Shown: piece after piece, positions 1-64,000 of the stretch
Numbering within the stretch: the stretch's first letter is position 1
Layout of the letters: every line of letters begins with the position of its first letter
Assembly: GCA_044356455.1 (NCBI GenBank)
Contig: JBIKWF010000008.1
Location: 15,304 to 79,303, forward strand
DNA length: 64,000 nucleotides
Origin: Bdellovibrionota bacterium
Lineage (GTDB): Bacteria > Bdellovibrionota_C > UBA2361 > JBGSMV01
Direction of reading: 5' to 3'
Notes under the pieces: model-generated
Seen by the model: the letters and a program-made list of their open reading frames with translations, nothing else
Told to the model about the DNA's origin: nothing
Databases searched by the model: none
Translations under genes and position numbers: made by a program

Positions 1-1301
1 AAGCTCATCTTTGCACGTGCAGTCTGAACGCTTTCTTCCGAAAGTGGAGTGCCATCGACTCGAATCACTCCCTTCTGCGGGAAGTAGAACCCAAGTAGGA
101 GATGCACTATCGAACTTTTTCCAGCCCCGGAGGGCCCCACAAGTGCAGTGAACGAACCTGGCTCTAAGGTGAAGGACACTTCTTTTAAGACAGGGGTTTC
201 AGCTCGCGAGGGGTAAGCAAACGACACAGATTCAAATTCAACTCGCACAGGAGAGCTCGAGGGCGCCGAAGGAGCCGCGGGAAGTAAGGATGCGTCAGAT
301 TTATCTCCAATCAAAACGTGGCCTTGAAGAAGATCGAAAACACGCTCCGACCCGCCCACGGCTTGCACAAACTCGGTATAGGCACCGATAAGGAAGGCGA
401 AAGAGACAGCCACGATCGCAGCGTACATAAGAAAAGCGGTAAGGTCGCCCACTGAAAGGCTGCTCGATTGGACGAGCATCAGCCCATAAAACACCACGAG
501 CACGAGAAAGACGTTCATTAAGAAGTTTACGAATGATGCGAAGAATGAGGCAATTTCCGAGCGCCTGATTCCTAACGAAAGCGCTTCTTGATTATGGTTC
601 CGAAAGCGCTCGGCCTCGCTACGTTCCCGAGAGAAGGCTTTTACAATACGGTTTCCAGAGAAAACTTCTTCAGCTACCGTAGTAATAGTTCCTAAGGCCT
701 TTTGCTGAGCCTTTGAAACCGCTTTCAGGCGCTTCCCTAGCACCATGCTAATTCCAACCAGAAGTGGAAGGCCCAGCACGAGGGCCGCGGTCATCTTCGG
801 TGAGAGAAAGAGCATAAGCCCTATACCCACTAGAACTTGTAGCCCGTAGCGAATCAGCACAGAGAGCTTAATGCTGACCGCATCTTGAATCTGGGCGGTA
901 TCAGCGGTCAGGCGCGAAACCAGATCGCCGGAGCGATTAAGGTCGAAGAATTCAACGGAGCGAGCAAGAAGCGAGTTAAAGAGACGCGTGCGCAAGTCGG
1001 CGACGGCTCTTTGACCGATCACGGCAAAGAGCAACGCGCGGTAATAGAAGCTTAAACCCTGAATCGCAAAAAGTGCCGCGAGAGCTCCGCAGGCCCAAAA
1101 AGGGTGCGTCAGGATCTGAGGAAGGGCATCGGTATTGAGAGCAAAGCGGATAATCTGCGGGAATGCCAGATTGATGCCACTTCCCACGGCAAGTGCGACG
1201 AGAGCACAAGCAAAGGCCTTGCGATGCGGTTTTACGAGGCCAAGGATTTGCCGAGCGGCGGGCACGTTAAACTTACGGGATGTCTTTTCTTTGCTGGTCA
1301 C
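1..1301 (-). CDS. ABC transporter permease/ATP-binding protein, MsbA-like exporter (partial; C-terminus lies beyond the window start)
   Basis: Hand translation of the minus strand gives one open frame from a GTG near 1301 to the window edge. It has several hydrophobic TM segments, then a Walker A motif GPSGAGKSS near position 100. The six-frame track omits it because it runs off the edge. Confidence 0.8.
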   Translation of the reverse strand, partial: MTSKEKTSRKFNVPAARQILGLVKPHRKAFACALVALAVGSGINLAFPQIIRFALNTDALPQILTHPFWACGALAALFAIQGLSFYYRALLFAVIGQRAVADLRTRLFNSLLARSVEFFDLNRSGDLVSRLTADTAQIQDAVSIKLSVLIRYGLQVLVGIGLMLFLSPKMTAALVLGLPLLVGISMVLGKRLKAVSKAQQKALGTITTVAEEVFSGNRIVKAFSRERSEAERFRNHNQEALSLGIRRSEIASFFASFVNFLMNVFLVLVVFYGLMLVQSSSLSVGDLTAFLMYAAIVAVSFAFLIGAYTEFVQAVGGSERVFDLLQGHVLIGDKSDASLLPAAPSAPSSSPVRVEFESVSFAYPSRAETPVLKEVSFTLEPGSFTALVGPSGAGKSSIVHLLLGFYFPQKGVIRVDGTPLSEESVQTARAKMS

Positions 1302-1367
1302 CCTCTACCTTTACCAGGGAGTGCTCGAGGGCGCTACCGGTGGTGAGATTTTCTACGGGACAGACTC

Positions 1368-1556
1368 CTAGGGAACCTCTGAAAAAGTCCCCCTTCGTGC
1401 TCTTCGCGTCCCCGGCTCCGCCAAAGCTGCGCCGCGGCCGCACTTAAGCCAGGCTCGGCGCAGACGGCTTCGCGTTAAACCCAAACATCACTAGCACACG
1501 ATATTTTAGGGAATAACGCGAAGGGGAAATTAAAACTTCTTCAGAGGCTCCCTAGA
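1368..1556. repeat. MITE-like dispersed repeat, copy A (subfamily with cgcgtcc...gcgttaaacccaaacat core)
   Basis: Left end is ctagggaacctctgaaaaag and the right end is its inverted copy cttcttcagaggctccctag. Intergenic. The termini are shared with 7 other copies. Confidence 0.7.
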
Positions 1557-1728
1557 AGACTTGAGAGGAACGCCGCTAGTTCCAGCGTAAGGGCTGGATA
1601 TCATCAACCCCATACAAATGTCATAAGTCGCCAGGTGCGCAGGAGTAGTAAGGGGCCCAGAATCCGGGTAGCATGTTATTCACAAGTGAATGTTCCACAG
1701 AAGCTTCTCCAAATATTTGCGGACGATT

Positions 1729-2286
1729 ATGAGAGCATTGTCGCGTTTGTATTCTTTTCTTCTCCTTGGATTACTTGCCTGTGTTTTCAATATCGACATC
1801 GCTGCGGGCGAACCCCTTAAACGCTACGACGGCAAAATGGTAAGTTTCTCTTATCCCGCTGGTTGGAAGATGAAGCCCGGATTCCTCAGCGGACTCGAGT
1901 ATAATATCATGATTGAGAATGACGAATCGGCGATACTTTTCATCACCTTTCATGACTATTCTGACAAAAAGATTCTCAAAGAGATCATTCGAGAGGATCA
2001 GATAAATACGCCAGAGACTCCGGTTTCGGAGACTGCCGGGACCTTGAGCGAGGTGCGCCGTTCGTTTGGGGGAAAGATATACTCAGGATTTCGTCGTGAA
2101 TATTCAGTAACTTTGTCAGGGGACATCTTCTCGATAAGTAAGTCCAAAATGCGAAAGGAGTACTTTTTGATCGACTGTAAGCCGCGCTCGGTTGAGGTCG
2201 CCGCGCAGGCTTCGGACGCGGAATGGCCCGAGCTTGATCGTGTCGTGGCAACGGTTGCAGATACTTTGGAATTACGATGCCGTTGA
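1729..2286 (+). CDS. hypothetical secreted protein
   Basis: ORF 1690-2286. The internal start MRALSRLYSFLLLGLLACVF reads as a signal peptide. No recognisable domain. Confidence 0.45.
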   Translation: MRALSRLYSFLLLGLLACVFNIDIAAGEPLKRYDGKMVSFSYPAGWKMKPGFLSGLEYNIMIENDESAILFITFHDYSDKKILKEIIREDQINTPETPVSETAGTLSEVRRSFGGKIYSGFRREYSVTLSGDIFSISKSKMRKEYFLIDCKPRSVEVAAQASDAEWPELDRVVATVADTLELRCR

Positions 2287-2570
2287 CGAGCACGGGTATC
2301 TGGTAAAAAATCTCTCGAAGGCATCGGTCTCTTTCCAGTTTCAAATAGGCCAATGAGCGTTTGGCCAGAGCTGCGGTTAACCAACTGTCGCCCCGCGGGA
2401 CTGTGCACGAAAGCTTCAGCGAGCGGTGAACTGAGAGCTCCTGTGCCCTATTAATCAAAATGCACCTGAAGGTCTTAGTCTCGGAGTCGCGATGAACGCC
2501 GTAATCGTGACAGGGTATAGATCGTATCTTATTTCTTGCATTTTAGTGCCCTGAACACTAAAATCCATAT

Positions 2571-3821
2571 ATGCAATATAACTATAGATATTTACAGCAT
2601 ATTCTAGCTCAGGCATCCCCCGATTTCCGGGTTCTCCTGATTACAGGCCCCCGGCGCGCCGGTAAAAGCACTTTCGCCAAGCACATCCAATCTTTATGGA
2701 ACGGAGGCAGCTACAACAGCTTCGATACCCCGCTTGAACAGGCGCGTTTTAACGCCGATCCCATTGGTTTCCTGCGCTCACTTGCCCTGCCCGCAATTCT
2801 TGATGAAGTGCAGAACGTGCCTGAGCTTTTCAACTACCTAAAGGCTGAAGTCGATCGTAATCCAGGCGCAGGCTGCCAGTATATTCTAACTGGCAGCCAG
2901 CAGTTTCAGGTGATGAGGAATGTTTCAGAAAGTCTAGCCGGACGAATTCAGATTAAAGAGCTACTCCCCTTTTCCGTCGGAGAGGCAAGGCGAAGCGATC
3001 CGGAACGAATACGCCGCAACCTGGAGACGCTCCTGGCGGGGCGCAGCGGCTTCGAAGTTCCAAAATCAGACCAGCCGGTTTTGATTCCTCAGCTGCTTGA
3101 AGTTGGCGGATTTCCACAATCAGTCCTAGCCTCGAGTGAGCAGTCTCGTTTCGAATGGTTTAGTGGATACATAGAAACCTATATTCAGCGGGATATTAGA
3201 TCGCTCAGCAATATTCAGAATCTCTCGGCGTTCTCTCGATTCGTATCGCTCATCGCGGGACGCACCGCACAACTGCTCAATCATTCTGAGATTGGGAAAG
3301 ATATTGGTATCAATTACAAAACGGCACAGCACTATCTCTCTCTTTTGGAGAGCTCATATCTCTGGCAACCGTTACTGCCATACTACAAAGCGGGCTCAGA
3401 GAAGCGACTCACTAAAAGCCCTAAAGGCATTCTGATCGATACGGGCGTTGCGATGTATATGACCGGATTGCGCAAAGAAGGGGTAATGCGAAACCCGATG
3501 TATGGCGCCTTGTTTGAATCGTTGGTGATCAGCGACCTCCTTAAGTTGTGTAAATCTTTTGGGCATCGAGTCGTTGCATGCCATTATCGTGCCACCGAGG
3601 CGGCTGAGGTCGATCTGGTTTTAGATCTTGGTTCTTCGATCGTTCCCATCGAGATCAAGGCCTCTGCATCACCTGATGCAAGTTGGACCAGAGGTATAAA
3701 GTCACTGCGCAAGGCGATGAGCCTACCCCCAGACTATCCAGGATTCGTGCTTTCACTCTTAGATGAAGTAAAGCCACTCGGGCCAGGGATCGTAAATGTT
3801 CCTTTTCAGGCTTTTGTCTAG
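2571..3821 (+). CDS. AAA+ ATPase with C-terminal DUF4143 (COG1373-type ATP-binding protein)
   Basis: N-terminal Walker A ITGPRRAGKST. The 416 aa architecture is typical of AAA_14/DUF4143 proteins. Confidence 0.75.
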   Translation: MQYNYRYLQHILAQASPDFRVLLITGPRRAGKSTFAKHIQSLWNGGSYNSFDTPLEQARFNADPIGFLRSLALPAILDEVQNVPELFNYLKAEVDRNPGAGCQYILTGSQQFQVMRNVSESLAGRIQIKELLPFSVGEARRSDPERIRRNLETLLAGRSGFEVPKSDQPVLIPQLLEVGGFPQSVLASSEQSRFEWFSGYIETYIQRDIRSLSNIQNLSAFSRFVSLIAGRTAQLLNHSEIGKDIGINYKTAQHYLSLLESSYLWQPLLPYYKAGSEKRLTKSPKGILIDTGVAMYMTGLRKEGVMRNPMYGALFESLVISDLLKLCKSFGHRVVACHYRATEAAEVDLVLDLGSSIVPIEIKASASPDASWTRGIKSLRKAMSLPPDYPGFVLSLLDEVKPLGPGIVNVPFQAFV

Positions 3822-4012
3822 AAGTGATTTCACAACGACTGTCTCAAGGGCGCTTAAAGTTCCGGAGCTTTCTGCGCGGTGTTCGAGTGTCATGTGTGAT
3901 CTAAGGCGCGAGTCTGTTAGGTTGTTATGCAGTACATTGTCACGCATAGGAAAGGACGGATAGACTTGTCTCGCGATTTGTCTTGTAGGTAAGTGGCACT
4001 ATTCCTTAGACT

Positions 4013-4786
4013 ATGGACACAACGGTGCTATCACTAATCCAAGTGTTTTTCTTTGGGAGATTTACCATGCGATATGGAACTACAAGGATGTTTACCTCGA
4101 AAGTGAACACCCCTGCGCCAATCTCCTTCGAATCGACTCTAGGCTCTTCACCTCAGTTAGTGAGCGGTAAACTTTTTGAGGGGTTAGGAGCGGGGCTTTT
4201 GAGGCAAGGCAAAAAGTGCGGCGCCAAAGAGTGCGGGGCAGGTGCACTCGTCCTTGTCATGGGCTGTATAACCATAGGCTCTCTCTTCCCCGTGGGAGTA
4301 TCTCTGAACTTCATGGGGCCACGTGAAGCCTTTGCAGCTTCAACCAAGGAGACAGTTTTCGTGCAGGTCCAAACAACTTCTCTTCGCTCAGGCCCTCAAG
4401 CTTGGGCTAAGTCCATTACCGAGCTGCGTTATGGGGACAGGCTTAGCCTTCTTGATTCCGTTTCTAAGGATCAATCAACAGGGGTTCCTGGTTGGTTAAA
4501 GGTTCAGAAGGGCGGCACACAAGGCTACGTTCATCTTTCTGCAATTACTTCTCGCACCGTAGTGATTCAAGGCAAGTCAGGCGGGACAGGCACTAACTTA
4601 AGTTCCGGAGATGTCGTGCTTGCAGGTAAGGGCTTCAATGCTGATGTAGAGCGCTCCTACTCAGGAAAGCGCTCGGGGAGCAATTTTGCGGAGGTCGATC
4701 GCATGGAGGCTCGCCGAGTCAGTAATGGCGAAGTTGCAAGCTTCATCTCAGCTGGTCGACTTGGACTTAAGGGAGGAAAGTCATGA
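4013..4786 (+). CDS. hypothetical protein with a bacterial SH3-like domain
   Basis: The segment VFVQVQTTSLRSGPQAWAKSITELRYGDRLSLLD...GWLKVQ resembles an SH3b fold. Its stop overlaps the next gene as ATGA. The exact start is uncertain. Confidence 0.45.
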   Translation: MDTTVLSLIQVFFFGRFTMRYGTTRMFTSKVNTPAPISFESTLGSSPQLVSGKLFEGLGAGLLRQGKKCGAKECGAGALVLVMGCITIGSLFPVGVSLNFMGPREAFAASTKETVFVQVQTTSLRSGPQAWAKSITELRYGDRLSLLDSVSKDQSTGVPGWLKVQKGGTQGYVHLSAITSRTVVIQGKSGGTGTNLSSGDVVLAGKGFNADVERSYSGKRSGSNFAEVDRMEARRVSNGEVASFISAGRLGLKGGKS

Positions 4787-5709
4787 AAATAAAAACACTT
4801 TCTGGGGCTTCCCTTCTTATTCTTTCCGCACTTGCAAACGCGGGGTGTGCCAATCAGAACTTTCGCGATATTACGTCAACGGTACTTGGTCAGACAGGAT
4901 ATGTATCGGCATCCCAAGCCGAGTCCTTGCTCAGGGCAGGAGAGGGAGTAGTTCAGGCTGCGACACCTCTTACTGAGGAGCAGGAATACTACCTCGGGCG
5001 AGGCGTGGCAGCGGCTATTTTGGGACGTTACAAGCCTCTGAAAAATGACGCAGTCCAGCGCTATGTAAACGTAGTTGGCCGCACGGTGGCGGCGTTTTCC
5101 GATCGGCCCGACACCTTCAAAGGATATCGATTCTTGGTTCTCGACTCCAATGAAGTAAACGCAATGGCAGCCCCCTCGGGTTTTATTTTCATCACGCGGG
5201 GTTTACTTCGTAATCTAAAGACTGAGGATGAACTTGCAGGAGTGCTTGCGCATGAAGTTGCGCATGTCGTGCATGCGGACGGTGTGAATGCAATTTCAAG
5301 CAGCAAGCTCACAAAGGCCGTGGCCTTAGTGGGTCAGGAAGTGCTTGCTTCCCAGGGGCCCGCAGAGCTTGCCGAAATAACAAACCTCTTTAGTGAGAGT
5401 GTGAATGAAGTCGTTGAGACTCTGGTCACGAACGGCTATTCGAGATCTCAGGAGTATGACGCTGACGAGTATGCTCGCGAGCTTTTGCTCCGCGCAGGGT
5501 ATGACCCTGATGCGCTCGCGCGCTCCCTTCAGACGCTTGAGAACGTGAGCGCCAGCGCGCAAGGTCTTGGCGGGTGGTATTCAACTCATCCTAGTCCCAA
5601 GAAACGTCGCGAGGAACTTGAAGAGGAAACTTCGAAGAGTCCCACGGCAAGCATTGGGCTGGGGACGCGAACTGCGCGCTTCAAGAATGGGGTTTCTGGT
5701 CTAAAATGA
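4783..5709 (+). CDS. M48 family Zn-metallopeptidase lipoprotein (BepA/YfgC-like)
   Basis: Signal peptide plus lipobox LANAGC. HEXXH motif HEVAHVVH. Confidence 0.8.
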   Translation: MKIKTLSGASLLILSALANAGCANQNFRDITSTVLGQTGYVSASQAESLLRAGEGVVQAATPLTEEQEYYLGRGVAAAILGRYKPLKNDAVQRYVNVVGRTVAAFSDRPDTFKGYRFLVLDSNEVNAMAAPSGFIFITRGLLRNLKTEDELAGVLAHEVAHVVHADGVNAISSSKLTKAVALVGQEVLASQGPAELAEITNLFSESVNEVVETLVTNGYSRSQEYDADEYARELLLRAGYDPDALARSLQTLENVSASAQGLGGWYSTHPSPKKRREELEEETSKSPTASIGLGTRTARFKNGVSGLK

Positions 5710-5761
5710 GTGATTGCTGGGCACGGAAACGGTAGATCGGTGGGTTGCCTCGCGTAGTAAC

Positions 5762-5909
5762 CTAGGGAACCTCTGAAAAAGTCAACCTTCGCGCTCTTCG
5801 CGTCCTTCGCGTTAAACCCAAACATTGCGGGTACGCGATATATTGCGAAATAACGCGAAGGACGCCGAGGACGCGAAGGGGAAGAAGAGGTTTTTCAAAG
5901 GCTCCTTAG
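5762..5909. repeat. MITE-like dispersed repeat, copy B
   Basis: Termini cctagggaacctctgaaaaag ... tttttcaaaggctccttag. The core cgcgctcttcgcgtccttcgcgttaaacccaaacat is shared with copy A. Confidence 0.7.
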
Positions 5910-5926
5910 CTAACCCGAAACAAGAT

Positions 5927-8053
5927 ATGGCCACGAAGGACACCCAAAGCTTTCGAGCAAGAGCCTTTGGGCTTACGGTTCTTATTGCGTCCTTGCTTGC
6001 CACCATAGTCACCCTATCGGGTTTCAAGGGTTTCGAAGAAATCGAGTACCGAACCTGGGATTGGCGCCTGGAGTTCATGGCAACGCCGCCGCGTGTGACT
6101 CCCCTTCGAATTATAACGATTGATCAGCCTTCCCTCGACTACTTAGCGCGGGAGGAGGGTCACGTCTGGCCCTGGCCCCGAGGGGTATATGAGGCAGTAC
6201 TGCAGTACTTGAAGAGCGCCGGTGCAAAAGCGGTAGCCTTTGATATCTTGCTTACTGAGCCGTCCTCTTACGGAGTCGATGACGATGATGCGTTAGGCGC
6301 CGCGGTGAAAGGAACTCTGCCCGTGGTAAGCGCTCTTACCATGACAGAGGCGCCCTCCGATGAAAGTGAAGAGGACCTTAAGCGCTACCAGGAAAAGCAA
6401 TCGCAGCGCGAAGAATTGCTGCGTCAGTTTAAGCTCCCTCCACGCGCTATCGTTCCCCTTCGTGGAGTAACCCTCCCCATCAGGCAGCTCATTGATAGCT
6501 CTGCCATGCTTGCTGACGTGAAGGGAGAGCCAGATAGCGACGGAAACTATAGGCATATTATTCCTGCTGCGTTTCTTACTTCGAATCCCGAATTAAAAGT
6601 GCTTCGCCTTCCCTTTGCGCTTTATTCTCTAGCCTTTCCGGGCACGCCAGTTGATTTTACCAAATGGGTAGACGCGGAAGGCAGGCTCACCATTCGCTAC
6701 GTTGGTCCTAAGGGAACTATTCCTACGGAGTCTTTTGCGAATGTGTACCTTAGCTGGCAGAATCTTATTGCCGAGACATCTCCTAAAGTGCCTCTCGCTA
6801 ATTTCAAAGATGCTGTAGTTCTTATCGGGATGGACGCACCGGGATTGCTCGATCTGCGACCCACTCCTCTTGCTCCCAATTTCCCCGGAGTGGAGCTCAA
6901 TGCCACGGTCATTCAAAATTTGCTGGATCACAGCTTCATAAGGAAGCCGGAGCGGCACTGGGTTTTGCTGGGAACTATTCTTGCCATAGGCCTCGTCGCT
7001 GCGGTGAGTCTTTTCCTTTCAGGGCCTACCCAAGTTCTCTCGATTATTCTTTTGTTCTCTGGCTATCTCTTTGCAAGCTTCGCTGCGGCTGAGGCGGGTT
7101 GGTGGATACCCTTTGTTACCCCCGCGCTTAGTATGGTGGGCACTTTGCTTGCGAGTCTCACGGTGCTGTATGTGGGGGAAGGTAGGCAGCGCCGGTTTTT
7201 AAAAGATGCATTTCGATTCTATGTAAGCCCGTCAATTATTGACCGCATTGTAGAGGACCCGCGCCAACTTGAGCTTGGAGGAGAGCGCCGAGAGCTTACG
7301 ATATTTTTCAGCGATATTGTGGGCTTCACCACCATCTCGGAAACACTCGAGGCGGGACAGCTTGTATCGATGCTTAACACGTATCTGTCGAACATCACCG
7401 AAATAATTCTGCGCTACGGGGGTACCGTCGATAAATATGTAGGTGACGCGGTAGTGGCATTTTGGAACGCCCCGCTTTCGCAGCCCGACCATGCGGAGCG
7501 TGCAGTAGGCGCCGCACTTGAAGTCCAAGCAGAGCTTCTTAGGCTCCAAGTAGTTTTTGAGCGAGATTATAAGGTCACGGTAAAGACACGCATTGGACTG
7601 AACACGGGCATGGTCAGCGTGGGCAATTTTGGCTCCTCTGTTAGATTTAGTTACACCGTGATTGGTGACGCTGCGAATCTTGCTTCTCGCTTAGAGGGGG
7701 CAAATAAGTATCTTGGGTCCTCGATTCTTATGTCGGGCCGTACTTTCAAAATGCTTGGGTCCGCGCAGCGTGCACGGAGCCTTGGAACAATTAAAGTAGT
7801 GGGGAAGACGCATGGGGTTCCAGTCTATGAGCCGCTCGGCGAATCTCATCCGCTAAGAACTCAGCCTGAAAAAATGCAAACGTATGAGGCCGCCAGAGTG
7901 CGGTTTGAGAGAGGGGAGTTTGATGAAGCGCGCGAGCTTTTTGAAAAGCTTCCTGAAGATTCGGTGAGTGCTGCCTATCTTAGGCGCATCGCGGTAGAGG
8001 GTGCTCGCAAGGGTTTAGATTGGTCTCCGGAATGGAATCTTACGGAAAAGTAG
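5927..8053 (+). CDS. CHASE2 sensor domain-containing adenylate/guanylate cyclase (class III)
   Basis: N-terminal TM segment and periplasmic CHASE2-like region, then further TM segments. The cyclase core shows FSDIVGFTTISE and GDAVVAFWNAP motifs. The track ORF starts at 5825, but that lies inside repeat B, so I take the in-frame ATG at 5927. Confidence 0.8.
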   Translation: MATKDTQSFRARAFGLTVLIASLLATIVTLSGFKGFEEIEYRTWDWRLEFMATPPRVTPLRIITIDQPSLDYLAREEGHVWPWPRGVYEAVLQYLKSAGAKAVAFDILLTEPSSYGVDDDDALGAAVKGTLPVVSALTMTEAPSDESEEDLKRYQEKQSQREELLRQFKLPPRAIVPLRGVTLPIRQLIDSSAMLADVKGEPDSDGNYRHIIPAAFLTSNPELKVLRLPFALYSLAFPGTPVDFTKWVDAEGRLTIRYVGPKGTIPTESFANVYLSWQNLIAETSPKVPLANFKDAVVLIGMDAPGLLDLRPTPLAPNFPGVELNATVIQNLLDHSFIRKPERHWVLLGTILAIGLVAAVSLFLSGPTQVLSIILLFSGYLFASFAAAEAGWWIPFVTPALSMVGTLLASLTVLYVGEGRQRRFLKDAFRFYVSPSIIDRIVEDPRQLELGGERRELTIFFSDIVGFTTISETLEAGQLVSMLNTYLSNITEIILRYGGTVDKYVGDAVVAFWNAPLSQPDHAERAVGAALEVQAELLRLQVVFERDYKVTVKTRIGLNTGMVSVGNFGSSVRFSYTVIGDAANLASRLEGANKYLGSSILMSGRTFKMLGSAQRARSLGTIKVVGKTHGVPVYEPLGESHPLRTQPEKMQTYEAARVRFERGEFDEARELFEKLPEDSVSAAYLRRIAVEGARKGLDWSPEWNLTEK

Positions 8054-8081
8054 TAGTCATCTATTGCCGCCCGCAGGAGCC

Positions 8082-8687
8082 TCATGCCTTCATCAACTTA
8101 GCCGGCGCAAATTCCTTTAAGAGCTGAGGAATCTCGAGTTTCAATTCCACGAGGTTGTGCCTTACATAGTCCAGATCGAGATCCGTCACATTTCCAAAAA
8201 TCTCTTTGAGATCGTCAAGGTCTTGAAACCGATCAGGCGCGTTGCTCAGCGCGTAGCACTTTGCCAAAATGAGGTCTTCTGGCGTGATCACCGGGACGAC
8301 TTTGAACCCCAAATCAATCTTATTATGCTGTGCGCGCTCTACCGCTTGAGGCAGCCACGGCAATTCAGGCAGTAAAATATCAATTATTCCCTTACTCTCA
8401 TGAAGGGGCGGGCGGGAGGTTACCATGCAAACGGCTTTTCGGGCTTTCTCCTTGGGGCCGGCAGGAATAAATCCCAACATCGGTGTGAGCCCTATCTCTT
8501 GTATTACCTTTTCAGCTAACGCACGAGAATCTGAAAGCGGCTCCGCGATTAACGCAAAGTCAACGTCGCTTGTGACGCGCGCCTGGGAGCGATAGAGGCT
8601 CGCGGCGTGGCCACCAATCAGACAATATTTGCAGCCCAGCCTTTCAAATGCTGCTACCGCTTGCCGGAGTGTTTTAAGTGGGGTCAC
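8082..8687 (-). CDS. Pol-beta superfamily nucleotidyltransferase (candidate toxin of an AbiE/MNT-like pair)
   Basis: The motif LIGGHAASLY...SDVDFAL matches the G[GS]-x-n-DxD signature of minimal nucleotidyltransferases. It overlaps the upstream winged-helix gene by 14 bp. Confidence 0.55.
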   Translation of the reverse strand: MTPLKTLRQAVAAFERLGCKYCLIGGHAASLYRSQARVTSDVDFALIAEPLSDSRALAEKVIQEIGLTPMLGFIPAGPKEKARKAVCMVTSRPPLHESKGIIDILLPELPWLPQAVERAQHNKIDLGFKVVPVITPEDLILAKCYALSNAPDRFQDLDDLKEIFGNVTDLDLDYVRHNLVELKLEIPQLLKEFAPAKLMKA

Positions 8688-9087
8688 GCCGAGCCTTCTT
8701 TATCCGATGATAAAACTCATAGGTTTCATCCATCCATGTAAGTCTCTCAAAGGCACCTTGAGAAAATCTACTTGAGCGTTGGCGTAGGACGGCGTGTTCC
8801 TGCACGAGAAAGAATGCTTCTAGGCAATCGCGCTCCTCGTCTGAGAGCTTTAAACGTAAGCACCGACGATTGCCGACGCGTTTCTCGGCGAGGACACCAA
8901 CCTCCTTGAAGCGCCTTAAGATATCTGACACGCCGGCGGGAGAGAGCGAGGAATCTTTGGCAAGGTCGCGTAGATGTCGTTGCCCGTGACTAAGCATCAA
9001 GCGGCGGAGGACTTGCATCGTTGGCTGGCTGCAGAGGTGTTGAATGAGCGCGCCTGACATGAATATATCGTACGATTTTTCGAACAA
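8674..9087 (-). CDS. winged-helix DNA-binding regulator (candidate antitoxin/regulator)
   Basis: 137 aa, helix-turn-helix-like segment RHLRDLAKDSSLSPAGVSDILRRFKEVGVL. It is translationally coupled to the nucleotidyltransferase downstream. Confidence 0.5.
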   Translation of the reverse strand: MFEKSYDIFMSGALIQHLCSQPTMQVLRRLMLSHGQRHLRDLAKDSSLSPAGVSDILRRFKEVGVLAEKRVGNRRCLRLKLSDEERDCLEAFFLVQEHAVLRQRSSRFSQGAFERLTWMDETYEFYHRIKKARRDPT

Positions 9088-9222
9088 TTATTCAAGGAGG
9101 TTAGGCGAGGTGAGGGGTGAGGAAGTGAATTATGTTAAATGATTGCAGCGGGTTATGGCATCTTCTGAACGTGCAGATGGGTAGAGGACGCAAACGGCCT
9201 GCTTTGAGTGTCAGGTGCTGTG

Positions 9223-10974
9223 TTAGGCGAGATCTCGTCCAACTTCTTCCAAGCGAGCCAAGAGCTTCTCCACCGCTTCTTCGGTGTTGTGTTCCATCAC
9301 GTGCACATGCAGTCCGTCGAACGCCGAGGAAGCGTCAGAAGTTCTTAGTGGACCATCTTCCGGAAGACGAGCGCGAAGGATCGGCGAGTAGGCCACCATA
9401 AGATGGTCCTTGGGGTTTTGATTAATGCGCGAAGCCGTTTCCCAATTCGCGTCTGCGCGAGAGCTCGTGCTTGTCCACGCCACGACAGAGGTTTGAGGCT
9501 CAACCACTAATCGATAATACGGACTTTTGCGGAGACCATGAGCGAAAAGCCGACTAAGATCGATAATTCGCTGTCTGCTTTCACGTAGCCCCTGAAGTCC
9601 TTGTTGAAGGAGGTATGCGTACATAGACAAAACGGGTGCGGCGCCTCTTGAGGTAAGCATGTGCGCATGAGCAACAAGAGACTGCTTCTCGTCGCTGTGA
9701 TTCACCTGTGGAATATGCCCGGGCGCCTGTAAAGCCTTGAGATCGGTAAAGTCTCTTAGGAGCAAGAGACTATGGTCATAGGGCAATTCAATTTTTTGAG
9801 GATCAATCACCAGAGCTCGAATATTAGGACACGCAAAGTCCCAGGGAATATCCCCGTCAAGCATGGCCAAGTTAAGCCACTGGGCTGCGGCGTCGGCAAT
9901 AATAGGGGGGCAATACCCATGCCCTGAGCAGAGATCTGAAACTTGCGCATCGACGGGAGTAGGGTCGTGCGCTAAGCCGCGCTCCGTATCGCCCATCACA
10001 ATCGCATGAGCGAGTATTTTTCCGCCGGAATCGTGGATGTCGGAAATGGTCTTAGCCACCGACGCAGAGCAGGGGCGAAACTGTTCATCTACCGCATAGA
10101 ATCTAAGTTGGTCTCTACCGAGTCCTACTGCCTCAACTGCTTTCACGAGTGCTGAATTGTTAGTGACCGAGGCGAGCAGCATGGGAGTTGGAATATCCGG
10201 GCGTGCACGAGCTTGGGCGAGGCCCTCCTTACGAAGATCAAAGCCGTACTGCGCGTAATAGCGAACAAGGTAGAGTATTAGTGCTTGCTGAAGTGACTGA
10301 GTGGCAGATTTCAGTACTAACATTCCGCCTTCAGAAGGCTGAGGGTGCCTGAAAAGGTTTAGCAGCATGCGTTCCGTGCTGTGCACCGCCGACCACGTGC
10401 CGCCGAAGGAAAAGGGCATGGCAAGGTTTGGGTTCTGAGATCTGATGATCTGGTCGTGTATGGCCGCGGGGAAGGGGTGAACTAGGGTGATCGGCCGAGC
10501 AAGCGCTTCGCCGGTGCCCATTTGGTATCTATCGCGTGCCCCAAGTGTTTGCAGGCTCTCGAGGATCTTAGCTTCTGAAATACCGTGCTGTGGAATGTGA
10601 CTTATCTCTGCTGGATCAAGACAGACAGAAGTTCTTGGAGGAACAAGCGTTTTAGGATCGGCCTGAAGCTCCTTTTCGAGGAAGGCGCATTCGGCTTCAG
10701 TGAGAAGCCCTCCCCTTGTCATAAAATGCAAGCTAAAGAGTACTTGGTTAAAAGGAAACCTCCGCAGGCGCACCCGCAGCTGCTCCGTATCTCCGTGAGC
10801 ACCATTACTTGCAGAGAGCCCAGGTAAAGAAGCAGCGAAGGAAACGAGATCCAGCGCAAGATCAGGATTAGGATATCCCAAACCTTCATCTGCGTGGCTT
10901 CGTGTGCCCATTTGAATAAGCGGCAAGAAACTTGTGGTGGCGTGCTGATTCGATGGAGAGGGGGTATTCATCAT
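9223..10974 (-). CDS. hypothetical protein with weak resemblance to the group II PLP-dependent decarboxylase fold; the catalytic-lysine motif appears absent
   Basis: 583 aa. The C-terminal stretch SLVAHAHMLTSRGAAP...YYRLVVEPQTSVVAWTS resembles a decarboxylase C-terminal domain. The segment DLCSGHGYCPP sits where the NPHK Lys motif would be. This is judged by eye only. Confidence 0.4.
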   Translation of the reverse strand: MMNTPSPSNQHATTSFLPLIQMGTRSHADEGLGYPNPDLALDLVSFAASLPGLSASNGAHGDTEQLRVRLRRFPFNQVLFSLHFMTRGGLLTEAECAFLEKELQADPKTLVPPRTSVCLDPAEISHIPQHGISEAKILESLQTLGARDRYQMGTGEALARPITLVHPFPAAIHDQIIRSQNPNLAMPFSFGGTWSAVHSTERMLLNLFRHPQPSEGGMLVLKSATQSLQQALILYLVRYYAQYGFDLRKEGLAQARARPDIPTPMLLASVTNNSALVKAVEAVGLGRDQLRFYAVDEQFRPCSASVAKTISDIHDSGGKILAHAIVMGDTERGLAHDPTPVDAQVSDLCSGHGYCPPIIADAAAQWLNLAMLDGDIPWDFACPNIRALVIDPQKIELPYDHSLLLLRDFTDLKALQAPGHIPQVNHSDEKQSLVAHAHMLTSRGAAPVLSMYAYLLQQGLQGLRESRQRIIDLSRLFAHGLRKSPYYRLVVEPQTSVVAWTSTSSRADANWETASRINQNPKDHLMVAYSPILRARLPEDGPLRTSDASSAFDGLHVHVMEHNTEEAVEKLLARLEEVGRDLA

Positions 10975-11171
10975 AGGAAATACCCGCGTATGTTAATCCA
11001 GCCGCGTAGGCTAAGCAGCATCCTGATTAGAAAAAATGAAAATGAATTGCGACGCAGCCTTGGACGCCACGAATAATTTCATGGGTTTGATTGCAGGATT
11101 GAGTTTAAAGACAGCTTTTAAGTTGAAATCTGCTCTGAACGTTGAAGATCCTCTAACTATTCGATCGTAGG

Positions 11172-12758
11172 CTAGTCGCACATGCGCGGTATTAAGAACC
11201 AATTCAAGTCGTTCTTTTTCCCACGCGAGTCGCCGTCGCTTACTGATTCAATCTCGCCATTCGCCTCGTTGAAAGAAAGCTCCTTGATCATAGGGCTTCT
11301 CGTCCACGAAGTACCCGAGTCCTTTTGGTGGAAGATGAGGTAGTAACGATCTTCAGCGACACTTTTAAAAACTTCGCCGTGGCCATAACTGCGCCCGAGA
11401 TATTGTCCTCGTCCGTTTACCGGTAGATTTCTCTCGGAAGAAAACACGAGCTGCGATTCCGGAATAAGTTCATCATCCCACTTCGCCATGGCAAGTTCCC
11501 GAAAGGAGCGAGCTTTGCGATAAACCATATTGTAACCTTGCGCACTCGTCGGGTTGCGCGTGAAAACCAAGTAATACCAGCCCTTGCGAAAGAAAACCGC
11601 TGGCCCTTCAGATATGCAATACGTTTGAGTACCCGTCTCGCCAAAACAGCCGTTGTAGATTGCGGGCCAGTTGTTGACGTTGCGGTTGAGTGAATGTGGA
11701 AGGAGCTCATAGCTCTTCGCATCCAGTTCATAAGGCGAAATAAGGGGGAAGGAGGCAATGTTAAATCCCTCGAAGCGAGAATCAATTCCTCCCTCCCAAA
11801 CATAGAGAAGTCTTCGGCGATTCCCCTCTTGAGGGTCGAAAAACACATATGAATCAAGAGCCGCAAAAGTGCGATCTTCAATATACTGTATCGAGCTTAG
11901 CGGATAGGGCGGCAAAGCGGTTGAGGTGAACCCCAGCATAGTGCGGAACCCCGGTCTTCCAAGTGAATTCGCCAGCTCGCCAAGATGAGGACCTTGGTTC
12001 CGGCGAGTTGCGGACGTAGGAATGAGTCGCATCCCTGCTCCTTGTGCCCAGCCCCCATCGTAGCGCATTTCAGCGGCCGGGTCGTTATTCACTCGGTAGC
12101 CATAGAGGCGAGGTTCGGCGGCGCCTCCATCACTCGCAGAGGCAAAGAACCCTCCTTGTCCGAACGAAGTACGACTGATGGAGGCCACAAATACAGTCTG
12201 CCAGGCGTACGAGCCTCCCGCGTTGCAATTGCCCAAATCGGCAAAACATTCGGTAGCGGAAAAACTAATAAAAATTCTGCTGGGGACAAGGGGATCCACG
12301 TAGAGGTGGGGTGCCCACAGATCTTTAAACTCTCTTCCGTTAATGCGTATTCTATCTCCGGAGCGACTCAGCTCCGAAAACGCCATACGCCGTAGCCTCC
12401 AGTCCGTAAGATCGCTTGAGGCGAGAAGTGCAAAATTTGCAACGCCAAAATTATCGGAGGTCCCCGTCGCCCAATACTCCCCTCCATACGTCATCACGGA
12501 GGGATCGGGCAGAATGAGCCTTTCTCCGCTATTTGAGAAATTGAAGCGTCCCTCATGAATGTTTGGGACTAGGCAATAGGGGCCGTTCGTGTCGGATGCG
12601 TAGCTCGCGTTTACCGGGTAACTTCCAACTCCTGGACATGCTGCGGTTTGGCAGCTGACAGCAGGCATCTTGTCTGCAGAAAGCACGGGCTGTGCTTCTA
12701 CCTGAGTACCCGCACCGATGATTAGATAGGTGCTAAGAACTGCCGCTACTAGCCGCAT
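11172..12758 (-). CDS. secreted glycoside hydrolase family 43-like 5-bladed beta-propeller protein
   Basis: Signal peptide. GH43-type motifs include ISEGPAVFFRKGWYYLVFT (EGP acid/base motif) and DP/WAPH segments. Confidence 0.55.
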   Translation of the reverse strand: MRLVAAVLSTYLIIGAGTQVEAQPVLSADKMPAVSCQTAACPGVGSYPVNASYASDTNGPYCLVPNIHEGRFNFSNSGERLILPDPSVMTYGGEYWATGTSDNFGVANFALLASSDLTDWRLRRMAFSELSRSGDRIRINGREFKDLWAPHLYVDPLVPSRIFISFSATECFADLGNCNAGGSYAWQTVFVASISRTSFGQGGFFASASDGGAAEPRLYGYRVNNDPAAEMRYDGGWAQGAGMRLIPTSATRRNQGPHLGELANSLGRPGFRTMLGFTSTALPPYPLSSIQYIEDRTFAALDSYVFFDPQEGNRRRLLYVWEGGIDSRFEGFNIASFPLISPYELDAKSYELLPHSLNRNVNNWPAIYNGCFGETGTQTYCISEGPAVFFRKGWYYLVFTRNPTSAQGYNMVYRKARSFRELAMAKWDDELIPESQLVFSSERNLPVNGRGQYLGRSYGHGEVFKSVAEDRYYLIFHQKDSGTSWTRSPMIKELSFNEANGEIESVSDGDSRGKKNDLNWFLIPRMCD

Positions 12759-12948
12759 AGTGCCTCAAGAAAATTATCAATGCGCATCGGAGAACACGCC
12801 TGTTTATTCACCTCTTAAGAGTCGCCGGGCGAGGATTCCGTTGCTCTCAATGTCGCCGATAAAAAAATACGTGATTCTCATTGCTTAGCCTGCGTTTTTC
12901 GCAGCGCTACTGGCCAAAATCGATTGGCTTTTAAAAACGGAGGTATTT

Positions 12949-13084
12949 TAGGGAGCCTCTGAAAAACTGACCTCTGTGTACCTCTGAGTCTCTGTGGTGA
13001 AATTTTCATGAAGAAATTCACCAGAGACGACACGGAGGTACACAGAGGTGTATTAAGACTGAAGGCTTTCGGAGGTTCCCTAGA
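12949..13084. repeat. MITE-like dispersed repeat, copy C (subfamily with ctctgtgtacctc...gaggtacacagag palindromic core)
   Basis: Termini tagggagcctctgaaaaactg ... ctttcggaggttccctag. The right terminus supplies the TAG stop of hipA. Confidence 0.7.
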
Positions 13085-14303
13085 GTAGTTCCCCCAAGTC
13101 CCCCCGCCGCTTGTGCATCATCTTCCGAAGGTCAATTGTTTGTTTCTCCGTGAGACCAATTTCTGCCAAGCGTTCGATCCAGGGCGAAGATTTCTCAACA
13201 AGATCTGACAGAATACGGCGCATAGCAGGAGCGCGTACTCCGCAGCGTTCTCCGAAAGCAATAAAATCTCGCGCTTTAAGATTGTCGTCGCGGCCTTCAA
13301 AGCTAAGCGCCATGGTGCGATCGCCGTAGGGAAGCGTTGCGACAAGATCATAAGCGGGGGTGAGGCGTATCGAACCTGTGCCTGGATCGGTAGCGAGACT
13401 AATATTCTTGGCGTGCAAATCTCCGTTAGTGATGAGGTAAGAGAAAGCCTTTAATCGTAAAAGCTTGGCGCATTCAACTATTGGTGCGGAACTACGCGAG
13501 GCTATTCCTTCTGCTATCTCACGAAAGCTGAGGCGGTATTTATCTGCGGGGTATCGGTCGAGAAATTGGCAGGCGTCTTCCTGATGGATTTTCTCAGCTT
13601 TCTTTGTGATTTTATTGAAACGTCGATCGAAGCGTTCGAGAAGAAGTCCTGACGAGCCCCCGCGGTCCTTTACGAGCATACAGCGAGGTACTTCGAGACC
13701 GCAGGCGCGCGCCATTTCTGTGAAAAAGAATTCGTTTTCTGCAATTCTGGGAAATTCAGGAGGGCTGAGTTTAAGAATGCAAAAGCGCCGGCGCATTTTC
13801 ACCTGCACCGGGAACGAAATCATGCCGGCAGAAATCTTTGGTTGTATTCCCGCTATGGTCAGGTCTCTTGCCCGCTCTGCCGGATCTTGGGCAGCGATGG
13901 CTTTTTGAAAAAGCTCATGGAAGTTAACCTGCTCAAGTTCATAGGCCTCACCTTTCATAGTAGGAGGGGAAGTATCGGGGGCAGTTACCGAGATGTCTCC
14001 GATGATATCCCCGCCGCTTCCAAGGAGCAGACTAAAGAGGTCATCCTCAGAGGTCTTTAGTATCGTGCGCAGTGCTTTAAGGCGCAGTCCTTCGGGAAGT
14101 AATCCCGCGAAGAAAGGATGCAGGTTTGAGCCCGTGACTTCATACGTCCGTCTGCGTGGTGGCATCGTGTAGGAGACACCCTCGCTCTCTGGGGCCGCAG
14201 CATCAAAGTAGGTGAATGTTGCGCCAAGTGCCGTGCGGCGTAGTTCGCCGATGAGGGCTTCACCTTTATAGACGTGAGCAGTGCTGAGAGCCTTAGGTTC
14301 CAT
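13080..14303 (-). CDS. hipA: HipA family serine/threonine kinase toxin
   Basis: HipA N-terminal and C-terminal kinase domains, with the catalytic motif NGDLHAKNISL. Confidence 0.9.
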   Translation of the reverse strand: MEPKALSTAHVYKGEALIGELRRTALGATFTYFDAAAPESEGVSYTMPPRRRTYEVTGSNLHPFFAGLLPEGLRLKALRTILKTSEDDLFSLLLGSGGDIIGDISVTAPDTSPPTMKGEAYELEQVNFHELFQKAIAAQDPAERARDLTIAGIQPKISAGMISFPVQVKMRRRFCILKLSPPEFPRIAENEFFFTEMARACGLEVPRCMLVKDRGGSSGLLLERFDRRFNKITKKAEKIHQEDACQFLDRYPADKYRLSFREIAEGIASRSSAPIVECAKLLRLKAFSYLITNGDLHAKNISLATDPGTGSIRLTPAYDLVATLPYGDRTMALSFEGRDDNLKARDFIAFGERCGVRAPAMRRILSDLVEKSSPWIERLAEIGLTEKQTIDLRKMMHKRRGDLGELL

Positions 14304-14324
14304 CGAAGCGAGGCTCCTTGAGAG

Positions 14325-14573
14325 TTAGGGTTTCTTAACGACAAGAAGTTCTTTGCCCTTGGTCAGCGTGAGAGAGAGACCAAGCACTTCAAGAACAGTG
14401 AAAAGCTTTTCGAGTCTTACGGAGGGCTTCCCGCGTTCAAGCTGGTTAACAAAGGTAAGCCCGCAGCCGGCGAACTCGGCGAGTTCCGTCTGAGTAAGGG
14501 AAAGGCGCTGCCTTTCGGCGCGGATAGCCTTGCCAAGGGCTAGGAAGTGGTCGTTTTTATGCGATTGCATCAT
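14325..14573 (-). CDS. hipB: HipB-like XRE-family HTH antitoxin
   Basis: The HTH LSLTQTELAEFAGCGLTFVNQLERGK lies directly upstream of hipA. The ATG at 14573 is preferred over the TTG at 14594. Confidence 0.8.
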   Translation of the reverse strand: MMQSHKNDHFLALGKAIRAERQRLSLTQTELAEFAGCGLTFVNQLERGKPSVRLEKLFTVLEVLGLSLTLTKGKELLVVKKP

Positions 14574-14616
14574 TCTAGCTATAATGATGCTCAATCGCAG
14601 CTAAAGCAACATGAAA

Positions 14617-14691
14617 TTATGCGATCGTATAAAAAACAAAGTTATAGCTTAAAATGGTCTGCGCACCGCCAATAATTATGCGAAAGCATAA
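14617..14691. promoter_or_regulatory. two palindromic operator-like sites upstream of hipB
   Basis: TTATGCGATCGTATAA at 14617-14632 and the perfect palindrome TTATGC-GAAA-GCATAA at 14676-14691, lying 45-120 bp upstream of hipB. Confidence 0.45.
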
Positions 14692-15058
14692 AAATGATGC
14701 AGTTTGAAATCGGAGAGGCTCCTGGTACAGCCTCCTGGGACACCCAAGTTCTACAGTCCTTCAGAATGGGTCAGGCTTAGGCTTGTCTGACTAACCATTC
14801 GCAATTACGAGCAAAAACAAATAACCGCGTGTGGTGTAGAGCAAGGGAGGGAGTCCTAAGGCGCTGCTGCCGCTAAAGTACCCTTAAGCGATCCCGGTCG
14901 CCGAAGTTGAGATTGCTTAGCCCTCTACTCCTCAATCAGGGGCTCTTGAGCTTGACCACGAAGAAAGAGTGGGGAAGGTTACTTGCGGTGAGTATCGGAG
15001 ATATTGCTTGAATAAGTGTCCCTTCATTACTTCTTTCTTAGAGCGTGTTCTCTTAGGC

Positions 15059-16483
15059 TCGATGATTGCTCTAGTCATTCAGATGAGCATGTTCGCAGCT
15101 CACGGGTTTGCCGAAACACTCGTGATTCCAAGTGTGGAGGAGACCGCGCTTTCGGGCCGCGGTATCGGGTACAGTGCCCCGGCAGTAGCAGAACTTGACG
15201 GCAATGGTTCAAATGGAAGGGAGATAGTGCTTGGTGGATCAGATGGAGTGCTCCATGCGCTAAGAGCAGACGGAACCGAGCTGTGGACGGTCAATCTTCC
15301 TGGCTCTGATTGCCCCCTCTCTCCTCAAAAGGACAAGCTTTACTCCTCTCCTGTCGTTGGGGCTCTCAGAGGGGACGGTGTCCCCTACGTAGTAGTCGGC
15401 TACGGAGGATTCAAAAGTGCAAAATGTGAAGGCGGAGTTGCTGCGTATAGAGGCAGCGATGGGACTCTCTTCTGGAATTTCAGCGTGAAGGATTTCGCCC
15501 AAAAGAAGGGCTTCTTCGCTTATCGCACCATGGTGTTTTCGACCCCCGCCCTTGCGGATGTTAATGGTGATGGGACGCTTGAGGTAGGGTTCGGTGCATT
15601 TGATCGAAATGTATACCTATTAAATTCAGATGGAACGTTACGGTGGTATTACCACGCCGCGGATACCGTATGGTCATCTCCCGTTTTTGCCAATGTTGAT
15701 GGCGATTCGAACCTTGAGATGATTATCGGAACAGACATAACAAAAAACGGCGCTCTCGTTCCACCGACTCAAGATGGTGGTTTCTTGTACGCGTTTGACA
15801 CGCAAGTTGTATCTGGTGGGTTTGTTCCCTTCCGAGATCCTCAAAAGAAAATAACAAAGTGGCGCCGTTATTTCGATCAGGTGGTCTACTCCAGTCCTGT
15901 TATCGGAGAGCTGCTACCTTCAAAGCGCGGGAAAGAAATTGTTATTGGGAGTGGGTGCTATTTCCCCACTCAGTCTCTCCCGCGTAAGGGGAACGAATAT
16001 CGTGTGCTTAGTCTAAAAACCGGCAAGGTTCGTAAACGAATAAGTACTCCGCTCTGCTCCGCATCTTCAGCGGCAATTGGAGATATCAATAACGATGGCG
16101 TACCTGACATTGTTTTGATGATTGATGCCGATATCGCAAATGGTGGTGACGGGAAGGGGACTGTCATGGCGATAACACCAGAGACGGGCGCCACGCTCTG
16201 GAGCGTCTCTACGCGGGCGCTCTTCCCATTTCAATCTCCTGTGCTCGCCGATCTTGGAGGAGATGGCACTCTGGAGGTTGTCGTTTCAGAAGCTACTTCG
16301 CTTGCAATTCTTAGCGGCGCCACCGGCGCGGTGATGAATCGAATCCGGCTGCCTGGCACGGTGCAATCAACCGCGGCGGTAGCCGATCTTGAAGGGAACG
16401 GACTTGTTGACATTGTTTCCGCTGGAGGCAAAGGGGGAGACGGCGGCCTGTATGTGCTCAGAGATATTTCGGTGGCGGAGTGA
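15059..16483 (+). CDS. secreted FG-GAP / integrin-alpha-like beta-propeller repeat protein
   Basis: Repeats DVNGDGTLEV, DINNDGVPDIV, DLGGDGTLEVVV and DLEGNGLVDIV. A signal-peptide-like start MIALVIQMSMFAAHGFA. The track ORF begins further upstream, at 14969. Confidence 0.65.
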   Translation, partial: SMIALVIQMSMFAAHGFAETLVIPSVEETALSGRGIGYSAPAVAELDGNGSNGREIVLGGSDGVLHALRADGTELWTVNLPGSDCPLSPQKDKLYSSPVVGALRGDGVPYVVVGYGGFKSAKCEGGVAAYRGSDGTLFWNFSVKDFAQKKGFFAYRTMVFSTPALADVNGDGTLEVGFGAFDRNVYLLNSDGTLRWYYHAADTVWSSPVFANVDGDSNLEMIIGTDITKNGALVPPTQDGGFLYAFDTQVVSGGFVPFRDPQKKITKWRRYFDQVVYSSPVIGELLPSKRGKEIVIGSGCYFPTQSLPRKGNEYRVLSLKTGKVRKRISTPLCSASSAAIGDINNDGVPDIVLMIDADIANGGDGKGTVMAITPETGATLWSVSTRALFPFQSPVLADLGGDGTLEVVVSEATSLAILSGATGAVMNRIRLPGTVQSTAAVADLEGNGLVDIVSAGGKGGDGGLYVLRDISVAE

Positions 16484-16794
16484 GCGCAGCTGCTATCGCC
16501 CTTTATCCGCGGATTGTAAACAGTAGGAGCAAGCTACGCCGGGCATGCCGAGTTATAGGGCTTGTTCCTGGTAGCGGCGAGGGGTGTGCCCCATAGGCAC
16601 ATAAGTCTGGATTTTGGACATAACCCCTTGTTAGGCTGCTCGTCTACCAGCGTGGCATGTCGTCGTAGAAATTTTCTACGGGAAAGACTCCTAGGATTGC
16701 CAAGAATGAAAGCGGTCACTCAGATCCTGGTAGGGAAGAACTTATAACGACTTGTGGGAACTAAGGACCACAGTCCAAAGAGTGTGCTTGGGGT

Positions 16795-17511
16795 GTGGCT
16801 ATGATCATAGTTCGAAAGAATGAGGTTGCTCTCGTTGAACGTCTTGGAAAGTATCTTTCTACACGTGGTCCTGGGATGCACTTCATAGTTCCGCTTATCG
16901 ATCGTGTTTGCGCTCGTCTGCCACTGAGCGATCAAGACATAGCGATTCATGCAAAGGACTATAGAACTTCAGATGCAGTGACGATTGAAGTTGAGATGTT
17001 GCTTAGCTTTGCGATTGTGGACCCAAGGCAGGCGTATTATGGCGTAAAGGATTTTCGAGCAGCAGCCCAGCAAGAGCTACACCGCGCGGGGGAATCCCTG
17101 TTCGCGAACTACAGTCTTGATGAGTGTTTCCAAAATAGGAAGCAGATTGGAGATAGGCTTAATGATTCGGTAAGAGCGGCTTTTAAATCATGGGGTATCG
17201 AGGCAAAGAAGATAGCGGTAACCAATATCATCATGCCCGCTGAGCTTGTTAAAGTCATGGAGAAGCAGCTGAACGAAGAGAGAGCAAGACGGACCCAGCT
17301 GATCGATGAACAACGTGCGCGATTCGCCAAACGATCTAAGGAGAACCTTGTCGGTTCGTGCGTGAGGATTAGTTCCGACATACTTGCAAAGAGTTATGGC
17401 ACGGCTTGGTTCGAGGGGAGTGAGTGGCCGGTATTCAATAGCGGAGATAAAACTCTTCGGGCGGACAGCGAGGTAGCAATTTCGAAAGTGAACTGGCTTT
17501 TTGAAGTCTAA
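16795..17511 (+). CDS. SPFH/band-7 (stomatin/HflK-like) domain protein
   Basis: Typical SPFH core VTIEVEMLLSFAIVDP...AKKIAVTNIIMPAELVKVMEKQ. Confidence 0.75.
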   Translation: MAMIIVRKNEVALVERLGKYLSTRGPGMHFIVPLIDRVCARLPLSDQDIAIHAKDYRTSDAVTIEVEMLLSFAIVDPRQAYYGVKDFRAAAQQELHRAGESLFANYSLDECFQNRKQIGDRLNDSVRAAFKSWGIEAKKIAVTNIIMPAELVKVMEKQLNEERARRTQLIDEQRARFAKRSKENLVGSCVRISSDILAKSYGTAWFEGSEWPVFNSGDKTLRADSEVAISKVNWLFEV

Positions 17512-17578
17512 TAGGAGACGGAATTTCAAATAATCAAGGGCCATTTTTAAAAACTACCTTTGGACAACTAAGAGCCAA

Positions 17579-18427
17579 ATGGGAGATCCAAAAAATAATG
17601 ATCCACGTTACCCGGGAAAGGTAAGCCTGAAACTGTGGTCTGTCGGTTTTGTTTGCTGCCTCATTCTTGTAGTGGGAAGAGCGTGGAGTTTCTTTGCTGC
17701 GGCTCCCTGGGGCAACCCCGTGCCTGGAGACCTTCGTGGACCTGATCACTATTACGCAAGGACTCTTTCCTTTCGTGAAGGGCGAGACGCATTTCAAAAG
17801 CTCACCTTGGCCCAAGGACAGTCGGAGTCAGCTGCGCGCGAGCTTCTGCGGATTGTTTCTCAGTCATTCATCCACAAAGCAGATGGCCCTTATTACTTGG
17901 GCTTTTTTGATAACTGGATCATGTGGGTACGTAGCCTGACGGATCCGCGCGCAAAGATTTCTCAGGACGGCGAATTCTTGTGGCGGGTTGGTTACGGATT
18001 TTGTGACCAAGCAGCAACTGTTTACGTCTCACTCGCCAAGCAGCTTGGGTTTCGTGCCCGTATACTTTGGCTAGAGGGACATGTGGTAGCAGAAGTTCTT
18101 GTGCCGAACCTTGGGGGAAGGATTGTCGACCCTGACCTTGGCATATGGTGGGATTTTTCTTCGGCTGAGCTTGCACAAGGTATTTCCCAAACTCGTATTG
18201 CTAATGAAATTCTTGCTGCGGGATATGATAATGAGCTCGCGCAAAAGATAGCCCAAATTTATGTGAGCACGGAGGATAACAAACTCACCGCTTTGCCCTA
18301 TTTGCCAGAGCTATATCGATTTGAGGCAATTTCCAGTTGGCTGAGCCTGCTACTTCCAAGCCTGGGACTATTGTGGTGCGGCGGGTGCCTATTACATTCG
18401 AGGGCTTACAAGAATAGTACGCGCTGA
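17579..18427 (+). CDS. membrane-anchored transglutaminase-like cysteine protease superfamily protein
   Basis: N-terminal TM segment. The Cys-His-Asp core reads GYGFCDQAATVYVSL...EGHVVAEVLV...DPDLGIWW. Confidence 0.55.
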   Translation: MGDPKNNDPRYPGKVSLKLWSVGFVCCLILVVGRAWSFFAAAPWGNPVPGDLRGPDHYYARTLSFREGRDAFQKLTLAQGQSESAARELLRIVSQSFIHKADGPYYLGFFDNWIMWVRSLTDPRAKISQDGEFLWRVGYGFCDQAATVYVSLAKQLGFRARILWLEGHVVAEVLVPNLGGRIVDPDLGIWWDFSSAELAQGISQTRIANEILAAGYDNELAQKIAQIYVSTEDNKLTALPYLPELYRFEAISSWLSLLLPSLGLLWCGGCLLHSRAYKNSTR

Positions 18428-18464
18428 TTTCTTAATCTTTCGGAATCGAATAAAGTCCAACCTT

Positions 18465-19784
18465 ATGAATACCACCGCACGTCAGTTATTCGTTTTGCTT
18501 CTCGCCTTCATCGCTTCCCTCTCTTCGGCTCGCGCCGAAAGCAGCATAAACAATAGCGAACTTTCTTCGCTGAGAATGTGGGTGCTTCCTCATGATAGTT
18601 TGGAGATCTCAAACTCCACGATTTGCCCGCAAGGAGGAGAGGACTGTGTCATCTTTGTGGACCAAAATGCGAAGCTTTCCGTCAACAATACAAGTTTTGG
18701 CCCCAAGGTAAGGATCTTCTATGATTGCTCGTTTACTGAGTGTATCGAATTTAGCAATGTTACTAAGAATGCTCTTGTAGTGGAGGGCCGGCCACCTTTT
18801 CTTACGGCTGCGGCCGCCACCAACCCGGCGTTTCGCCGCACCTCAAAAAGCATGACGAATACGCATCTTCAGCAGTTTTCCGGCCGGATCCCGACGGGAG
18901 AAGCTCTAGAACTTTCAAATGTGCATCTATGCGATGAGGCGGGAGCTGCGTCATGTGTTCTTGATGTTTCTCCTCAGGGCACGCTTATCGCAACGAATAC
19001 GGTTCTTGGGCGCAGGCTGCACATCCGTCCTGCCATGCGCTTACTAGAACAGGTTGAGTTTTCGAACGTTCAGTTTTTCGGCGCATTCTCCGAGTCGCAA
19101 TCCACGGCGCAGGCACCCACGAGAAGTGAGGAAGTAAGGGAGCAAAACGAAAAGCTGGTTGCTGATCTCGCCCCACTTAAGCTTCGAGTTGAAGAAACTG
19201 CTCGGGGAGTCGAGATTAACCTTCCGGGGGTATACTTTGAATTTAATAGATCAGATCTCACGCCCTCTGCGAGTAAAAATGTAACCAAGATTGGTGATAT
19301 TCTGTCGAATGTAGAGGGGAGAGTCGTGAGTGTAGAAGGGCACACTGACAGTGTTGGCTCAGATGAGTATAATTACCGCTTGTCGCGTAGCCGTGCTGAG
19401 GTTGTCAGAGAAGCTCTGGTCGCAAGGGGCTTCTCGTCTTCGCGCATCCGAGCTACCGGATTTGGTGAGAGTCAGCCGGTGAGTGACAATGCCACGGACG
19501 AGAGGCGTGCGCGGAATAGACGCGTGGAAGTTATTGTTGAGAATTCTGGAACTTTACGCACTTCTTCGGATGACCCCACAGAGAGGCTCAATAGAGAGGC
19601 TTCTAAGTCATCGGGTCAACGTACTTCGCAAGATTCGACCAAGCGCTCCATTAGAGTTGGCGAAGCGAATAATCCAGTCGTGAGTGTGGAAGACGATGAT
19701 ATCAAAGTTGGTTCTGGCATTCACGTGACCGACAAACATGTCTCAGTGCATGTTGATGGGCTACACGTGGAGATTGACAAATAG
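18465..19784 (+). CDS. OmpA-family peptidoglycan-binding domain protein (secreted)
   Basis: Signal peptide. The C-terminal OmpA_C region reads YFEFNRSDLT...EGHTDSVGSDEYNYRLSRSRAEVV...NRRVEV. Confidence 0.8.
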   Translation: MNTTARQLFVLLLAFIASLSSARAESSINNSELSSLRMWVLPHDSLEISNSTICPQGGEDCVIFVDQNAKLSVNNTSFGPKVRIFYDCSFTECIEFSNVTKNALVVEGRPPFLTAAAATNPAFRRTSKSMTNTHLQQFSGRIPTGEALELSNVHLCDEAGAASCVLDVSPQGTLIATNTVLGRRLHIRPAMRLLEQVEFSNVQFFGAFSESQSTAQAPTRSEEVREQNEKLVADLAPLKLRVEETARGVEINLPGVYFEFNRSDLTPSASKNVTKIGDILSNVEGRVVSVEGHTDSVGSDEYNYRLSRSRAEVVREALVARGFSSSRIRATGFGESQPVSDNATDERRARNRRVEVIVENSGTLRTSSDDPTERLNREASKSSGQRTSQDSTKRSIRVGEANNPVVSVEDDDIKVGSGIHVTDKHVSVHVDGLHVEIDK

Positions 19785-19787
19785 GAG

Positions 19788-22445
19788 TTAGAAGCTTCTT
19801 GCCGCACAGCAGGCATAATTTCTCACAGCCCCGTACAGGTCAAAGTTAACTATTCCATCAGTTGGATTCACGGATGAGGGGCCAAAGCAGCGACTCGCAA
19901 CGCGCCGGTACACCGCATAGGCAACAAAACTTGAAGATGAGCCAACCGATCGAAGAGTGACACTTCCCGTATGAAGCCAGGTGTCATCGGGGAAATTGAG
20001 TCCAAGATTTGCCCGATTCGCGCACGCATACGCGAGGTCTTGGTGCTCACACACGCGGCCGCCAAGTGAATAGCACCGGTTCAAGGCCTCTTCGATTGTT
20101 CCAGATGCAGTGAAGCTTGGCTCTATACAGGTAGGTCCAAGGTCAATCCATCCAGCTGGGCACGAGAGTGTAGGTGTGTTTCCGGCAGGTCCTTGTGGAC
20201 CTATCGGGCCAATTGCTCCGGTATCACCCTTAGGCCCTTGCAGACCAATAGCGCCAGGCAATCCTTGGGGCCCTGCGGGTCCCGCTGGGCCAGCGACGCC
20301 GGTATCGCCCTTTAATCCTTGTGGGCCAGTTGCTCCCATGTCGCCTTTGAGACCTTGAGGTCCTGCGGGACCTGTAGCTCCTGTATCCCCCTTCAATCCC
20401 TGTAGTCCCGTGGGACCGGTTGCGCCAGTATCACCCTTGAGACCTTGTGCGCCTTGAGGTCCCATAGGTCCAGCAACACCCGTATCTCCTTTTTGTCCCG
20501 TTAGACCTTGCTCGCCGCGATCACCCTTAAGACCTTGCGGGCCTTGTGGTCCAATAGCACCCGCATCACCCTTGTCACCTTTGGGACCGACTGCTCCGTC
20601 AGCTCCCGCAGGTCCGGTTGCACCGGTATCTCCTTTCACTCCCGCCAGACCCTGTTCACCGCGATCCCCTTTAAGTCCTTGCGGGCCTTGTGGTCCAACC
20701 GCACCAACATCACCTTTATCGCCCTTGGGTCCGGCCGCTCCATCTGCTCCTACAGGTCCAGCTGCGCCGGTATCACCCTTTAGACCTTGTGCGCCTTGCG
20801 GTCCCGCAGGTCCGACATTTCCCGTATCTCCTTTTGGTCCCACCAAACCTTGCTCGCCGGTATCACCCTTAAGTCCTTGCGGGCCCTGTGGTCCAACCGC
20901 ACCGGCATCGCCTTTGTCGCCCTTGGGACCGACCGCTCCATCTGCTCCTGCAGGTCCAGTTGCGCCAGTATCACCCTTTAGACCTTGTGCGCCTTGAGGT
21001 CCTGCAGTTCCGACATCTCCCGTATCTCCTTTTGGTCCCACCAAACCTTGCTCGCCGGTATCACCCTTAAGTCCTTGCGGGCCCTGTGGTCCAACCGCAC
21101 CAACATCACCTCTATCGCCCTTTGGACCGACTGCTCCATCAGCTCCCGCTGGCCCAGTTGCTCCGGTTTCACCTTTGAGACCTTGTGCGCCTTGCGGCCC
21201 CGCCGGTCCGACATTTCCCGTATCTCCCTTTTGTCCCGCAAGACCTTGCTCTCCGCGATCTCCTTTCAGTCCTTGCGGGCCTTGTGGTCCAACCGCTCCC
21301 GCATCACCTTTTTCGCCCTTCGGACCGAGCGCTCCATCTGCTCCTGCAGGTCCAGTTGCTCCAGTATCACCCTTAAGACCTTGTGTGCCTTGCGGCCCGG
21401 CAGGTCCTACATCTCCCGTATCTCCTTTTGGTCCCACCAAACCTTGCTCGCCTCGATCACCCTTAAGTCCTTGCGGGCCCTGTGGTCCAACCGCACCAGC
21501 ATCGCCTTTGTCGCCCTTGGGACCGACCGCTCCATCTGCTCCTGCAGGCCCAGTTGCACCGGTATCACCTTTAAGACCTTGTGCACCTTGCGGACCCATA
21601 GGTCCAGCAACACCCATATCTCCTTTTGGTCCCGCAAGACCTTGCTCTCCGCGATCTCCTTTCAGTCCTTGCGGGCCTTGTGGTCCAACAGCACCCGCAT
21701 TACCCGTTGGTCCTTGCTCTCCTTGTTCGCCCTTTAACCCCTGAGGTCCAGCAACTCCGGCATCGCCCTTCTCTCCTTTTGGACCTTGAGCCCCATCAGC
21801 TCCCGCCTGGCCCTGCAAGCCGGGAAGTCCTTGTGGGCCTGCAATTCCCTGTGGACCTTGTTGCCCCTCTGCTCCCGTGGCGCCGGTCTCACCTTTCTCA
21901 CCGCGTTCTCCTTGCGATCCCGCCGGGCCAGCAGGCCCTTCAGGACCCATTGGTCCGGTGTCGCCTTTATCACCCTTGGGCCCTTGCACTTGAAGGGCGC
22001 CGAGAAGTTCAAGGAGTTCAGTAATGGTTACGACGGAAGATAAAAGAGGATAGCTTCGCCCAGAATGGCCACTTGTGTAGACCTGCAAATAAACTTTGCC
22101 TGAGGGACTTTTTGGAACCGAGACTGCGAGAGTAATAAGTCCGTCACGATCAATTTTTCCTGTGCCGACAATACTCGCGCCGCTCGCAGGCTTCGCTTGC
22201 GACCCTTGCAAGACAAAAACATCCGGCTTCAAGCTTATGCCAAGGGTATAGTTGGTGAAGGCCACACCTCGAATCGAGACATTTACTTTGGTGTCCCCAC
22301 CCGCACTCAGAATCGCAGGCTCCGAAACGGAAATATCTGGCGCCTCTTTGTTCCAGGAATCAGCCTGCGCTTCCCGTCGCCCTATCAGCAAGCCAAGGAA
22401 CAGCGCAGCAACAATCGGATTGAGGAGCAGCACTGGATACTTCAA
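19788..22445 (-). CDS. secreted collagen-like triple-helix repeat protein with a Cys-rich C-terminal globular domain
   Basis: Signal peptide, then about 600 aa of uninterrupted Gly-X-Y with 66-aa (198 bp) tandem units. The C-terminus [14 protein letters not shown]...[14 protein letters not shown] may be C-type lectin-like. Confidence 0.85.
20480..21720. repeat. tandem 198-bp coding repeats (about 6 units) inside the collagen-like gene
   Basis: gtatcacccttaagtccttgcgggccctgtggtccaaccgcacc recurs at about 20861, 21058 and 21454. The encoded units are 22 Gly-X-Y triplets. Confidence 0.8.
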
Positions 22446-22974
22446 GAGAACCTCGCAGTTTACGGCGAAAAGTTTCGTCCAGTGCCTACCCCGCGTGAGT
22501 AGTGAAGTTCGGCGTGATTGTGAGCTGTGATGAGATTTTGAATCTGAGTGTCGAGCGCGCTTAGATTAAATTGAGAAATCAGCGCATTGGTGATTCATTA
22601 GAATTCACAAAAATCTCTGAGCATTCCTCTCACTAAGCACTATGGAGTTCTCTGAAAGCGGCCTTTCCGTGCCGCATGTAATGCGGGGAGAATCTGGGAG
22701 GCTTCGTCTCCAACTTTGTCGGGATAAGAATCTACGAGTGCTCCTATTCGCGATAGAATAGTGAATCCAAACTACTGGTCACCGCGGCAAAGCATAGTGC
22801 AGAAATGGGGGGGCGAGGTGTGTACGCGCCCCCCTCTCTTTTCGGTCTCGTACGAGTCGGGAGAAAGACTCATGAGGAGCCCATTCGCTTCAAGCTGGCT
22901 CCACTCTCCACTCCTCGAATAGGAGAGATGGAGTGTGGAGCCAATCATTACTTCAGTGCATTCGCCAGTACGGC

Positions 22975-24057
22975 CTACTGCACGCCGCAGGCTCTCTGGT
23001 CGCTAGGATGCACTACTACTCTTTGGCACGGCCCCTCACGGAAGCATGAAAGGCCCACCATTTGACCAGCACTGTTAATGGAATCGGGCTGAAACCATTC
23101 TATCTGCTCGTAGGCAGAGGGCATAAGGTCAGAAAATTTTCTTATCCCAGAGCGCTCGTCCCAAAGGAATTGAAACCCTTCGGTTTCAGTGTATGCCGAT
23201 CCTACGAACGAACCACGCTGGCTAGCGTGATGAATAAGGACGCTTGCGCCCTCAAGCCCAACCTCGTCATTAAGGTGGATAAGCCTCCGATGCGAGGGCC
23301 ACACGAGTGCATGGTGGATAACCCTCTCCTCTCCATTGCTACCATGGACGAGTTCCTCCCCTCGGCCGATAGCGGTGCCTGATTCAAGTAAGTCCTGAAG
23401 CCATGCATTCTCAATGCCTGACGGGAGAGGGAGCTGCACAACTGGTCGGCCCAAAGGACGTAGTGCCGGACGATACTTGTGTAGGACTGGGTCTACCAGA
23501 AGAGCTCCACCAAAGGTGAGAGCAGAATTCAAATGGTCGGCAGAGAAGTTTGCAGGCATCCTTTGATCAAGGTACCGATTTCTTATGAGCAAACTGTGCT
23601 GTATTTCGTTGCGCTCTCCAATGCCAATAAAGAGAGTGATGCCCGACGTGCTTAGGTCTACTGCAAGAAGTCCGTTTGGGTAACGCGGGGGAGCTGGTGG
23701 AAGCTGACGCGCTGCGGCATTTCGCATCAGAAAGGCGGAACTAAGAGGGTATCCCTCTCGGATAAGTGCTTCTCCGGAGTTTTTAAATAAAAGGGCCGAG
23801 GCATTTCGGGTAAAGGGCTGAGGAGCAGTCACGGTTCGAACCGTTCCACGTTCGTAAAGGCGAAATACACGCTCATTTGCACTTACCTGCATGTTCCCAA
23901 GAATCTGGCAGCGGTCATTGATGAGCCAAGGTTTCCAGAGTTCCCCTTGGAGTTCGGTGCCCGGAATGACGGTAACCGTATAAGGGTCCGCGTATGCGGA
24001 CGCACTGATGACAAGCTGCATGGCTAGTAAGAAACGTAGGATTATCGTTCTCATAAT
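22975..24057 (-). CDS. secreted hypothetical protein, possibly HAF-type extracellular repeat
   Basis: Signal peptide MRTIILRFLLAMQLVISASAYA. Motifs INDRCQILGN and INSAGQMVGLS resemble the HAF repeat. The start is taken at the internal Met. Confidence 0.45.
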   Translation of the reverse strand: MMRTIILRFLLAMQLVISASAYADPYTVTVIPGTELQGELWKPWLINDRCQILGNMQVSANERVFRLYERGTVRTVTAPQPFTRNASALLFKNSGEALIREGYPLSSAFLMRNAAARQLPPAPPRYPNGLLAVDLSTSGITLFIGIGERNEIQHSLLIRNRYLDQRMPANFSADHLNSALTFGGALLVDPVLHKYRPALRPLGRPVVQLPLPSGIENAWLQDLLESGTAIGRGEELVHGSNGEERVIHHALVWPSHRRLIHLNDEVGLEGASVLIHHASQRGSFVGSAYTETEGFQFLWDERSGIRKFSDLMPSAYEQIEWFQPDSINSAGQMVGLSCFREGPCQRVVVHPSDQRACGVQ

Positions 24058-24301
24058 CTTCTCCCCGTTAGTAGTGTACTCTGACAACGCCCGCACGTTT
24101 GGTCGAGATGGTGAGTGAATAGTAAACGACGCAGGAAATCACAGCGCGTCAGCGAGTCATGACAACTGATTGGAATGAATGAGATTCTGAGCAGAGAAGG
24201 CAGTAAGAGAACTTCTTATTTATTTAGACTACAAGAGACATGAGTGGTGACTTTATCGAAAGATAAAGAAGCTAATATTGTAAAAATGGGAGAGAGCAAA
24301 C

Positions 24302-25690
24302 CTACCAAAGTGCGGCGGGGTCTGCCGTAGTGGTGAGCGCAAGTCCCTGAGCTCCCGCGCCCCCCGCAGTAGTAGAATCATTTCCAATATTACCTGGATT
24401 CACGGTGCCTCCGTCGCCACCTGCGCCTCCGCTTCCGCCTCCGGAGCCTCCGCCTAGATACACAAATCCAGAGATACTTCCTGCCCCTCCCGCTGATCCT
24501 CCGGCTCCGCCATTTACCGTAATGCTGCCCGAGTTAGTGGCTGAGGGAGCAATTAAATGAACAATTCCTCCTCCGCCCCCGCCGCCTGCCGCAAAGCCGG
24601 TTGAGTTGGAGTCCGTCGCAAGTAATGCGCCACCGGCTCCTCCATTTGCAATAAGCGCACCGGAATTGCTGACCGAAGTACCCGAAGCGAGAAGTATAAA
24701 ACCTCCCCCACCTCCTCCTCGTGCGGGGCCCGGGGCGCCTGTTCCGTGTGCTGAGATACTCCCTTGATTCACCACGCCTCCGGCGCAAAGCACCGCGAAG
24801 TTACCTCCTCCATCACCTCCTGTGTCTGCACTTTCGCGAAAGCCATTTCCTCCTCCCAGAATGCCGAGCTTGAGTAGTTGCCGAGCAACTCCAGAGTAAA
24901 GAGCCAAGCCGCCTGTGCCCCCAAGGGCGGCCAGTCCTCCAGAACTCACGGTGCTTGGGCGAACGCCATTTTCGCCGAATCGAGGATGGTCGCGTAGGGC
25001 GGGATTAACGCTAATTGTTCCCTCATTCTGGAAACTACCAGTGCAGCGAATCACAGTACCTGAATGGACAGTCAGCGTGGACCCACTGGCAATCGTGAAA
25101 TTGGTATATTGAGGATTCGGGTCATTGAGAGTGACACTCCCCACAATAGATCTTCCGCCGGCCGATCCATCGCCGTAAATGCGCAGAGTCCCATCGCTTC
25201 CCGCGGTGCCGGGTGCTCCGGTTGAGCCAACTGGTCCTTGTGGCCCCGTTGCGCCTTGAGCTCCGGTAGGTCCGGCCGGACCTTGCGGACCAGTGAGCCC
25301 GGTTTCTCCCTGCGGGCCCGCCTCTCCTTGCTCCCCTGTTAACCCTTGTAGCCCCTGGTCCCCGCGTAATTCATCAAAAGCGATCTCTGTTTCGCCCAAA
25401 GCGACTGAGCAACGTTTGCGTACTTTGATAGACCCATTGCTCGTTCGAATGCAGAATTTATAACCGGGAAGACTGCTTGATTTACGCCTCAAGTCCTCAA
25501 CGTAGCATAGAGCTCCCTCACGCCAGTCTCGGCATTCTGATTTACCGAGCCCAAGGCTTGTACAATCATAAGGGCAGAGGTGTACGCTCACGGAGGAGGG
25601 AATTTGAGCGAGCGCCTCGGATATGTCCCAAATGGGGAGCAAGGAAAGCAATGCAAGAGTTCTCAGAATTCGAGAGTGAATGCGCAGCAT
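24302..25690 (-). CDS. secreted collagen-like / glycine-rich beta-helix-like protein
   Basis: Signal peptide and a Cys-containing N-domain. A short Gly-X-Y run GDQGLQGLTGEQGEAGPQGETGLTGPQGPAGPTGAQG... is followed by poly-Gly-rich repeats GGAGG/GGGGGG. Confidence 0.65.
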   Translation of the reverse strand: MLRIHSRILRTLALLSLLPIWDISEALAQIPSSVSVHLCPYDCTSLGLGKSECRDWREGALCYVEDLRRKSSSLPGYKFCIRTSNGSIKVRKRCSVALGETEIAFDELRGDQGLQGLTGEQGEAGPQGETGLTGPQGPAGPTGAQGATGPQGPVGSTGAPGTAGSDGTLRIYGDGSAGGRSIVGSVTLNDPNPQYTNFTIASGSTLTVHSGTVIRCTGSFQNEGTISVNPALRDHPRFGENGVRPSTVSSGGLAALGGTGGLALYSGVARQLLKLGILGGGNGFRESADTGGDGGGNFAVLCAGGVVNQGSISAHGTGAPGPARGGGGGGFILLASGTSVSNSGALIANGGAGGALLATDSNSTGFAAGGGGGGGIVHLIAPSATNSGSITVNGGAGGSAGGAGSISGFVYLGGGSGGGSGGAGGDGGTVNPGNIGNDSTTAGGAGAQGLALTTTADPAALW

Positions 25691-25932
25691 TGCAAAGGTT
25701 AGCGTCAGGCTATGCCGAAAGCCTTAGCTCCCGGCAACCAAGAAAGTGTCTCCTTGCGTGAGATCTCCTTCTTATCCTGTACGTTACAAAGAAGTCTTAC
25801 CAACTTCGCGTAGGGATATACCAAAAAATCTCCTACGCGGAGCGCCTCGCGGAGTAGCACTCACCACTCCCACTCCTCTCATACCTTGACTCTCGCCTCT
25901 CGCTTTGCAGCGAGTTCAGAGTATGGGCAGCG

Positions 25933-26799
25933 CTATGCCACTTTCCTCGATGAGCCATTCGAATCAACGCGGGGAGGCTCAAGCTGCAGTAGGGTTCGTA
26001 GCTGTGTCCCAAGCTGCTGTGCGCGAACTTTGTCATTCTCTACTTTAAGTTCAATTGAATGAGCGGCATCCAGGATCGGTGCACCGTCCGCCTTGGTCGG
26101 GACCGGGCGAGAAGGCTCAAAGAGAGAATCCAGCGCTTTCACGAGCTCCGCGGGGAGAGTGATAGTGATCACGAATGAGGAGAAGATACTAATATATTTT
26201 CCTGCGAGCTCTGGGGGAGACTTTTCAGCAAATCTTACGACCCCCGGGACATTCCTGCGCATCTCAGCGTAGCGCCTGCTAAGGGGCGTGTCATGGCCAA
26301 TCACCATGTGATAGGGAAGATTCAGTTCCCTGTGGGCATCAAGAATCTGAGATTCGGTAGAGTCCTTTGAAAGAATAAACCAGGCATGAGGCGACCACTC
26401 GAGGTAATCGTTTTCACCGCCATTAATGAGTAGTCCCATCGTGATACCACTCCAGAATTGACGGAGTTCTCGGAGGGATCCTGCGCGCATCACCGAACGC
26501 GTGCCAATGTCATTCACAAGCAGACCCTGTTCGCGTGCCTTGGCGAAGTTGGATAAAGCGGAGTTAAGCAGAAGCTGAGCGGAGAAGAGCCAGGTAAGTC
26601 GAATTACATAGCGGTCTCTCAGCTTGATAATTACGCCATCTCTCATGAGCTTACGCAGATCGTGATAAATGGCTTGGAGTGAGCACTTGGTGCCTGAGGC
26701 GGTGACCTCTGCAAATATTTCTTGGGCTGAAGCGGAAAGGCGGCGTAGGAGAAATCGTACAATGATGTCTTCTATGCGCTGCGTTGCACCGAGAATCAT
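25933..26799 (-). CDS. hypothetical protein with N-terminal winged-helix (PaaX-like?) fold
   Basis: N-terminal segment SAQEIFAEVTASGTKCSLQAIYHDLRKLMRDGVI. Weak match only. Confidence 0.35.
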   Translation of the reverse strand: MILGATQRIEDIIVRFLLRRLSASAQEIFAEVTASGTKCSLQAIYHDLRKLMRDGVIIKLRDRYVIRLTWLFSAQLLLNSALSNFAKAREQGLLVNDIGTRSVMRAGSLRELRQFWSGITMGLLINGGENDYLEWSPHAWFILSKDSTESQILDAHRELNLPYHMVIGHDTPLSRRYAEMRRNVPGVVRFAEKSPPELAGKYISIFSSFVITITLPAELVKALDSLFEPSRPVPTKADGAPILDAAHSIELKVENDKVRAQQLGTQLRTLLQLEPPRVDSNGSSRKVA

Positions 26800-27070
26800 T
26801 TTTTCTCTCCGCTCCGTCGAGTGGGTGAATACGGAGGGGGTATCAGACGCTGATAGTCGCTTATGGCAGTCGTTGCCTTCCTTGAGCCTTGCATAGTACC
26901 CCCACCATCTTCGTTATTCTTCCGGCAGAGAGGCTCGATACCTGAGGCTGAATCAGCACCGTGCATCAAAAGAATAGTTACCGAAGATATTCTGTAGGGG
27001 GGCAAGCGCCTACGTCTTCGGTGCCCTGACTTGTGATTGTCGGCTGCACGTCAAACGGCGCTCCAAATAC

Positions 27071-27206
27071 CCTGGAAACCTCTGCAAAAGCTCCATTCCA
27101 AATACACCTCTGTGTACCTTCGTGTCCTCTGTAGTGAATTGCTTGATAAAATTTCACCACAGAGGACGCAGAGGTACACAGCGGTGAGTTTTCAGAGTTT
27201 CCCTAG
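27071..27206. repeat. MITE-like dispersed repeat, copy D (degenerate left terminus)
   Basis: Left end ccctggaaacctctgcaaaag and right end gagttttcagagtttccctag. The core cacctctgtgtacct...gaggtacacag is shared with copy C. Confidence 0.6.
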
Positions 27207-27238
27207 AGTTTGGTGGCTCGGCTTGCTTCTTAGAGAGC

Positions 27239-28225
27239 TCAGCGGATATTTCGAAGAAAGCGCGTGAGTTCCCCTTCTTCGCTCTTAGTCGGGCGCCTAT
27301 AAGTTCGGACATCAGGGGAGCGCGGGAGTAACCCAGGCGGCGCATCCTGATACTTTGGCACCCAAAGAAGAAAGGCATTTGAGCGTGATTCAGCCGCTTC
27401 TAAGAGCGCCTTCCACTGTCGAAGACGAGGCACTGAGGGGTCGTCTTCGCCCTTAAAGCGAAAGTATTCGCCATCGGTATGAACGATTCCGTTGCTCAAA
27501 GAGCTATCCGTGCGAGAGGTGTGGACTTCCTTAATGACACCTTGGGGCAAAGACTGTGAGCCCTCTCCACGGCACTTATAACACGCGCTTCTTACCCAGC
27601 TGACTTTTTCTGGGGAGGGTAGAGCTGACTTTGCGAGTGCGAGTGCTACCTGAAAGCCATCTCTATCCAGAGTGTCTTCAAGGCCAGGGGCGATACTTAC
27701 TTTAATGCCGCGTGCGAGTGCATATTCCGCGAGGGGAGCAATCCGAGTTTCGATAATCTCGCGGTACGTATCTTGAAATGCAAGATTTTCTTTTAGCTTG
27801 CGAAGAAAAGTAGCGGGATGCATCACGGCAAAAGAATGAAACAGGCCGCTACTCCACCGTCTTTGCGCGGGACCGTTGTACACATAAAAGTGTACCCAGG
27901 CTTCTCTGCCCTCCGAGGACAGCTTGTCTAAACTTGTCTGCACTGCGTCAGAATTCCACCCGAACGTCCCATCAATAACAAAGGCAGTCATCACGCGCTT
28001 GAGGCAGCTTTTTGTCAAAACTTGAACAATAGGCTGCGGGCCCTCCGGCGCGCGAGGATGGAGGCAGTGCAGACAAGAGATTCCGCGCCACGACGCTTCG
28101 AGTAATCCGTTGGGACAGTCATTGGCTATGGCCGAGACAGGCACCAATGAAAGCACAGTGGAAATGAAACACTTCCATACGGCTTTCCAAAGTTGCTGCT
28201 GTGCTTTTCTCATCGCGCGGTACAT
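27239..28225 (-). CDS. hypothetical secreted protein
   Basis: ORF with a hydrophobic N-terminus. No recognisable motif. It overlaps the next gene by 16 bp. Confidence 0.4.
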   Translation of the reverse strand: MYRAMRKAQQQLWKAVWKCFISTVLSLVPVSAIANDCPNGLLEASWRGISCLHCLHPRAPEGPQPIVQVLTKSCLKRVMTAFVIDGTFGWNSDAVQTSLDKLSSEGREAWVHFYVYNGPAQRRWSSGLFHSFAVMHPATFLRKLKENLAFQDTYREIIETRIAPLAEYALARGIKVSIAPGLEDTLDRDGFQVALALAKSALPSPEKVSWVRSACYKCRGEGSQSLPQGVIKEVHTSRTDSSLSNGIVHTDGEYFRFKGEDDPSVPRLRQWKALLEAAESRSNAFLLWVPKYQDAPPGLLPRSPDVRTYRRPTKSEEGELTRFLRNIR

Positions 28226-29808
28226 TGAGAGTCACTCTCCTCTGCATAAGCCAGAATCCACCCATAATCAGTGCCTGAGGGAGCAAAGGCGGGGTGAAAC
28301 TTAACGAGATATTCAAAGCGCCGATCGATGTAGGATAGCTTGGTGCGTGCGGTGCCATCCAAGCCAAGAACTACCTTCCTCAGCTCACGCTCGGAACAAC
28401 TGCGATAGGCTCCCGCTTCTTCATCGTAGTATGAGTCCGATTCAACAACTGTCGCCTGTACGCCTGTATAGCTATCGAGCGGACTAGATGCCGTAATCGC
28501 TACTTCAATATTGTTAATGCCTTTAGTAGTGAGACTTGCATCAATAGATGGACAGAAGTCGCGGTAGGTGCCCCACGCAGAGGAGGGCAGGGGCCTAGCA
28601 ATCACGAGTTGGCTAAGTCTTCCATCCCCTCGGATATCAGCAGAGAAGAGCAGCTCATCTCTGTCGTTGAATGAGGCAATAGTAAGGTATGACCCATTCA
28701 AGCTAGCGCTGGTCAGCGTTGAGTTTTGCATTAATCTGTTATGCGGCGCGAGGCACGTCAGCCCTATTCCATGGCGCTCTTTGGGGTTCTCAAGAAAGGC
28801 ACTGTTTCGGTATCCCGCGATGAGCCCTGAGCGCGAGAGTGCACCGGAGGAACTGTAGTCGCTTCTTCCAGTAAAGTCGTTTCCTCCCTCATAGGAAGCA
28901 ACGCGTCCCCGAAAAAGGGTGGTGCCAAGCATAGTTTCGCCCCGCCCGTTGATCTCGACCACCGCGTTATGAAAGCAGGAGGCTAGTTGGTCGTCGGAGT
29001 TTCCAAGACAGCGTAAAGAATCCTGATAATAGGCGCGCTTGAAGCAGACTTGCTTTCCTTCTTGCGAGAACCTGCACGTTTTAAAGGGCCCAATGAGCTC
29101 CTCAGCGGCATAATAGTTCTGGCACAGGACTGGATTCTCTGAGGAGATTGGCGGCGGTGTCTTTGAGCTGTTCTGACGGAACACCACCATGTCCCCTTTG
29201 TTGTTAAGGCTCAAACCCACCGAAAGAAGATTTTCAGGTAGGTTCTGCACGTGCCTGCTCCCTTGGGCTCTGCTCCAGGTAAAGGCTCGAGGAGCGAGAT
29301 AATTCCTGGTGGTTACGACTGGATTCCCGTCACTATCTAGGTCCGGGGTATCGTCATAGTCCCTGTCCTCTGAGCATTGGTAAGACGCAAGAGATCCAGA
29401 GAATCCTAAAACTCGGCCCGAGTCGTTAATATCGAGAGCTTCGCTCAGCGTATCTGAAGGTGAGGCGAAGGGAAGAGTTTCGGTGCCTCTACTAGGGCTC
29501 CAGAGAGCCGCGACACGTGCGCCGCTCACCATTTTATACCCAGCAACCTGCCCTTTCTTATTGATGGCAAACGCATCCCTCATCCCGGCATCGCAAAGCC
29601 GCGTCGACGAGCCAGAATCCCGGTGGTATGCCACCGGACAGGGAGGAGAAGAGTTGAGGTCCCGAAGAAGAACCCAAGAGCCCCCCATGTCTACCGCTTC
29701 TTCATTGTCAGAAACGACGGGGCTTAGTACCTCATATGAGTAGCGCTGAGCGTGCGCGAGGCTTGCCGAGAGAAACAGTGAAACCGCGAATATAGATACA
29801 TATCTCAT
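28210..29808 (-). CDS. secreted HAF-family extracellular repeat protein
   Basis: Signal peptide MRYVSIFAVSLFLSASLAHA. Repeated motifs INKKGQVAGY, INDSGRVLGF and LNNKGDMVVF. Confidence 0.55.
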   Translation of the reverse strand: MRYVSIFAVSLFLSASLAHAQRYSYEVLSPVVSDNEEAVDMGGSWVLLRDLNSSPPCPVAYHRDSGSSTRLCDAGMRDAFAINKKGQVAGYKMVSGARVAALWSPSRGTETLPFASPSDTLSEALDINDSGRVLGFSGSLASYQCSEDRDYDDTPDLDSDGNPVVTTRNYLAPRAFTWSRAQGSRHVQNLPENLLSVGLSLNNKGDMVVFRQNSSKTPPPISSENPVLCQNYYAAEELIGPFKTCRFSQEGKQVCFKRAYYQDSLRCLGNSDDQLASCFHNAVVEINGRGETMLGTTLFRGRVASYEGGNDFTGRSDYSSSGALSRSGLIAGYRNSAFLENPKERHGIGLTCLAPHNRLMQNSTLTSASLNGSYLTIASFNDRDELLFSADIRGDGRLSQLVIARPLPSSAWGTYRDFCPSIDASLTTKGINNIEVAITASSPLDSYTGVQATVVESDSYYDEEAGAYRSCSERELRKVVLGLDGTARTKLSYIDRRFEYLVKFHPAFAPSGTDYGWILAYAEESDSQCTAR

Positions 29809-29924
29809 AGGGATATCCTAAATAGTGTGTAATATGCACACTACCCAAAGAGCCGAGGCTAATCAAGCACAAAAGACACGAATTCGTGCTTGCCATGCTA
29901 ATGTGCTGATGGCACACTATATTT

Positions 29925-30830
29925 ATGGCATCAAAGGAAGAGGTATACGAAGCAGTCGTCGGGTTCTTGGTAAGACCGGTGGCGCGCTTTTGCGTGAGGA
30001 ACTCTATTCCTTTTCGCGTCTTTTTTGAGCATGCCCGCATGGCTTTTGTTCGTGAAGCCAACGCCTTCTTAGAAGGTCAGGGGCAATCGGCAAATGTGAG
30101 CCGAGTTGCGCTGCGCACGGGACTTAGCCGAAGAGAGGTTCAGGCGTGTCTTTCAAATCAAGAAGTTGAAGCTGAACCAAGTCTGCTCCGAAAGATTCTT
30201 GGTAAATGGCAGCTCGATAAGAGATACCGTGCTAAATCCGGCAGGCCTCGGCCGCTTACTGCGCTCGGCAATGATAGCGAGTTTGCTGAAATGGTGCGCT
30301 CGGTAAGTCAGGACCTTAATCCTTACTCAGTCCTTGGAGAACTCGAATCAGCAAAACTTGTGGAACGTAAGGATGCCGTAGTGACTCTTGTGTCGCCGGT
30401 GTACATCCCAGCGGGAGACATTAAGCGCGGCTTTCAGCTAGTGGCCTCTGATGTTGATGACCTCGTGCTCGCTGCGGAAGAGAATATTGAGCATCAAGAG
30501 AATCCGCCCCACCTGCATATTAAGACATCGTACGATAATATTGACGCCCGGGCTCTTCCTGAGATCCGTGAGTGGTGTATTAAGAAGGGACAGGAAATCC
30601 ATGCGGAGGCTCGTGAATTCTTTTCACGCTATGACCTCGACATGAATCCTCAGAGAGCGAAAGGGGGGGAGGCTACGGGGGGAGCGCGCGTAGCGCTTGG
30701 AACTTTCAGCATTGCTCAGCCGCCTGATATCAAAGCAAGCAGTGAGCCTGAAAAGACGGACCCGATTACTGGACTCGAACGTTCAGGCGAGGGAGCGAAG
30801 AAAAAAGCGCATAGGAGTGGGAGGGGGTAG
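29925..30830 (+). CDS. hypothetical protein with a helix-turn-helix-like segment
   Basis: The segment SANVSRVALRTGLSRREVQ looks like an HTH. Otherwise no recognisable family. Confidence 0.4.
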   Translation: MASKEEVYEAVVGFLVRPVARFCVRNSIPFRVFFEHARMAFVREANAFLEGQGQSANVSRVALRTGLSRREVQACLSNQEVEAEPSLLRKILGKWQLDKRYRAKSGRPRPLTALGNDSEFAEMVRSVSQDLNPYSVLGELESAKLVERKDAVVTLVSPVYIPAGDIKRGFQLVASDVDDLVLAAEENIEHQENPPHLHIKTSYDNIDARALPEIREWCIKKGQEIHAEAREFFSRYDLDMNPQRAKGGEATGGARVALGTFSIAQPPDIKASSEPEKTDPITGLERSGEGAKKKAHRSGRG

Positions 30831-31621
30831 TGGACAATTCAGGTAGGCATAGCAATTTTCTCATGAGAGTGAAGCTCTGCTCGCTCCTCTGTGTCCTATC
30901 TATCGCTACCCTCCTTGCGTCTTGTGCGGGAGGAGGGTCGGCAGGTACCGGAGGGGGCAGTGGAGTCGAGCGCACGTTCCGAGGATCGGTAAGAAGCGTC
31001 GGGGCACCAGTGGCGAACGTGCGTGTTTCGCTCGTTGAGACAGGAGCCACTTCGGTAACTGATGCAGAAGGGAAATTCTCTTTACAAGCCAATCTCCCTT
31101 CCGACTCCGCAACGCTAGGACTTATTGCTGCCGAGGGGCAGGCCGAACAATTTGTAGACGTGCCGATTGATAATCCGGATTCAACGGTAATCTCGGTTGA
31201 TATTTCCCTCGATGCTCAAAAGCTTGTTGAGTCCGTTTCTCGATTTTACATGTGGGCGCGCGTCGTTGGAGAATGTGCACGCTACTTTGATAATCAAGAA
31301 ATCATTCGTCAGAAGCGTAAAACGCCGCCAGAGTTGCCGTGCACCATGCGCTTTTTTGTTAATGGAGGGGTAACTCCGCTCGAGAATATCCCCGGCGCGA
31401 TGCAAGTAAGAAGTTGTGACTCAACATTGTGGAGACCACTCGCGACGGGGGCAACGGGCCGGGGGGCGGAAGCAGGGGTAGGCGAGATAGACTTCACCTT
31501 TATCGACAATGAGCGAAACTGCGAGTATCGTATTGTCGCTCCGTTTGATGTTCCGCCTCTTCCGGAGCTTTCGGTATTACTACAAACGCTCACCCTCACT
31601 TCTTCGCAGGCGAAGAAGTAG
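30830..31621 (+). CDS. lipoprotein with carboxypeptidase-regulatory-like (Ig-like) domain
   Basis: Lipobox LLASC and a Gly-rich linker. VRVSLVETGATSVTDAEGKFSL resembles a CarbopepD_reg fold. The start may be the internal MRVKL. Confidence 0.5.
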   Translation: MDNSGRHSNFLMRVKLCSLLCVLSIATLLASCAGGGSAGTGGGSGVERTFRGSVRSVGAPVANVRVSLVETGATSVTDAEGKFSLQANLPSDSATLGLIAAEGQAEQFVDVPIDNPDSTVISVDISLDAQKLVESVSRFYMWARVVGECARYFDNQEIIRQKRKTPPELPCTMRFFVNGGVTPLENIPGAMQVRSCDSTLWRPLATGATGRGAEAGVGEIDFTFIDNERNCEYRIVAPFDVPPLPELSVLLQTLTLTSSQAKK

Positions 31622-31668
31622 GCTTCTTTAGCGAGTTGGGTGAGGCTAACTCTTGGATTTTAACGGCC

Positions 31669-33030
31669 ATGAAATCTTATGACGTGGTAATTGTAGGAGG
31701 GGGATGCTCTGCGGCTCTTCTGCTTCTGCAGTTAGTTGAAGCCCTCCCTAAAGGATCCCACGTTGCCATAATAGACGCGAGTGACATGCCCACAAGAGGC
31801 ATCGCCTATCGCACGAGAAACACTCGGCACCTTCTTAATGTGCCGGCTGCTCGTATGAGTGCCTACCCCCAGAAACCAGAAGACTTCTGTAACTGGCTCA
31901 AAGCATCGGGGAAAACATTCGGAAACTTCGATTTTGTTCCGCGCTGGACTTACGGTGACTATCTAGAGCAGAGACTGGCTGAAGCTACGGCTTCCCAACA
32001 ACCTACTCTCGAGTGGATAAAGGGAACTGCTTCGGGAATCGAGCAAGTGCCTGGTCCACACGAGACTAAATATGTGGTTCAGATCGCAGGTCATGAGCCT
32101 GTAGCGGGGAGAAACTGTATTCTTGCAGTGGGAACTCCCGTTTCCGAGTGGCCTAGTATCTTTAGGTCGGCAGGCATCAAACGCGCAGATCTGCTCCTTG
32201 TTGACCCATGGAAAATGCAGGCTTCTTCTGATGTCCCCAAGGATTCAGAGGTCTGTGTTCTTGGGACGGGCCTCACGGCTGCAGATGCGGTGATAGAGCT
32301 TGTCACTCATTCCCGCCCTCGAAAAATTACTATGCTTTCTCGGCATGGTTTGCTCTCTGAGGTTCATAAACCAGAACTCTACTTACAGCCGGGCCTGAGT
32401 GCTCCCACACTACCCTTGCGACTTCGTCAGGTTTTAAGATGGGTCAGGGAAGGCAGCCGTAGTACTGATTGGCGCCGCGTGGTTGATGCGCTAAGGCCGG
32501 TCACGTCTCAGCTTTGGAAGGGCTTTACTCAGTTTGAAAAACGGCAATTTTTACGGCATCTACGGTCGCATTGGGATGTGGCAAGACATCGGATGGCCCC
32601 TCAGATTCGAGAGGAGCTGGACAAATTACGCTCGGCTGGAATTCTCGAGATAGTTTCCGGAAGAGTTCGCAAAGTAGAGATTCAAGGCGACAAGGTCGCG
32701 CTTTCCTTCCATGATCGCAGCCATTCCTTGCGTGAACTTCATATCGCTCGCGTGGTAAACTGCACCGGCTTTGGTGATATGGCTCCGCCAGGAAGTTTAC
32801 TTGCAAAGCTTGAATCGGGTGGTTTGCTTAAACGTTCGCAAATCGGCTTTGGATTTGAAGTTGATAGCACTCGTTCTCCGGGGTTCTTTTTGATTGGCTC
32901 GCTCAGGCTTGGCGAGTTATGGGAGAGCATCGCAGTGCCTGAACTGAGGCAGCAAGCCCGGCAGATTGCTGAGACAGTAGCGGCTTCATGCGTAACTGAG
33001 TCTTTTGCGCCAGGCGCCTCAGTTCCATAG
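31669..33030 (+). CDS. FAD/NAD(P)-binding oxidoreductase-like protein
   Basis: N-terminal Rossmann motif YDVVIVGGGCSAA. A second GxGxxA-like motif VCVLGTGLTAADAV. Confidence 0.65.
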   Translation: MKSYDVVIVGGGCSAALLLLQLVEALPKGSHVAIIDASDMPTRGIAYRTRNTRHLLNVPAARMSAYPQKPEDFCNWLKASGKTFGNFDFVPRWTYGDYLEQRLAEATASQQPTLEWIKGTASGIEQVPGPHETKYVVQIAGHEPVAGRNCILAVGTPVSEWPSIFRSAGIKRADLLLVDPWKMQASSDVPKDSEVCVLGTGLTAADAVIELVTHSRPRKITMLSRHGLLSEVHKPELYLQPGLSAPTLPLRLRQVLRWVREGSRSTDWRRVVDALRPVTSQLWKGFTQFEKRQFLRHLRSHWDVARHRMAPQIREELDKLRSAGILEIVSGRVRKVEIQGDKVALSFHDRSHSLRELHIARVVNCTGFGDMAPPGSLLAKLESGGLLKRSQIGFGFEVDSTRSPGFFLIGSLRLGELWESIAVPELRQQARQIAETVAASCVTESFAPGASVP

Positions 33031-33033
33031 GTT

Positions 33034-34056
33034 CTAAGAGTTGCCGTCTTCCACTGGTTGATCCACCGGTTTGGCAGAGGAAGCTCCTTGAGAAAGGAAG
33101 TACTCAACTGCGGCGCAGGCCCAGGCGTTAAATCTGTCCTTCTCAGGGCCAAGGGCAATTGAATGCGCCGATCCTCCAAAGCGACAGACTTCAATGGCGC
33201 GGGAAGAGAGAGAGTCTTTGATGATATCAGAGCTGCGTGGCAGAGCGGAACGATCATGCACTCCATGCGCCAGAAAAACGGGGGGAGTAAAGGCCCCGGA
33301 GGCCACAAGCTTACGTGCATCCACCCGTAACTGCTCGATACCAAGAATTGCCCCGCGCGCGATAACAGGTATCCTAGGCCTTAGGTCCCATTCTGTGGTC
33401 CGGTATTGGGGCGGCACAGGTGTCGGCCCAAAACTAAGCTCCTCGAGGACGAATTCATCCAACTCTGGTCCCTTTAGCTTTCTCGCCTTGCGAGCAACAT
33501 TCCACTGGTAGAGGGCCCTTAGAGTGCTAGCTCCTTTGAGATAGGCCCCTTCAGTGATTACCCCGGCAACGGGCCTAAACGAGAAGCGCTGAGCGAGTTG
33601 AAGCGCTACCAAAGCCCCTATTGAGAAACCTCCGAAAATAAGAGGTGTCGTCTCTGGTAGCCCGAAGATCGCTTCCTGCACTGCATTAACTGCCTTGTTC
33701 ATTACGTTATGTGCGGAAAACTGGGCGGGCACCCTCATTTTCTCATCATGTCCCCACAAGCTGGTCAGGGACACATGAAGAGAGCGGTCGTGTAGTAGGG
33801 CGCCCAAATGCCGATAATGATAGGGACCACATTCTCGAAAGCCGCCAATCAGGATTACTGCGGCACGCGCGCGAGAGGGCTCGCATGGAAGTACGAGATC
33901 CGAGATCCACTCTGCTTGAGATAGCCCCCGATTCGAAGATAGGTCCTCTAAGGGCATCGAGAGCACGGGCGCTGCGGAGGAAGCCTCTCTATGAACTCCA
34001 TCTCCACGGGCAGATGGACTTGAAAGAGGGGACGAATGAGGAGACGAACCTGCCAT
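33034..34056 (-). CDS. alpha/beta hydrolase fold protein
   Basis: Nucleophile elbow GFSIG (GxSxG). HG-like segment upstream. Confidence 0.65.
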   Translation of the reverse strand: MAGSSPHSSPLSSPSARGDGVHREASSAAPVLSMPLEDLSSNRGLSQAEWISDLVLPCEPSRARAAVILIGGFRECGPYHYRHLGALLHDRSLHVSLTSLWGHDEKMRVPAQFSAHNVMNKAVNAVQEAIFGLPETTPLIFGGFSIGALVALQLAQRFSFRPVAGVITEGAYLKGASTLRALYQWNVARKARKLKGPELDEFVLEELSFGPTPVPPQYRTTEWDLRPRIPVIARGAILGIEQLRVDARKLVASGAFTPPVFLAHGVHDRSALPRSSDIIKDSLSSRAIEVCRFGGSAHSIALGPEKDRFNAWACAAVEYFLSQGASSAKPVDQPVEDGNS

Positions 34057-34251
34057 AATTCAAACAGCATTGGCGCGGGTAAGAGGCCGGAGAGATTAGC
34101 GCAGGCCTGAGCCTCCATCAATCTATTCCCCTAAGTAGCTGGAAAGATATGAACTAAACCCCGCTCGAACGATGGGTGATGCATGAGAGACTCCTTTTGA
34201 AGTGGATACTCTCGCTCAAGTATGTTGATATCTTTGTCGAAACAAGGACGG

Positions 34252-34509
34252 ATGGGATTTAGAAAGCCGACATTAGCTTCTGTGGTTCTCGCGATGCTTT
34301 GGCTGCTTTGTGCCATCCATTGCACTGTCGATAAGGCATCTGCCCATTGGCACATCGGAGGTCCCGCTGAATCACCGGTTCATCATCATTCACCGATCGG
34401 TCAGGAAACCTCCGAGAATGGATGTCCCCAACATGATAGTTCTCTTGACTCCAAGGGCGAGGAGTGCTGCTCAATCCAGGCCAGACTAATCTCTTTGCAT
34501 GCCTTCTAG
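34252..34509 (+). CDS. small secreted His/Cys-rich protein (possible CzcI/periplasmic metal-binding accessory)
   Basis: Signal peptide, then HWHIGGPAESPVHHHSP...CPQHD...EECCS. Sits upstream of the czc-like operon. Confidence 0.35.
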   Translation: MGFRKPTLASVVLAMLWLLCAIHCTVDKASAHWHIGGPAESPVHHHSPIGQETSENGCPQHDSSLDSKGEECCSIQARLISLHAF

Positions 34510-34839
34510 AGGGAATCCTTACATCCGCGCCTGATGGCTTCAGCCCTGGGGCTTATTTTTTCTCATGCGAAAATTTTTCTTCTGCATGACGAAAGAGGCC
34601 CTAGTCCGCAACCTGAGGCAGCTTTACGTCAATTCACTTTTCTTTCCGAACATCTTCGTGCCGCTTGCGCTCCTAATGCCCCGCCTTCAAACGTTTAGTC
34701 GCTGGGGCAGACGTCATCGCAGGTCCCTTGGAGTGAGTCCGGTAGAAATATAGCTTGCCGTTTCGGACCGACTTCTCGACTCCCAATTTCATGTTCGTAG
34801 TGCTCAATTTCATCGCACCGTTCATCGGAGCATGCTGTT

Positions 34840-36069
34840 ATGAACCAGTTTAAAAAAAGAATTGCATGTCTGCTTCTCGCGGGAGTAGGGCTATTTTCAC
34901 CTTTGCTCGTAGTGGCAGAGAGTCAAACAACCACCTTGGAGGAGCTACTTGCCCGAGCCTTGGACGAAAGTCCGCTCGTCAAGAGGATTGCAGCTCACAC
35001 GACTCAAAGTCGGGCTCTCGGCATTGAAACTTCCACTCTTGAAAACCCAACGCTCGATTCTGAGATCCGATTCCCTACCTCTCGAGGGGATTCAAAGGGG
35101 CAAAATGAAATAGCACTCGCCTTGTCTCAGCCCATGCGAGTCAGTGACTTTGGCACGCGAGCCCGCATTAACGAGCTTATCCAAAGCGCAGCTTCGCAGG
35201 ATGAAAGAGCCGAGCTACTCGCATTTTCGCAGCGATTTCGTCTTGCCTACGTAAAGTCGTGGTCTCTTTCGCAAAGAGCAGATGAGATGCAGGGCTCTCT
35301 TGCGAGAATCTCAAAGATCGAAAAGCACGTAAATGCTGCCGCTCAGGGTGGCTTCATTCTACCAAGCGAAAGGGCACTTTTTAAAGCAGAAGCATTGAAG
35401 GCGCGCTATCAGCTAAGGGCCCTGAGTGCCGACCTAATCCGAGCGCGAGCTGAGCTTGCAAAACTCGCAGGCTTCGCAGTGGGAGAAAAGTTGACGCCTC
35501 CAACCTTTGCCGTTCTCCCTAGTGAGGCAGAGTTGCTTGAAAGAGAGGAGCGCCTCCCCGCACAAACCCGCGCTAAACTGGCATTGCAGCTAGCCACTGA
35601 GCAGATGAAGCGAGCCGAGCTCGATGCCTACCCATAATTCGCTCCACGAATCGTATACGAGCGCAATAACGATGCTTCCGAGTACGTGGGCTTTGGAATC
35701 TCATTTGATCTTCCCGTCTTCAATCGAAATCAGTCGGAAAGGAGCGTGCATACGTCCGAAGTGGTAGCAGCTCGAAGTCTAGATAACTACTTCTCGGGCG
35801 AAGCCTTTGTGAGCGAGGTCAAAGCGCTTCGCTCTCATATAGAGGTTTCTATGCAGCTGCTCTCCGGGTACCAAAAAGAAATTGTCCCCGCTTTGCGCGA
35901 AGCAGTAGCAGAAGAAGAACGCCTTTTCTCTGAGGGACAAGGAAACTTTTTCCGCATGTGGCAAAGCCTCCGTGAGCTCACGGAGGCACAGAATGAAGTG
36001 GCGGAGAGGATGGTGAGAACTTCCGCTGACCGCGCTGAACTTTCTTTGCTGATAGGGGCAGACCTTTAA
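34840..36069 (+). pseudogene. czcC: TolC/CzcC-family outer-membrane efflux protein interrupted by one in-frame TAA (35635-35637)
   Basis: ORFs 34840-35637 and 35686-36069 are in the same frame. Translating through the TAA gives continuous OMF sequence ...LDAYP*FAPRIVYERNNDASEYVGFGISFDLPVFNRNQ... Confidence 0.65.
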
Positions 36070-36080
36070 GGACAATAGCT

Positions 36081-37340
36081 ATGAAAAAGTCATTCTTTCT
36101 TATCATATTTCTTGCGAGCTTTATGACGTGGCTTGAAACTCCGGCCTTTGGGGGAGGCGGGCATGACCATGACCATGACCACGGCCACGGGCATGAGTCT
36201 CATGAAGAAGAGCCGCCGAAGAGACCCCATGGAGGACGGCTACTTGCAAAAGATGATTTTGCTCTCGAGATCACTATCTTTGAGAAGGGTGTGCCGCCGC
36301 AGTATCGTCTATATCCTTACAAAAATGGTGAACCGATTGATGCTTCCGAAGTATCAGTGGGTATCTCGCTTACGAGATTTGGCGGAAAGAAGGATGAATA
36401 TAACCTAACCGCAAAAGCCGAGTATCTTACCTCTGAAAAAGTTGTTGAAGAGCCACACTCCTTTGACGTGAGTGTTACCGCCACATGGAGAGGCAATGCC
36501 TATACGTGGGACTATGAGTCTTACGAAGGACGAACCGAATTGAGCGATGAAGCACTCAAGGTTGCACGCATCACAATTGATACGGCAGGACCGCAACTTA
36601 TCAGTCAAGTAACCAATGTCTATGGCAGGCTGGTTCCGAATCAGGATCGGGTGGCGCATATTCGCCCCCGCTTTTCGGGAGTAGTTCGGGAGATTCGAAA
36701 GGAGTTGGGAGACAAGGTCGAAAAGGGGGAAGTCCTCGCAATTATTGAGAGCAATCAGTCGCTTCAGCCTTATGAGATCCGTAGCCAGATAAGGGGGGAA
36801 ATAATCGCTAGGCACGCGACATTAGGAGAGTTCGTAACAGACGAGAAAGAAGTTTTTGTAGTCGCAGATCTCTCAGAAGTCTGGGCGGACTTTCAAGTGT
36901 ACCGTGATGACTCGGACAACATTGAGCGAGGCCAACCTATCAAGGTTGACTTGGGTGAAGATGCCTCATTCGATGCAAAGGTTACCTATGTGGCCCCGCT
37001 CACTGACGAGGTGACCCAGTCAAAGCTTGTGCGCGCGGTAATCTCGAACCCGAGTGGACGGTTACGTCCAGGCCTATTCATCTCAGGCTCTCTTTCAAGC
37101 AACGAAAAATCTGCGGCGCTCGCAGTAAGGCGTGAGGCTATCCAGAGCTTTCGTGACTGGAGCGTCGTGTATCTCACCGATGGGAAGGTGTTTCAAGCCA
37201 TGCCAGTAGAGCTTGGTCGGAAGGACTCTTCCTATGTCGAAGTTCTCTCAGGGCTCGAGGCGGGAGACCGCTACGTTTCGCATAATAGTTTCATTATCAA
37301 AGCTGATATCGAGAAGTCAGGGGCAAGCCACGACCACTAA
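36081..37340 (+). CDS. czcB: RND efflux periplasmic adaptor (membrane fusion protein) with His-rich N-terminus
   Basis: GGGGHDHDHDHGHGHESHEEEP metal-binding tail. HlyD-like beta-barrel and lipoyl motifs. Confidence 0.85.
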   Translation: MKKSFFLIIFLASFMTWLETPAFGGGGHDHDHDHGHGHESHEEEPPKRPHGGRLLAKDDFALEITIFEKGVPPQYRLYPYKNGEPIDASEVSVGISLTRFGGKKDEYNLTAKAEYLTSEKVVEEPHSFDVSVTATWRGNAYTWDYESYEGRTELSDEALKVARITIDTAGPQLISQVTNVYGRLVPNQDRVAHIRPRFSGVVREIRKELGDKVEKGEVLAIIESNQSLQPYEIRSQIRGEIIARHATLGEFVTDEKEVFVVADLSEVWADFQVYRDDSDNIERGQPIKVDLGEDASFDAKVTYVAPLTDEVTQSKLVRAVISNPSGRLRPGLFISGSLSSNEKSAALAVRREAIQSFRDWSVVYLTDGKVFQAMPVELGRKDSSYVEVLSGLEAGDRYVSHNSFIIKADIEKSGASHDH

Positions 37341-37355
37341 CTAGAAGCGAAATAG

Positions 37356-40896
<3,541 letters not shown>

Positions 40897-40898
40897 AG

Positions 40899-41240
40899 CT
40901 AGTCTCCGAAGGCAATGGTACTGCGGCGAGTATAGAGTCCAAACAGAATAGAGAAATATTCAACATCCAGGTGATTGATGGTCTTAATTCCACCATTCTC
41001 CGCAGCGGCGCGTGTGCCAGAATCGCCCCACGCTACAAGCCAGGCTACAGAGTACGAGCTCGACTTGCCTTCCTTAGTGCCAAGTACTGTCTGGGAGACG
41101 TCGGTATCAAGCGTATCGCGAATATTGAGGTAGGCGCAGCCTGGAGCAAGCGTAGCAACAAGCGCAATCAGCGAGAGGCGTTTAAAAAGTTTCATCGAGA
41201 GAAGCTCCTTAATGAGCAAGTGCATTAGACGTGCCGGCAC
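40899..41240 (-). CDS. TRL-like family lipoprotein (tandem paralog)
   Basis: Lipobox LAPGC. The C-terminus GDSGTRAAAENGGIKTINHLDVEYFSILFGLYTRRSTIAFGD matches. The start is probably the internal MKLFKR. Confidence 0.5.
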   Translation of the reverse strand: MPARLMHLLIKELLSMKLFKRLSLIALVATLAPGCAYLNIRDTLDTDVSQTVLGTKEGKSSSYSVAWLVAWGDSGTRAAAENGGIKTINHLDVEYFSILFGLYTRRSTIAFGD

Positions 41241-41371
41241 TTAGCCGTGCTGGCCTGCCAAGTAGCCTAATTCAGTACGCAGGTTCACGATAGAGAATAG
41301 TTGCCTGCGATCTTTCGCGGTCCTGGGGAGCGCTGCCCCTGGGGGAAAGGAGAAGAAGACTTTAAGGTTCT

Positions 41372-42103
41372 TCAGAGGTCGGGAAGTAGCCAATCAATTG
41401 GCTTCTCGCCATGTTCAAGTAAGTACTGATTCGCCCTAGAGAAATGTTTGCATCCAAAAAATCCGCTGTGCGCCGAGAAAGGAGAGGGGTGGGCGGCCGA
41501 GACAACGAGGTGTTTCTTGTTATCAATGAAACTGCCCTTCTTTTGGGCATAGGCGCCCCAAAGCATGAAAACAAGATGCTCCTTTCTTTCATTGAGCTCG
41601 CGTATTACGCGGTCGGTAAAAGTCTCCCAGCCCTTATTTGCATGCGACCCAGGGTTCCCCGCTTCCACGGTGAGGACAGAATTGAGCAGGAGGACTCCTT
41701 GCCGTGCCCAGGACTCTAGGCAGCCATGCTTAGGAATGGGGAGAGACAGATCTGCGTTAAGTTCTTTAAAAATATTAACCAAAGAGGGAGGAGGTTTCAC
41801 GCCTTTCTGCACTGAAAAACAAAGCCCGTGAGCTTGTCCAGGTCCATGGTATGGGTCTTGTCCAAGAAGCACGACTCGAGCTTCAGAGAAGGGAGTAAAA
41901 CTCAAAGCATTAAAGATGTCTGAGTTCTTAGGATACACAGTCTTGCCGCTCGCGCGAGCATCTTCAACCATTGCGAGCAATTGCAGGAAATAAGGTTTCT
42001 CGCGTTCCCCCGCAAGCACTTCCTTCCAGCTTACGCTTGCTGCGCTGCGCTCTGGGATGTGGGGCGCCGGTTCATGTAGTGCGGTTTCTTCTTGCATCGG
42101 CAT
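41372..42103 (-). CDS. ung: uracil-DNA glycosylase (family 1)
   Basis: Motifs GQDPYHGPGQAHGLCFSV and ...HPSPFSA. Confidence 0.9.
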   Translation of the reverse strand: MPMQEETALHEPAPHIPERSAASVSWKEVLAGEREKPYFLQLLAMVEDARASGKTVYPKNSDIFNALSFTPFSEARVVLLGQDPYHGPGQAHGLCFSVQKGVKPPPSLVNIFKELNADLSLPIPKHGCLESWARQGVLLLNSVLTVEAGNPGSHANKGWETFTDRVIRELNERKEHLVFMLWGAYAQKKGSFIDNKKHLVVSAAHPSPFSAHSGFFGCKHFSRANQYLLEHGEKPIDWLLPDL

Positions 42104-42132
42104 GGGTAAAAATCTCCCAAGAGAGATTCACT

Positions 42133-43068
42133 TTAATAGGGTTTAGCCTCTTCAATTTCTTGGCACATATGGCAGTAAGACTCGTAGCGCGAGAGTGCCA
42201 TTCCGCCGTCTTTAATCGCATGTTTTGTTGCATCTCGGACCGCGCAGCGCCTTTCTGCTATGTGGGCGCAGTCAGAAAACTCGCAGCGTCCCTGTAACCT
42301 TAGAATTTCTGGAAAGGCTTCGGCAACTTCAAGCCGAGTAAGATGTTCGACACCGAATTGCTGAATCCCGGGAAGATCAACTACTACAAGATCCTGCATG
42401 CCCGTGCGCGGGAGGATAAAGCCAGATGCTTGCGAGGTCGTTTGTTTCCCTTGACCGGTACGTACACTCACTTCAGCGGTAGCCCGGGAAGCTTCCGGGA
42501 TAAGTTTATTAATAAGTGTGCTTTTCCCTACGCCCGAAAGCCCACAAAGTGCGACCGTAGAGAGGGAAGCATCATTTAGTTTTTGCCGAAGTTCTTCTAG
42601 CCCAGGTCCAAACTTGGCGGCGGTGCGAAGCACCTGCACGCCTATCTTTTCATAGGCTGCAATCGCTTCTTCACAGGTAGTAAGTCCAAGGTCGGTTTTA
42701 TTGATAATCAGAGCCCAAGGGATTGCTTGGCTATGGGCAACTACGCACATTCGGTCGATAGAGAGGGTATTAAGAAGAGGAGGGACCGCGCTCACGATGA
42801 GCAGCAAGTCCACGTTGGCAACAATTGCCTTGGTATCTCCCCGATAGGAACGCGAAAGTGTATTTTTGCGTGGGTGGGCAGAGGAGACAAAAACCTGACC
42901 CCCTTCCTCATGAAACTCCACTCGGTCCCCCACTAGTAGGCTGAGGCTACGAGATGCAATGGTTCCCGCCCTACCTGGCTGCCCAGCATGTGAGATAGTT
43001 GCGTGTCTTCGCGAGGTGTTAAGAACAACGCCATGACCAGTTGAGGGTGAGTTACTCATGAGGAGCAC
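42133..43068 (-). CDS. rsgA: ribosome small-subunit-dependent GTPase A
   Basis: Circularly permuted GTPase motifs LIINKTDL and CGLSGVGKSTLINKL. C-terminal Zn-finger CEFSDCAHIAERRC. Confidence 0.85.
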   Translation of the reverse strand: MLLMSNSPSTGHGVVLNTSRRHATISHAGQPGRAGTIASRSLSLLVGDRVEFHEEGGQVFVSSAHPRKNTLSRSYRGDTKAIVANVDLLLIVSAVPPLLNTLSIDRMCVVAHSQAIPWALIINKTDLGLTTCEEAIAAYEKIGVQVLRTAAKFGPGLEELRQKLNDASLSTVALCGLSGVGKSTLINKLIPEASRATAEVSVRTGQGKQTTSQASGFILPRTGMQDLVVVDLPGIQQFGVEHLTRLEVAEAFPEILRLQGRCEFSDCAHIAERRCAVRDATKHAIKDGGMALSRYESYCHMCQEIEEAKPY

Positions 43069-43104
43069 TACTCATTGGAAGCACTGCGTTGAGGAACATT
43101 CATT

Positions 43105-43590
43105 TCAAGGCCTGCCAAACAGGAGCGAGAGGTTCTTGCCAGTTTCCGGGGCGCCGGCCCCCCTCTCGGATGCTCCCTCAAAATAGCTCTTCAATTCAAG
43201 CATCAGTCGAAGAGCCTCTTTGCCAACTGCTGACCAGTCAATCGTGCTGCCATATTCAGAAATAATAAAGCTCGTGAAGGTAAAAACTATCGGCGCAATA
43301 AGGGCAGGAAGAATCCCTTCGCACTCGATACCCGGCAGCACCTTCACAATTATCCAAAAGATTGCGCCGTTTGTAAGAAGCAGGGTAAGGGCCTTGGAGC
43401 TTAAGGTATCGGGGACCTTAAAGAACAGAGCCGTATCCCATATATGAGCATTCACGAACGCAAGAGCGAGGACTGTGAGAAAAGCCGGAATGGGACCGTC
43501 TACCCTAAGCTTGGGGATCAATAATGCAGTCACCAACATGGCGAAGGTCTGAAGCAGCCAATAGCTAAGATTAACGGGAAGTCCTGACAT
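43105..43590 (-). CDS. DUF360/YvlD-type (phage-holin-4-like) 4-TM membrane protein
   Basis: Four predicted TM helices. Family-like N-terminus NLSYWLLQTFAMLVTALLIP. Confidence 0.5.
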   Translation of the reverse strand: MSGLPVNLSYWLLQTFAMLVTALLIPKLRVDGPIPAFLTVLALAFVNAHIWDTALFFKVPDTLSSKALTLLLTNGAIFWIIVKVLPGIECEGILPALIAPIVFTFTSFIISEYGSTIDWSAVGKEALRLMLELKSYFEGASERGAGAPETGKNLSLLFGRP

Positions 43591-43728
43591 AGAGCCTTAT
43601 TCTGGTACGGGGAAAGAGAGCTGAAAAGAGGCTCTTGATAGAGAATGCGGCTCCCCTGCTAAAAACTGCCCATCATTGGCCGATGGGAGGTGTTTGCTCA
43701 GGCCCGCGATGTATGGGATTAGTATAGC

Positions 43729-44433
43729 ATGCGATTTGGTTCACATCGTCGAGTTAGGTCTTCTCAAGTAACCAGCAATGAGGCTGCCTCAAAAGACGCG
43801 CCTTCTTTGGGAAGCTCAGCCCTTGTGGCCCCCCCCGATAGCGGGGCTTCATCTCAATCTCAGCGGGCAGTGCATGGTGAATTGAAGGGCCATGGTGAAT
43901 TGAAAGGCCGGGCGAAATCGGGGGCCAGTGGAATGAGCTTGCTCCGGCGTAGTTTGGCTCCTTGGGCAGGGATTAGTGCCCAGCTATCGAGATTTCTTGA
44001 AAAAATATCTGCTCCTTTCTTTGGAGCCAAATTTCCTGAAGCTCGCCAGGCCCAAACGCCTCAGGCGCCTGGTAGTTCGCAATCTACGCAGCCCTTGAAC
44101 AGACGTGCGCGCATTCTGGCGCGGGTAAGGTCGGTGTTGTTCACGGCGCTTTGGTTTATGCCTGGCGCGTTTTTTATAGCAATTGGGTTAAGTGTGGCCT
44201 TTGCTCCTCAGCTTCTCATGAGTGCAGTTGCAGGATTCTGCGTATTTTTCGGTTTCGCGTCCTTTGGATTGGCTTGGAAGTTTATCCAGCTCAAGAACAG
44301 AGTAGAGAAAGTTGCGCAGTCTTTTGAGACGCGAATTATGGTGCAGGCCATTCCTCATGGAAAGCTTGCAGATCCAGAGGAGCGTGTTCAGGATTTGGGA
44401 ACAGTTCAAACTAAGAAAATCCTCTTTCATTAG
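43729..44433 (+). CDS. hypothetical membrane protein
   Basis: ORF with two C-terminal TM helices and low-complexity basic N-terminus. Confidence 0.35.
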   Translation: MRFGSHRRVRSSQVTSNEAASKDAPSLGSSALVAPPDSGASSQSQRAVHGELKGHGELKGRAKSGASGMSLLRRSLAPWAGISAQLSRFLEKISAPFFGAKFPEARQAQTPQAPGSSQSTQPLNRRARILARVRSVLFTALWFMPGAFFIAIGLSVAFAPQLLMSAVAGFCVFFGFASFGLAWKFIQLKNRVEKVAQSFETRIMVQAIPHGKLADPEERVQDLGTVQTKKILFH

Positions 44434-44627
44434 TGAGTCCAGGGAAGGCATCGACTCGCCGCGCGCCTTGCGAGGCTCACTCTATCGGGATGCAAACTTT
44501 CGATTTGGAATGAATATATTCTCCCGCGATGCCCTCTCTTGTGCGGCAAAGAAGTTTCGAAGGCACGCAGCTTGCTGAAAAAAGCCACTCCGTGGTGAGA
44601 AATTGAGAGGTGGGAGGGGAGCAAGAC

Positions 44628-46439
44628 CTACTCAAGCAACTGAAGCGCCAAAGCCGGAGCCTGATTCGCTTGTGCGAGAATCGCCGTTGCAATCTCCTTG
44701 AGCGTTCTCGTTTGAACCAATGCCGCGCTTTCGTTTGCGATATCAATATTCGTGATTCTTGCAGACGCCGCATCATAGTTCTCTTTTGAGGAGCTTAGGG
44801 TGTTCAGAGCTACTGCAAGCCGGCTCTGGGTACTTCCTATAGCACCAAGCTCTTTAGATACTCTCGCAAGCGTCGCATCAATCACCGATAACGAACCTAG
44901 CGCTTCTGCGCGCGTCGTAAGATTGAGGCGCTGCATCGAGGTTACTTGCTCGCTGTTAGCAAGCCCGATTCTAAAGCCCGAGCTTGCGTTAGTAGAGACG
45001 AGGTAGTCGGCGGTGCCATCTCCGTTGAAATCACCAATCGAGAGATTACTTGCGAATGGAAGGACAACAGTTCCAAAAGTATTCGAAGCGCCAAATGTCC
45101 CATCCGCTGAGCCGTACCTGCCCTGCATCGTGCCATTTGCATTCACGAGAATGTCTGAGACTCCGTCTGCGTTGAGGTCAGCCACCTTGAGCGTATATAT
45201 AAAGCCACCGAAGGCTATCGAAGCTGCGTCCGCGAAGGTTCCGTCCCCCCGCCCCAAGTTTACCAAAGCGTTCGAACCTGAAGTGCCAATCGAATCAAGA
45301 ATTCCGTCGCGGTTAAAATCGGCGAGCTGCCGAGAGGAGGTCAATCCTGACGCTATCCCCGAACCAAAGGTGCCATTGCCCGAACCAAAGTAGCTTTTCA
45401 ATCCAGTAAGAATATCTATGCTCCCATTTCCGTCTAAATCTCCCAGCAGAGCAGCGCTGCCCCCAGTTCCTGAGATAGTTTGCGTCGGGGTGGATGAGAA
45501 AGACCCTGAGGCCGAGGCAAGGTGCACCGTATGAGCTCCGGAGGCTCCGACTAACAAGTCCGTTCGCCCATCATTGTTCAAATCCGCGGCCGCAAGACTG
45601 GAAATACCCGAAAATCCGCCGACCGCAGAGGTCCCAAAGCTCCCAGTTCCTAAATTGGTATAGATGACGACAGAAACCGAGGTCACGTCTTGAGCTGCGA
45701 TATCTATCCGACCATCCCCATTAAAGTCGCCAATAACGACTTGTGCAGAAGCAGCAGTGGAGCCTTGGGCCTGAGAAGTAAAAGTGCCGTTACTGTTACC
45801 GAAATAGGTAACAATATTCCCCAACTCAGATGTGACAACGTCCATAATGCCGTCGCCATTAAAATCAGCTTCAACCTGAGAATTTACAAAATTGGCGCCA
45901 CCTAAGTTGCTGCTCACAAAGGTTCCGTTCCCGGCAGTCCGGTCCAACTCAGTTCCAAGCCCGAATCCAATTGAGCCTGAAGTCCCCAGTCCTAGTTGTA
46001 GTCTCAACTCGCGCAGATCTCCGTCGAGAAGATTAATTCCGTTGTACGTCACACTGCTGAAGATCCGGTTGTACTCTTCAGTAAGCGCAGCCGCTTCTTT
46101 GTCCGATGATATCCTCTGAGTTCTGGAAAACGACCCGTTAGATGCTCCTATCGCAAGCTCTCTTAGCCGAAGAAGAATTCCCGATCCGCTCGTGAGCGCG
46201 CCCTCGGCAATAGAAAGTGCACTGATACCGTCGTTCGCATTTCTAATCGCCTGCGAGAAAATGCGGCTACTTACGTTAAGCTGGGAAGATACGGAGAGCC
46301 CCGCTGCATCGTCTGAAGCTCGGTTGATACGCATGCCGGAGGCCAGCCGCTCGAAGCTCAGCGACTCCGCCGACGTGGCTCGGTTCAACTGGCGCTGCGC
46401 CAGAAGAGAGGAAATGTTCGAACCAATTGAAATTGGCAT
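44628..46439 (-). CDS. fliC: flagellin with FG-GAP beta-propeller central domain
   Basis: Flagellin N-terminal region RINRASDDAAGLSVSSQL...NANDGISALSIAEGAL. Flagellin C-terminal region ends LAQANQAPALALQLL. About 7 FG-GAP repeats (DFNGDGIMDVV, DLNNDGRTDLL, DLDGNGSIDIL and others) replace the usual variable domain. Confidence 0.8.
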   Translation of the reverse strand: MPISIGSNISSLLAQRQLNRATSAESLSFERLASGMRINRASDDAAGLSVSSQLNVSSRIFSQAIRNANDGISALSIAEGALTSGSGILLRLRELAIGASNGSFSRTQRISSDKEAAALTEEYNRIFSSVTYNGINLLDGDLRELRLQLGLGTSGSIGFGLGTELDRTAGNGTFVSSNLGGANFVNSQVEADFNGDGIMDVVTSELGNIVTYFGNSNGTFTSQAQGSTAASAQVVIGDFNGDGRIDIAAQDVTSVSVVIYTNLGTGSFGTSAVGGFSGISSLAAADLNNDGRTDLLVGASGAHTVHLASASGSFSSTPTQTISGTGGSAALLGDLDGNGSIDILTGLKSYFGSGNGTFGSGIASGLTSSRQLADFNRDGILDSIGTSGSNALVNLGRGDGTFADAASIAFGGFIYTLKVADLNADGVSDILVNANGTMQGRYGSADGTFGASNTFGTVVLPFASNLSIGDFNGDGTADYLVSTNASSGFRIGLANSEQVTSMQRLNLTTRAEALGSLSVIDATLARVSKELGAIGSTQSRLAVALNTLSSSKENYDAASARITNIDIANESAALVQTRTLKEIATAILAQANQAPALALQLLE

Positions 46440-46486
46440 GACGGCAAAAAACAGAACTTAAATTAAAAGTTTCCTACCTTGGTAAG

Positions 46487-46510
46487 TTCGGCATCTCAGC
46501 AAAACTTTTA
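46487..46510 (-). promoter_or_regulatory. candidate sigma-28 (FliA) promoter for the flagellin gene
   Basis: Minus strand reads TAAAA-N14-GCCGAA, about 45 bp upstream of the flagellin start. Confidence 0.35.
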
Positions 46511-47140
46511 ATGATCTGGGCCATTTAAGAATGCCAACAAAACAAGTTACTCTTGGACTCATGACGAGGGCCCGCGCGTGCTAAGGCAGCTAAGCAGCTA
46601 GATTTATATGCAAAGTCATCACCTCGGGCGCAATGAAAACCAAAATCCTTAAGAAGTCTTCCTACTTCGAACGGATCTCCGCGGTATCTGACCAAACATT
46701 TTTCGCGGTGTTTCGATCGGGCAGCGCCCCAGGAGTCCTACCCTGCTCCGGAGCGGGTAAAGTTCCTAATTTTTGAATTCAATTGGTCGAGAGCCGCAAG
46801 TCGGTGCTCAGGCCCCCATGGCCACAAAAGATGGGTCTGCCTGGAGCCCTCTCCTTGCAATGAATAACTTCTCTGGGTTTCCCAGCGAGACCCTTGCGCT
46901 CCCTTGACGTCGAGATAGAACCTATCGATCTGCCTTGAGTACGGTCTTCGGCGTTCCCTCTTTTCAAAGACTTCTACATTTCCTTGGCACGCATTTTGCT
47001 CAGCCTCCTTAACGGGTGGTGAGAAAATGAAAGGTCACTGAAGTGCGCTAAACGCTTGAAGTGGTACGAGTTTAACTGAGTACCTCCTTGCATAGCACGA
47101 GGGCATCACAGCGACCTCATAGTCTCACTGAGAGGTTAGC

Positions 47141-50100
47141 TTGTTTAGTTCTTCTCATAACTTCGTAGTCCGAGGGGCGTGCCTATCGCTACTTTCCCTC
47201 CTTCTCGCATCTGCGCCTGCAATTGCTAGCCCTGGGCTTCCCGTTGGCTTTGCGCCACTTTATGGATCTTACGCTTGCCGCTTCGGAATCCCGAATCGTG
47301 TCGTTGAGTTCAGGCAGCGCGTCGTGTCCGGAAATTCTCAATACGCGCGCACGATTCCAAGCATAAAGTCGCTTATCATCAAAAGAGATAACGCAGTTCG
47401 TAGACGCTCCGAGGAGAGAAGCCAAAGAGTTAGAGAAGAGCTTGGCCGAGCCATAACGAAGTATGGAGAGCTCATACGTCTTTCGAGATATTGCCGCGAT
47501 TTGAGGCGTCCCGCGGCCTCCCCAACCCCGGCTCAAAGTGCAAGCCCTACACCTCTTCCGACAAGCACTTCCGTGCCATCTCCTTCGTCTAGTCCTACGC
47601 CTACCCTTGGAGTAGCTACTCCTCCTGGTATAGAGATTCCACCTGAGATTACCGCTACAAGTGCTCCCACAAAAACAGCGACACCCACGAGCACCTCACT
47701 ACCTTCGAAAACACCAACTGCGGTAGCTACCGTAACTTCTACCAAAACAGCGACCCCCACAGGAACGGCGACTCCAACAAAAACCCCTTCAGCTACTGCT
47801 ACAAAAACACCTACGGCAACTCCGACCAAGTCTGCAACTCCCACAAAAACAGCCACGCCCACCAAAACGCCTACCGCAACTTCAACAAAAACACCCACCC
47901 CTACGACATCGCCAACCCCGCCTCCTGATCCAACTGCGACACCCTTTGCGCCGCGTCCTTTGATTCAAGCCTCGGCTGCAACTTTCTACAGTGTTACCTA
48001 CACCGTGACGTACTACGTGCTTTCATTGGGGCAAGATAGGCCCGGTGAGGCCGCTCAAGTTTCAGTCGAGCCGGTGAACGCGGCGAATCCACATCGCGCA
48101 AGTGTTCGTGTGTATGACCCGAGCGAGAAGTTGCAGGTGCTCCAGCAAATAGAGGGGCAAGGCGGAGTGCAATCGAAATTCTCTCCGTCCCCGCAGCTAG
48201 AGCTTTCCTCAGGACCATTTCCTCTTGCCAAGAATGGGACCTATGAGGTGCGCATCAGCGGAAATTCGAATATTCGCGCCAAGCTAAACCTTCCTCAAGA
48301 GGTAGGATGGGGCATCTCGTTCCAAAACGGCTGGTTTAGACCTTTTGAGGGCCAGCAGCCTGTTATGTATACCTGGATTACACAGCATCCCACCCAGCCA
48401 CTTAAGCTTACGTTTGTTTCCTCCTCGCAGGTCCTTAACGTGGCTTTGCCTGGGAAAGATCTCACTCCGATCTATGATGCGGAGGGAAAAATTCTTCGCT
48501 GGGAACTAATCGTTCCACCTTCAAGTTCGCAGACTGGCTATGTTCAACAGGTGCAGCTGAGCGGGGGAAGCAATCTTCATTTCCAAGTCTCAGGCATGCC
48601 GTTTATCCTCAGTCGTAGCGCCGAAGAAGCGGCACAAATCGGAGGCGGGCTGCAGCGCGTAGCGGGAGGGCCCATGAGTGGCTACCTTATTGCGCATCCT
48701 TACCAACAGGCCATCGCAGAACTTCTACCTGAACTCGTAACGCGCTCAGGTAATGGCACGGTCCTGAGTGCGCTTCCAGGCGCGAACTATCCTGCAACTG
48801 TTTCCTCTTGCAAGGCACCGCAAGCTGATGAGGATGTGATAAAAAATCTTGAGGTGCTCTCCCATTACGGAGGCGTGCTTCCAGGCGCCAAGTGGGCACT
48901 GGGTTCTACCGGAGGGGTTTCTAATCAAGATCTTTCCCTTGCGAGTCCATGGCTAGGCGTGCTTGCAACCTCGCTGTTCAATAAACAGGAGTGCAGCTCC
49001 AACTTTGATTGCGCGAATGGGAGTGCCTGTGTCAATGCGCGCTGTGCCCAGCAGTTCTCACCACTAACCGATAGATGGGATCGTTTTCAGCCGATGGAGT
49101 ATCGGAGTGAAGACAACAGAAAATATAGTCTCTATGCTGGTAGGAGCCCGCGGGGGCATCTGCATTACGCCCTTGTGTGGGCCGCGGTCACAAGTCACCC
49201 GTGTAATCCCTACGGGCCCCTAAGTCCTGGCGAACCATTGCAATACCCTGAGCTGCTGTACCGCGGTGTCGCGGGGGCATTGGCAGATCTGATGGTGGTG
49301 ACTGAGGATGAAAATTTGGTAGGAACAAACGGTTCCCTATCAGACCCCTATCCAGGGTACGCTGGTTTTGCCCTTGAGAATACGATCCCCGTTTTCCACT
49401 TGGCCTCTCCCCACCTTCTTTCGGGTATGCCCGATACTATAAAGGGAGAAACTCTTGGATTGGGAGTATACAAGGCATGGAGAACTGGTCTTGAGCGTAT
49501 GGTGCAGCGGCACTACTACGATTACCTCACCTCAACAGGGAACCAGACAGCGCACCACCTGGTATCCTTTATGTCCTTCGCGCTTGGAGTTCAGGAGCCC
49601 AGCGATCGAGCTTTCTATGATGCTACAGCTCGGCGCTGGGCGGGAAGACTTTTTGAGTCGATTCGCCCTGCCGGATACCTCATCGAAAATGATGCGGTGT
49701 GTACCAGCTATATTGGTATCTCAACTAACATGATGGGACGGTATCTTGGACTTACGCGAACAAGTGAGGCTGGAACTGATGTAAAAGCCGAGGAGGCGAT
49801 AGCAAAAATTTTTGGGTTCTTCAATCACACGGTCTCAGTTGAGCCAGATGGCGGGAGCGTTCCAGGCTTTAACTTTAGCCACCGCATAGGAAGAGGTTTT
49901 GATACTCTGCAATACAATGGAGCCAAGGTAATGGCAGACGCGATTCCAGAAGTAGGCGTGTGGTCTCGATCCACACCAGCTAAGATTCCAGCTTTGCGGA
50001 CTTCCTTGCAAAGCTTGGCAGTTAGTTTTGATGCGAATGCAAGTAATATTCCCCTTGTCAGCTTTCCGTGGACACCAGATCGCGCAACACATTACTCTTC

Positions 50101-51007
50101 GGCCTTCTTGGGTGGGTACGTATACCCAGCCGAGGAAGAAGAATCCTTTGTGCGAAACTTTGGTGATGAGTACATCGCCGTGAAACGACCTTCGTACTTT
50201 GCTGGAATCTTTGTTGGAAAGCCTAAGGGGGGCTGGGGAGTTCTAGAGTTAAAAATTCGCGAGAATTATCGGAATCCCACCACTGAAAAGAAGCTGAATG
50301 AGGGAGGCGTCTCGGTTGAAGACCTCGCACCTGAGACGGGGGCAAGTATTAGCGCTTACAATTATAATCCTTACCTAGGGGGCGGCCTATCCTTGTTTAC
50401 TACCCCGGCATATGGGTCAGCAGTAGCGGGTACCACGTGGTCAGCGCTGGCTCAGCACGGGCTCGTTGCATGGCAAGGAGGTAAGCGTTATTGGAACGAT
50501 TATTATTCTACCCAATTTTTGCTCGACCAGGAGCAGGATGCTTTGACGGTGTCAGGCAGCATCGAAACGCTTCCGTTCGTTTACTCTCGCAACTACTCAT
50601 TCTTAGAAGATCGTCTCAGTATGACACTTACTATTCAGGCGACGCAGTCGATAAGCCTTGAGAAGTTTGCGGAGATTATTCCCGTGCCTACCTGCACGCG
50701 CGCAAATTGCAATGGAGCCATCAAGAATCGCAAGCTGCGAGGAGCCTTCCTTGATGTTACGGGTGGGGCGTCTCCGTCAAATGGTCAGGTCGTGACGGCC
50801 CAAAAAGTGCAAGTACTCGATCAGAATAGTAAGGGCGTAACTTTTGAATTTACTTCTGCCGTGCCGCTTAGTCTACAGAGGCATGGACTTCGTCACCTTT
50901 ATTACGACGATGAGTTCCAGGTCGGTCGCATCGAGGTTCAATTACCTACTACCTGGAGCGCTGGTCAGGTGTACACCCTTTCGTACTCACTTATTCCCAC
51001 TCCTTAG
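47141..51007 (+). CDS. large secreted protein with Pro/Thr-rich mucin-like linker
   Basis: Signal peptide. A 140-aa linker ([31 protein letters not shown]) encoded by 47540-47930. About 1000 aa C-terminal region with no recognisable family. Confidence 0.6.
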
Positions 51008-51393
51008 CTTAGTTCGGGCTCAGGCCGCAGTAATCGTTGTCCCTCGTAAGCGTCTTTCTCGATCGCCTCGAAAGCTCCGAGACAATAGCCAGTTCGAACT
51101 TTGCCGAGACCTCGCTCGCCGAGATCCTCAGTTGCCATGCGTAGTGCTTTTGTCATGGCCTGCGAAAGGACAAGAAGAGAATCAAGCTGGGCCTCTTGTT
51201 CGCCAAGTGCATTTAACACGAAGGCCGTAACGCGCTCGATACGCTTACTAATCGGCTCCCATTTTTGCATGCCTTGTTCGGCTCGTTCGGCGGGTGAACG
51301 CTGCATCTCCCGCGCAATCTGAATATCGAGGGCCTGCATTGCATCGAGTAACGCTTGCTCAAGGGGCGGGAGTTTCTCGGACGTATCATTCAT
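51004..51393 (-). CDS. hypothetical protein
   Basis: ORF only. Overlaps the stop of the upstream gene. Confidence 0.3.
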   Translation of the reverse strand: MNDTSEKLPPLEQALLDAMQALDIQIAREMQRSPAERAEQGMQKWEPISKRIERVTAFVLNALGEQEAQLDSLLVLSQAMTKALRMATEDLGERGLGKVRTGYCLGAFEAIEKDAYEGQRLLRPEPELS

Positions 51394-51717
51394 TGAAGCA
51401 CCTTACCGCACCCTCGTAGTGAGGGTAAACCCGAGCACTGCTTTCGCTGAGAAATGAAAGTTTTGTGGCAAAGAGAAAGGCATGTGGTTTGACTTTGGGG
51501 CGGTTTGCGGATACAACCCTTTGATATTGCTCACTCTTCGGTGCTTGAGTCTTGTGCGAATTTCTCGCCCCTCTTGCGACAAGTGTAAGGGAGGGAGCCA
51601 TCTCATAGGCATAAAAGGTCAGTTCGCGTTTGAGCAGCGTAATGGCATAGTTCACGGGGCTGTTCCCGAGTATCTCAGAACACCGAAATCAAACGGACCA
51701 AAAGGGAGAGCGCTAAA

Positions 51718-52332
51718 GTGGGCAAAGTTGTCATTGGAATGAAGCCACTCGTCGGAATAATCATGGGCTCTCAATCAGATTGGGAGACGCTCACCGAATC
51801 AGCGGAGATGCTGGAGGGGCTTGGTATACCCTTTGAAGTGCGGGTAGTCTCTGCGCACCGAACTCCCGATCTGCTCTTTGAATATGCCGAGAGCGCTGCG
51901 GACAGAGGGCTGGAAGTGATTATTGCCGGAGCGGGAGGCGCCGCGCATCTTCCCGGCATGTGCGCCGCCAAGACTGCCCTTCCTGTCTTAGGGGTCCCTG
52001 TAGAATCTCGCACTCTTAAGGGGATAGATTCACTATTATCTATCGTGCAAATGCCCACGGGAGTGCCTGTTGCCACGTTTGCAATTGGAAAAGCTGGTGC
52101 GGCTAATGCAGCTCTGTTCGCTGCCGCGTTACTTGCCCTTCGCTATCCTTTGATCGGAAAGGCGCTGCGCTTGTTTCGGAATGAACAAACCGAGCGGGTT
52201 CTCCTTCTTGGCGACCCTCGCTCTCCCTCAGAAAAGCGCTCGCAAGCCTTTCAGCGCCGTAAACCAAAGGGCCGAGGGCTTGAAGGTACTCGAGGCGCCA
52301 AGCGCCGCACTTCGAAGCCGAGGAAATCGTGA
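51718..52332 (+). CDS. purE: N5-carboxyaminoimidazole ribonucleotide mutase
   Basis: Motif [15 protein letters not shown]...[10 protein letters not shown]. It has an unusual basic C-terminal extension overlapping purK. Confidence 0.9.
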
Positions 52333-53435
52333 AGATAGGGGTTCTTGGCGCTGGACAACTGGGGCGGATGCTCGCACTGGCAGGTGTGCCACTTGGGCAT
52401 ACGTTCCGCTTTTTTGATCCTACCCCACAGTCATCAGCAGCATTGCTGGGCGAGCATATCTGCGCGCACTACGAGGATACGGGGGCCCTCACGCGTTTTG
52501 CCGCGGGATTAGACGTAGTGACTTTCGAGTTTGAAAACGTCACTTCATCGGCGGTTCATTTTCTTAGCTCGCTTGTCCCCGTGCGTCCAGGGGTGAAGGC
52601 ATTGGAGACCACGCAAGAAAGATTCTCTGAAAAAGAATGTTTCAAAGCGCTCGGAATCCCTACCGCGCCTTTTGAAATGATTTCTGCGGACCTGCCTGAG
52701 TCAGAGAAGTGGTCGCGAATCACTAAACTAGGCACTCCTGTTGTTTTGAAGACAAGGCGTTTTGGTTATGACGGCAAGGGACAGCTTGTAGTTCGGGAAG
52801 GCGTCCCTCAGGAGGACGTTCAGTCCTTTTGCGCGGGGAAAGATGTTATCGCGGAAGCGTTCCAGCCTTTTTCCCGAGAGCTTTCGCTCGTACTCGTGCG
52901 CTCGGCTTCGGGTGAATTTAGATTTTATCCTCTCGTTGAAAATGTACACCATGAAGGCATCTTGCGCTCCTCGCGCTGCCCTCCCGCCTTCTTGCCGCAC
53001 CACTATCAAAGTGAAGCAGAAACACATGGGAGGCTACTCGCCGAGCATCTTGGTTATGTCGGTGTAATGGCAATTGAGTTCTTTGATGTGCAAGGTAAGT
53101 TGGTAGCTAATGAGGTAGCTCCTCGAGTCCATAACTCGGGTCACTGGTCGATTGAAGGCGCAGTGACAAGTCAGTTTGAAAATCATATTCGGGCGATAAC
53201 GGGATCGCCACTCGGTGCTACGAGTCTTACCGGTTGGTCCCTCATGGCGAATCTCATCGGTTACGAACCCGATACCGCTAAGGTGCTTGCGGTTACAGGG
53301 GCGCACTTGCATTGGTACGGGAAGGTTCCGCGTTCAGGCCGCAAGGTGGGGCACGTCACGCTGGTTTCGAAAACCTCCGAGGAACGAGAGAAGCGTGCTC
53401 CGGAACTTCTGCGGGCCAGTTCTAACCCCAATTGA
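52329..53435 (+). CDS. purK: N5-carboxyaminoimidazole ribonucleotide synthase
   Basis: N-terminus [18 protein letters not shown]-grasp fold. Translationally coupled to purE. Confidence 0.9.
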
Positions 53436-53508
53436 TAATGGTTTGGCGCGAGACCTCGATGCATTAATTCTGCCCAAAACTACTTGGAAAGGTTCGCTCT
53501 CACTTTAT

Positions 53509-53725
53509 CTAGGGAGCCTGAAAAACTGCCCCTCCGCGTACTCTGTGTCCTCCGCGTTATTTGAGAACTATTGAACAACGCGGAGCCGTCTACGCCTTAC
53601 GGCTGCGCCGAACCTGGCTTCAGTGTGGCCGCGGCGCAGGCTTAGCGGAGCCGAGTACGCAGAGTACGCGGAGGGAAAACAGGACAAAAAAAGTTCCTTT
53701 TCTAGGTTTTTCAAAGGTTCCCTAG
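53509..53725. repeat. MITE-like dispersed repeat, copy E (longest copy, GC-rich cgcggag core)
   Basis: Termini ctagggagcctgaaaaactg ... tttttcaaaggttccctag. Confidence 0.65.
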
Positions 53726-53848
53726 GCCAAAGAGCCAGTTGAATCCTCGCAGGAATCCAGGTCTGAATTCAGTAAGGAAGCTTCGCGATTGAGTATCTCC
53801 CGCCCATTCGACAACATATGACTCGTTATCAAGCCAAGGTCGAGTCAT

Positions 53849-55129
53849 ATGCGTACATGGTTATTTGTCTGCGCTCTCATTCTTACATGGTCTCAAGTTT
53901 CAACATCAGCCGCTCAGGGGAGCGCCTCAGAGCAAGTGGCGCAGAGCGGATTCTGCAGTGCGCTCGATCGTAAAGACTACCGCGTTGCAAAGACGCTCTT
54001 TGACCAAGGTGGAGTTGATCTCAAAAAGCCGTGCCAGAATTCCCTCTACGGCGAGGTGAGCCCCGAGATAACGCTCAATAATCTCGTGCATCTGCTCTCT
54101 CTCTCTTACGTTCGCTACAATAGGACAGATTTGGAGGATCTCGGCTTTCTTATACAAGAGTTTCTCAAGGTCAATGGAGGGATAAATGCGTATGGCCAAG
54201 AGAGCACACCTCTATTCTGGCGTTATGGCGATAAAATTGCTTCCGAGCCCACGGTAGCCAAGGTGTTCATAGAGGCAGGAGCGGATTTTAGGCTCGCAGC
54301 TAAGGCTCCTGAATACGGAACAGGTGACTTTCAGAGGTTCGATTCGCCGACCACAGACAAAACCGGCAGGACTTTTCTCATGCAGCTATGCTGGATAGGA
54401 AACTTTGATCAGATTTTCGCGCCCCCTGCGCGGCACGAATACAATCGCGAGGAAAAAAAACTCCAGCAAAGCATCCTCCGTAAGGTAATAGCGAATGCCG
54501 ATCTAAAAGCCCAGGACGCCTACGGGAGAACTGCGCTTCATCACTGCACTCTTCAAGGAAGCGTCAACGCCATAAGGGAACTTATAAAAGCGGGCGCTGA
54601 TGCGGACCAGAAGGATGCCGCAGGCTTAACGCCGAAAGACTATGCAAAGGCTGCGGGAAAGACTGATCTCTCCACCTTTTCTCGTCCCGCAGAAGAGCAG
54701 GTAACTGCGGTCCCTGCGCCACTTGAGAGTGACACCTCTGGCGTCGAAGCCGTGGAGCCCAACCCAACGCCGGCTTCTGCCGCGACCGATGCGAGCAAAG
54801 ATTTGCAGCTTGCGAAGTCCGCGATTGAGGCAGGGCAGTTTAGGAATGCCCGTGCACTTCTGCAGAATCTTGTTGGATTGGGAAATCCTGCTGCCATGTA
54901 CGAGCTCGGTCGCTTGATCATTCGCGGTGAAGGCGGAGCACAGGACTTCGAGGAAGCAAGAAAACTTTGGGAGCGCGCTGCTGACAAGGAACATGGTGAG
55001 AGTCTCGTTGCCCTCGCCAAACTGTATGTGTACGGAGATGGCGTCGCAAAAAGTGAAATGGTTGCCAAGATGTATCTGAAACGCGCCAAAGATGCGGGCG
55101 CACAAATTCCTCAGAACCTAATTGAATAG
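53849..55129 (+). CDS. secreted ankyrin-repeat plus Sel1/TPR-like repeat protein
   Basis: Signal peptide. ANK repeats DAYGRTALHHCTLQGSVNAIRELIKAGADADQKDAAGLTP. Sel1 repeats AMYELGRLIIRGEGGAQDFEEARKLWERAA and LAKLYVYGDGVAKSEMVAKMYLKRAKDAG. Confidence 0.75.
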   Translation: MRTWLFVCALILTWSQVSTSAAQGSASEQVAQSGFCSALDRKDYRVAKTLFDQGGVDLKKPCQNSLYGEVSPEITLNNLVHLLSLSYVRYNRTDLEDLGFLIQEFLKVNGGINAYGQESTPLFWRYGDKIASEPTVAKVFIEAGADFRLAAKAPEYGTGDFQRFDSPTTDKTGRTFLMQLCWIGNFDQIFAPPARHEYNREEKKLQQSILRKVIANADLKAQDAYGRTALHHCTLQGSVNAIRELIKAGADADQKDAAGLTPKDYAKAAGKTDLSTFSRPAEEQVTAVPAPLESDTSGVEAVEPNPTPASAATDASKDLQLAKSAIEAGQFRNARALLQNLVGLGNPAAMYELGRLIIRGEGGAQDFEEARKLWERAADKEHGESLVALAKLYVYGDGVAKSEMVAKMYLKRAKDAGAQIPQNLIE

Positions 55130-55131
55130 GG

Positions 55132-55869
55132 ATGTGTATGATGATCTCTCGACTCTGTATCCAACTGCGACGAGGACTTGTCGCTATGGTCCTGATCGCA
55201 CTTGCCGGATGTGGACCAGACCCCAAAGATCCCGTGTATTCAAATTACGAGTCTGCCCTGCGTGCAGGTGCAGAGCAACGCCGCCTCTGTGTCAACCTTG
55301 CTCGCCACTCGCTTGTTGGAAGGGTTCGGCAGGCGATTACAGAACCTGTAGTGGAGCTCGCGAGTTCGCGCTGGGGTTCGTGGGAGGAACTAGTAGCGGC
55401 TGGGATGTACCGCAAGGAGGAGGTGCGGGAGAATTACGACTATAGGATATCATACGATCAGGGCCTGAGAATTCCTGTGCTCGGCTACCGCTACACACTT
55501 ACTGAACCGTACAAGAAATTTGTTGGAACTTCAGACTCCGTTTTCTCTGATAGCAATCAGAGCCTCTGCCTTGCTAGCTACGAGTTTGACAAAGTCGTCT
55601 CCGCCACCGAGCCGCGTATAGTTTTTGGCGGTCTTACCGCCGTTTCGGTAACTTACTCGCTTGCGCTCGGCAGCCTACCCGATGAATTTGCACAGTCACG
55701 GACGACGATGGAGAAGTACTTCCCTGAGGTTTTCAAGGAGGTCTCTTCCAAGACTGAAGATGCCACTCTCCTTTTGACGAAGGAAGGCTGGAAGCTCCAG
55801 AAGATGATTAAAGACCCCACTGAATTGATACGGGCAACACACGCTACGCGTAATGGTGAAGAGGAGTAA
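55132..55869 (+). CDS. hypothetical lipoprotein
   Basis: Lipobox ALAGCGP. Confidence 0.4.
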   Translation: MCMMISRLCIQLRRGLVAMVLIALAGCGPDPKDPVYSNYESALRAGAEQRRLCVNLARHSLVGRVRQAITEPVVELASSRWGSWEELVAAGMYRKEEVRENYDYRISYDQGLRIPVLGYRYTLTEPYKKFVGTSDSVFSDSNQSLCLASYEFDKVVSATEPRIVFGGLTAVSVTYSLALGSLPDEFAQSRTTMEKYFPEVFKEVSSKTEDATLLLTKEGWKLQKMIKDPTELIRATHATRNGEEE

Positions 55870-56530
55870 GGAGTATCCTATGATTGCACGTTCAGAACTT
55901 TTTGGCCCGGCCCTTGCTTTTGTGGTGATGGTGTTTTCAGTTGGATGCGCCCCTGTCAGCCGAAATTCCTTTAGTGCATCATCCGCAGAATGTTCGAGGA
56001 ATTTCTCCTCTTCTGGGAATATGCTTATCGGACAACAATTTCGAACCGATGCCACCGTGCAAGGGGCCAGGGCAAGAGAGGTACTTGAGCGTTTAAGGAC
56101 CCGCATGAAGCACGAGGGCTATCTGCTTGTTGAAATGAACCTCGAAGATGGCGTCTTACAAGGGCGCTCAAGGACAACCTCGGGATCCTACACAGAGCCT
56201 GTAGTGATTGGAGCCGAGCAGGACGGGAAAGATGTGCTCGTTACTATGAGCGCCTCCACTCTCGCTGGTCAGTATACGCCCGAAAGTGCTGCTCACGAGG
56301 AATTCTGTAAGTTCGTTACGGAGGCACAGAAACTTGCCTATAGTTATAAAGAGCCAGAGAGAAGAGTAATCGAAGCGCGAAGCTCGGCTCCCGTAAAGAA
56401 GGCAAAGGTACGTGCCGTGGTCGATTCGCCTAAGGCAGGGAGCTCGCTGGCTGCAAAGAAACCAGCGTCAAATGCCGAAACGAAAAAACCTGAGCCGCAA
56501 GCCGATGAAAGCACCAAGAGCCGTTACTGA
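55853..56530 (+). CDS. hypothetical lipoprotein
   Basis: Lipobox-like FSVGCAP. Low-complexity Lys-rich C-terminus. Confidence 0.4.
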   Translation: MVKRSKEYPMIARSELFGPALAFVVMVFSVGCAPVSRNSFSASSAECSRNFSSSGNMLIGQQFRTDATVQGARAREVLERLRTRMKHEGYLLVEMNLEDGVLQGRSRTTSGSYTEPVVIGAEQDGKDVLVTMSASTLAGQYTPESAAHEEFCKFVTEAQKLAYSYKEPERRVIEARSSAPVKKAKVRAVVDSPKAGSSLAAKKPASNAETKKPEPQADESTKSRY

Positions 56531-56547
56531 TTTCCTGATTTGAGTTC

Positions 56548-58035
56548 TCACGCGGAGCCACCATTTGACGTGTCTCCATCCTTAAGCACAAAACGCGCTG
56601 AAAGCATGGCGACGGTGCGAGCGAGTTTAGCTTTCTCAACAGAAGCGAGCACCTCCGCGAAAGGTTTATACGCCTGAGGCGCTTCATCCAGAGGATATCT
56701 CCGGCAGTTACTGAGAATGTCTGCCCTGTCTAGCTGCGCATCAACCTCTCCCTGGATAAGTTCACGCTGCGCTCTTGAGCGGCTCATGGCACGCCCAGCC
56801 CCATGGTTGACGCTGTAACAACTGAGCGCCGCACCAGGCTCTGCAACCATGACCGCGGAGCCAGCGGCGGGATTTCCAGGAAGCAAAATGGGGTGGCCAC
56901 TCGCTTCGTAGCGTGTTCCCTCAAGTCCGGGATGTCCTGCGGGGAATGCTCTCGTTGCTCCTTTGCGATGAACCCACGTGGGCTCTCCTTCAACGATCTC
57001 CTTGCGCGCAATATTATGGCTAATGAAATAAACCAAGTCGCCCGAAAGCCCAGGGAAAATTTCCTGAAATGCCTCAAGAACAAGAGCATTAATGAGCAAG
57101 TGATTGAGCGTCGCAAAGTTTGCGCCGAGCGCAAGGTCATCTAAATAGCAATCGGCCTCACTCGTTCCAAGAGGAGCATACACGAGCTCACGATCGCCGC
57201 CCGGGAAAGGAATTCCGCTTGCCGCGAATTTACCCTGGAGTGTCTTAAATTGCTGTTGTGCGAGGAGGTACCCAAAGCCGCGCGAGCCGCAATGCGAAAG
57301 AAAAGCGATTTTACCGTCGCTGAGACCAAAGCTCTTGGCGATAGCTTCTTCGCCGCGAGTAACCCTCACGGTATTGGCTTCACCAAAGTGATTTCCACCA
57401 CCGTAGGAACCTAGCTGCTGAATCTTTGATTCAAGCACGTCACTTCCCCAGGAACCTTCGACCAGCTCAAGACGCTTGCCAAGAGACTGAGAAGTTCCGT
57501 CATTTCCGAAATGTCGCGAGTCCTCACACGCATCCGTCCATGCGAAGGGAATACCCAACGCAGAGCATACTTCGGCTGAGGCGCCTTCGATGGCAAGTCT
57601 GCGTCCCGTGGCCAAATCCACATGCCGTGCTTTCCTCACAGAACGCTGCCCTTTGCCGGAGCCGGTAGGAAGGCGCTGCATGAGAGCGTTTATCACTGCG
57701 CGCCTCGCTTCTTTGCTGAGAAGTTCCTCTTCGGGAAGATTCGTCTGAAGAAGGCTCATCGAGCATTTGATGTCTACGCCCACGGGAGCTGGATAGATAT
57801 GTGTCGGCGAGGTGAGGACGCTGCCGACAGGCGCTCCGTATCCCGCGTGTGCATCAGGATTGAGGACTACCTTGGTGACCCCGGGAGCAAGTCGGCTATT
57901 TATGGCTTGCTGCAGGCACTTTTCGTCGAAGGAGGTGCGAATACTCTCGGTGCCAATGACCGTAATGGGAGTCACCGAAGAGTCAGGAACGGGGAGAATT
58001 CCCACCGCTTCTTCAACTGGAATTACCTTATTCAT
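56548..58035 (-). CDS. rtcB: RNA 3'-phosphate ligase RtcB
   Basis: Motifs PDAHAGYG, HNI/HCGSRG and C-terminal NHGAGR. 495 aa. Confidence 0.9.
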   Translation of the reverse strand: MNKVIPVEEAVGILPVPDSSVTPITVIGTESIRTSFDEKCLQQAINSRLAPGVTKVVLNPDAHAGYGAPVGSVLTSPTHIYPAPVGVDIKCSMSLLQTNLPEEELLSKEARRAVINALMQRLPTGSGKGQRSVRKARHVDLATGRRLAIEGASAEVCSALGIPFAWTDACEDSRHFGNDGTSQSLGKRLELVEGSWGSDVLESKIQQLGSYGGGNHFGEANTVRVTRGEEAIAKSFGLSDGKIAFLSHCGSRGFGYLLAQQQFKTLQGKFAASGIPFPGGDRELVYAPLGTSEADCYLDDLALGANFATLNHLLINALVLEAFQEIFPGLSGDLVYFISHNIARKEIVEGEPTWVHRKGATRAFPAGHPGLEGTRYEASGHPILLPGNPAAGSAVMVAEPGAALSCYSVNHGAGRAMSRSRAQRELIQGEVDAQLDRADILSNCRRYPLDEAPQAYKPFAEVLASVEKAKLARTVAMLSARFVLKDGDTSNGGSA

Positions 58036-58147
58036 AGAACGTCTCTCTTAATTTTTACTTACTGTTTAAATCTCCCAATTCTTCCCGTGGAAGCAATAAA
58101 AAAGCTGCATTTCTCCAGGAATGACTTGCGCATCAGAGCAGCGAGAA

Positions 58148-58300
58148 CTAGGGAATCCCTGAAAACATAGCTATTTTATTCTGTTCTCTCTGTGAGCTCT
58201 GTGTCCTCTGTGGTTTTTCAACAATTTAAATCAACCACAGAGGGCGCAGAGTTCACAGAGAGAAGAAATGAAGTATCGCGGTCTTTCAGAGGTTCCCTAG
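58148..58300. repeat. MITE-like dispersed repeat, copy F (subfamily with ctctgtggtt...aaccacagagg palindromic core)
   Basis: Termini ctagggaatccctgaaaacatag ... ctttcagaggttccctag. It lies inside the operon between the SPFH gene and rtcB. Confidence 0.7.
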
Positions 58301-58363
58301 AGGCGTGCCCCCCCCGGCCGGTGCGGAGTGTGTGCGCTCATGGCACACACTCCGGGTTCCGAA

Positions 58364-59485
58364 TTACTTCGTGAGAGAAACGAGGCCTTTCATGACTCCG
58401 TCAAGTCCATCGTAGACCGTAAGCTTCCCTACCTTCTCACTAATACGCTCGACCGCCTCAAGCTCCTTTAACCTAAGGAGCACGGGATTATTCTCCATCA
58501 TCCTCGCGGTATTCATAAGCGAACGCGTGGCGGCGGTCTCTTCGCGCCGGCGAATATTCTGAGCCTGGGCAGCCTTTTCAGCTTCAACTACCTGGTTCAG
58601 GAGTGCGCGCATTTCACCGGGAAGGATGAGATCCTTAACCCCGATACGCACGATCTCGATTCCGCACACCTCCATCGCAGCCTTAATCTCGGAAGCAAGA
58701 ACTCTATTAAGAAGCTCCTTGTTCTCAAGCAACTCATCCAGAGTCTTCTCTCCCACGGCCTGCCGAAGTGCGAGCTGGGCGCAGCGATAAATCTCGCCCA
58801 GTATATCGCTTAGCGCGCGTGTTGCCTTGACCGCGTCTACCAAACGATAACTCACGCTCAAGTTCACCCGAAGAGATACCTTGTCCTTTGTGAGCATCTC
58901 CTGTCCGCTTACCTCAAGTGCAGTCAAGCGAGTATCTAGAATGCTCACAGACAAATCGCGCTGGGCGCGCCAGAATGCGTAGTGCCCAGGTGCGAGTTCA
59001 CGGACAATCACTCCCGATTCGAGCAGCAATCCCCTACATTGCTCAGGAACGCTCACACGCAGAATCTTGGGATCCGCCGCCAAACCAGACAAATTGCGCA
59101 CCGTCTCGCGGTCCAGCTCATACCCCTCCGAGATCTCGAACCTTTTGACGTTGATCTCAGCAAGCCCTTTCCAAAAGAGACGCTCTTCGCTCGGCATCAC
59201 AAGACAAGAAGCTTGCGAATTGAGGTACACCACGGCCACTTCACGAGGCCCTGTTTCAACCTTAACCAAGAACTCTGCAAGCTCAGAGGTGAAGCGATTC
59301 GCAAGCAGCTGGGCAATGGGCCCACGAAGCTCTACCTCCTTAGCGATATCGGAAATCGCAACGGCGACCTTACAAAGGGGGTTTAAGAATCGGTAGCTTC
59401 CAGGGGCAAGGATGCGTTCAAAGCGCTTATCTTTATAAAGAATCCCACGTTCGGTGCTTCCAATAACAATCTTTTTCATATTCAC
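58364..59485 (-). CDS. SPFH/band-7 (slipin-like) protein with about 170-aa N-terminal extension, co-transcribed with rtcB
   Basis: SPFH core LTKDKVSLRVNLSVSYRLVD...GIEIVRIGVKDLILPGEM...EAEKAAQAQ. RBS AGGAG 8 nt upstream of the ATG. Confidence 0.8.
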   Translation of the reverse strand: MNMKKIVIGSTERGILYKDKRFERILAPGSYRFLNPLCKVAVAISDIAKEVELRGPIAQLLANRFTSELAEFLVKVETGPREVAVVYLNSQASCLVMPSEERLFWKGLAEINVKRFEISEGYELDRETVRNLSGLAADPKILRVSVPEQCRGLLLESGVIVRELAPGHYAFWRAQRDLSVSILDTRLTALEVSGQEMLTKDKVSLRVNLSVSYRLVDAVKATRALSDILGEIYRCAQLALRQAVGEKTLDELLENKELLNRVLASEIKAAMEVCGIEIVRIGVKDLILPGEMRALLNQVVEAEKAAQAQNIRRREETAATRSLMNTARMMENNPVLLRLKELEAVERISEKVGKLTVYDGLDGVMKGLVSLTK

Positions 59486-59700
59486 ATCTCCTTAGCTCAA
59501 CTACACATTCAAAAAGGGAGGAGACCTCCTCACGAAAACAGCGCGGGGCTTGAGCGTGTCATCGGGGGGTGCTTCGATGTCCACACCATCGAAGCGCCGC
59601 AGAACGAGGCACCACTTCTCAAAACTACAAGGCGCTGCCCGCGCCAAGGCTTGCGCCTTGCTTGGGAATCTCCTCTGTTACAGTGAGAGCTTTCGCTCTC

Positions 59701-59772
59701 AGGACATAGGCAGGAGTCGAACCTGCTACACATCGATTAACACTCGATTGCTCTACCCATGAGCTACTATGG
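59701..59772 (-). ncRNA. tRNA-Asn(GUU)-like cloverleaf element, possibly a pseudo-tRNA or Y-RNA/tRNA-like regulatory RNA
   Basis: Hand fold of the minus strand. D-arm GCTC-ATGGGTA-GAGC. Anticodon stem ATCGA/TCGAT with loop GTGTTAA (anticodon GTT). T-arm GCAGG-TTCGACT-CCTGC. The acceptor stem pairs at only 5 of 7 positions (1:72 and 2:71 mismatched), and there is no encoded CCA. Confidence 0.5.
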
Positions 59773-59887
59773 TGACCGGTCCTCTTCGACGCGGTACGCG
59801 GCTGAGACTAGATTAGTTATCCAACTCTGCTGCGCCGCCCGGCCTTGCTGAAGCCAGTCGTCCAGTGAACAGTCGAAGCTATATAGA

Positions 59888-59903
59888 GCATCAAATGTGC
59901 CAC
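59888..59903 (-). promoter_or_regulatory. sigma-54 (-24/-12) promoter for the tRNA-like element, SPFH gene and rtcB
   Basis: Minus strand reads TGGCAC-ATTTG-ATGC with exact GG/GC spacing. It lies about 100 bp from the divergent rtcR start, as expected for an RtcR-dependent promoter. Confidence 0.55.
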
Positions 59904-59952
59904 GGCTTAATATGCTGAAATATTTAGCTTTATATTGAGTAGAGCGGCCCGC

Positions 59953-59981
59953 TTACATATCTATTGAGATAGTTCTATAAT
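59953..59981 (+). promoter_or_regulatory. candidate sigma-70 promoter of rtcR (leaderless or near-leaderless)
   Basis: TTACAT-N17-TATAAT. The -10 box ends 7 nt before the rtcR ATG at 59989. Confidence 0.35.
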
Positions 59982-59988
59982 TAAAGAT

Positions 59989-61596
59989 ATGAATCGAGTT
60001 GCCTTTGGCTTTTTAGGAACCAAGCTTGATGCCTTTGGGGGCTTTGGCGAGAAGCGCTTAAAAACCTGGCGTCCTTCGGTGGCGCTGGGCCTCGACCAGG
60101 CTCTTGGGCTTAGCCGGTTTGAGCTCTGGTACAATGAGCGCTTCGCGCGGGTTGCCAAGCTCGTTAAAGACGACATCGAAGAACAGCGAGTAGGAATTCA
60201 GGTGATTCTGCGCGAGGCATCTATTCGCGACCCATGGAATTTTGAGGAGGTGTACAGCTTTCTTTTTGATTTTAGTACGAGCTACCCCTTCAAAACCGAG
60301 AGCGAAGAATACTTCATACATCTCACCACCGGTACGCATGTCGCGCAAATCTGTCTCTTTCTTTTAACTGAGTCGCGGCATTTTCCTGGAAAGCTTGTTC
60401 AAACGAATCCACGAGGCAAGCAGACCGAAGAAGAATTGAGCATCATCGACCTTGACCTCTCCAACTATGACAAACTTGCAAGACGCTTTGAGCAGAAACG
60501 AGGAGCCGACCTAGAACTCCTTAAAGCGGGAATCAAAACTCTCAGTGCCTCATTCAATTCATTAATTTCTGAAATTGAAGTAGTAGCGCGTGCAAGTAGC
60601 GATCCGCTATTGCTTCTCGGACCCACGGGAGCGGGAAAGTCAAAGCTCGCCCAGCAGATCTATCTTCTCAAGCAATCCCAGCACCGCGTTCAGGGAGAAT
60701 TTGTAGATGTGAATTGCGCGACCATACGGGGAGAACAAGCCATGTCTGCCCTTTTTGGACATGCCAAGGGGGCTTTTACGGGAGCCATTGGTAAACGCGA
60801 TGGGTTATTAAAAAAGGCGCATAAAGGCCTGCTCTTTCTGGACGAGATCGGCGAACTCGGTCTTGACGAGCAAGCGATGCTTCTTCGAGCAATAGAAGAG
60901 AAACGGTTTTTCCCCCTCGGGAGCGACCAGGAGGAGCGTAGCGATTTCCAGCTCATTTCGGGAACTAATCGCGACCTTAACGAGAGAGTCAGCGCCGGGC
61001 TATTTCGAGAGGACCTTTTGCGGCGTATTGATATTTGGAGCTTTGAACTTCCGGCACTTAGAGACCGTAAGGAGGATATAGAGCCGAATCTTGAATTCGA
61101 GCTAAAAAAATTCGAGGAACGTTCAGGTCGTCGAATTACCTTTAGCAGTGAGGCAAAGAAAGCATTTCTTAGCTTTGCCACAGGTCCTCTCGCTCTTTGG
61201 CCTGGAAACTTTCGCGACTTAAACGCCTCGGTGACTCGAATGGCTACACTTGCTCCTCAAGGGCGAATTAGTATGGAAGTCGTGGAAGTTGAGACTCAAA
61301 GACTTACTCGGGCATGGCGCTATCCGCAGAAAGCCGAATCCGCTCTTGGAGAAGTGGAATCAATTATTCGCTTGGCAGGACTTTCTCCTGAGCTTGTCGA
61401 TCCCTTTGACAGGCCACAGCTTGCTGCGGTGCTGCAGGCGCTTGCCCGTGCTCGTTCAATTGCAGAGGCCGGACGTGAGCTTTTTGCAGTTTCGCGGAGG
61501 GAACGTTCAGTGGTTAATGACTCTGACAGGCTCAGGAAATACCTAAACCGATTTGGAATAGATGCGAGGCGGATTGTGGGGACCAATACTCGTTAA
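59989..61596 (+). CDS. rtcR: sigma-54-dependent transcriptional activator RtcR (CARF-AAA+-HTH)
   Basis: 535 aa. Walker A GPTGAGKS and sigma-54-contact motif GHAKGAFTGA. An N-terminal non-receiver, CARF-like domain. Divergent from the rtcB operon. Confidence 0.85.
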   Translation: MNRVAFGFLGTKLDAFGGFGEKRLKTWRPSVALGLDQALGLSRFELWYNERFARVAKLVKDDIEEQRVGIQVILREASIRDPWNFEEVYSFLFDFSTSYPFKTESEEYFIHLTTGTHVAQICLFLLTESRHFPGKLVQTNPRGKQTEEELSIIDLDLSNYDKLARRFEQKRGADLELLKAGIKTLSASFNSLISEIEVVARASSDPLLLLGPTGAGKSKLAQQIYLLKQSQHRVQGEFVDVNCATIRGEQAMSALFGHAKGAFTGAIGKRDGLLKKAHKGLLFLDEIGELGLDEQAMLLRAIEEKRFFPLGSDQEERSDFQLISGTNRDLNERVSAGLFREDLLRRIDIWSFELPALRDRKEDIEPNLEFELKKFEERSGRRITFSSEAKKAFLSFATGPLALWPGNFRDLNASVTRMATLAPQGRISMEVVEVETQRLTRAWRYPQKAESALGEVESIIRLAGLSPELVDPFDRPQLAAVLQALARARSIAEAGRELFAVSRRERSVVNDSDRLRKYLNRFGIDARRIVGTNTR

Positions 61597-61638
61597 CTTC
61601 GATATCGCACATGTGAACCTGTAAGTGCTTGAAGCCAC

Positions 61639-61804
61639 CCTAGGTTTCTGCGTCGCAGAAACCTAGGGCGGCTCTAAAAAACTTTAATATTCTATTTTCT
61701 CTCTCTGTGAACTCTGTGCCCTCTGTGGTTGATTTAAATTATTGAAAAACCACAGAGGACACAGAGAAAAAATAATATATCGAGGTTTTTCAGAAGTTCC
61801 TTAG
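61639..61804. repeat. MITE-like dispersed repeat, copy G
   Basis: Starts with the perfect palindrome cctaggtttctgcgtcgcagaaacctagg, then ctagggcggctctaaaaaac ... tttttcagaagttccttag. The right terminus contains the ABC-F stop codon. Confidence 0.65.
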
Positions 61805-63672
61805 GAGAATTCAGACTCAGATGAAGTCAGCTTCGAGGACAAGTCCTCTAGCGTCTCAAACAGCTCATCTATGCGCTTTTTCGCTGCGGCAGTCTCTCGT
61901 GATAGCTCGGCCATTTTAAAGACATCTGTCTTGGCTCCTTGAGAGGCGGAGGCTGCTTCTGCCATCAGTGTTTCGTTTCGCTTAATGGACTCCTCAAGGG
62001 TAACAATTTGCTTCTCAACCGAAGCAATTTCCTTCTCGAGTGGGCCAATAACTTTCGAGCGATCCTGGCGCTGCTTGGCGCGATCTTTTCTATCAAGATT
62101 TGAGCTCTTGGCGGGGGCAGGCGCCGGGGCAGCAGGCTTGCTGCTTGAAGAAGAAGACGGGGTGTCGTCCCCATCTCCCCACCCACCACGAGAGAGGAAA
62201 TAGTCGTAATTACCTTCCAGGATATTTACGCCTTCATCCGAGAAGACAATCAGGCGCGTAGCTAACTTGCGCAGCATAAACTCGTCATGCGTGACAAGCA
62301 TGACTGCGCCTTCGTACTGGGCGAGGCTGTCTACGAGAGCCGCGATGGACTCTAGGTCGAGATGGTTTGTCGGTTCGTCGAGCAGCAAAAGGTTCGAGGG
62401 CTGTGCAATCAGCTTGCCCAATAGAACCCTGCTTTTTTCTCCTCCCGAAAGGACAGATATTTTTTTCTCGCCATCATCTCCCGTGAACATCATCGTGCCG
62501 CAAATTGAGCGTACCCTCGTGCGGTGCATATTGTGGTTTGTGGAGGCTATCTCTTCCTCAACCGTTAAGTTCTTTGACAGGCGCTGAATATTCGTCTGCC
62601 CGAAATAGCCAATCTTTGTATGAGGAGAGCTACGAATTTCACCCGAGGTGAGTTTCAGTTCACTTGCGAGCAGTCTAAGAAGTGTAGATTTACCCTTTCC
62701 GTTCTTTCCAATAACACCGATTCGATCGCCAGGGCGCACGACAACCGTGAAGTCTTTGATGATTTCCGTTGGCGTGGATTTCGAAGGCGTGGGGGGGAAG
62801 GAGAATGAGCCATTCTCAAGTTCAATTAAACTTTTTCCAAAGAAGGGGATTCCTGTAAAATTGAAATCAAGCACAGGAACTTCAATGAGCTCTTCTGGCA
62901 CTTCCATCTTCTCGAGCATCTTCATGCGCGATTGAGCAAGGCTCGCGGTTCCTGCCTTGGCCTTAAACTTGTTGACGAACTGCTCAACCTCTTTGCGCTT
63001 CTTTTCTTGATTGAGACGTGTTTGCTCGTGAATGGTCTCCTCTTCAGCGAGTAAATCGTAGAGTTTCTGTGTTCGTCCCTGCACCCGGCGCGCCTTGCCG
63101 CGGTGAATAATCATGGTGTGAGTAGAAACCGCATCGAGAAAGGCGCGGTCATGGGAGATCATGATAAGTTCGCCTTCCCAGTCGCAGAGGAATCGCTCAA
63201 GCCAACGCGCAGAAACGATATCAAGGTAGTTGGTCGGCTCATCGAGCAACAAGAGGTTTGGCTCGGAGAGCAGAACGCGGGCGAGCTCAAGCCGGATCTG
63301 GAATCCTCCCGAAAAGCTCGAGGCGGGCCGCTCAAAATCCTCAATCGAAAAGCCCAAGCCGCTCAGAATAATTTCGGCTTTATACTCCTCATCCATGCGG
63401 TCCGGAGGAAGGCCAAGGCAAGCTTCACGGAGAATCGTTGGCTGGTTGAATTCTAGATGCTGGGACAAATGTCCTACGCGGTAGCCTTTAGGAAGTATTA
63501 CTTCCCCTTCGTCGGGATGGTCTTCTTCAAGGATGAGTTTAAACAGGGTTGATTTGCCAGTTCCATTACGGCCTACGAGCGCAAGACGCTCCCCGGGGGT
63601 GAGGGAGAACGAAACGCCCTTGAAGAGGGTCCTATCTCCATACGATTTTTCAACGTTTATAACTTGCAGCAC
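61801..63672 (-). CDS. ABC-F family ATPase (Uup/EttA-like translation factor)
   Basis: Two ABC ATPase domains (GRNGTGKST, GKNGKGKST, LSGG signatures). An inter-domain linker and a C-terminal coiled coil. Confidence 0.9.
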   Translation of the reverse strand: MLQVINVEKSYGDRTLFKGVSFSLTPGERLALVGRNGTGKSTLFKLILEEDHPDEGEVILPKGYRVGHLSQHLEFNQPTILREACLGLPPDRMDEEYKAEIILSGLGFSIEDFERPASSFSGGFQIRLELARVLLSEPNLLLLDEPTNYLDIVSARWLERFLCDWEGELIMISHDRAFLDAVSTHTMIIHRGKARRVQGRTQKLYDLLAEEETIHEQTRLNQEKKRKEVEQFVNKFKAKAGTASLAQSRMKMLEKMEVPEELIEVPVLDFNFTGIPFFGKSLIELENGSFSFPPTPSKSTPTEIIKDFTVVVRPGDRIGVIGKNGKGKSTLLRLLASELKLTSGEIRSSPHTKIGYFGQTNIQRLSKNLTVEEEIASTNHNMHRTRVRSICGTMMFTGDDGEKKISVLSGGEKSRVLLGKLIAQPSNLLLLDEPTNHLDLESIAALVDSLAQYEGAVMLVTHDEFMLRKLATRLIVFSDEGVNILEGNYDYFLSRGGWGDGDDTPSSSSSSKPAAPAPAPAKSSNLDRKDRAKQRQDRSKVIGPLEKEIASVEKQIVTLEESIKRNETLMAEAASASQGAKTDVFKMAELSRETAAAKKRIDELFETLEDLSSKLTSSESEFS

Positions 63673-63770
63673 AGCGTAGGGTCCCTTTCGGATGTCAGTT
63701 TTGGGGCCCTATAGTGCCAGAGTTGAGCTGTTTTGAATAGCGTTGCAGGATTATGCCCCTTTATTAGTGG

Positions 63771-63866
63771 CCTCTGTGGTTGATTTAAATTATGGAAAAC
63801 CATAGAGGACACAGAGTTCACAGAGAGAAAAGAATAAAATATCGAGGTTTTTCAGGGAGTCCCTAG
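63771..63866. repeat. MITE-like dispersed repeat, copy H (5'-truncated)
   Basis: Core cctctgtggttgatttaaattatggaaaaccatagaggacacagag and right terminus tttttcagggagtccctag. No left terminus is present. Confidence 0.55.
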
Positions 63867-64000
63867 CCTGATCATCTCAGTGCGCCGTAACCGGCGCACT
63901 CGTCTAGCGGATGCAAGTTCCGCGGTGGGAGTTGGTTTTTCGCCCACGTAACTATCTACAACGTATAACGGAGGACCGGAATATGTGAGCTGTAGAGACA

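Follow-up and report, generated by a model that had tools for sequence, protein, structure and literature searches.

The 64-kb stretch of DNA analysed here (the window) carries eight intergenic repeat copies, each with a recognisable terminus, and they raise the question of what kind of element they are and how they came to be scattered between unrelated genes. The copies constitute a MITE-type non-autonomous transposable element family, as a first-pass annotation of this DNA had proposed, and we place at roughly 90 per cent the probability that their autonomous counterpart is an insertion sequence (IS) of the IS5 family, IS5 group.

A dispersed repeat family with common ends

A scan of the window on both strands for the 19-bp sequence CTAGGGAACCTCTGAAAAA, allowing up to three mismatches, returned 12 matches against a chance expectation of 0.03, and all 12 fall within the eight places first reported. 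The 19-bp terminus is in fact composite: a 4-bp flank (YTAG) is followed by a 15-bp terminal inverted repeat (TIR), GGAACCTCTGAAAAA, and conservation ceases past position 19 when 94 ends are compared. Seven copies carry the TIR at each end (0–4 mismatches), so the claim of shared termini holds in its essentials, with degenerate left ends in c4 and c5. Copies measure 96–217 bp and complete copies 136–217 bp. Their places were correctly given, while three boundaries required adjustment: c1 ends at 1555, c3 spans 12948–13083, and c7 starts at 61663 (CTAGGGCGGCTCTAAAAAA) rather than 61639. The eighth copy, described as partial, is indeed a left-truncated half element. No ninth copy was found in the window by nhmmer with the family profile. 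The copies and associated features are as follows.

c1, 1368–1555: 188 bp, CTAG/CTAG flanks counted in; type A core built of CTTCGYG units, two of them missing from the right arm
Insert in c1, 1412–1468: 57 bp, GC-rich and palindromic, between left-arm units 2 and 3; missing in c2
c2, 5762–5909: 148 bp, CTAG/TTAG; type A core, 3 x CTTCGCG per arm
c3, 12948–13083: 136 bp, TTAG/CTAG; type B core
c4, 27071–27206: 136 bp; type B core; left TIR degenerate (four mismatches), CTAG right flank
c5, 53509–53725: 217 bp, CTAG/CTAG; hybrid core CTCCGCG-CTCTGTG-CTCCGCG on both arms; 2-bp deletion in the left TIR
Insert in c5, 53586–53653: 68 bp, GC-rich, in the same relative position as the c1 insert
c6, 58148–58300: 153 bp, CTAG/CTAG; type C core, 3 x CTCTGTG per arm
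c7, 61663–61804: 142 bp, CTAG/TTAG; type C core, one arm short of one unit
Small hairpin, 61640–61666: GTTTCTGCG-TC-GCAGAAAC between two CTAGs, read directly; adjoins the left end of c7 and lies outside the MITE proper
c8, 63771–63866: 96-bp half element, left-truncated; type C core, left TIR and flank lost, right TIR and CTAG flank retained

A segmental duplication or an assembly artefact, in place of a dispersed repeat, would account for the repetition itself and for nothing further. Similarity ends at the element boundaries, all flanking genes differ, and self-BLAST of the window leaves the flanks unique, which rules out segmental duplication; the window sequence, copies included, also recurs in independent assemblies from other samples, which speaks against an artefact. 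The chance that either accounts for the family is therefore negligible. Three short-read contigs covering the same sequence break within MITE copies at five of their six ends, and on this evidence the source genome contains multiple copies of the family. A type B copy, 85–89 per cent identical and flanked by TTAG/TTAG, is present in a related genome with an ABC-F gene 77 per cent identical at the DNA level; the named homologues of the source's ABC-F protein are distant and come from Oligoflexia or Deltaproteobacteria. The exact TIR has zero matches in viral contigs, and in the searched literature the TIR string matched only two irrelevant eukaryotic primers.

Target site and its duplication

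The flanking 4-mer CTAG, more generally YTAR, is the target site. The earlier suggestion that the CTAG end hints at a target preference was well founded, CTAG being an IS5-type YTAR target. Among the seven complete copies, three have CTAG/CTAG flanks, three pair CTAG with TTAG and one is degenerate, and the duplication is accordingly imperfect within the window, three of the seven pairs mismatching at one base. When the fetched loci are added to the window, identical 4-mers stand on both sides of 31 of the 60 paired elements, including two cases of CTAA/CTAA and two of TTAG/TTAG. Insertion of these elements is accompanied by a 4-bp duplication of YTAR. No clean empty site was found among the closest available relatives, which are either too diverged or not syntenic: a metagenome scan with RtcR gave best relatives at most 57 per cent identical, and in the relative with the 77 per cent identical ABC-F gene the site past the ABC-F stop is unoccupied, in an ATAA rather than YTAR context and with a different downstream gene.

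CTAG with a duplicated TA is the classical IS630 target. Formally, every complete copy also fits C-TA, GGGAACC...GGTTCCC, TA-G, the layout of IS630/Tc1-mariner-type MITEs that begin GGGAACC..., enter CTAG and duplicate the central TA alone. However, the first and last bases of the 4-mer change together on the two sides (TTAG/TTAG, CTAA/CTAA), the scanned full-length elements with identical ends encode IS5-family transposases (DDE_Tnp_1, NF033581), and MITEPsy1, an element with near-identical ends, duplicates 4 nt (PMC3189936). An IS630-type origin is thus very improbable.

Full-length IS5 elements with the same ends

A second, inverted TIR lies 60–2500 bp away at 48 of 108 fetched TIR-pattern loci. 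Ten of these 48 paired elements measure 1158–1192 bp, and all ten have YTAG on both sides (CTAG; TTAG at two ends). Long elements of this kind (1.16–1.19 kb), with the same ends and CTAG flanks, are spread over many other bacteria. The two whose open reading frames were scanned (L007 and L017) encode proteins of 319–326 amino acids that score 320–324 bits on the NCBIfam model NF033581 'IS5 family transposase' (cutoff 140) and also match Pfam DDE_Tnp_1 and DUF772. Because the same ends and CTAG flanks are borne by elements that encode IS5 transposases, there is good reason to regard the window copies as MITEs of an IS5-group IS.

The TIR is an old feature of this IS5 clade, since two such transposases are only 46 per cent identical and their ends are unchanged. 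Transposases with these ends are 56–57 per cent identical to ISKpn26 and IS2000-type proteins; the end of IS2000 reads CTAG followed by GGATTCTCCGAACAAG, and the IS of Marinobacter pMAQU02 reads TTAG followed by GGAGACTCTGAATAAG...TTAG. The matching full-length ISs were located in other genomes, and tblastn with an IS5 transposase found no IS5-type transposase in the 64-kb window. The cores show no similarity to the full-length IS ends examined beyond the first ~20–25 bp at each end, and an origin by simple internal deletion is therefore unsupported.

Under the IS5-group reading, a full-length IS of ~1.16–1.19 kb, present elsewhere in the genome or formerly there, would supply a DDE transposase that binds both TIRs in trans and then synapses them. 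Insertion at YTAR would proceed through a 4-bp staggered cut, by which the target site would be duplicated. The further suggestion that the family was recently active finds no support, since the copies have diverged in both arms and TIRs and one is truncated; the three mismatched flank pairs and the lack of a transposase in the window point the same way.

Core architecture and folding

The cores are non-coding, nearly palindromic and ~100–180 bp long. Alignments reveal a common design of three ~9-bp units per arm, each unit being CTYYGYG plus 2 nt. The cores had been described as three variants; A, B and C are not unrelated, however, but subfamilies built on a single architecture, and c5, a CTCCGCG/CTCTGTG hybrid, falls outside the three types. 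That description also omitted the extra inserts in c1 (57 bp) and c5 (68 bp), which are 88 per cent identical to one another in opposite orientation and of which neither the window nor 1.75 Mb of fetched loci yielded a further copy.

Unit sequence shifts in step on both arms (CTTCGCG, CTCTGTG, CTCCGCG) with the three-unit architecture retained. Arm-to-arm identity is 0.84–0.94 between copies within one subfamily and 0.68–0.91 within a single copy. Because between-copy identity is as high as within-copy identity, the co-variation is attributed to amplification from palindromic masters, and the three subfamilies and hybrid c5 may each have been amplified from a different palindromic master of one design. 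Per-copy compensatory evolution of the hairpin was considered and rejected, since arm co-variation follows the subfamily rather than the individual copy. These comparisons were made arm by arm in place of the RNAalifold alignment, in which the arms of the eight copies were misaligned and only 12 pairs were recovered.

The complete copies fold end to end as long hairpins on both strands, with z-scores of -6 to -13 measured against mononucleotide shuffles. Such hairpins, together with the intergenic position of every copy, might be expected of REP/BIME/REPIN- or ERIC-like structural elements, which owe their spread to a RAYT-type enzyme, or their retention to a hairpin role at the RNA or DNA level, rather than descending from transposons; the first-pass annotation had raised a REP/BIME-like RNA element as an option. 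The copies, however, are bounded by classical TIRs and target duplications, the same as in IS5-group ISs, and measure 136–217 bp rather than 20–40 bp. The Rfam scan of the window at gathering score, a check against known families, returned tRNA-Asn only and no match to the elements; permissive scans added only sub-threshold eukaryotic miRNA-precursor hairpins. No RAYT-like gene was noticed in passing near the copies, and no element was called terminator-like or promoter-like. A structural element of this type is accordingly a highly unlikely explanation.

Gene context and stop codons

All copies are intergenic, as originally described, yet the right flanks of two of them contain the stop codons of neighbouring genes. 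The right flank of c3 (13080–13083) contains the TAG stop of a hipA-like gene (13080–14303, minus strand), and the ABC-F gene (61801–63672, minus strand) ends with a TAA inside the right flank of c7. Copy c6 sits 113 nt upstream of the start codon of rtcB. No long plus-strand gene ends at c1; next to it an ABC transporter gene runs divergently on the minus strand. Overall, 30 per cent of element ends lie directly at the stop codon of an open frame 100 or more codons long, compared with 4.5–8 per cent of control sites, a difference uncorrected for lost gene-disrupting insertions. The YTAR target holds TAG or TAA on both strands, so that many insertions fall exactly on stop codons and leave the gene undamaged.

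It is also conceivable, if unlikely, that elements of MITE origin have since come under selection for their palindromic triple-unit core, either as a 3'-UTR hairpin by which transcripts are stabilised or terminated, or as a phased protein-binding array. The persistence of the three-unit architecture while unit sequence changes in step on the two arms would be consistent with this, as would the excess of ends at stop codons. Amplification from palindromic masters nevertheless explains the co-variation, given that arms are as alike between copies as within them, and the stop-codon excess takes no account of gene-disrupting insertions that have been lost. Moreover, no T-tract lies directly 3' of the stems, no terminator or promoter was called on any element, and copies occur in both orientations, some of them in 5' regions. 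Were a selected core combined with YTAR/stop targeting to prove true, these MITEs would be systematic gene-end appendages that affect transcript fate in several phyla.

Implications

The family is real but ordinary: these are CTAG-inserting IS5-type MITEs, a kind of element already known to transpose in Pseudomonas, and they leave the current understanding of transposition unchanged. Recognition of CTAG as an IS5-type YTAR target accounts for their insertion sites. The practical consequences concern annotation. The elements break short-read assemblies, they supply false start codons (ORF callers begin genes inside c2), and they occupy stop codons and promoter regions, as upstream of rtcB. MITEs bounded by the same 15-bp end occur in Proteobacteria, Bdellovibrionales, Acidobacteria, Patescibacteria, cyanobacteria and Chloroflexi. 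This is a single IS5 clade of very wide distribution that seeds many unrelated MITE families, and its ends would be useful in repeat libraries.

Comparison with known systems

REP/BIME/REPIN, ERIC and Correia elements are likewise short, intergenic, palindromic and multi-copy. REPs, however, are far shorter, lack TIR and target-duplication structure and depend on a RAYT, and the termini of ERIC and Correia elements are different sequences. IS630-derived MITEs, which duplicate TA within CTAG, resemble the window copies in their CTAG-associated ends, small size and non-autonomy, but differ in the family of the partner transposase and in the length of the duplication.

The IS5-group ISs (E. coli IS5, ISKpn26, IS2000) share with the window copies the end design GGA..TC.GAA.AAG, which was read in IS2000 and the Marinobacter element, and they produce a 4-bp YTAR duplication as seen here. 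They are autonomous elements of 1.2 kb with a transposase gene, whereas the window copies have none, and their exact TIR differs from that of the window copies; the TIR of IS5 is GGAAGGTGCGAATAAG.

The closest described relative appears, from its ends, to be MITEPsy1/ISPsy2 of Pseudomonas syringae, and although the window family had been put forward as previously unnoted, its IS5-group ends and its similarity to the described and experimentally mobile MITEPsy1 (PMC3189936) mean that it is not a new kind of element. MITEPsy1, located at CP000058:705671–705770 in P. syringae pv. phaseolicola, has the TIR GGAAGGTCTGAAAAAGCC and duplicates 4 nt on insertion into CTAG or YTAA; the IS5-family ISPsy2 is its presumed parent, and its transposition was caught with a sacB trap (Bardaji et al. 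2011; PMC3189936). It is 100 nt long against the 136–217 bp of the window copies, and its mobility has been demonstrated. The window copies belong to a different host lineage, that of an uncultured bacterium. The window cores are long near-perfect palindromes with three ~9-bp units per arm, and the likeness to MITEPsy1 is judged from the TIRs: compared over these only, its ends GGAAGGTCTGAAAAAGCC and GTATCCTCTGAAAAAGCC agree with GGAACCTCTGAAAAAGTC of the window family at 15 of 18 bases at either end. The two are further alike in the 4-nt duplication, the CTAG/YTAA target, the non-coding interior and the need for an IS5-family transposase in trans.

Repeat copies and their neighbours

The eight repeats in the window form a genuine MITE family, most probably mobilised, now or once, by a transposase of the IS5 group with YTAR, the general form of the 4-bp site CTAG, as its target. 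The 19-mer CTAGGGAACCTCTGAAAAA has 12 matches on the two strands at up to three mismatches, against 0.03 in dinucleotide-preserving shuffles, and these form head-to-head pairs at the eight sites named in the first-pass annotation. The sites and termini reported there therefore stand, while the boundaries of three copies needed correction. A profile built from the copies found no ninth in the window.

Repeat copies in the window, left to right, with the heptamer unit of each core
c1, 1368-1555 (end corrected): type A, CTTCGCG
c2, 5762-5909: type A, CTTCGCG
c3, 12948-13083 (corrected span): type B, CTCTGTG
c4, 27071-27206: type B, CTCTGTG; degenerate left end
c5, 53509-53725: hybrid, CTCCGCG-CTCTGTG-CTCCGCG in the same order in both arms; degenerate left end
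c6, 58148-58300: type C, CTCTGTG
c7, 61663-61804 (corrected span): type C, CTCTGTG
c8, 63771-63866: type C, CTCTGTG; left-truncated half element

Gene positions agree with the earlier statement that all copies are intergenic. Segmental duplication, which would also place similar sequence at several sites, is rejected, since self-comparison of the window confines the similarity to the elements and leaves the flanks unique. A minus-strand hipA-like gene at 13080-14303 has its TAG stop in the right-hand flank of c3, and a minus-strand ABC-F gene at 61801-63672 has its TAA stop in that of c7. The first of these is a hipA-like toxin kinase gene (Pfam HipA_C and Couple_hipA), and its stop codon lies within the c3 target duplication. 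ORF and gene callers start a CHASE2/guanylate-cyclase gene (5825-8053) inside c2, at TTG 5825 or at 5843 in a JGI annotation; the more plausible start is the ATG at 5928, which lies outside the element. Copy c6 is placed 113 nt upstream of rtcB, at the expected rtcB promoter position, in an rtc locus of unusual spacing.

The rtc locus, 56548-61596
56548-58035 (-): rtcB
58148-58300: c6
58364-59485 (-): Band_7 gene
59702-59773 (-): tRNA-Asn
59989-61596 (+): rtcR

Just past the rtcR stop, and adjoining the left end of c7, a separate small hairpin (GTTTCTGCG-TC-GCAGAAAC, 61640-61666) sits between two CTAGs; it may represent a footprint or a terminator stem, or be due to chance. Beyond c8, 63905-64000 (+) matches Rfam group-II-D1D4-4 (30.4 bits, E = 0.001; gathering score 49) and is cut by the window end, and GTGCG occurs at 63880, 14 nt past the c8 flank; 63880-64000 is possibly the 5' end of a group II intron.

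Anatomy of ends and cores

In 94 ends, taken from the window and from other genomes, conservation drops sharply past position 19, and the end unit comprises the 15-bp inverted repeat GGAACCTCTGAAAAA and a 4-bp flank that is CTAG in most cases and TTAG or CTAA in some. All complete copies are end-to-end imperfect palindromes with an arm-to-arm identity of 70-87 per cent, each folding on either strand into one long hairpin (z of -6 to -13 against shuffles). The three core variants proposed earlier are not unrelated: one design is common to them, each arm carrying three units of ~9 bp (the heptamer CTYYGYG plus two bases), and c5 is a hybrid.

Arm identity is ~80 per cent within one copy versus 64 per cent between different copies. 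Within a subfamily, two arms taken from different copies are as alike (up to 0.94) as the two arms of a single copy. The concerted pattern thus points to amplification from palindromic masters, and compensatory change copy by copy is rejected.

A GC-rich palindromic insert (GCTGCGCCG...CGGCGCAG) occupies 57 bp of c1 (1412-1468) and 68 bp of c5 (53586-53653), at the same relative position, with units 2 and 3 of one arm on either side of it, and is 88 per cent identical across the shared 51 bp. Neither the rest of the window nor 1.75 Mb of loci fetched from other genomes by terminal inverted repeat (TIR) pattern held a further copy. Comparable GC-rich insertions of 30-65 bp occur within 148-bp MITEs of other genomes (fetched loci L058, L067, L096).

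Activity and host function

The suggestion of recent activity is not supported because the copies have diverged (TIRs with 0-4 mismatches, three flank pairs unlike at one base), units are missing from c1 and c7, and c8 is truncated. None of the window elements was called terminator-like or promoter-like, and Rfam returned only sub-threshold miRNA-like hairpins on them. The REP/BIME reading is rejected; paired TIRs, 4-bp target flanks and dispersed copies uphold the MITE-type assignment.

Among the listed loci and the window, 49 of 163 element ends (30 per cent) adjoin an open frame, 100 codons or longer, with its stop codon in the duplicated target, compared with 4.5 per cent of all YTAR sites and 8.1 per cent of CTAG sites. 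Part of this uncorrected excess must be survivorship, since insertions inside genes are lost. CTAG itself is rarer than expected in the window (88 sites versus 138).

The same sequence and its relatives

The window sequence is also present in other assemblies. Three short-read contigs of run SRR11646531 correspond to 58231-61729, 55102-58195 and 1459-5822, and MITE copies contain five of the six contig ends, the pattern that a multi-copy repeat should give. A contig from a related organism (L194) carries an ABC-F gene 77 per cent identical at the DNA level and a type-B copy, flanked by TTAG on both sides, that is 85-89 per cent identical to c3 and c4. The ABC-F stop of L194 stands in an ATAA rather than a YTAR context, and no element follows it. 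Since the two ABC-F proteins share their last residue position, c7 lies on a native stop codon. A decayed element ends 98 nt upstream of ABC-F in L194 versus 99 nt for c8, in an alignment too poor to call a shared insertion. Directly past the type-B MITE, a second partial end (TTAG-GGAACCTCCGCAC, L194 5155-5175) suggests tandem or repeated insertion at one YTAR. In a Bdellovibrionales MAG, many MITE ends of this kind stand at contig breaks, and a CACAGAG-type core remnant is present. Among distant homologues of the ABC-F protein, the named ones belong to Oligoflexia or Deltaproteobacteria.

Probable parent transposases

The window contains no transposase. Scanning one genome per species (596 Gb) with CTAGGGARCCTYTGAAA gave at least 108 loci, and single matches mean little because by our arithmetic ~280 are expected by chance. 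A second, inverted TIR lies 60-2500 bp away in 48 of the loci listed, which chance does not give. Among the listed matches most paired elements are short (65-600 bp) with very diverse cores, and ten measure 1158-1192 bp. ORF scans of two of these long elements, L007 and L017, gave proteins of 319-326 aa that reach 320-324 bits against a cutoff of 140 on NCBIfam NF033581 'IS5 family transposase' and also match Pfam DDE_Tnp_1 and DUF772. Two transposases, from Cellvibrio and an acidobacterium, are just 46 per cent identical, yet their ends are the same.

The idea that the CTAG end reflects target preference is borne out: YTAG stands on both sides of all ten long elements listed (CTAG, with TTAG at two ends), and of 60 paired elements from the listed loci and the window, 31 carry the same 4-mer on either side. 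CTAA/CTAA and TTAG/TTAG are among these pairs, so the duplication is 4 bp and not 2 bp; the IS630 reading is rejected. Duplication of a 4-bp YTAR is established for the IS5 group, and the paired flanks fit it.

A separate MITE family with the same ends (L006, L012, L021, L022, L033, L051, L061, L070, L092, L096, L098) has a strikingly constant length of 146-149 bp, and a common core GCGGAGTTTA...TAAATGAGCA; its hosts are Cellvibrio, Pseudomonas, Marinobacter and betaproteobacteria. The Cellvibrio members have subterminal bases, AAATTACCT, in common with the left end of L007, the Cellvibrio IS.

Comparison with known elements

The window family is a further member of a kind already known and experimentally validated. 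Its end design is common to IS2000 (CTAG-GGATTCTCCGAACAAG...CTAG) and to an IS on Marinobacter plasmid pMAQU02 (TTAG-GGAGACTCTGAATAAG...TTAG). Three features are left as slightly unusual: the triple-unit palindromic core, the nested c1/c5 insert and the wide spread of the parent IS clade. The exact window TIR string was not found in the literature searched. As a kind, however, the family is not 'previously unnoted', for its TIR agrees at 15 of 18 positions with either end of MITEPsy1, a 100-nt element of Pseudomonas syringae pv. phaseolicola with TIRs GGAAGGTCTGAAAAAGCC and GTATCCTCTGAAAAAGCC (Bardaji et al. 2011, PMC3189936). MITEPsy1 makes a 4-nt duplication at CTAG or YTAA, was assigned to the IS5-family ISPsy2 and was caught experimentally inserting into sacB, and similar sequences were already noted in P. 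stutzeri, strain HdN1, Marinobacter and Klebsiella (PMC3189936).

Follow-up and report, generated by a model that had tools for sequence, protein, structure and literature searches.

The locus described here raises the question of whether a flagellin whose outer domain resembles the beta-propeller of integrin alpha chains is what it appears to be and, if so, what such a protein may do on a flagellum. The gene is complete and occupies positions 44628 to 46439 (minus strand, stop codon 44628–44630) of the window, the whole 64-kb stretch of DNA analysed. It predicts a protein of 603 aa, with the start taken as the first ATG downstream of a stop.

The two ends of the protein belong to the flagellin families. 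Residues 6–140 match Flagellin_N (PF00669) with 104.9 bits against a cut-off of 26.6, covering profile positions 2–136 of 139, and residues 518–602 match Flagellin_C (PF00700) with 51.7 bits (cut-off 23; profile positions 2–86 of 86). With both domains above the curated cut-offs, the conserved D0/D1 termini named in the original prediction are confirmed. The N-terminal D0/D1 core (residues 1–160; 45960–46439, minus strand) is delimited by the Flagellin_N match, the AF2 model and an alignment with Vibrio flagellins, and the model orders it as helices 7–33, 45–100 and 106–129 followed by the D1 beta-hairpin. After this hairpin the model is all beta-strand over residues 145–499. The C-terminal D1/D0 core (residues 510–603; 44631–44912, minus strand), supported by Flagellin_C, the Vibrio alignment and AF2, is predicted as a single long helix, 510–602, and the sequence ends ...AQANQAPALALQLLE. 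Filament flagellins of Vibrio align from residue 1 (E 2e-46) through to their last residues, solved filament flagellins are matched at residues 1–154 and 481–602, and the best Foldseek matches are flagellar filaments (E 3e-15 to 1e-10). Judged by its sequence, the 603-aa protein with its complete D0/D1 termini is a genuine flagellin.

Flagellin subfamily models give 130–200 bits. The best of them, NF006468 (polar flagellin E; 200.8 bits), is below its cut-off of 436, and the protein falls outside every curated NCBIfam flagellin subfamily because only its termini match. Some relatives with the same architecture carry the JGI label 'flagellin-like hook-associated protein FlgL', presumably a generic COG1344 name, and the Flagellin_N fold is common to FlgL and the flagellins, which together could suggest FlgL/HAP3, the protein of the hook-filament junction, or some other minor component of the axial structure. 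However, the FlgL model TIGR02550 scores 57.5 bits, under its cut-off of 127.2 and far under the flagellin models (~200 bits), and every one of the best solved relatives is a filament flagellin. By model scores the paralogous FlgL/HAP3 is a more distant match to the termini than filament flagellins are; these scores rule out FlgL itself and leave an axial role of this kind extremely improbable.

The termini flank an insert of ~336 aa (residues 165–500; 44940–45947, minus strand). FG-GAP_3 (PF13517) is matched in six stretches with 139 bits (E 7e-41, cut-off 26.9) and FG-GAP (PF01839) in five stretches with 78.8 bits (cut-off 22.1). At least seven Ca-binding repeats had been expected, and exactly seven copies of the motif D-x-[DN]-x-[DN]-G-x-x-D, spaced 40–49 residues apart, were counted. 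On the minus strand these are DFNGDGIMD in blade 1 (residues 192–200; 45840–45866) and DFNGDGRID in blade 2 (238–246; 45702–45728), both recognized by the motif and by family conservation; DLNNDGRTD in blade 3 (286–294; 45558–45584), recognized by the motif and by alignment with integrin alpha-IIb; and, by the motif, DLDGNGSID in blade 4 (334–342; 45414–45440), DFNRDGILD in blade 5 (374–382; 45294–45320), DLNADGVSD in blade 6 (421–429; 45153–45179) and DFNGDGTAD in blade 7 (470–478; 45006–45032). Structure prediction had been named beforehand as the refuting test for a propeller. In the AF2 model, which has a pLDDT of 85.9 over the whole protein and 89.8 over the insert, the seven repeats close into one seven-bladed propeller with no D2/D3 beta-folium, so that the FG-GAP, integrin-alpha-like outer domain first proposed is upheld at the level of the predicted structure. 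From the AF2 strand list alone, the long first and last strands (167–178 and 489–499) probably form a two-stranded stalk that joins the propeller to D1.

Two other identities for the insert were rejected. A Dockerin_1 match of 25.4 bits (cut-off 22.9) lies over the FG-GAP Ca loops at residues 237–294; it is explained by the Ca-loop motif that the two families share, and the AF2 model is all beta-strand there, whereas a type I dockerin is a duplicated module of ~60 aa with two EF-hand-like helices. An enzymatic insert like that of the flagellinolysins was also considered, but there is no HEXXH and no peptidase Pfam match, and the only two histidines in the protein, 303 and 306 (AHTVHL), do not form one.

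The insert shares its seven-bladed FG-GAP fold with integrin alpha chains, the fungal lectins PVL, PAL and AAL2, the TcB propeller and giant FG-GAP/VCBS surface proteins, and the Ca hairpins on the 1-2 loops (D-x-D/N-x-D/N-G-x-x-D) are common to it and the integrin- and lectin-type propellers. Sequence matches extend to the Ca blades of integrin alpha-IIb and to the PAL, AAL2 and PVL lectins, with the blade 3 loop aligning residue for residue with an alpha-IIb segment that bears the same motif. For PVL and AAL2 the likeness is one of fold with weak sequence similarity, and the propellers of giant bacterial FG-GAP proteins are 33–39% identical to the insert. Integrins have a Ca loop in three or four blades, whereas here all seven have one. 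A further difference is that this propeller sits in a flagellin, not in an adhesin or receptor, and is poor in Cys, Trp, Pro and Lys. Cys and Trp are absent from the insert, Pro and Lys make up 0.6% each, its pI is 4.05 and the net charge of the apo form is -19; an ordinary FG-GAP protein encoded in the same window contains both Cys and Trp, with 4.8% Pro and 4.2% Lys. This composition is flagellin-like and was counted as a sign of selection as a flagellin.

The same full-length architecture is found in more than 120 independent protein clusters at 36–47% identity, which rules out an assembly chimera or a pseudogene. All come from metagenomes or MAGs, labelled Oligoflexia, Bdellovibrionales, Bdellovibrionota or 'Deltaproteobacteria', and in a rough tree their flagellin cores form one clade. 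The family is large, deep and unstudied, and belongs to uncultured Bdellovibrio-like bacteria. A pattern scan of genome contigs with universal N-terminal flagellin motifs recovered mostly generic flagellins, with at least three clear family loci among the matches listed. In a sister flagellin (L008) the insert is of the PD40 'WD40-like' type.

Mean identity within the family is 50–56% in the core (56% in the N-terminal core) and 31% in the insert, where conservation is limited to the propeller scaffold. The Ca loops, which are predicted sites, and the GNGDGTF turns are fixed. Among 40 family members the Asp positions of the Ca loops are invariant or nearly so, and in the blade 1 loop D200 is invariant and D192, N194, D196 and G197 are at least 90% conserved. 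Most indels and length variation fall in the 2-3 and 4-1 loops, the loops that form the ligand-binding face of integrins. No conserved binding blade emerged from a blade-by-blade comparison, in which diagonal and off-diagonal identities are similar, and the family alignment contains no conserved pocket or non-scaffold residue that would mark a binding site, which counts against a binding function. Paralog pairs occur at two loci, L083 and L086. In the L083 pair the 5′ region is nearly the same and the N-terminal core has an identity of 98.6%, against 49% in the insert. Together, the L083 divergence, the lack of blade-specific conservation and the indels in the 2-3 and 4-1 loops point to a diversifying surface.

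Conservation at scaffold positions only, with no conserved pocket, is also what would be expected if the propeller were structural or hydrodynamic, thickening and stiffening the filament (to an estimated diameter of at least ~19–25 nm) without a specific ligand, perhaps with neighbouring outer domains locked together, in viscous or porous habitats. Contacts between outer domains are described as modulating motility in viscous media [PMC8931119, PMC10256154], and giant flagellins build thick filaments [PMC6248924]. Nevertheless, a 336-aa propeller with seven Ca sites is costly bulk, surfaces in contact within a packing lattice would be held under constraint, and the fast loop divergence between recent paralogs is a better fit to changing specificities or to escape from phages or grazers. 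A purely structural role is thus considered unlikely. Escape could itself be the function, with the diversifying surface acting as a decoy that shields the conserved core from flagellotropic phages, grazers and predators while paralogs supply the variation. The paralog pairs, alike in their 5′ region and N-terminal core and only half identical in the insert, and the concentration of family variation on surface loops agree with this. Yet no invertible elements or recombinase genes that could mediate switching are annotated at the family loci, and the fold and its seven predicted Ca sites persist among distantly related members, whereas in other systems antigenic outer domains are as a rule exchanged wholesale. 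We regard a decoy as the main function as very improbable.

The genetic setting is less typical of a filament gene. No flagellar domain was found in the 41 non-nested ORFs of at least 150 aa scanned in the window, which agrees with the earlier observation that no flagellar genes are adjacent, and this absence throughout the window was counted against incorporation into a filament. At the loci examined the family genes are solitary, sometimes in paralog pairs, and never inside a flagellar cluster. No neighbour gene is conserved across the family loci, and the contexts differ. A UDG gene is close by in L083 and also in the window, where it lies three ORFs off, and a DUF6502/CarboxypepD_reg pair is found several kb away at some family loci. 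Related family contigs bear a che operon, flgM and a gene with a FliG_C domain, and their hosts were counted as motile.

Upstream of the gene, TAAAAGTTTTGCTGAGATGCCGAACT is found at 46510–46485 on the minus strand, with the start 71 nt upstream of the ATG. It contains a candidate sigma-28-like promoter, TAAAAGTT-N10-GCCGAACT (46485–46510, minus strand), that matches TAAAGTTT-N10-12-GCCGATAA at 11/16 positions. The sigma-28-like motif of the original prediction is therefore present, but taken alone it is not beyond chance: 15.6% of random 200-nt windows score 11/16 or better, and TAAA-N13-16-GCCGA occurs twice in the 64-kb window against 2.1 expected. In the family, a score of 12/16 or more is seen in 3 of about 10 upstream regions, an enrichment over the background rate of 2.4%. 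A sigma-28 promoter for this gene, weakly supported by its own motif, is plausible from the family enrichment. The ATG has no evident Shine-Dalgarno sequence ahead of it, which was counted as a point against, and the 700-nt upstream intergenic region contains no riboswitch or other known RNA, even at E ≤ 1.

A gene never found in a flagellar cluster might encode a flagellin-derived protein that does not enter a filament, namely a Ca-dependent lectin or adhesin, secreted or on the cell surface, that uses flagellar export or only the flagellin fold, comparable cases being Campylobacter FlaC and the Sphingomonas A1 'cell-surface flagellin' [PDB 3k8v]. Conventional flagellins coexist with the family proteins, and the solved structure 3k8v is among the matches. 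The C-terminal core is also more diverged across the family than the N-terminal core, and the Flagellin_C score of 51.7 bits, compared with 94 bits for a conventional flagellin encoded by a related MAG, counts against a filament protein. On the other hand, flagellin genes are commonly located apart from flagellar clusters, and the upstream sigma-28-like motifs fit late flagellar gene expression. The D0 termini are full length and 50–56% conserved across a deep family, as polymerisation and interaction with FliS and FliD would demand. A protein outside the filament appears quite unlikely on balance.

The interpretation we prefer, to which as a whole we give a probability of roughly 0.6, is that of an accessory filament flagellin that displays an array of Ca-stabilised propellers, probably for binding. 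The flagellar type III system would secrete the protein in an unfolded state, and its intact D0/D1 domains would mediate polymerisation, with the usual D2/D3 outer domain replaced by a seven-bladed FG-GAP propeller that has a Ca loop in each blade. It would serve as an accessory or alternative subunit alongside conventional short flagellins; an accessory role is suggested because MAG Co_bin.265 encodes a conventional flagellin of 287 aa (L061) in addition to an FG-GAP flagellin (L001), and because paralog pairs are present in L083 and L086. The filament would then be coated, wholly or in part, with a dense array of Ca2+-stabilised propellers, and the variable face made of the 2-3 and 4-1 loops could give multivalent binding to surfaces, glycans or other cells; the adhesion, or Ca-dependent attachment to prey, of the original prediction is a putative role. 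The sequence analysis supports the architecture, the predicted fold and the family with its pattern of conservation and its composition, whereas entry into the filament, Ca2+ occupancy and binding are inferred. As the apo insert is very acidic (-19) and its seven Ca loops are conserved, the insert may lack structure in the cytoplasm, where Ca is low, and acquire its fold only once exported. The flagellum of Bdellovibrio is membrane-sheathed, and if that is the case here the propellers would be out of reach of external ligands, which counts against binding. Size presents no barrier, as a 793-aa flagellin and flagellins of more than 1000 aa are described as building filaments [PMC11532411, PMC6248924].

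A more elaborate form of this proposal is a Ca2+-gated 'lectin flagellum', in which the unfolded acidic propeller would fit through the ~2-nm flagellar channel and extracellular Ca2+ would drive its folding at the filament tip, a folding ratchet likened to that of RTX proteins in type I secretion. Thousands of propellers per filament, with faces specific to each paralog, would allow Bdellovibrio-like bacteria to capture prey or particles. Taken jointly, these steps are unlikely.

An accessory, propeller-bearing flagellin has partial counterparts among known systems. Salmonella FliC, with its D2/D3 domains, and the flagellins of Pseudomonas and Campylobacter, with Ig-like domains, likewise combine a conserved D0/D1 with a variable outer domain at the D1 tip [PMC11532411]. 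The outer domains of conventional flagellins are beta-folium or Ig-like, whereas here there is a single closed propeller of 336 aa with seven Ca loops, and while conventional flagellins swap outer domains, FG-GAP flagellins keep one outer fold across a deep clade. The giant flagellins and the 793-aa Geovibrio flagellin [PDB 9au6; PMC6248924, PMC11532411] also have large outer domains and thick filaments, but theirs are multi-domain, with Ig-like, FliD-like or unassigned folds, in place of one propeller. A precedent for a 'functionalised' flagellum is provided by the flagellinolysins, which assemble into filaments with a foreign globular domain in the hypervariable region [PMC5595980, PMC7643111]. 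As in the FG-GAP flagellin, a functional domain replaces that region, but in the flagellinolysins it is a zinc metallopeptidase with HEXXH, whereas the FG-GAP flagellin has no HEXXH, no peptidase match and no predicted catalytic site.

No description of an FG-GAP flagellin was found in the literature searched. A survey of flagellins based on AlphaFold models [Fields et al. 2024, PMC11532411] mentions in passing an outer-domain cluster of 'WD40-repeats' (#55); the accessible text of that survey includes no experiment on the type and no mention of FG-GAP, integrin, VCBS, lectin or Bdellovibrio. Cluster #55 may correspond to the FG-GAP family or to a PD40-type flagellin like L008. A propeller flagellin had been called unusual at the outset; it is real but less singular than that implied, given a family of more than 120 clusters and the propeller-type 'WD40' cluster of the 2024 survey [PMC11532411].

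There is a growing view of flagellin outer domains as modules with functions such as proteolysis, adhesion and the tuning of motility. Among the domains that flagellins display, a closed, Ca-dependent propeller of seven blades would add a new class of fold. By the copy numbers in PMC7643111, each filament would bear many thousands of such propellers, and the protein raises the question of how a velcro-closed propeller folds after passing through the narrow flagellar channel. Beyond the architecture itself, what is said here of the FG-GAP flagellin is inferred. The protein could offer a natural scaffold for the display of binding domains on flagella. Many Bdellovibrionota-type bacteria are predators, and the family may be relevant to the way they attach to prey or to surfaces.

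The ORF at 44628-46439 (- strand) encodes a 603 aa protein that starts at the first ATG past an in-frame stop, and its predicted flagellin termini are real, as Pfam Flagellin_N (residues 6-140, 104.9 bits) and Flagellin_C (residues 518-602, 51.7 bits) both score above curated cut-offs. FG-GAP_3, matching in six stretches (139 bits, E 7e-41), is likewise above its cut-off, and FG-GAP (78.8 bits) above its curated cut-off. Both termini are also recognised by NCBIfam flagellin subfamily models, with up to 200.8 bits; the foreign middle part keeps these scores under the full-length cut-offs. An assignment to FlgL was rejected, as that model gives just 57.5 bits where its cut-off is 127.2. In sequence comparison with solved structures, filament flagellins of Vibrio come out on top (E 2e-46), in an alignment that spans residues 1-154 and 481-602 and reaches the final residues of both proteins; the middle has no match in any PDB flagellin in this search.

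The motif D-x-[DN]-x-[DN]-G-x-x-D occurs exactly seven times in the insert (residues 192, 238, 286, 334, 374, 421 and 470), at a spacing of 40-49 residues, consistent with the original prediction of at least seven calcium-binding repeats. AlphaFold2, supplied with a 40-sequence family alignment, modelled the full protein with a mean pLDDT of 85.9 and pTM of 0.77, and the insert by itself (residues 160-505) with 89.8 and 0.88. Helices are predicted at 7-33, 45-100, 106-129 and 510-602, with residues 145-499 modelled as beta-strand throughout. In this model the insert forms an FG-GAP propeller, as had been proposed, with seven blades, and the ordinary D2/D3 beta-folium named as the opposing outcome was not obtained. 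Blade 3 (SSLAAADLNNDGRTDLLVGA) aligns residue for residue with a segment of integrin alpha-IIb. A Pfam Dockerin_1 match (25.4 bits) sits on the FG-GAP Ca loops and was dismissed as motif resemblance. Foldseek with the full model places the core with flagellar filaments, and the middle resembles the fungal seven-bladed lectins PVL, PAL and AAL2 and the TcB propeller. A true, polymerisation-competent flagellin that serves as an accessory or alternative subunit is the most economical reading.

The insert contains no Cys or Trp and only 0.6% each of Pro and Lys, with a pI of 4.05 and a calculated net charge of -19, or -5 with seven Ca2+ bound. The whole protein lacks Cys in 34 of the 40 aligned family members. 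In contrast, a non-flagellin FG-GAP_3/PQQ-type beta-propeller protein of 504 aa encoded at 14969-16483 (+) has 1.4% Cys, 1.2% Trp, 4.8% Pro and 4.2% Lys. The insert thus looks adapted to sitting within a flagellin, and its composition would be typical of flagellar type III substrates, which pass unfolded through a narrow channel.

At least 120 clusters with Flagellin_N, FG-GAP and Flagellin_C were found in a search of 5.8 billion proteins, and the family is large, deep and unstudied. The clusters listed are nearly all 599-686 aa (E-values 6e-126 to 4e-94) with BLASTP identities of 36-45% to the window flagellin; identity is 37-47% over 39 aligned members. The few named members among the matches listed are from MAGs labelled Oligoflexia, Bdellovibrionales, 'Deltaproteobacteria' or 'Proteobacteria', and clear members listed from the GTDB species set belong to MAGs of Bdellovibrionales and Bdellovibrionota, plus one MAG without classification. 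For the window's ABC-F protein (61801-63672), the collection of 5.8 billion proteins contains a 100% identical JGI metagenome entry from a 79-kb contig, and its nearest named relatives (53-55%) belong to the same MAG groups, which makes an uncultured bacterium of Bdellovibrionota/Oligoflexia type the most likely host. The window flagellin has nothing above 45% in that collection, so its own sequence is seemingly missing there.

In a rough neighbour-joining tree of the N-terminal 140 residues, drawn without support values, the FG-GAP flagellins form a single clade, and conventional short flagellins fall outside it, including L061, from the same MAG (Co_bin.265) as FG-GAP flagellin L001. This suggests that the propeller was acquired a single time. 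The conventional flagellin of Co_bin.265 is 287 aa long, and the match to it runs on into a probable second copy. The sister of the clade is L008, a 677 aa flagellin from an uncultured Bdellovibrionales MAG (CAZTBW010000011.1, L008:380-2413), whose insert is a different propeller type, PD40 'WD40-like beta-propeller repeat' (E 1e-13), so that the phylum has two sequence classes of propeller flagellin. Full-text literature searches found no description of an FG-GAP or VCBS flagellin, and family members are already annotated in public databases as 'flagellin' or 'VCBS repeat-containing protein'. A 2024 AlphaFold-based survey of flagellin outer domains has one sentence on 'WD40-repeats in cluster #55', which may be either the FG-GAP family or the L008-like PD40 type, with no mention of FG-GAP, integrin, lectin or Bdellovibrio (PMC11532411). 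Flagellinolysin is a precedent for flagellins with functional outer domains (PMC5595980), and the FG-GAP flagellin architecture is solid.

Mean family identity to the window flagellin is 56% in the N-terminal core, 50% in the C-terminal core and 31% in the insert. Invariant in the insert are the aspartates of the Ca loops and three glycines; other glycines and the LGNGDGTF-turn Phe are at least 90% conserved. Blade i is not closer to blade i of homologs than to their other blades, indicating that only the repeat scaffold is constrained. When mapped to predicted strands, the 1-2 (Ca) and 3-4 (GNGDGTF) loops are conserved, and the 2-3 and 4-1 loops hold most of the length variation. Integrin propellers carry the 1-2 Ca loops on their lower face and bind ligands with the upper face, which is built from the 2-3 and 4-1 loops; by this analogy, variation in the family is concentrated on the canonical binding face. 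Two FG-GAP flagellin paralogs on contig L083 (L083:9787-10705 and L083:17920-18838), 8 kb apart, are 96% identical over the promoter and first ~235 codons. Their proteins share 98.6% identity in the N-terminal core (residues 1-140) but only 49% in the propeller and 71% in the C-terminal core, which suggests 5′-end gene conversion or recombination of the insert. The insert alone matched 95,278 proteins among 1.84 billion representatives, the best, with 33-39% identity, being giant FG-GAP proteins of 1.4-7 kaa with multiple propellers; the insert is therefore a generic bacterial FG-GAP_3 module, and no closer donor was identifiable in that set.

The absence of adjoining flagellar genes was borne out, as none besides the flagellin was found among scanned ORFs of at least 150 aa in the 64 kb window. 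One flank carries an unknown 234 aa gene followed by genes for a holin-like membrane protein, RsgA and UDG. On the other, across a 700 nt intergenic region, a divergent ORF (47141-51007, +) encodes a large protein of 1288 aa, probably secreted or surface-located, whose N-terminus resembles a signal peptide; it also has a long low-complexity linker rich in Pro, Thr and Ser and a region of ~1000 aa without a Pfam match. Family genes elsewhere are likewise solitary and in unrelated surroundings. Their contigs do include flagellar or chemotaxis genes: L085 has a che operon, L084 flgM and L088 a gene with a FliG_C domain. Paralog pairs occur on L083 and L086. At L081, a gene for a 1028 aa multi-FG-GAP_3 protein (L081:11928-15014, -) is convergent and directly downstream of the flagellin gene, an arrangement not seen at other family loci. 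A DUF6502 gene lies 2-14 kb from the flagellin gene in the window (29925-31621, +), L087 (L087:20456-21830) and L088 (L088:14111-14932), directly followed in the first two by a CarboxypepD_reg-like gene; this weak synteny probably reflects host relatedness rather than a functional link.

The sigma-28-like promoter proposed upstream of the gene is present as described (TAAAAGTT-N10-GCCGAACT at 46510-46485), but it matches the consensus at only 11/16 positions, a score equalled by 15.6% of random 200 nt windows, and the simple pattern TAAA-N13-16-GCCGA is present at two places in the window, with 2.1 expected. A score of at least 12/16, which has a background rate of 2.4%, is reached by three of ~10 independent regions upstream of family genes, and one of at least 11/16 by about six, as exemplified in L083 by TAAATTTG-N11-ACCGATAA. 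This enrichment makes sigma-28 control plausible for the family; for the window gene it is unproven. No Rfam elements were found near the gene.

Elsewhere in the window, two genes encode collagen triple-helix repeat proteins, one of 885 aa (19788-22445, -; Pfam Collagen E 3e-95) in a 60% GC stretch with strongly negative GC and AT skew against ~52% GC elsewhere, and one of 462 aa (24302-25690, -). An RNA-repair module (56548-61596) comprises genes for RtcB RNA ligase (56548-58035, -), a Band_7/SPFH protein (58364-59485, -) and the sigma-54 activator RtcR (59989-61596, +), with a tRNA gene (59702-59773, -) inside its regulatory intergenic region. Defence or toxin-type genes, for a DUF4143/AAA_14 ATPase (2571-3821), an AbiEii-like nucleotidyltransferase toxin (8082-8687) and a HipA kinase toxin (13080-14303), are dispersed over the first 15 kb.

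Size is no obstacle to assembly of FG-GAP flagellins, since a 793 aa Geovibrio flagellin and flagellins of >1000 aa form filaments (PMC11532411; PMC6248924). A rough volume reckoning, with a ~37 kDa domain per 4.7 Å axial rise on a core of ~60 Å radius, gives a diameter of at least ~19 nm for the propeller-coated filament. That all seven Ca loops are conserved and the apo state is acidic suggests, speculatively, that Ca2+ could trigger propeller folding after export. The Bdellovibrio flagellum is sheathed, and a sheath, if present here, would block external ligand binding by the propellers. Multivalent binding is the favoured putative function because the variable loops match the integrin-type ligand-binding face and diverge fast between paralogs; the main rival is a purely structural or hydrodynamic role, and the second a secreted lectin outside the filament. 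Accessory or alternative FG-GAP flagellin subunits would coat the filament with Ca-stabilised propellers, an array that may bind its ligands multivalently.

Follow-up and report, generated by a model that had tools for sequence, protein, structure and literature searches.

Organisation of the locus

The window analysed here, a 64-kb stretch of Bdellovibrionota DNA, contains a compact module in which rtcR diverges from a predicted operon composed of a structured RNA, an SPFH/Band-7 gene and rtcB (Table 1). Gene, RNA and promoter searches bore out this anatomy (rtcR, sigma-54 promoter, tRNA-like RNA, SPFH, RtcB), which a sequence-only reading had proposed, and all of its gene positions were confirmed. 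RtcR scores above the NCBIfam equivalog cut-off (RNA_repair_RtcR NF038308, 712.9 bits against 650) and is matched in PADLOC as RtcR--CARF_AAA_HTH (7.6e-224).

Table 1. Features of the rtcR, SPFH and rtcB locus, with positions in the window.
Feature	Position	Strand	Description	Evidence
rtcR	59989-61596	+	Enhancer-binding activator of sigma-54 promoters; CARF-type RtcR domain at the N-terminus	Pfam RtcR 2e-62, Sigma54_activat 4.3e-47
Divergent control region	59903-59988		AT-rich, from rtcR to the sigma-54 promoter; presumed RtcR binding sites	
Sigma-54 promoter, predicted	59902-59887	-	TGGCACatttgaTGCT, TGGCAC-N6-TGCT (-24 GG, -12 GC); predicted start near 59876	Pattern match and conservation
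Composite structured RNA	59511-59876	-	~365 nt; operon leader and/or separate ncRNA	
5' domain	59774-59876	-	Three-way junction, conserved GGCUUC-N-AAGGCC hairpin, bulged long helix	Covariance model R2, 88 bits
tRNA-like module	59773-59702	-	b7a-tRNA type	Aragorn; Rfam tRNA 46.4 bits, E = 1e-6
Short GAAA-capped hairpin	59684-59701	-	Directly 3' of the tRNA-like module	Helix 9, 5 of 7 pairs with compensatory changes
3' domain	59515-59681	-	Closed, multi-helix	Model R1, 132 bits
Terminator-like hairpin	59511-59531	-	GAGGAGGUCUCCUCC and U5; ~20 nt before the SPFH ribosome-binding site	Terminator scan
SPFH gene	58364-59479/59485	-	SPFH/Band-7 ('slipin family') protein, soluble; beta module at the N-terminus (aa 1-143), then SPFH domain (~144-290) and long C-terminal helices	
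Inverted repeat	58184-58264		REP/MITE-like, within the SPFH-rtcB spacer	32-nt arms, 91% complementary
rtcB	56548-58035	-	3'-phosphate/5'-OH RNA ligase, 495 aa	Pfam RtcB 2.6e-97, 327 bits, full length

The RtcB of the window is of the archaeal/eukaryotic-like type, its nearest solved relatives being those of P. horikoshii (4e-57), T. thermophilus and human (RTCB), and it scores under the NCBIfam cut-offs for bacterial RtcB equivalogs. The metal-binding and His-GMP motifs PDAHAGYG, DIKC, GGGNHF, HCGSRG, SHNI and NHGAGR all align with P. horikoshii RtcB; the roles of these residues, as catalytic metal ligands and His nucleophile, are taken from the P. horikoshii structure. The operon ends with rtcB, since the next gene (55853-56530, +) is convergent. 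Neither RtcA nor RlaP was detected in the 64-kb window, where a tblastn search with the RtcA of Pseudomonas peli reached no better than E = 2; this agrees with the absence of RtcA reported earlier, and an rtcA just outside the arrangement, which the same reading had named as evidence against itself, was not found either.

The spacer between the SPFH gene and rtcB measures 328 nt; in five relatives it spans ~27-116 nt, and in the relative L082 the called spacer is ~205 nt. Here it holds an inverted repeat, a 26-mer of which recurs at 61703-61728 and 63800-63825. This dispersed element is an insertion in the spacer and lies outside the conserved module.

A divergent sigma-54 promoter, a feature of RtcR-regulated Rtc operons, is predicted upstream of the RNA. 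The window contains two exact matches to the sigma-54 pattern, including TGGCACatttgaTGCT. With one mismatch allowed there are 9 matches against 7.15 expected, which is not above chance; support for the promoter therefore comes from the invariance of its GG and GC elements across seven orthologous loci in a leader alignment. Comparable sites lie 5' of the tRNA-like genes in RtcR-linked loci of Undibacterium, Burkholderiaceae and Pseudomonas. Between promoter and rtcR, the control region presumably carries the RtcR binding sites: the block ATTATATATCTATCT, which adjoins the rtcR start, is partly conserved in the same alignment of seven leaders.

A soluble SPFH protein

The protein encoded between the RNA and rtcB matches Pfam Band_7 at residues 145-316. 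It had been read as 373 residues long, but the more likely start is ATG 59479 rather than GTG 59485: this gives 371 residues, has an AAGGAG 8 nt upstream and reproduces the length of a 371-residue, 99%-identical protein (P0001). Residues 1-143 have no Pfam match, as expected from the claim of a novel N-terminal domain. They are, however, conserved in over 5,000 homologues, occur twice in the 506-residue members and have SPFH proteins only as weak structural neighbours; the claim that the domain is novel is not supported. The domain has a pI of 8.9.

Could the protein be a conventional membrane-microdomain scaffold of the stomatin, HflK/C or flotillin kind, tying RNA repair to the membrane? Its SPFH domain and C-terminal helices are closest in structure to stomatin, HflK/C, prohibitin and flotillin, and the succession of an SPFH domain and an oligomerising-type C-terminal helix is that of membrane-anchored SPFH scaffolds. 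The chain, however, contains no transmembrane segment or hydrophobic hairpin (the maximum 19-residue Kyte-Doolittle value is 1.3), its N-terminus is a soluble beta domain and the operon has no gene for an NfeD partner. A membrane scaffold is thus very unlikely; the membrane-microdomain idea of the sequence-only reading loses its support because the protein lacks a membrane anchor.

A tRNA-like module at the centre of a composite RNA

The tRNA-like module lies 217 nt upstream of the SPFH GTG start. Its D-arm, T-arm and 7-nt anticodon loop (GUU) are all intact, as is its elbow, with GG in the D loop and UUCGA in the T loop. In the acceptor stem, by contrast, pairs 1-72 and 2-71 do not match, and the gene ends without an encoded CCA; in the seven orthologues the acceptor helix is 79.5% paired, with three of six pairs departing by unpaired cells, and the stem has only 3-5 bp in the window clade. 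While the arms are invariant, the orthologue anticodons vary (GUU, AAG, UGU, GAU, GUA and others; five different ones were read among the seven orthologues, and in one orthologue the loop is irregular).

These features bear on whether an ordinary tRNA-Asn(GUU) gene lies by chance between rtcR and the SPFH gene. Aragorn does call the element tRNA-Asn, and its Rfam tRNA score is above the gathering threshold. The mismatched top pairs and missing CCA, the different anticodons at the same position of otherwise near-identical orthologous RNAs, and the location of the element inside a larger conserved structure make this reading barely credible. A canonical decoding tRNA-Asn was accordingly rejected, the module having neither a seven-pair acceptor stem nor an anticodon conserved among orthologues.

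The larger structure is an RNA of ~365 nt, in which the tRNA-like module is preceded by a 5' domain and followed by a hairpin and a closed 3' domain. RNAalifold and pair counts over the seven orthologues give 108 pairs in 15 helices, with 90.8% of cells paired against ~42% in slid controls. Compensatory changes occur at 62 pairs, a number reached in 0 of 500 shuffles, and this covariation argues strongly for the predicted fold. The tRNA family is the only one in Rfam to cover any part of the RNA; no Y-RNA family matched, even at E <= 5. The tRNA-shaped element had been considered the first to be transcribed, a place that falls instead to the ~100-nt structured 5' domain.

The 5' domain extends beyond the window clade. 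An iterated model (R3) places it directly upstream of the tRNA-like gene in loci of Gammaproteobacteria, Betaproteobacteria and Moduliflexus, and 25 of its 27 matches have the position and strand expected. In an alignment of 27 sequences, fitted to the model, covariation is seen at 20 of 24 pairs. In the 3' domain, helices 10-15 have 4-8 covarying pairs each, and Burkholderiales loci have their own analogous closed 3' domain (20 of 57 pairs compensatory). The closing helix of the 3' domain (GAGGAG..UUCC with GGAG..CUCCUC) takes up both arms of the terminator-like hairpin, so that the two are predicted to be alternatives using the same nucleotides. The hairpin can form in all seven orthologues and shows no covariation, and in the competing long-range helix 6 of 10 pairs covary.

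Distribution of the RNA-SPFH pair

A survey of homologous neighbourhoods for SPFH and tRNA-like genes, suggested by the sequence-only reading, gave a positive answer. Of 75 homologous loci, 64 have a tRNA-like gene no more than 800 nt upstream of the SPFH gene and in the same orientation; these belong to Gamma- and Betaproteobacteria, Chloroflexota, Acidobacteriota, Moduliflexus and Bdellovibrionales. Across the homologous SPFH loci the anticodons are unconstrained, often AAG, AUU, ACA, AUA, AAU or AGU, which are unusual in bacterial tRNA sets, and most copies have no CCA.

Nine relatives carry the same compact module (rtcR, a gap of ~480 nt, SPFH, RtcB, then unrelated genes) within entirely different flanks, and no RtcA was called beside it in any of them (tblastn was run on the six with DNA). 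Band_7 and RtcB are encoded by neighbouring same-strand genes in the window, in these nine close relatives and in ~50 of 85 loci. The RNA-SPFH pair is retained where no RtcB adjoins, which makes this pair, rather than the ligase, the invariant core, in the manner of Ro and Y RNA.

The majority of SPFH loci have no RtcA. SPFH and RtcA nevertheless occur together in 10 of the 85 fetched loci, including those of Pseudomonas and Undibacterium. One Pseudomonas locus has the order rtcR, two tRNA-likes, SPFH, zf protein, RtcB, RlaP, an ORF with no Pfam match and RtcA. Because the Pseudomonas and Undibacterium loci carry both, SPFH is not a replacement of RtcA, contrary to what had been supposed.

Proposed function

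The most likely role of the RNA and the SPFH protein would be that of a damage-induced scaffold or decoy assisting RtcB. Overall, we lean, with modest confidence, towards a Band-7/b7a-tRNA/RtcB module under RtcR and sigma-54 control, in which an RNA-SPFH particle aids RtcB. The analysis itself establishes the genes present, the conserved promoter, the fold of the RNA and its pairing with SPFH across phyla; the following course of events, from the inducing signal to the decoy or scaffold role, we infer. Damaged RNA, in the form of tRNA halves or nicked tRNAs ending in 2',3'-cyclic phosphate, would activate the CARF domain of RtcR, as is established for Salmonella RtcR; a tRNA mimic under RtcR control, as proposed earlier, is coherent with the published sensing of cleaved or nicked tRNA by this domain (PMC7790460, PMC10159003). 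RtcR would then open the sigma-54 promoter, and the composite RNA, from its 5' domain to its closed 3' domain, would be transcribed first. Read-through of the weak hairpin and U-tract would give the SPFH and RtcB messages. Oligomerisation through the C-terminal helices is known for solved SPFH proteins; the soluble SPFH protein may oligomerise in this way and bind the composite RNA, probably by its basic N-terminal beta module. The particle might act as Ro/Y-RNA is thought to: the tRNA-shaped module would mimic a substrate of tRNA-targeting nucleases or act as a decoy for them, or else serve as an adaptor; broken RNAs would be concentrated by the particle or presented to RtcB for resealing.

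Since the RNA lies within the 5' UTR, a cis-regulatory role alone is equally compatible with the anatomy. The RNA would then mainly be a cis-acting leader, serving as sentinel or attenuator, and not part of an RNP that acts in trans. Nucleases that target tRNA, or factors that bind it, would take the tRNA-like module as bait, and the state of this module would choose between the closing helix, with read-through or SPFH-rtcB translation, and the local terminator hairpin. In every locus the RNA is indeed placed between promoter and SPFH ribosome-binding site, and in the window clade its 3' end can form either the terminator-like hairpin with U-tract or the covariation-supported long-range helix. 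Moreover, some other input is needed at most SPFH loci, which have neither RtcR nor a sigma-54 promoter. We nonetheless hold this reading to be unlikely: the beta/gamma loci retain the closing helix and have no U-tract terminator, so attenuation is not universal; the local hairpin is devoid of covariation; and at least 365 nt with three independently conserved domains go far beyond the needs of known attenuators. A leader function is, besides, compatible with the RNP model and not exclusive of it.

The module could also be a processing signal for cleavage of the primary transcript by RNase P and a 3' nuclease, after the manner of tRNA punctuation, which would release a small tRNA-like RNA and part the 5' domain from the mRNA. 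The intact elbow is a feature recognised by RNase P and tRNA-processing enzymes, and the closing helix of the 5' domain ends exactly at the acceptor stem. That stem, however, is short in the window clade and mismatched at its top, and processing alone explains neither the strict partnership with SPFH nor the conserved flanking domains, which makes this reading quite improbable.

Returning to the RNA-SPFH particle, a broader view may be offered only tentatively: the b7a tRNA-like would be the core of an unrecognised class of ~350-500-nt multi-domain RNAs (5' three-way junction, one or two tRNA-like modules, closed 3' domain), spread over several bacterial phyla and in each case with a soluble SPFH protein as partner. 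RNA and protein might then form a Ro/Y-RNA-like or vault-like RNP that senses or counters tRNA-targeting nucleases.

Comparison with known systems

The locus is a Bdellovibrionota-type member of the Band-7/b7a-tRNA/RtcB module predicted by computer in 2016, and the arrangement itself is not new. Burroughs and Aravind, in NAR in 2016, reportedly described Band-7 and RtcB with a tRNA-like ncRNA, as a scaffold/cofactor pair analogous to Ro and Y RNA. In a preprint (bioRxiv 10.1101/312249), the association of Band-7, b7a-tRNA and RtcB is credited to their 2016 prediction, redundancy with Rsr/YrlA is proposed and b7a-tRNA is described, as of 2018, as 'not validated experimentally'. The literature that we searched gave no later mention of b7a-tRNA. 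The description of the locus as a non-canonical, unstudied variant thus holds as regards experiment, and not as regards prediction, nor for PA4582/PaFlo8, which is known. The window shares with the predicted system an SPFH/Band-7 gene beside RtcB, an adjoining predicted tRNA-like ncRNA and a patchy cross-phylum distribution. It differs in its RtcR/sigma-54 control, in lacking RtcA and RlaP, and in the conserved 5' and 3' structured domains now seen to flank the tRNA-like element. Its archaeal/eukaryotic-like RtcB also contrasts with the bacterial type of the gamma/beta Band-7 loci, to which it is only 26-28% identical.

In P. aeruginosa PA4581-PA4585, published as rtcR, PA4582/PaFlo8, rtcB, PA4584 and rtcA, an SPFH gene likewise stands between rtcR and rtcB. 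Assays of growth, virulence factors, motility, biofilm and peroxide revealed no phenotype of a paFlo8 deletion; tRNA-damaging stress was not among them. A sigma-54 promoter and tRNA-like elements also precede the SPFH gene in the P. peli locus (L074); there, however, the tRNA-likes are two in tandem, with a hairpin in place of the anticodon arm, and the locus further encodes a zf_Tbcl protein, RlaP and RtcA. Derepression of rtcB and of a tRNA operon is accompanied by that of a 'slipin family protein' in the Anabaena TrcR regulon, which responds to translational stress (PMC10272220). The likeness to the vault particle (major vault protein, TEP1/TROVE and vault RNA) is an analogy only, with no evidence for a cage; no match of the SPFH N-terminal module to MVP repeats was found.

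With E. coli rtcR/rtcBA, the window shares an RtcR equivalog, a divergent sigma-54 promoter and an RtcB ligase; RtcA is missing, the SPFH gene and composite RNA are added and RtcB is of a different clade. [quoted passage not shown] The window differs from it in having SPFH as protein partner (no TROVE/Rsr was found among the 17 window ORFs scanned with Pfam, and the operon encodes SPFH and RtcB only), the RNA before and not after the protein gene, and no RtcA. It is the position of Rsr and the Y RNAs in Salmonella, and not that of RtcA, that SPFH and its RNA occupy.

Organization of the rtcR locus

The ORF list together with Pfam, Aragorn, Rfam and tblastn searches recovers the genes, the tRNA-like element and the sigma-54 element named by the sequence-only reading, with no RtcA in the window, and the anatomy that it proposed is thereby confirmed. 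RtcR scores above the NCBIfam equivalog cut-off (712.9 vs 650) and is the only part of the locus recognised by the defence-system library PADLOC. Besides the sigma-54 element, the 64 kb contain just one other exact match to its pattern, which precedes a 1288-aa ORF without a Pfam match by ~140 nt. A promoter scan of the minus strand gave no convincing internal sigma-70 promoter for SPFH or rtcB: the sole weak match (9/12) falls within the SPFH coding region. No match to RtcA, RlaP or the zf_Tbcl protein was obtained in the window by tblastn with queries from the Pseudomonas peli locus, and the gene after rtcB is convergent.

The likelier start of the SPFH gene is ATG 59479, yielding 371 aa, because AAGGAG stands 8 nt upstream of it and the database homologue P0001, 99% identical to the window protein, has the same length. 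The SPFH-rtcB spacer measures 328 nt, against 27-116 nt in five relatives and ~205 nt, as called, in the homologous locus L082. A 12-bp perfect hairpin (58324-58354) follows the SPFH stop codon. The spacer also contains an inverted repeat with 32-nt arms, made of two copies of a REP/MITE-like repeat with the core CTCTGTGAACTCTGCGCCCTCTGTGG, which occurs in four intergenic copies where none is expected.

Other genes of the window have features of their own. A flagellin with Flagellin_N and Flagellin_C domains carries FG-GAP repeats as a central insert, and one of two collagen triple-helix repeat proteins (19788-22445) reaches 312 bits, unusual for bacteria. The gene for an ankyrin and Sel1/TPR repeat protein with a signal-like N-terminal sequence is followed by two ORFs without a Pfam match.

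Features of the rtcR locus, its RNA and other elements (window coordinates unless stated)
Feature	Position	Strand	Remarks
RtcR	59989-61596	+	RtcR/CARF and sigma-54 AAA+ domains (ORF list, Pfam)
Sigma-54 -24/-12 element	59902-59887	-	TGGCACatttgaTGCT; spacing correct
RNA, 5' three-way-junction domain	59876-59774		
tRNA-like element	59773-59702	-	46.4 bits; only one in the whole window (Aragorn, Rfam)
RNA, 3' closed domain	59681-59515		
SPFH/Band-7 protein	58364-59485	-	373 aa (ORF list, Pfam)
RtcB	56548-58035	same as SPFH gene	495 aa (ORF list, Pfam)
REP/MITE-like repeat sites	58184-58264, 61703-61728, 63800-63825		
Second sigma-54 match	46985-47000	+	TGGCACGCATTTTGCT
1288-aa ORF	47141-51007	+	
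Flagellin	44628-46439	-	
Collagen-repeat proteins	19788-22445, 24302-25690	-	
Ankyrin/Sel1 protein	53849-55129	+	
ORFs after ankyrin/Sel1 gene	55132-55869, 55853-56530		
Toxin-antitoxin neighbours	L084 6679-8261; contigs of P0021 and P0026		in three relatives

Conservation of the module

Among genomes, an uncultured Bdellovibrionales MAG comes closest, with identities of 69% for SPFH, 74% for RtcB and 68% for RtcR. Nine relatives, at 58-75% SPFH identity, share one layout: rtcR, a gap of ~470-580 nt, SPFH and RtcB (495-541 aa). The genes after RtcB are unrelated or convergent, the flanks differ every time, and no RtcA is called beside the module in any of the nine. This recurrence of the four parts amid unrelated flanks suggests that regulator, RNA, SPFH and ligase suffice for function. 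In three relatives toxin-antitoxin genes (HipA/HTH, ParE and PIN/RHH) adjoin the module, perhaps by coincidence, perhaps through a connection with toxins that target RNA.

The RtcB of the window clade is only 26-28% identical to those of the gamma- and betaproteobacterial loci. Its closest solved relatives are the enzymes of P. horikoshii, T. thermophilus and human, and all catalytic motifs are conserved.

A tRNA-like partner of SPFH

Full-length homologues of the SPFH protein number more than 5,700, at ~40-47% identity, under the NCBI name 'slipin family protein'. A genome scan gave 80 loci. Upstream DNA was sufficient for a tRNA-like search at 75 loci, and at 64 of these Aragorn calls a tRNA-like gene no more than 800 nt from the SPFH start, on the SPFH strand. 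The elements have consensus D-arms and T-arms, most lack CCA, and their anticodons are of every kind, including AAG, AUU, ACA, AUA, AAU and AGU, which are unusual in bacterial tRNA sets. Since, in addition, some anticodon loops are of abnormal length, these are not decoding tRNAs. Acceptor pairs 1-72 and 2-71 of the window element are mismatched, and its reading as an ordinary tRNA is effectively excluded.

RtcB adjoins SPFH in ~50 of 85 loci, RtcA in 10 and RlaP in 9. Loci without RtcB have unrelated genes downstream; the invariant core is therefore RNA plus SPFH, with RtcB as a frequent partner.

Several loci have further peculiarities. Some lie within large tRNA arrays (L015, L018, L023, L029, L036, L047, L050 and L067), often with RtcB nearby; in L018 as many as 28 tRNA genes surround the SPFH gene at distances below 6 kb. 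These are possible 'tRNA back-up plus repair' islands. Two Pseudomonas loci (L074 5613-5755, L075 5615-5758) carry a tandem pair of tRNA-likes with the anticodon arm replaced by a short capped hairpin, and betaproteobacterial leaders (L027, L043, L049 and L062) have an additional hairpin, GGTTCGATTCC, which resembles an orphan T-arm and separates the 5' domain from the tRNA-like module.

Structure of the composite RNA

The tRNA-like element forms part of a much larger RNA of ~365 nt that has three domains and strong covariation support. The seven available leaders of the window clade, once aligned, show no variation in the sigma-54 element; the conserved stretch extends from the predicted start, ~59876, as far as a GA-rich/CU-rich hairpin with a U-tract (59531-59511) that lies ~20 nt upstream of the SPFH ribosome-binding site. 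Of the 103 pairs predicted by RNAalifold, 60 have compensatory changes; adding the acceptor stem gives 108 pairs in 15 helices. Paired cells amount to 90.8%, compared with ~42% when partners are slid, and double changes occur in 62 pairs, compared with 14-22 in the slid controls; none of 500 shuffles matches the observed pairing and covariation. From the 5' end, the order is a three-way junction, the tRNA-like module, a GAAA hairpin and the closed 3' domain.

The helix that closes the 3' domain (59670-59659 with 59529-59518) shares nucleotides with the terminator-like hairpin. Six of the 10 pairs in this long-range helix covary; the local hairpin can pair, yet shows no covariation in either register, and we rejected it as a conserved element, retaining it as an alternative conformer only. 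A pseudoknot between the anticodon loop and a flanking domain was likewise discarded: the positions of the complementary 5-6-mers do not agree among the seven orthologues, as by chance. A permissive Rfam scan of the leader returned nothing credible for the flanking domains beyond tRNA.

Covariance models of the two flanking domains differ in reach. The 5'-domain model, iterated once and searched against ~1 Mb at E ≤ 1, gives 27 matches, 25 of them on the SPFH strand and upstream of the SPFH gene, ending 4-62 nt before the tRNA-like gene where Aragorn called one. They fall in gammaproteobacterial, Burkholderiales and Moduliflexus loci (E = 2.7e-12 in L071, 1.8e-10 in L055 and 1.9e-6 in L064; also L056, L057, L060 and L067). 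Covariation is seen at 20 of 24 pairs, in an alignment itself fitted to the model. The 3'-domain model, R1, finds its own clade only, plus two weak, correctly placed matches in L055 and L014 (E ~0.4). Six Burkholderiales loci have a closed, multi-helix 3' domain of their own, with compensatory changes at 20 of 57 pairs; together with the 5'-domain matches, the three-part design therefore recurs. Because R1 is weak beyond its clade, cross-lineage homology is demonstrable for the tRNA-like module and the 5' domain but not for the 3' domain.

The SPFH protein

The whole-protein AlphaFold model of SPFH (pLDDT 83) comprises an all-β N-terminal module (aa 1-140), the SPFH domain and long C-terminal helices (290-354). 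The N-module is basic (pI 8.9) and has no Pfam match. It looks like a duplicated, divergent SPFH-derived β module, because it shares its opening ERG..PG.Y motif with the SPFH domain and is present twice in 506-aa family members. Neither a repeat of MVP type nor any known RNA-binding fold is supported for it.

Proposed function

Most likely, damaged tRNAs would activate RtcR, by analogy with Salmonella, where they activate this regulator (PMC7790460, PMC10159003). The sigma-54 promoter would then fire, with the composite RNA transcribed first and SPFH and RtcB expressed by read-through. We infer that SPFH oligomers bind the composite RNA and that the resulting particle assists RtcB; the tRNA-like module may serve as a mimic of the substrate, a decoy or an adaptor, as has also been proposed for YrlA.

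Among the alternatives, the composite RNA could act in cis, as a sentinel or attenuator leader, which we regard as unlikely. That the tRNA-like module is a processing signal seems rather improbable. A membrane scaffold is a very improbable role for SPFH, whose sequence has no hydrophobic segment; the membrane-microdomain link suggested by the sequence-only reading is unsupported for the same reason.

If the tRNA-like module were an anticodon-nuclease decoy or sentinel, the free variation of its anticodon loop would be the trace of an arms race with toxins that cleave tRNA. The wider question is the role of accessory scaffolds and RNAs in bacterial RNA repair, be it Ro with Y RNA or SPFH with a tRNA-like RNA. 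The gain here is a defined RNA target of ~365 nt, whose 5' domain is found again in Gamma- and Betaproteobacteria; tractable relatives such as Pseudomonas aeruginosa PA4581-PA4585 could allow direct RNA probing.

Comparison with known systems

A tRNA-like RNA beside a Band-7 gene, b7a-tRNA, was predicted by Burroughs and Aravind (2016), as cited by Wang et al. (bioRxiv 10.1101/312249), and the novelty claimed for this arrangement was overstated. Its existence "has not been validated experimentally", in the words of Wang et al., the only mention of b7a-tRNA found in our literature search. In P. aeruginosa the SPFH gene PA4582/PaFlo8 lies within the rtc locus, and its deletion gives no phenotype in standard assays. 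Deletion of trcR in Anabaena derepresses rtcB 77-fold and the 'slipin family protein' gene alr0740 42-fold, together with an operon of 26 tRNA genes; translational stress lifts the repression by TrcR (PMC10272220).

In the Pseudomonas peli locus the order is rtcR, sigma-54 promoter, two tRNA-likes, SPFH, zf_Tbcl, RtcB, RlaP, an ORF without a Pfam match and RtcA. With both SPFH and RtcA present there, SPFH does not stand in for RtcA, contrary to the sequence-only reading. The present locus is genuine and well conserved: lacking RtcA and equipped with an archaeal-type RtcB, it is a minimal member, in Bdellovibrionota, of a system already predicted computationally.

Follow-up and report, generated by a model that had tools for sequence, protein, structure and literature searches.

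The window, i.e., the whole 64-kb stretch of DNA that was analysed, very probably encodes a non-decoding, tRNA-shaped noncoding RNA of the 'Band-7-associated tRNA' class. This element would form the middle of a leader RNA of about 365 nt, transcribed from an RtcR-dependent sigma-54 promoter ahead of a Band-7 gene and rtcB (Table 1). The assignment draws on sequence, conservation of the fold, synteny and the promoter motif. The best overall explanation combines this class identity with a role of the RNA as cofactor or scaffold, a reading that we regard as reasonably probable. The more specific proposal of an RNA partner of the Band-7 protein that works together with RtcB is put forward tentatively, at slightly less than even confidence, by analogy with known ribonucleoproteins.

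Results and discussion

Detection and fold of the tRNA-like module

ARAGORN called a single tRNA-type gene in the whole window, on the minus strand and with the anticodon GTT. The Rfam tRNA model (RF00005) matched the same 72 nt over its full length (model positions 1-71) with a score of 46.4 bits (gathering score 29; E = 1e-6 for the window). Both programs uphold the tRNA-Asn(GUU)-like cloverleaf of the original prediction, although its coordinates (59701-59772) were off by one and its strand is the minus strand. In a permissive search of positions 59400-60050 with Rfam 15, tRNA was the sole match, the other three hits (E ~1-6) lying far under their thresholds, and the model of the wider family discussed below (R3) gave 71.5 bits (E = 1.5e-20) on the module. 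Since the same element occurs at the same position in all of the nine close relatives, as well as in about 81 of the 85 Band-7 loci that are more distant, the match goes beyond chance.

In the Infernal alignment, all pairs of the D (4 bp), anticodon (5 bp) and T (5 bp) stems are standard, in agreement with the near-perfect arms that had been folded by hand, and the topology follows the usual order 5'-acceptor-D-anticodon-T-acceptor-3' along the whole tRNA model. The 7-nt anticodon loop reads GUGUUAA (with U33, GUU and A37). Exactly two acceptor pairs are non-standard, A1.C72 and C2.U71, while pairs 3-7 are standard. The discriminator is C and is followed by UGA, so that CCA is not encoded; it could in principle be added after processing. 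The acceptor stem with five of seven pairs, two terminal mismatches and a C discriminator had been described by hand in the same way. One suggestion had been that this is a real tRNA whose terminal pairs were misfolded, but the covariance-model alignment returns the same two mismatches. Nor is it a canonical tRNA with a fully paired acceptor stem, as the Rfam threshold is passed yet both terminal pairs still mismatch.

Table 1. Features of the rtc locus in the window (positions of the whole stretch).
Feature	Position	Strand	Basis
RtcR, sigma-54-dependent activator, N-terminal RtcR/CARF domain, divergent	59989..61596	plus	PF06956 (210 bits) and PF00158 (160 bits)
Sigma-54-type promoter TGGCAC-N5-aTGCt (GG 59901-59900, GC 59889-59888)	59887..59902	minus	read from sequence
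5' leader domain, branched; core: hairpin, then helix GGCGGCG.../...CGUaCCGCG	59774..59874	minus	RNAalifold and pair counts, ten relatives
tRNA-like module (72-nt cloverleaf)	59702..59773	minus	ARAGORN, Rfam tRNA, family model R3
Small hairpin U-GAGAGC-GAAA-GCUCUC-A, directly 3' of the module	59684..59701	minus	sequence; relatives
3' leader domain, multi-branched	59518..59675	minus	RNAalifold helices, ten relatives; model R2
Terminator-like hairpin GGAGG-UCU-CCUCC, then C and UUUUU	59511..59531	minus	terminator scan
Band-7/SPFH ('slipin') protein, 373 aa	58364..59485	minus	PF01145 (89 bits)
RtcB RNA ligase, 495 aa, last operon gene	56548..58035	minus	PF01139 (327 bits)

Operon context and class membership

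The sigma-54-type promoter lies about 100 nt upstream of the module on the same strand and faces the divergent rtcR. Reading away from rtcR, the minus strand carries the promoter, a first leader portion of about 100 nt, the module, a further 216 nt up to the start of the Band-7 gene with the hairpin and U-run at their end, the Band-7 gene, and finally RtcB. The promoter bases TGG.A...TGC do not vary between the window and its nine close relatives in the aligned intergenic regions, and from this motif transcription is expected to start near position 59876. The Band-7 protein probably begins at the ATG at 59479, 8 nt past the Shine-Dalgarno sequence AAGGAG. No RtcA was found in the operon, and a Pfam search of the operon genes and of the 22 ORFs in the window with at least 330 aa turned up no Ro60/TROVE gene.

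The nine close loci (L001 and L114-L121) were found through exact-protein look-ups and have Band-7 identities of 59-75%, the closest named relative being an uncultured Bdellovibrionales genome; a metagenome scan for close relatives returned mostly distant loci. All nine share the arrangement of rtcR, about 480 nt of intergenic DNA, Band-7 and RtcB, and their intergenic regions are alignable throughout.

Certain bacteria encode RtcB beside a Band-7 protein and a putative, very tRNA-like ncRNA (10.1101/312249, citing Burroughs and Aravind 2016). This predicted Band-7-linked ncRNA was considered possibly redundant in function with YrlA and was experimentally unvalidated as of 2018 (10.1101/312249). 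Judged by its sequence and surroundings, the window element is a member of the 'band 7-associated tRNA' class as described in that work (10.1101/312249), with which it shares every genomic criterion: the tRNA-like fold, an adjoining Band-7 gene on the same strand, RtcB in the cluster, and recurrence across genomes. No observation speaks against its membership. A text search of the literature returned no further paper with the term 'band 7-associated tRNA'. Burroughs and Aravind are said to have presented SPFH/Band-7 modules and "a novel tRNA-like molecule" in 2016 as a pair of scaffold and RNA that parallels Ro60 with its Y RNA.

A single RNA family under selection for the L-shaped fold

An alignment scan with one genome per species yielded 80 loci with Band-7 homologues of 38-69% identity, mostly from Gamma- and Betaproteobacteria, with some from Chloroflexota, Acidobacteriota and Moduliflexus. 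Among these loci, which, like all loci behind our prevalence counts, were picked via the Band-7 protein, 66 of 80 have a same-strand tRNA-like gene that ARAGORN called at a distance of up to about 900 nt (mostly 150-550 nt) upstream of Band-7. With the family model R3 (71 sequences), about 81 of the 85 loci with enough upstream DNA gave a same-strand member scoring at least 58 bits no farther than about 730 nt upstream of Band-7; these include loci without any ARAGORN call. The positive loci span Bdellovibrionales-like, gamma- and betaproteobacterial, Chloroflexota, Acidobacteriota and Moduliflexus genomes, and the spacer between module and Band-7 is quite varied across phyla (150-630 nt). Phage genomes gave no homologue of the Band-7 protein at E <= 1e-10. 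In many Beta- and Gammaproteobacteria, two tandem tRNA-like modules are present, the first of which is often degenerate.

The D stem, GCUC/GAGC, is unvarying in 71/71 aligned members. Pairing reaches 98.6% in the anticodon stem and 99.7% in the T stem, with compensatory changes in 5/5 and 4/5 pairs, respectively, and the inner four acceptor pairs are 94-97% paired, all with compensatory changes. The covariation score of the family is 0.606 vs 0.159 in shuffles that are blind to phylogeny. The nucleotides of the tertiary core are also kept, i.e., U8 in 67/71, A14 in 71/71, the D-loop GG in 70/71 and the T loop UUCRANU in 70/71 members, and the Levitt pair 15:48 covaries (G:C in 40, U:A in 15 and A:U in 6 of the 71 members). 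The paired and covarying stems, together with the kept tertiary nucleotides, indicate that the L-shaped fold is under selection. Because all members share the same D arm whatever their 'anticodon', they are best seen as one ncRNA family and not as a mixture of isoacceptor tRNAs. The selected parts are the D/T elbow, the inner acceptor stem and the 5' core helix of the leader, and the free parts are the outer acceptor pairs and positions 34 and 35.

A broken acceptor stem and a missing CCA would also be expected of a decaying tRNA pseudogene or of the remnant of an integration site. We reject this explanation, whose probability we consider negligible, on the covariation and the fixed synteny: there is strong purifying selection with compensatory changes in three stems and a tertiary pair, in dozens of genomes from several phyla, and the position relative to Band-7 is fixed. 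Moreover, no integrase domain was present among the window genes scanned with Pfam, so that the earlier view of the element as having no integrase nearby and not being an attachment-site remnant holds.

The module differs from an ordinary tRNA-Asn

Across the family, the outermost acceptor pair 1:72 is formed in 37% of members, against 37.5% expected for random bases, and the pairs 2:71 and 3:70 in 56% and 69%. A 7-bp acceptor stem is found in 8/68 members and an encoded CCA in 9/68. Several Band-7 loci also hold arrays of 8-28 tRNAs, which cover many isoacceptor types; as a rough control, these array tRNAs from the same loci have all 7/7 acceptor pairs in 133/210 cases and CCA in 148/210. The anticodon loop has 7 nt in 57/71 members and 5, 6 or 8 nt in 14/71. 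The 'anticodon' itself comprises 21 different triplets in the family, with position 34 equiprobable, and differs even between close relatives. In the ten sequences formed by the window and its nine close relatives, the tRNA body is about 90% identical, and the triplets include GUU (window), AAG, UGU, AGU, GAU, GAU, UGU, GUA and others. The acceptor stems of these ten sequences have just 3-6 pairs, and the outer pairs are missing in the nine relatives as well.

With the pair 1:72 at chance level, CCA rare and the 'anticodon' drifting, while the D stem is fixed and the inner stems covary, the module is not an ordinary tRNA-Asn, and it almost certainly does not decode. The identity of the discriminator points the same way: the identity element of AsnRS is G73, and the C73 of the window module conflicts with this requirement. 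Furthermore, an open 1:72 pair keeps the bacterial initiator tRNA off EF-Tu, and the open 1:72 of the module therefore fits a role outside elongation. For annotation, this means that such genes are not to be counted as tRNA-Asn, tRNA-Thr, tRNA-Met, etc. About one in eight members has a full acceptor stem or an encoded CCA (Competibacter and others), and some lineages may still process or charge the tRNA-like RNA.

Compared with a canonical tRNA-Asn(GUU), the module shares the cloverleaf, GUU in a 7-nt loop, the standard tertiary nucleotides and an above-threshold score, but differs by the unpaired 1:72 and 2:71, C73, the lack of CCA, the unconserved anticodon and its embedding in a structured leader. 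These likenesses are what could be expected if the module were a real tRNA-Asn kept in reserve, induced by stress and then processed, given a CCA tail and charged in order to replace damaged tRNA. The element does score above the Rfam tRNA threshold with a canonical 7-nt loop containing U33 and A37, true tRNA arrays with full stems and CCA occur in the same neighbourhood of other Band-7 loci, and in Anabaena an inducible tRNA operon is co-regulated with rtcB and a slipin gene (PMC8421152, PMC10272220). Nevertheless, a spare tRNA would hardly be expected to combine mismatches at 1:72 and 2:71 with C73 and no encoded CCA, its nine closest relatives hold other anticodons at the orthologous position, and family-wide the 1:72 pair stands at chance level and one D arm accompanies every 'anticodon'. 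We therefore consider the reading as a real tRNA-Asn largely refuted and effectively excluded, with a very small residual probability.

A composite structured leader

RNAalifold, applied to the ten close sequences from the predicted transcription start to the Band-7 gene, returned 98 pairs, 64 of them with compensatory changes. In this leader 90.3% of the cells were paired vs 39-45% when the partners were slid, and 0/500 shuffles, which ignore phylogeny, attained the observed covariation. Based on these alignments, the tRNA-like module is the middle part of a covarying leader RNA of about 365 nt, flanked by separate 5' and 3' domains.

The model of the 5' domain built from the clade (R1) scores 86.6 bits in the window and, when used alone on the wider loci, gained the domain only in L055 (E = 7e-5) and L065, in both of which it exactly abuts the tRNA-like element. 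A 47-locus cross-phylum alignment (A7) has a 5' core consisting of a hairpin and the helix YGGYGCRC/GYGURURCCR. The core comprises 13 pairs, is 95.7% paired, has compensatory changes in 11 pairs and is matched by 0/500 phylogeny-blind shuffles; these figures come from an alignment that was hand-anchored on a sequence motif and is biased toward it. At the level of aligned sequences, the core of the 5' domain is conserved across phyla.

Directly downstream of the module, the small hairpin is 93% paired in the ten relatives, with compensatory changes in 4/5 pairs, and its tetraloop differs among them (GAAA, GGAA, UUCG, CUUG). The Y-RNA motif GNCGAA, which was considered for this hairpin, was set aside as a resemblance only, given that the tetraloop varies. 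One relative (L115) has a degenerated module and has retained both flanking domains.

The 3' domain is closed by a long-range helix between GAGGAGA-UUCC (59675-59665) and GGAG-g-UCUCCUC (59529-59518). Its helices are 84-92% paired, with compensatory changes in most pairs. The corresponding model (R2) scores 160 bits on the window and matches only the ten close relatives: it adds no locus beyond its ten seeds, and its other matches are short, lie mostly downstream of Band-7 and look like generic hairpins. On this evidence, the 3' domain is confined to the Bdellovibrionales-like clade. The 3' strand of the terminator-like hairpin is also part of the closing helix, and the hairpin or helix with its T-run is kept in 10/10 relatives. 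Also considered and rejected was a pseudoknot in which the linker CACCA (59775-59771) would pair with the UGGUG loop of a hairpin in the 3' domain; it is 86.7% paired, and its covariation is no better than that of shuffles.

The architecture of the 3' domain raises the question of whether the leader acts in cis, as an attenuator in which folding, or a bound protein or tRNA-related ligand, decides between a stop at 59531-59511 and read-through into Band-7-rtcB. Such a device would account for a terminator-like hairpin and T-run placed about 25 nt before the Band-7 ribosome-binding site in 10/10 relatives, where there is no space for a second promoter, and for a terminator 3' strand with two possible partners, a local one and GAGGAGA-UUCC 140 nt upstream, the latter in a long-range helix with compensatory changes. 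However, both pairings end at the same U-run and so do not make a clear on/off pair of structures, the 3' domain is present in one clade only while the tRNA-like module and the 5' core are found across phyla, and the Y RNAs of the Salmonella operon, which are bound by Ro60/Rsr, act in trans. A purely cis-regulatory role is possible for the 3' domain but does not account for the family, and as an explanation of the whole element we regard attenuation as improbable.

The Band-7 partner and known RNA-protein systems

In the AlphaFold model of the Band-7 protein (pLDDT 84.5), three beta modules at the N terminus are combined with an SPFH domain and a long helix, and no membrane helix is evident in the protein. 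Foldseek searches with this model returned the SPFH cage formers stomatin, HflK/C, prohibitin and QmcA (E = 1e-15 to 1e-11), as well as the major vault protein over essentially the entire query (E ~4e-11 to 2e-8). As modelled, the Band-7 partner resembles a small version of the major vault protein in its architecture, and it is probably a soluble protein that forms rings or cages.

The vault particle consists of the major vault protein, TEP1 with a TROVE domain, and vault RNA. The major vault protein aligns with the full-length Band-7 model (N-terminal beta repeats, SPFH-like shoulder and long helix), a likeness to be read as an analogy only, and the vault links a cage-forming SPFH-type protein with a small structured RNA, as we propose for the window. 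The two proteins differ in size, the vault protein having about 850 aa and nine repeats, and the window protein, known here from its sequence and model, 373 aa and about three repeats.

The element differs from YrlA (PMC4201824, 10.1101/312249). YrlA is bound by Ro60/Rsr via a stem formed by its 5' and 3' ends, whereas no Rsr gene was found in the operon or the window ORFs searched, the partner being Band-7, and the leader flanks fold as separate 5' and 3' domains, unlike an end-joined Ro-binding stem. YrlA's tRNA-like domain is circularly permuted; a loop closes its 'acceptor', and it lacks an anticodon loop, while the window module has the normal topology and a full 7-nt loop. The original idea of a tRNA-like decoy or Y-RNA-like module transcribed from the RtcR promoter therefore stands in general terms, given the same-strand sigma-54 promoter that faces rtcR and has its key bases kept in ten sequences, but the specific comparison with YrlA does not, as no Ro60/TROVE gene was found in the operon or those ORFs and the module is not permuted. 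In the trn operon of Anabaena, translational or tRNA stress induces tRNA genes together with rtcB and a slipin-family gene (PMC8421152, PMC10272220). Many members of the tRNA arrays at Band-7 loci look ordinary, whereas the window has one non-canonical module that belongs to a single conserved family.

Cofactor or decoy

Considering the strict elbow and D arm, the fixed inner acceptor stem, the free acceptor top and positions 34/35, and the near-universal linkage to Band-7, a cofactor or scaffold role is the best fit to the observed pattern of conservation. By gene neighbourhood and by analogy with Ro60/Y RNA and the vault, a cofactor of the Band-7 protein is the most likely of the roles considered for the module.

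The main rival to this reading is a decoy or sensor function, in which the module serves as bait for anticodon nucleases and either absorbs the toxin, to the benefit of the real tRNAs, or is cut, yielding fragments with 2',3'-cyclic phosphates that keep RtcR on in a feed-forward manner until RtcB reseals the module. The loop frame C32, U33, U36, A37 and A38 is kept in about 72-84% of the 7-nt loops, and the variation is concentrated at positions 34 and 35 within this frame. Many anticodon nucleases recognise or cut at positions 34/35. The kept frame suggests that the anticodon loop is apparently still 'seen' by something, which fits a decoy or sensor at least as well as a cofactor; rapid change at 34/35 is, however, also expected from the loss of decoding constraint, and the 14/71 loops of 5, 6 or 8 nt would be poor mimics of a target. 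The module would be the first structured, tRNA-shaped product of the RtcR promoter, and RtcR is known to respond to cleaved tRNAs (PMC7790460). For Anabaena, a role as 'sponge' has been proposed for the operon tRNAs whose regulation is shared with rtcB (PMC8421152). On the other hand, YrlA of Salmonella is uncleaved under inducing conditions (PMC7790460), and a decoy leaves both the strict Band-7 linkage and the conserved 5' domain unexplained. Overall, we judge the decoy or sensor rather unlikely, although it is the most serious competitor of the cofactor reading.

Proposed mechanism

For the cofactor reading, we propose the following theoretical scheme, in which transcription, the RNA ends, protein binding and function are inferred. 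Activation of RtcR would lead to transcription of the leader first, with cleaved tRNA ends as the probable signal by extrapolation from Salmonella. The module would adopt the usual L shape, and the 'elbow' formed by the D and T loops, together with the unvarying D arm, would offer the recognition surface, while the open acceptor top and the lack of CCA would keep the module from aminoacylation, EF-Tu and the ribosome. It would then act as the RNA partner of a Band-7 ring or cage, as Y RNA does for Ro60 and vault RNA for the vault, and the resulting particle may recruit, hold or gate damaged tRNAs for the co-expressed RtcB. The 5' domain, found across phyla, is probably part of the same functional RNA, and the 3' domain, which finishes in a terminator-like structure, probably fixes either where the RNA ends or how much read-through reaches Band-7-rtcB.

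A broader version of this scheme is more speculative, and we hold it to be doubtful. Here the larger structured RNA, so far undescribed, with its 5' domain shared from Bdellovibrionales-like bacteria to Gammaproteobacteria, one or two tRNA-like modules and lineage-specific 3' domains, would assemble with the mini-vault-like Band-7 protein into a bacterial vault- or Ro-like ribonucleoprotein that captures damaged tRNAs for RtcB, the fast-changing 'anticodon' tracking the tRNA-cutting toxins of each lineage.

The prediction of a Band-7 branch among bacterial RNA-repair systems dates from 2016. Several features may go beyond what has been published on the class: the acceptor top that is open throughout the family, the drift of the anticodon, the 5' domain shared between phyla, the 3' domain with terminator that is specific to one clade, the tandem modules, the architecture of the Band-7 protein and the direct control by RtcR/sigma-54 in this clade. 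To a class that had already been predicted, the composite leader and the vault-like partner contribute details open to testing. For the question of what Y RNAs and tRNA mimics do in bacterial RNA-repair operons, the locus offers a minimal testable system made up of a single activator, promoter, structured RNA, Band-7 protein and ligase. Culturable carriers of the family include Xanthomonas phaseoli (L020), Pseudomonas peli (L074), and species of Undibacterium and Lysobacter.

Variation of the tRNA-like module and its leader

We detected two head-to-tail tRNA-like modules in several Band-7 loci, in which the proximal module is preceded, approximately 70-160 nt upstream, by the extra one. In the tandems of the Xanthomonadales, the 'anticodon' loop of the first module has 5-6 nt, and its end (..CCACC) joins the second module without a gap. 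Besides, about half of all members carry a single-stranded CCAC or CAC linker 5' of the short acceptor stem, including the module of the window, where the sequence is CACCA.

In one close relative (L115), the D stem of the module is lost, and neither ARAGORN nor the family covariance model R3 detected the module, while the 5' and 3' flanking domains retain scores of 88 and 143 bits. The degeneration of this module between two flanks that still score suggests that the leader flanks may have a function of their own, apart from the tRNA-like module.

tRNA arrays and gene neighbors

Large same-strand tRNA arrays enclose or adjoin the Band-7 gene in several loci, with 20 tRNAs in L023, 15 in L036, and 28 in L018, where they flank the Band-7 gene on both sides and are followed by an RtcB paralogue. 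In contrast to the Band-7-proximal tRNA-like, about two-thirds of the array tRNAs have a full acceptor stem and approximately 70% encode CCA. These arrays are reminiscent of the Anabaena tRNA operon, whose expression is regulated jointly with that of rtcB and of a slipin gene (PMC8421152, PMC10272220).

The L018 array also includes a GOLLD RNA (Rfam RF02032, 154.9 bits, threshold 150), within which one of the array tRNAs is contained, so that this giant ornate RNA adjoins a Band-7/RtcB cluster of a gammaproteobacterial chromosome.

Directly downstream of rtcB, several close relatives carry toxin-antitoxin modules (VapBC, HipBA, ParE), and a HipA homologue is encoded in the window. VapC toxins are tRNA nucleases.

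Band-7 gene start and the downstream spacer

The Shine-Dalgarno motif AAGGAG lies 2 nt from the listed GTG start of the Band-7 ORF and 8 nt from an ATG, and the alignment with homologues begins at residue 3. The ATG is probably the true start.

The Band-7-rtcB spacer is unusually long in the window (328 nt, compared with 27-205 nt in relatives) and is occupied by a long, near-perfect palindrome with a fold z-score of -7.65, for which Rfam returned only spurious microRNA-hairpin matches. One palindrome arm is copied at two further intergenic sites of the window, and the element looks like a repeated palindromic element of the REP/MITE type.

Coordinates of features in the window and in Band-7 loci of other genomes (L numbers)
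Feature	Location
Tandem tRNA-like modules	L009, L012, L017, L019, L024, L039, L041, L044, L050, L054, L061, L073-L075, L078
Degenerate module	L115:3710-3792
tRNA arrays	L018 (671-5985), L023, L036, L015, L050, L067, L029, L033, L047, L085, L088, L091, L098, L112, L113
GOLLD RNA	L018:1478-1964
tRNA within GOLLD RNA	L018:1549-1620
rtcB-adjacent toxin-antitoxin modules	L118:6925-7477; L119:6679-8261; locus of P0021
HipA homologue	window 13080-14303
Band-7 start region	window 59477-59493
Shine-Dalgarno motif	window 59493-59488
Listed GTG; probable ATG start	window 59485; 59479
Palindrome	window 58147-58301
Palindrome arm copies	window 61700-61728; 63800-63828
Flagellin	window 44628-46439
Collagen-repeat protein	window 19788-22445

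Other proteins of the window

The window also encodes a flagellin with FG-GAP repeats in place of the central region and a protein of 885 aa in which collagen triple-helix repeats are extensive, and both proteins are unconnected with the tRNA-like finding.
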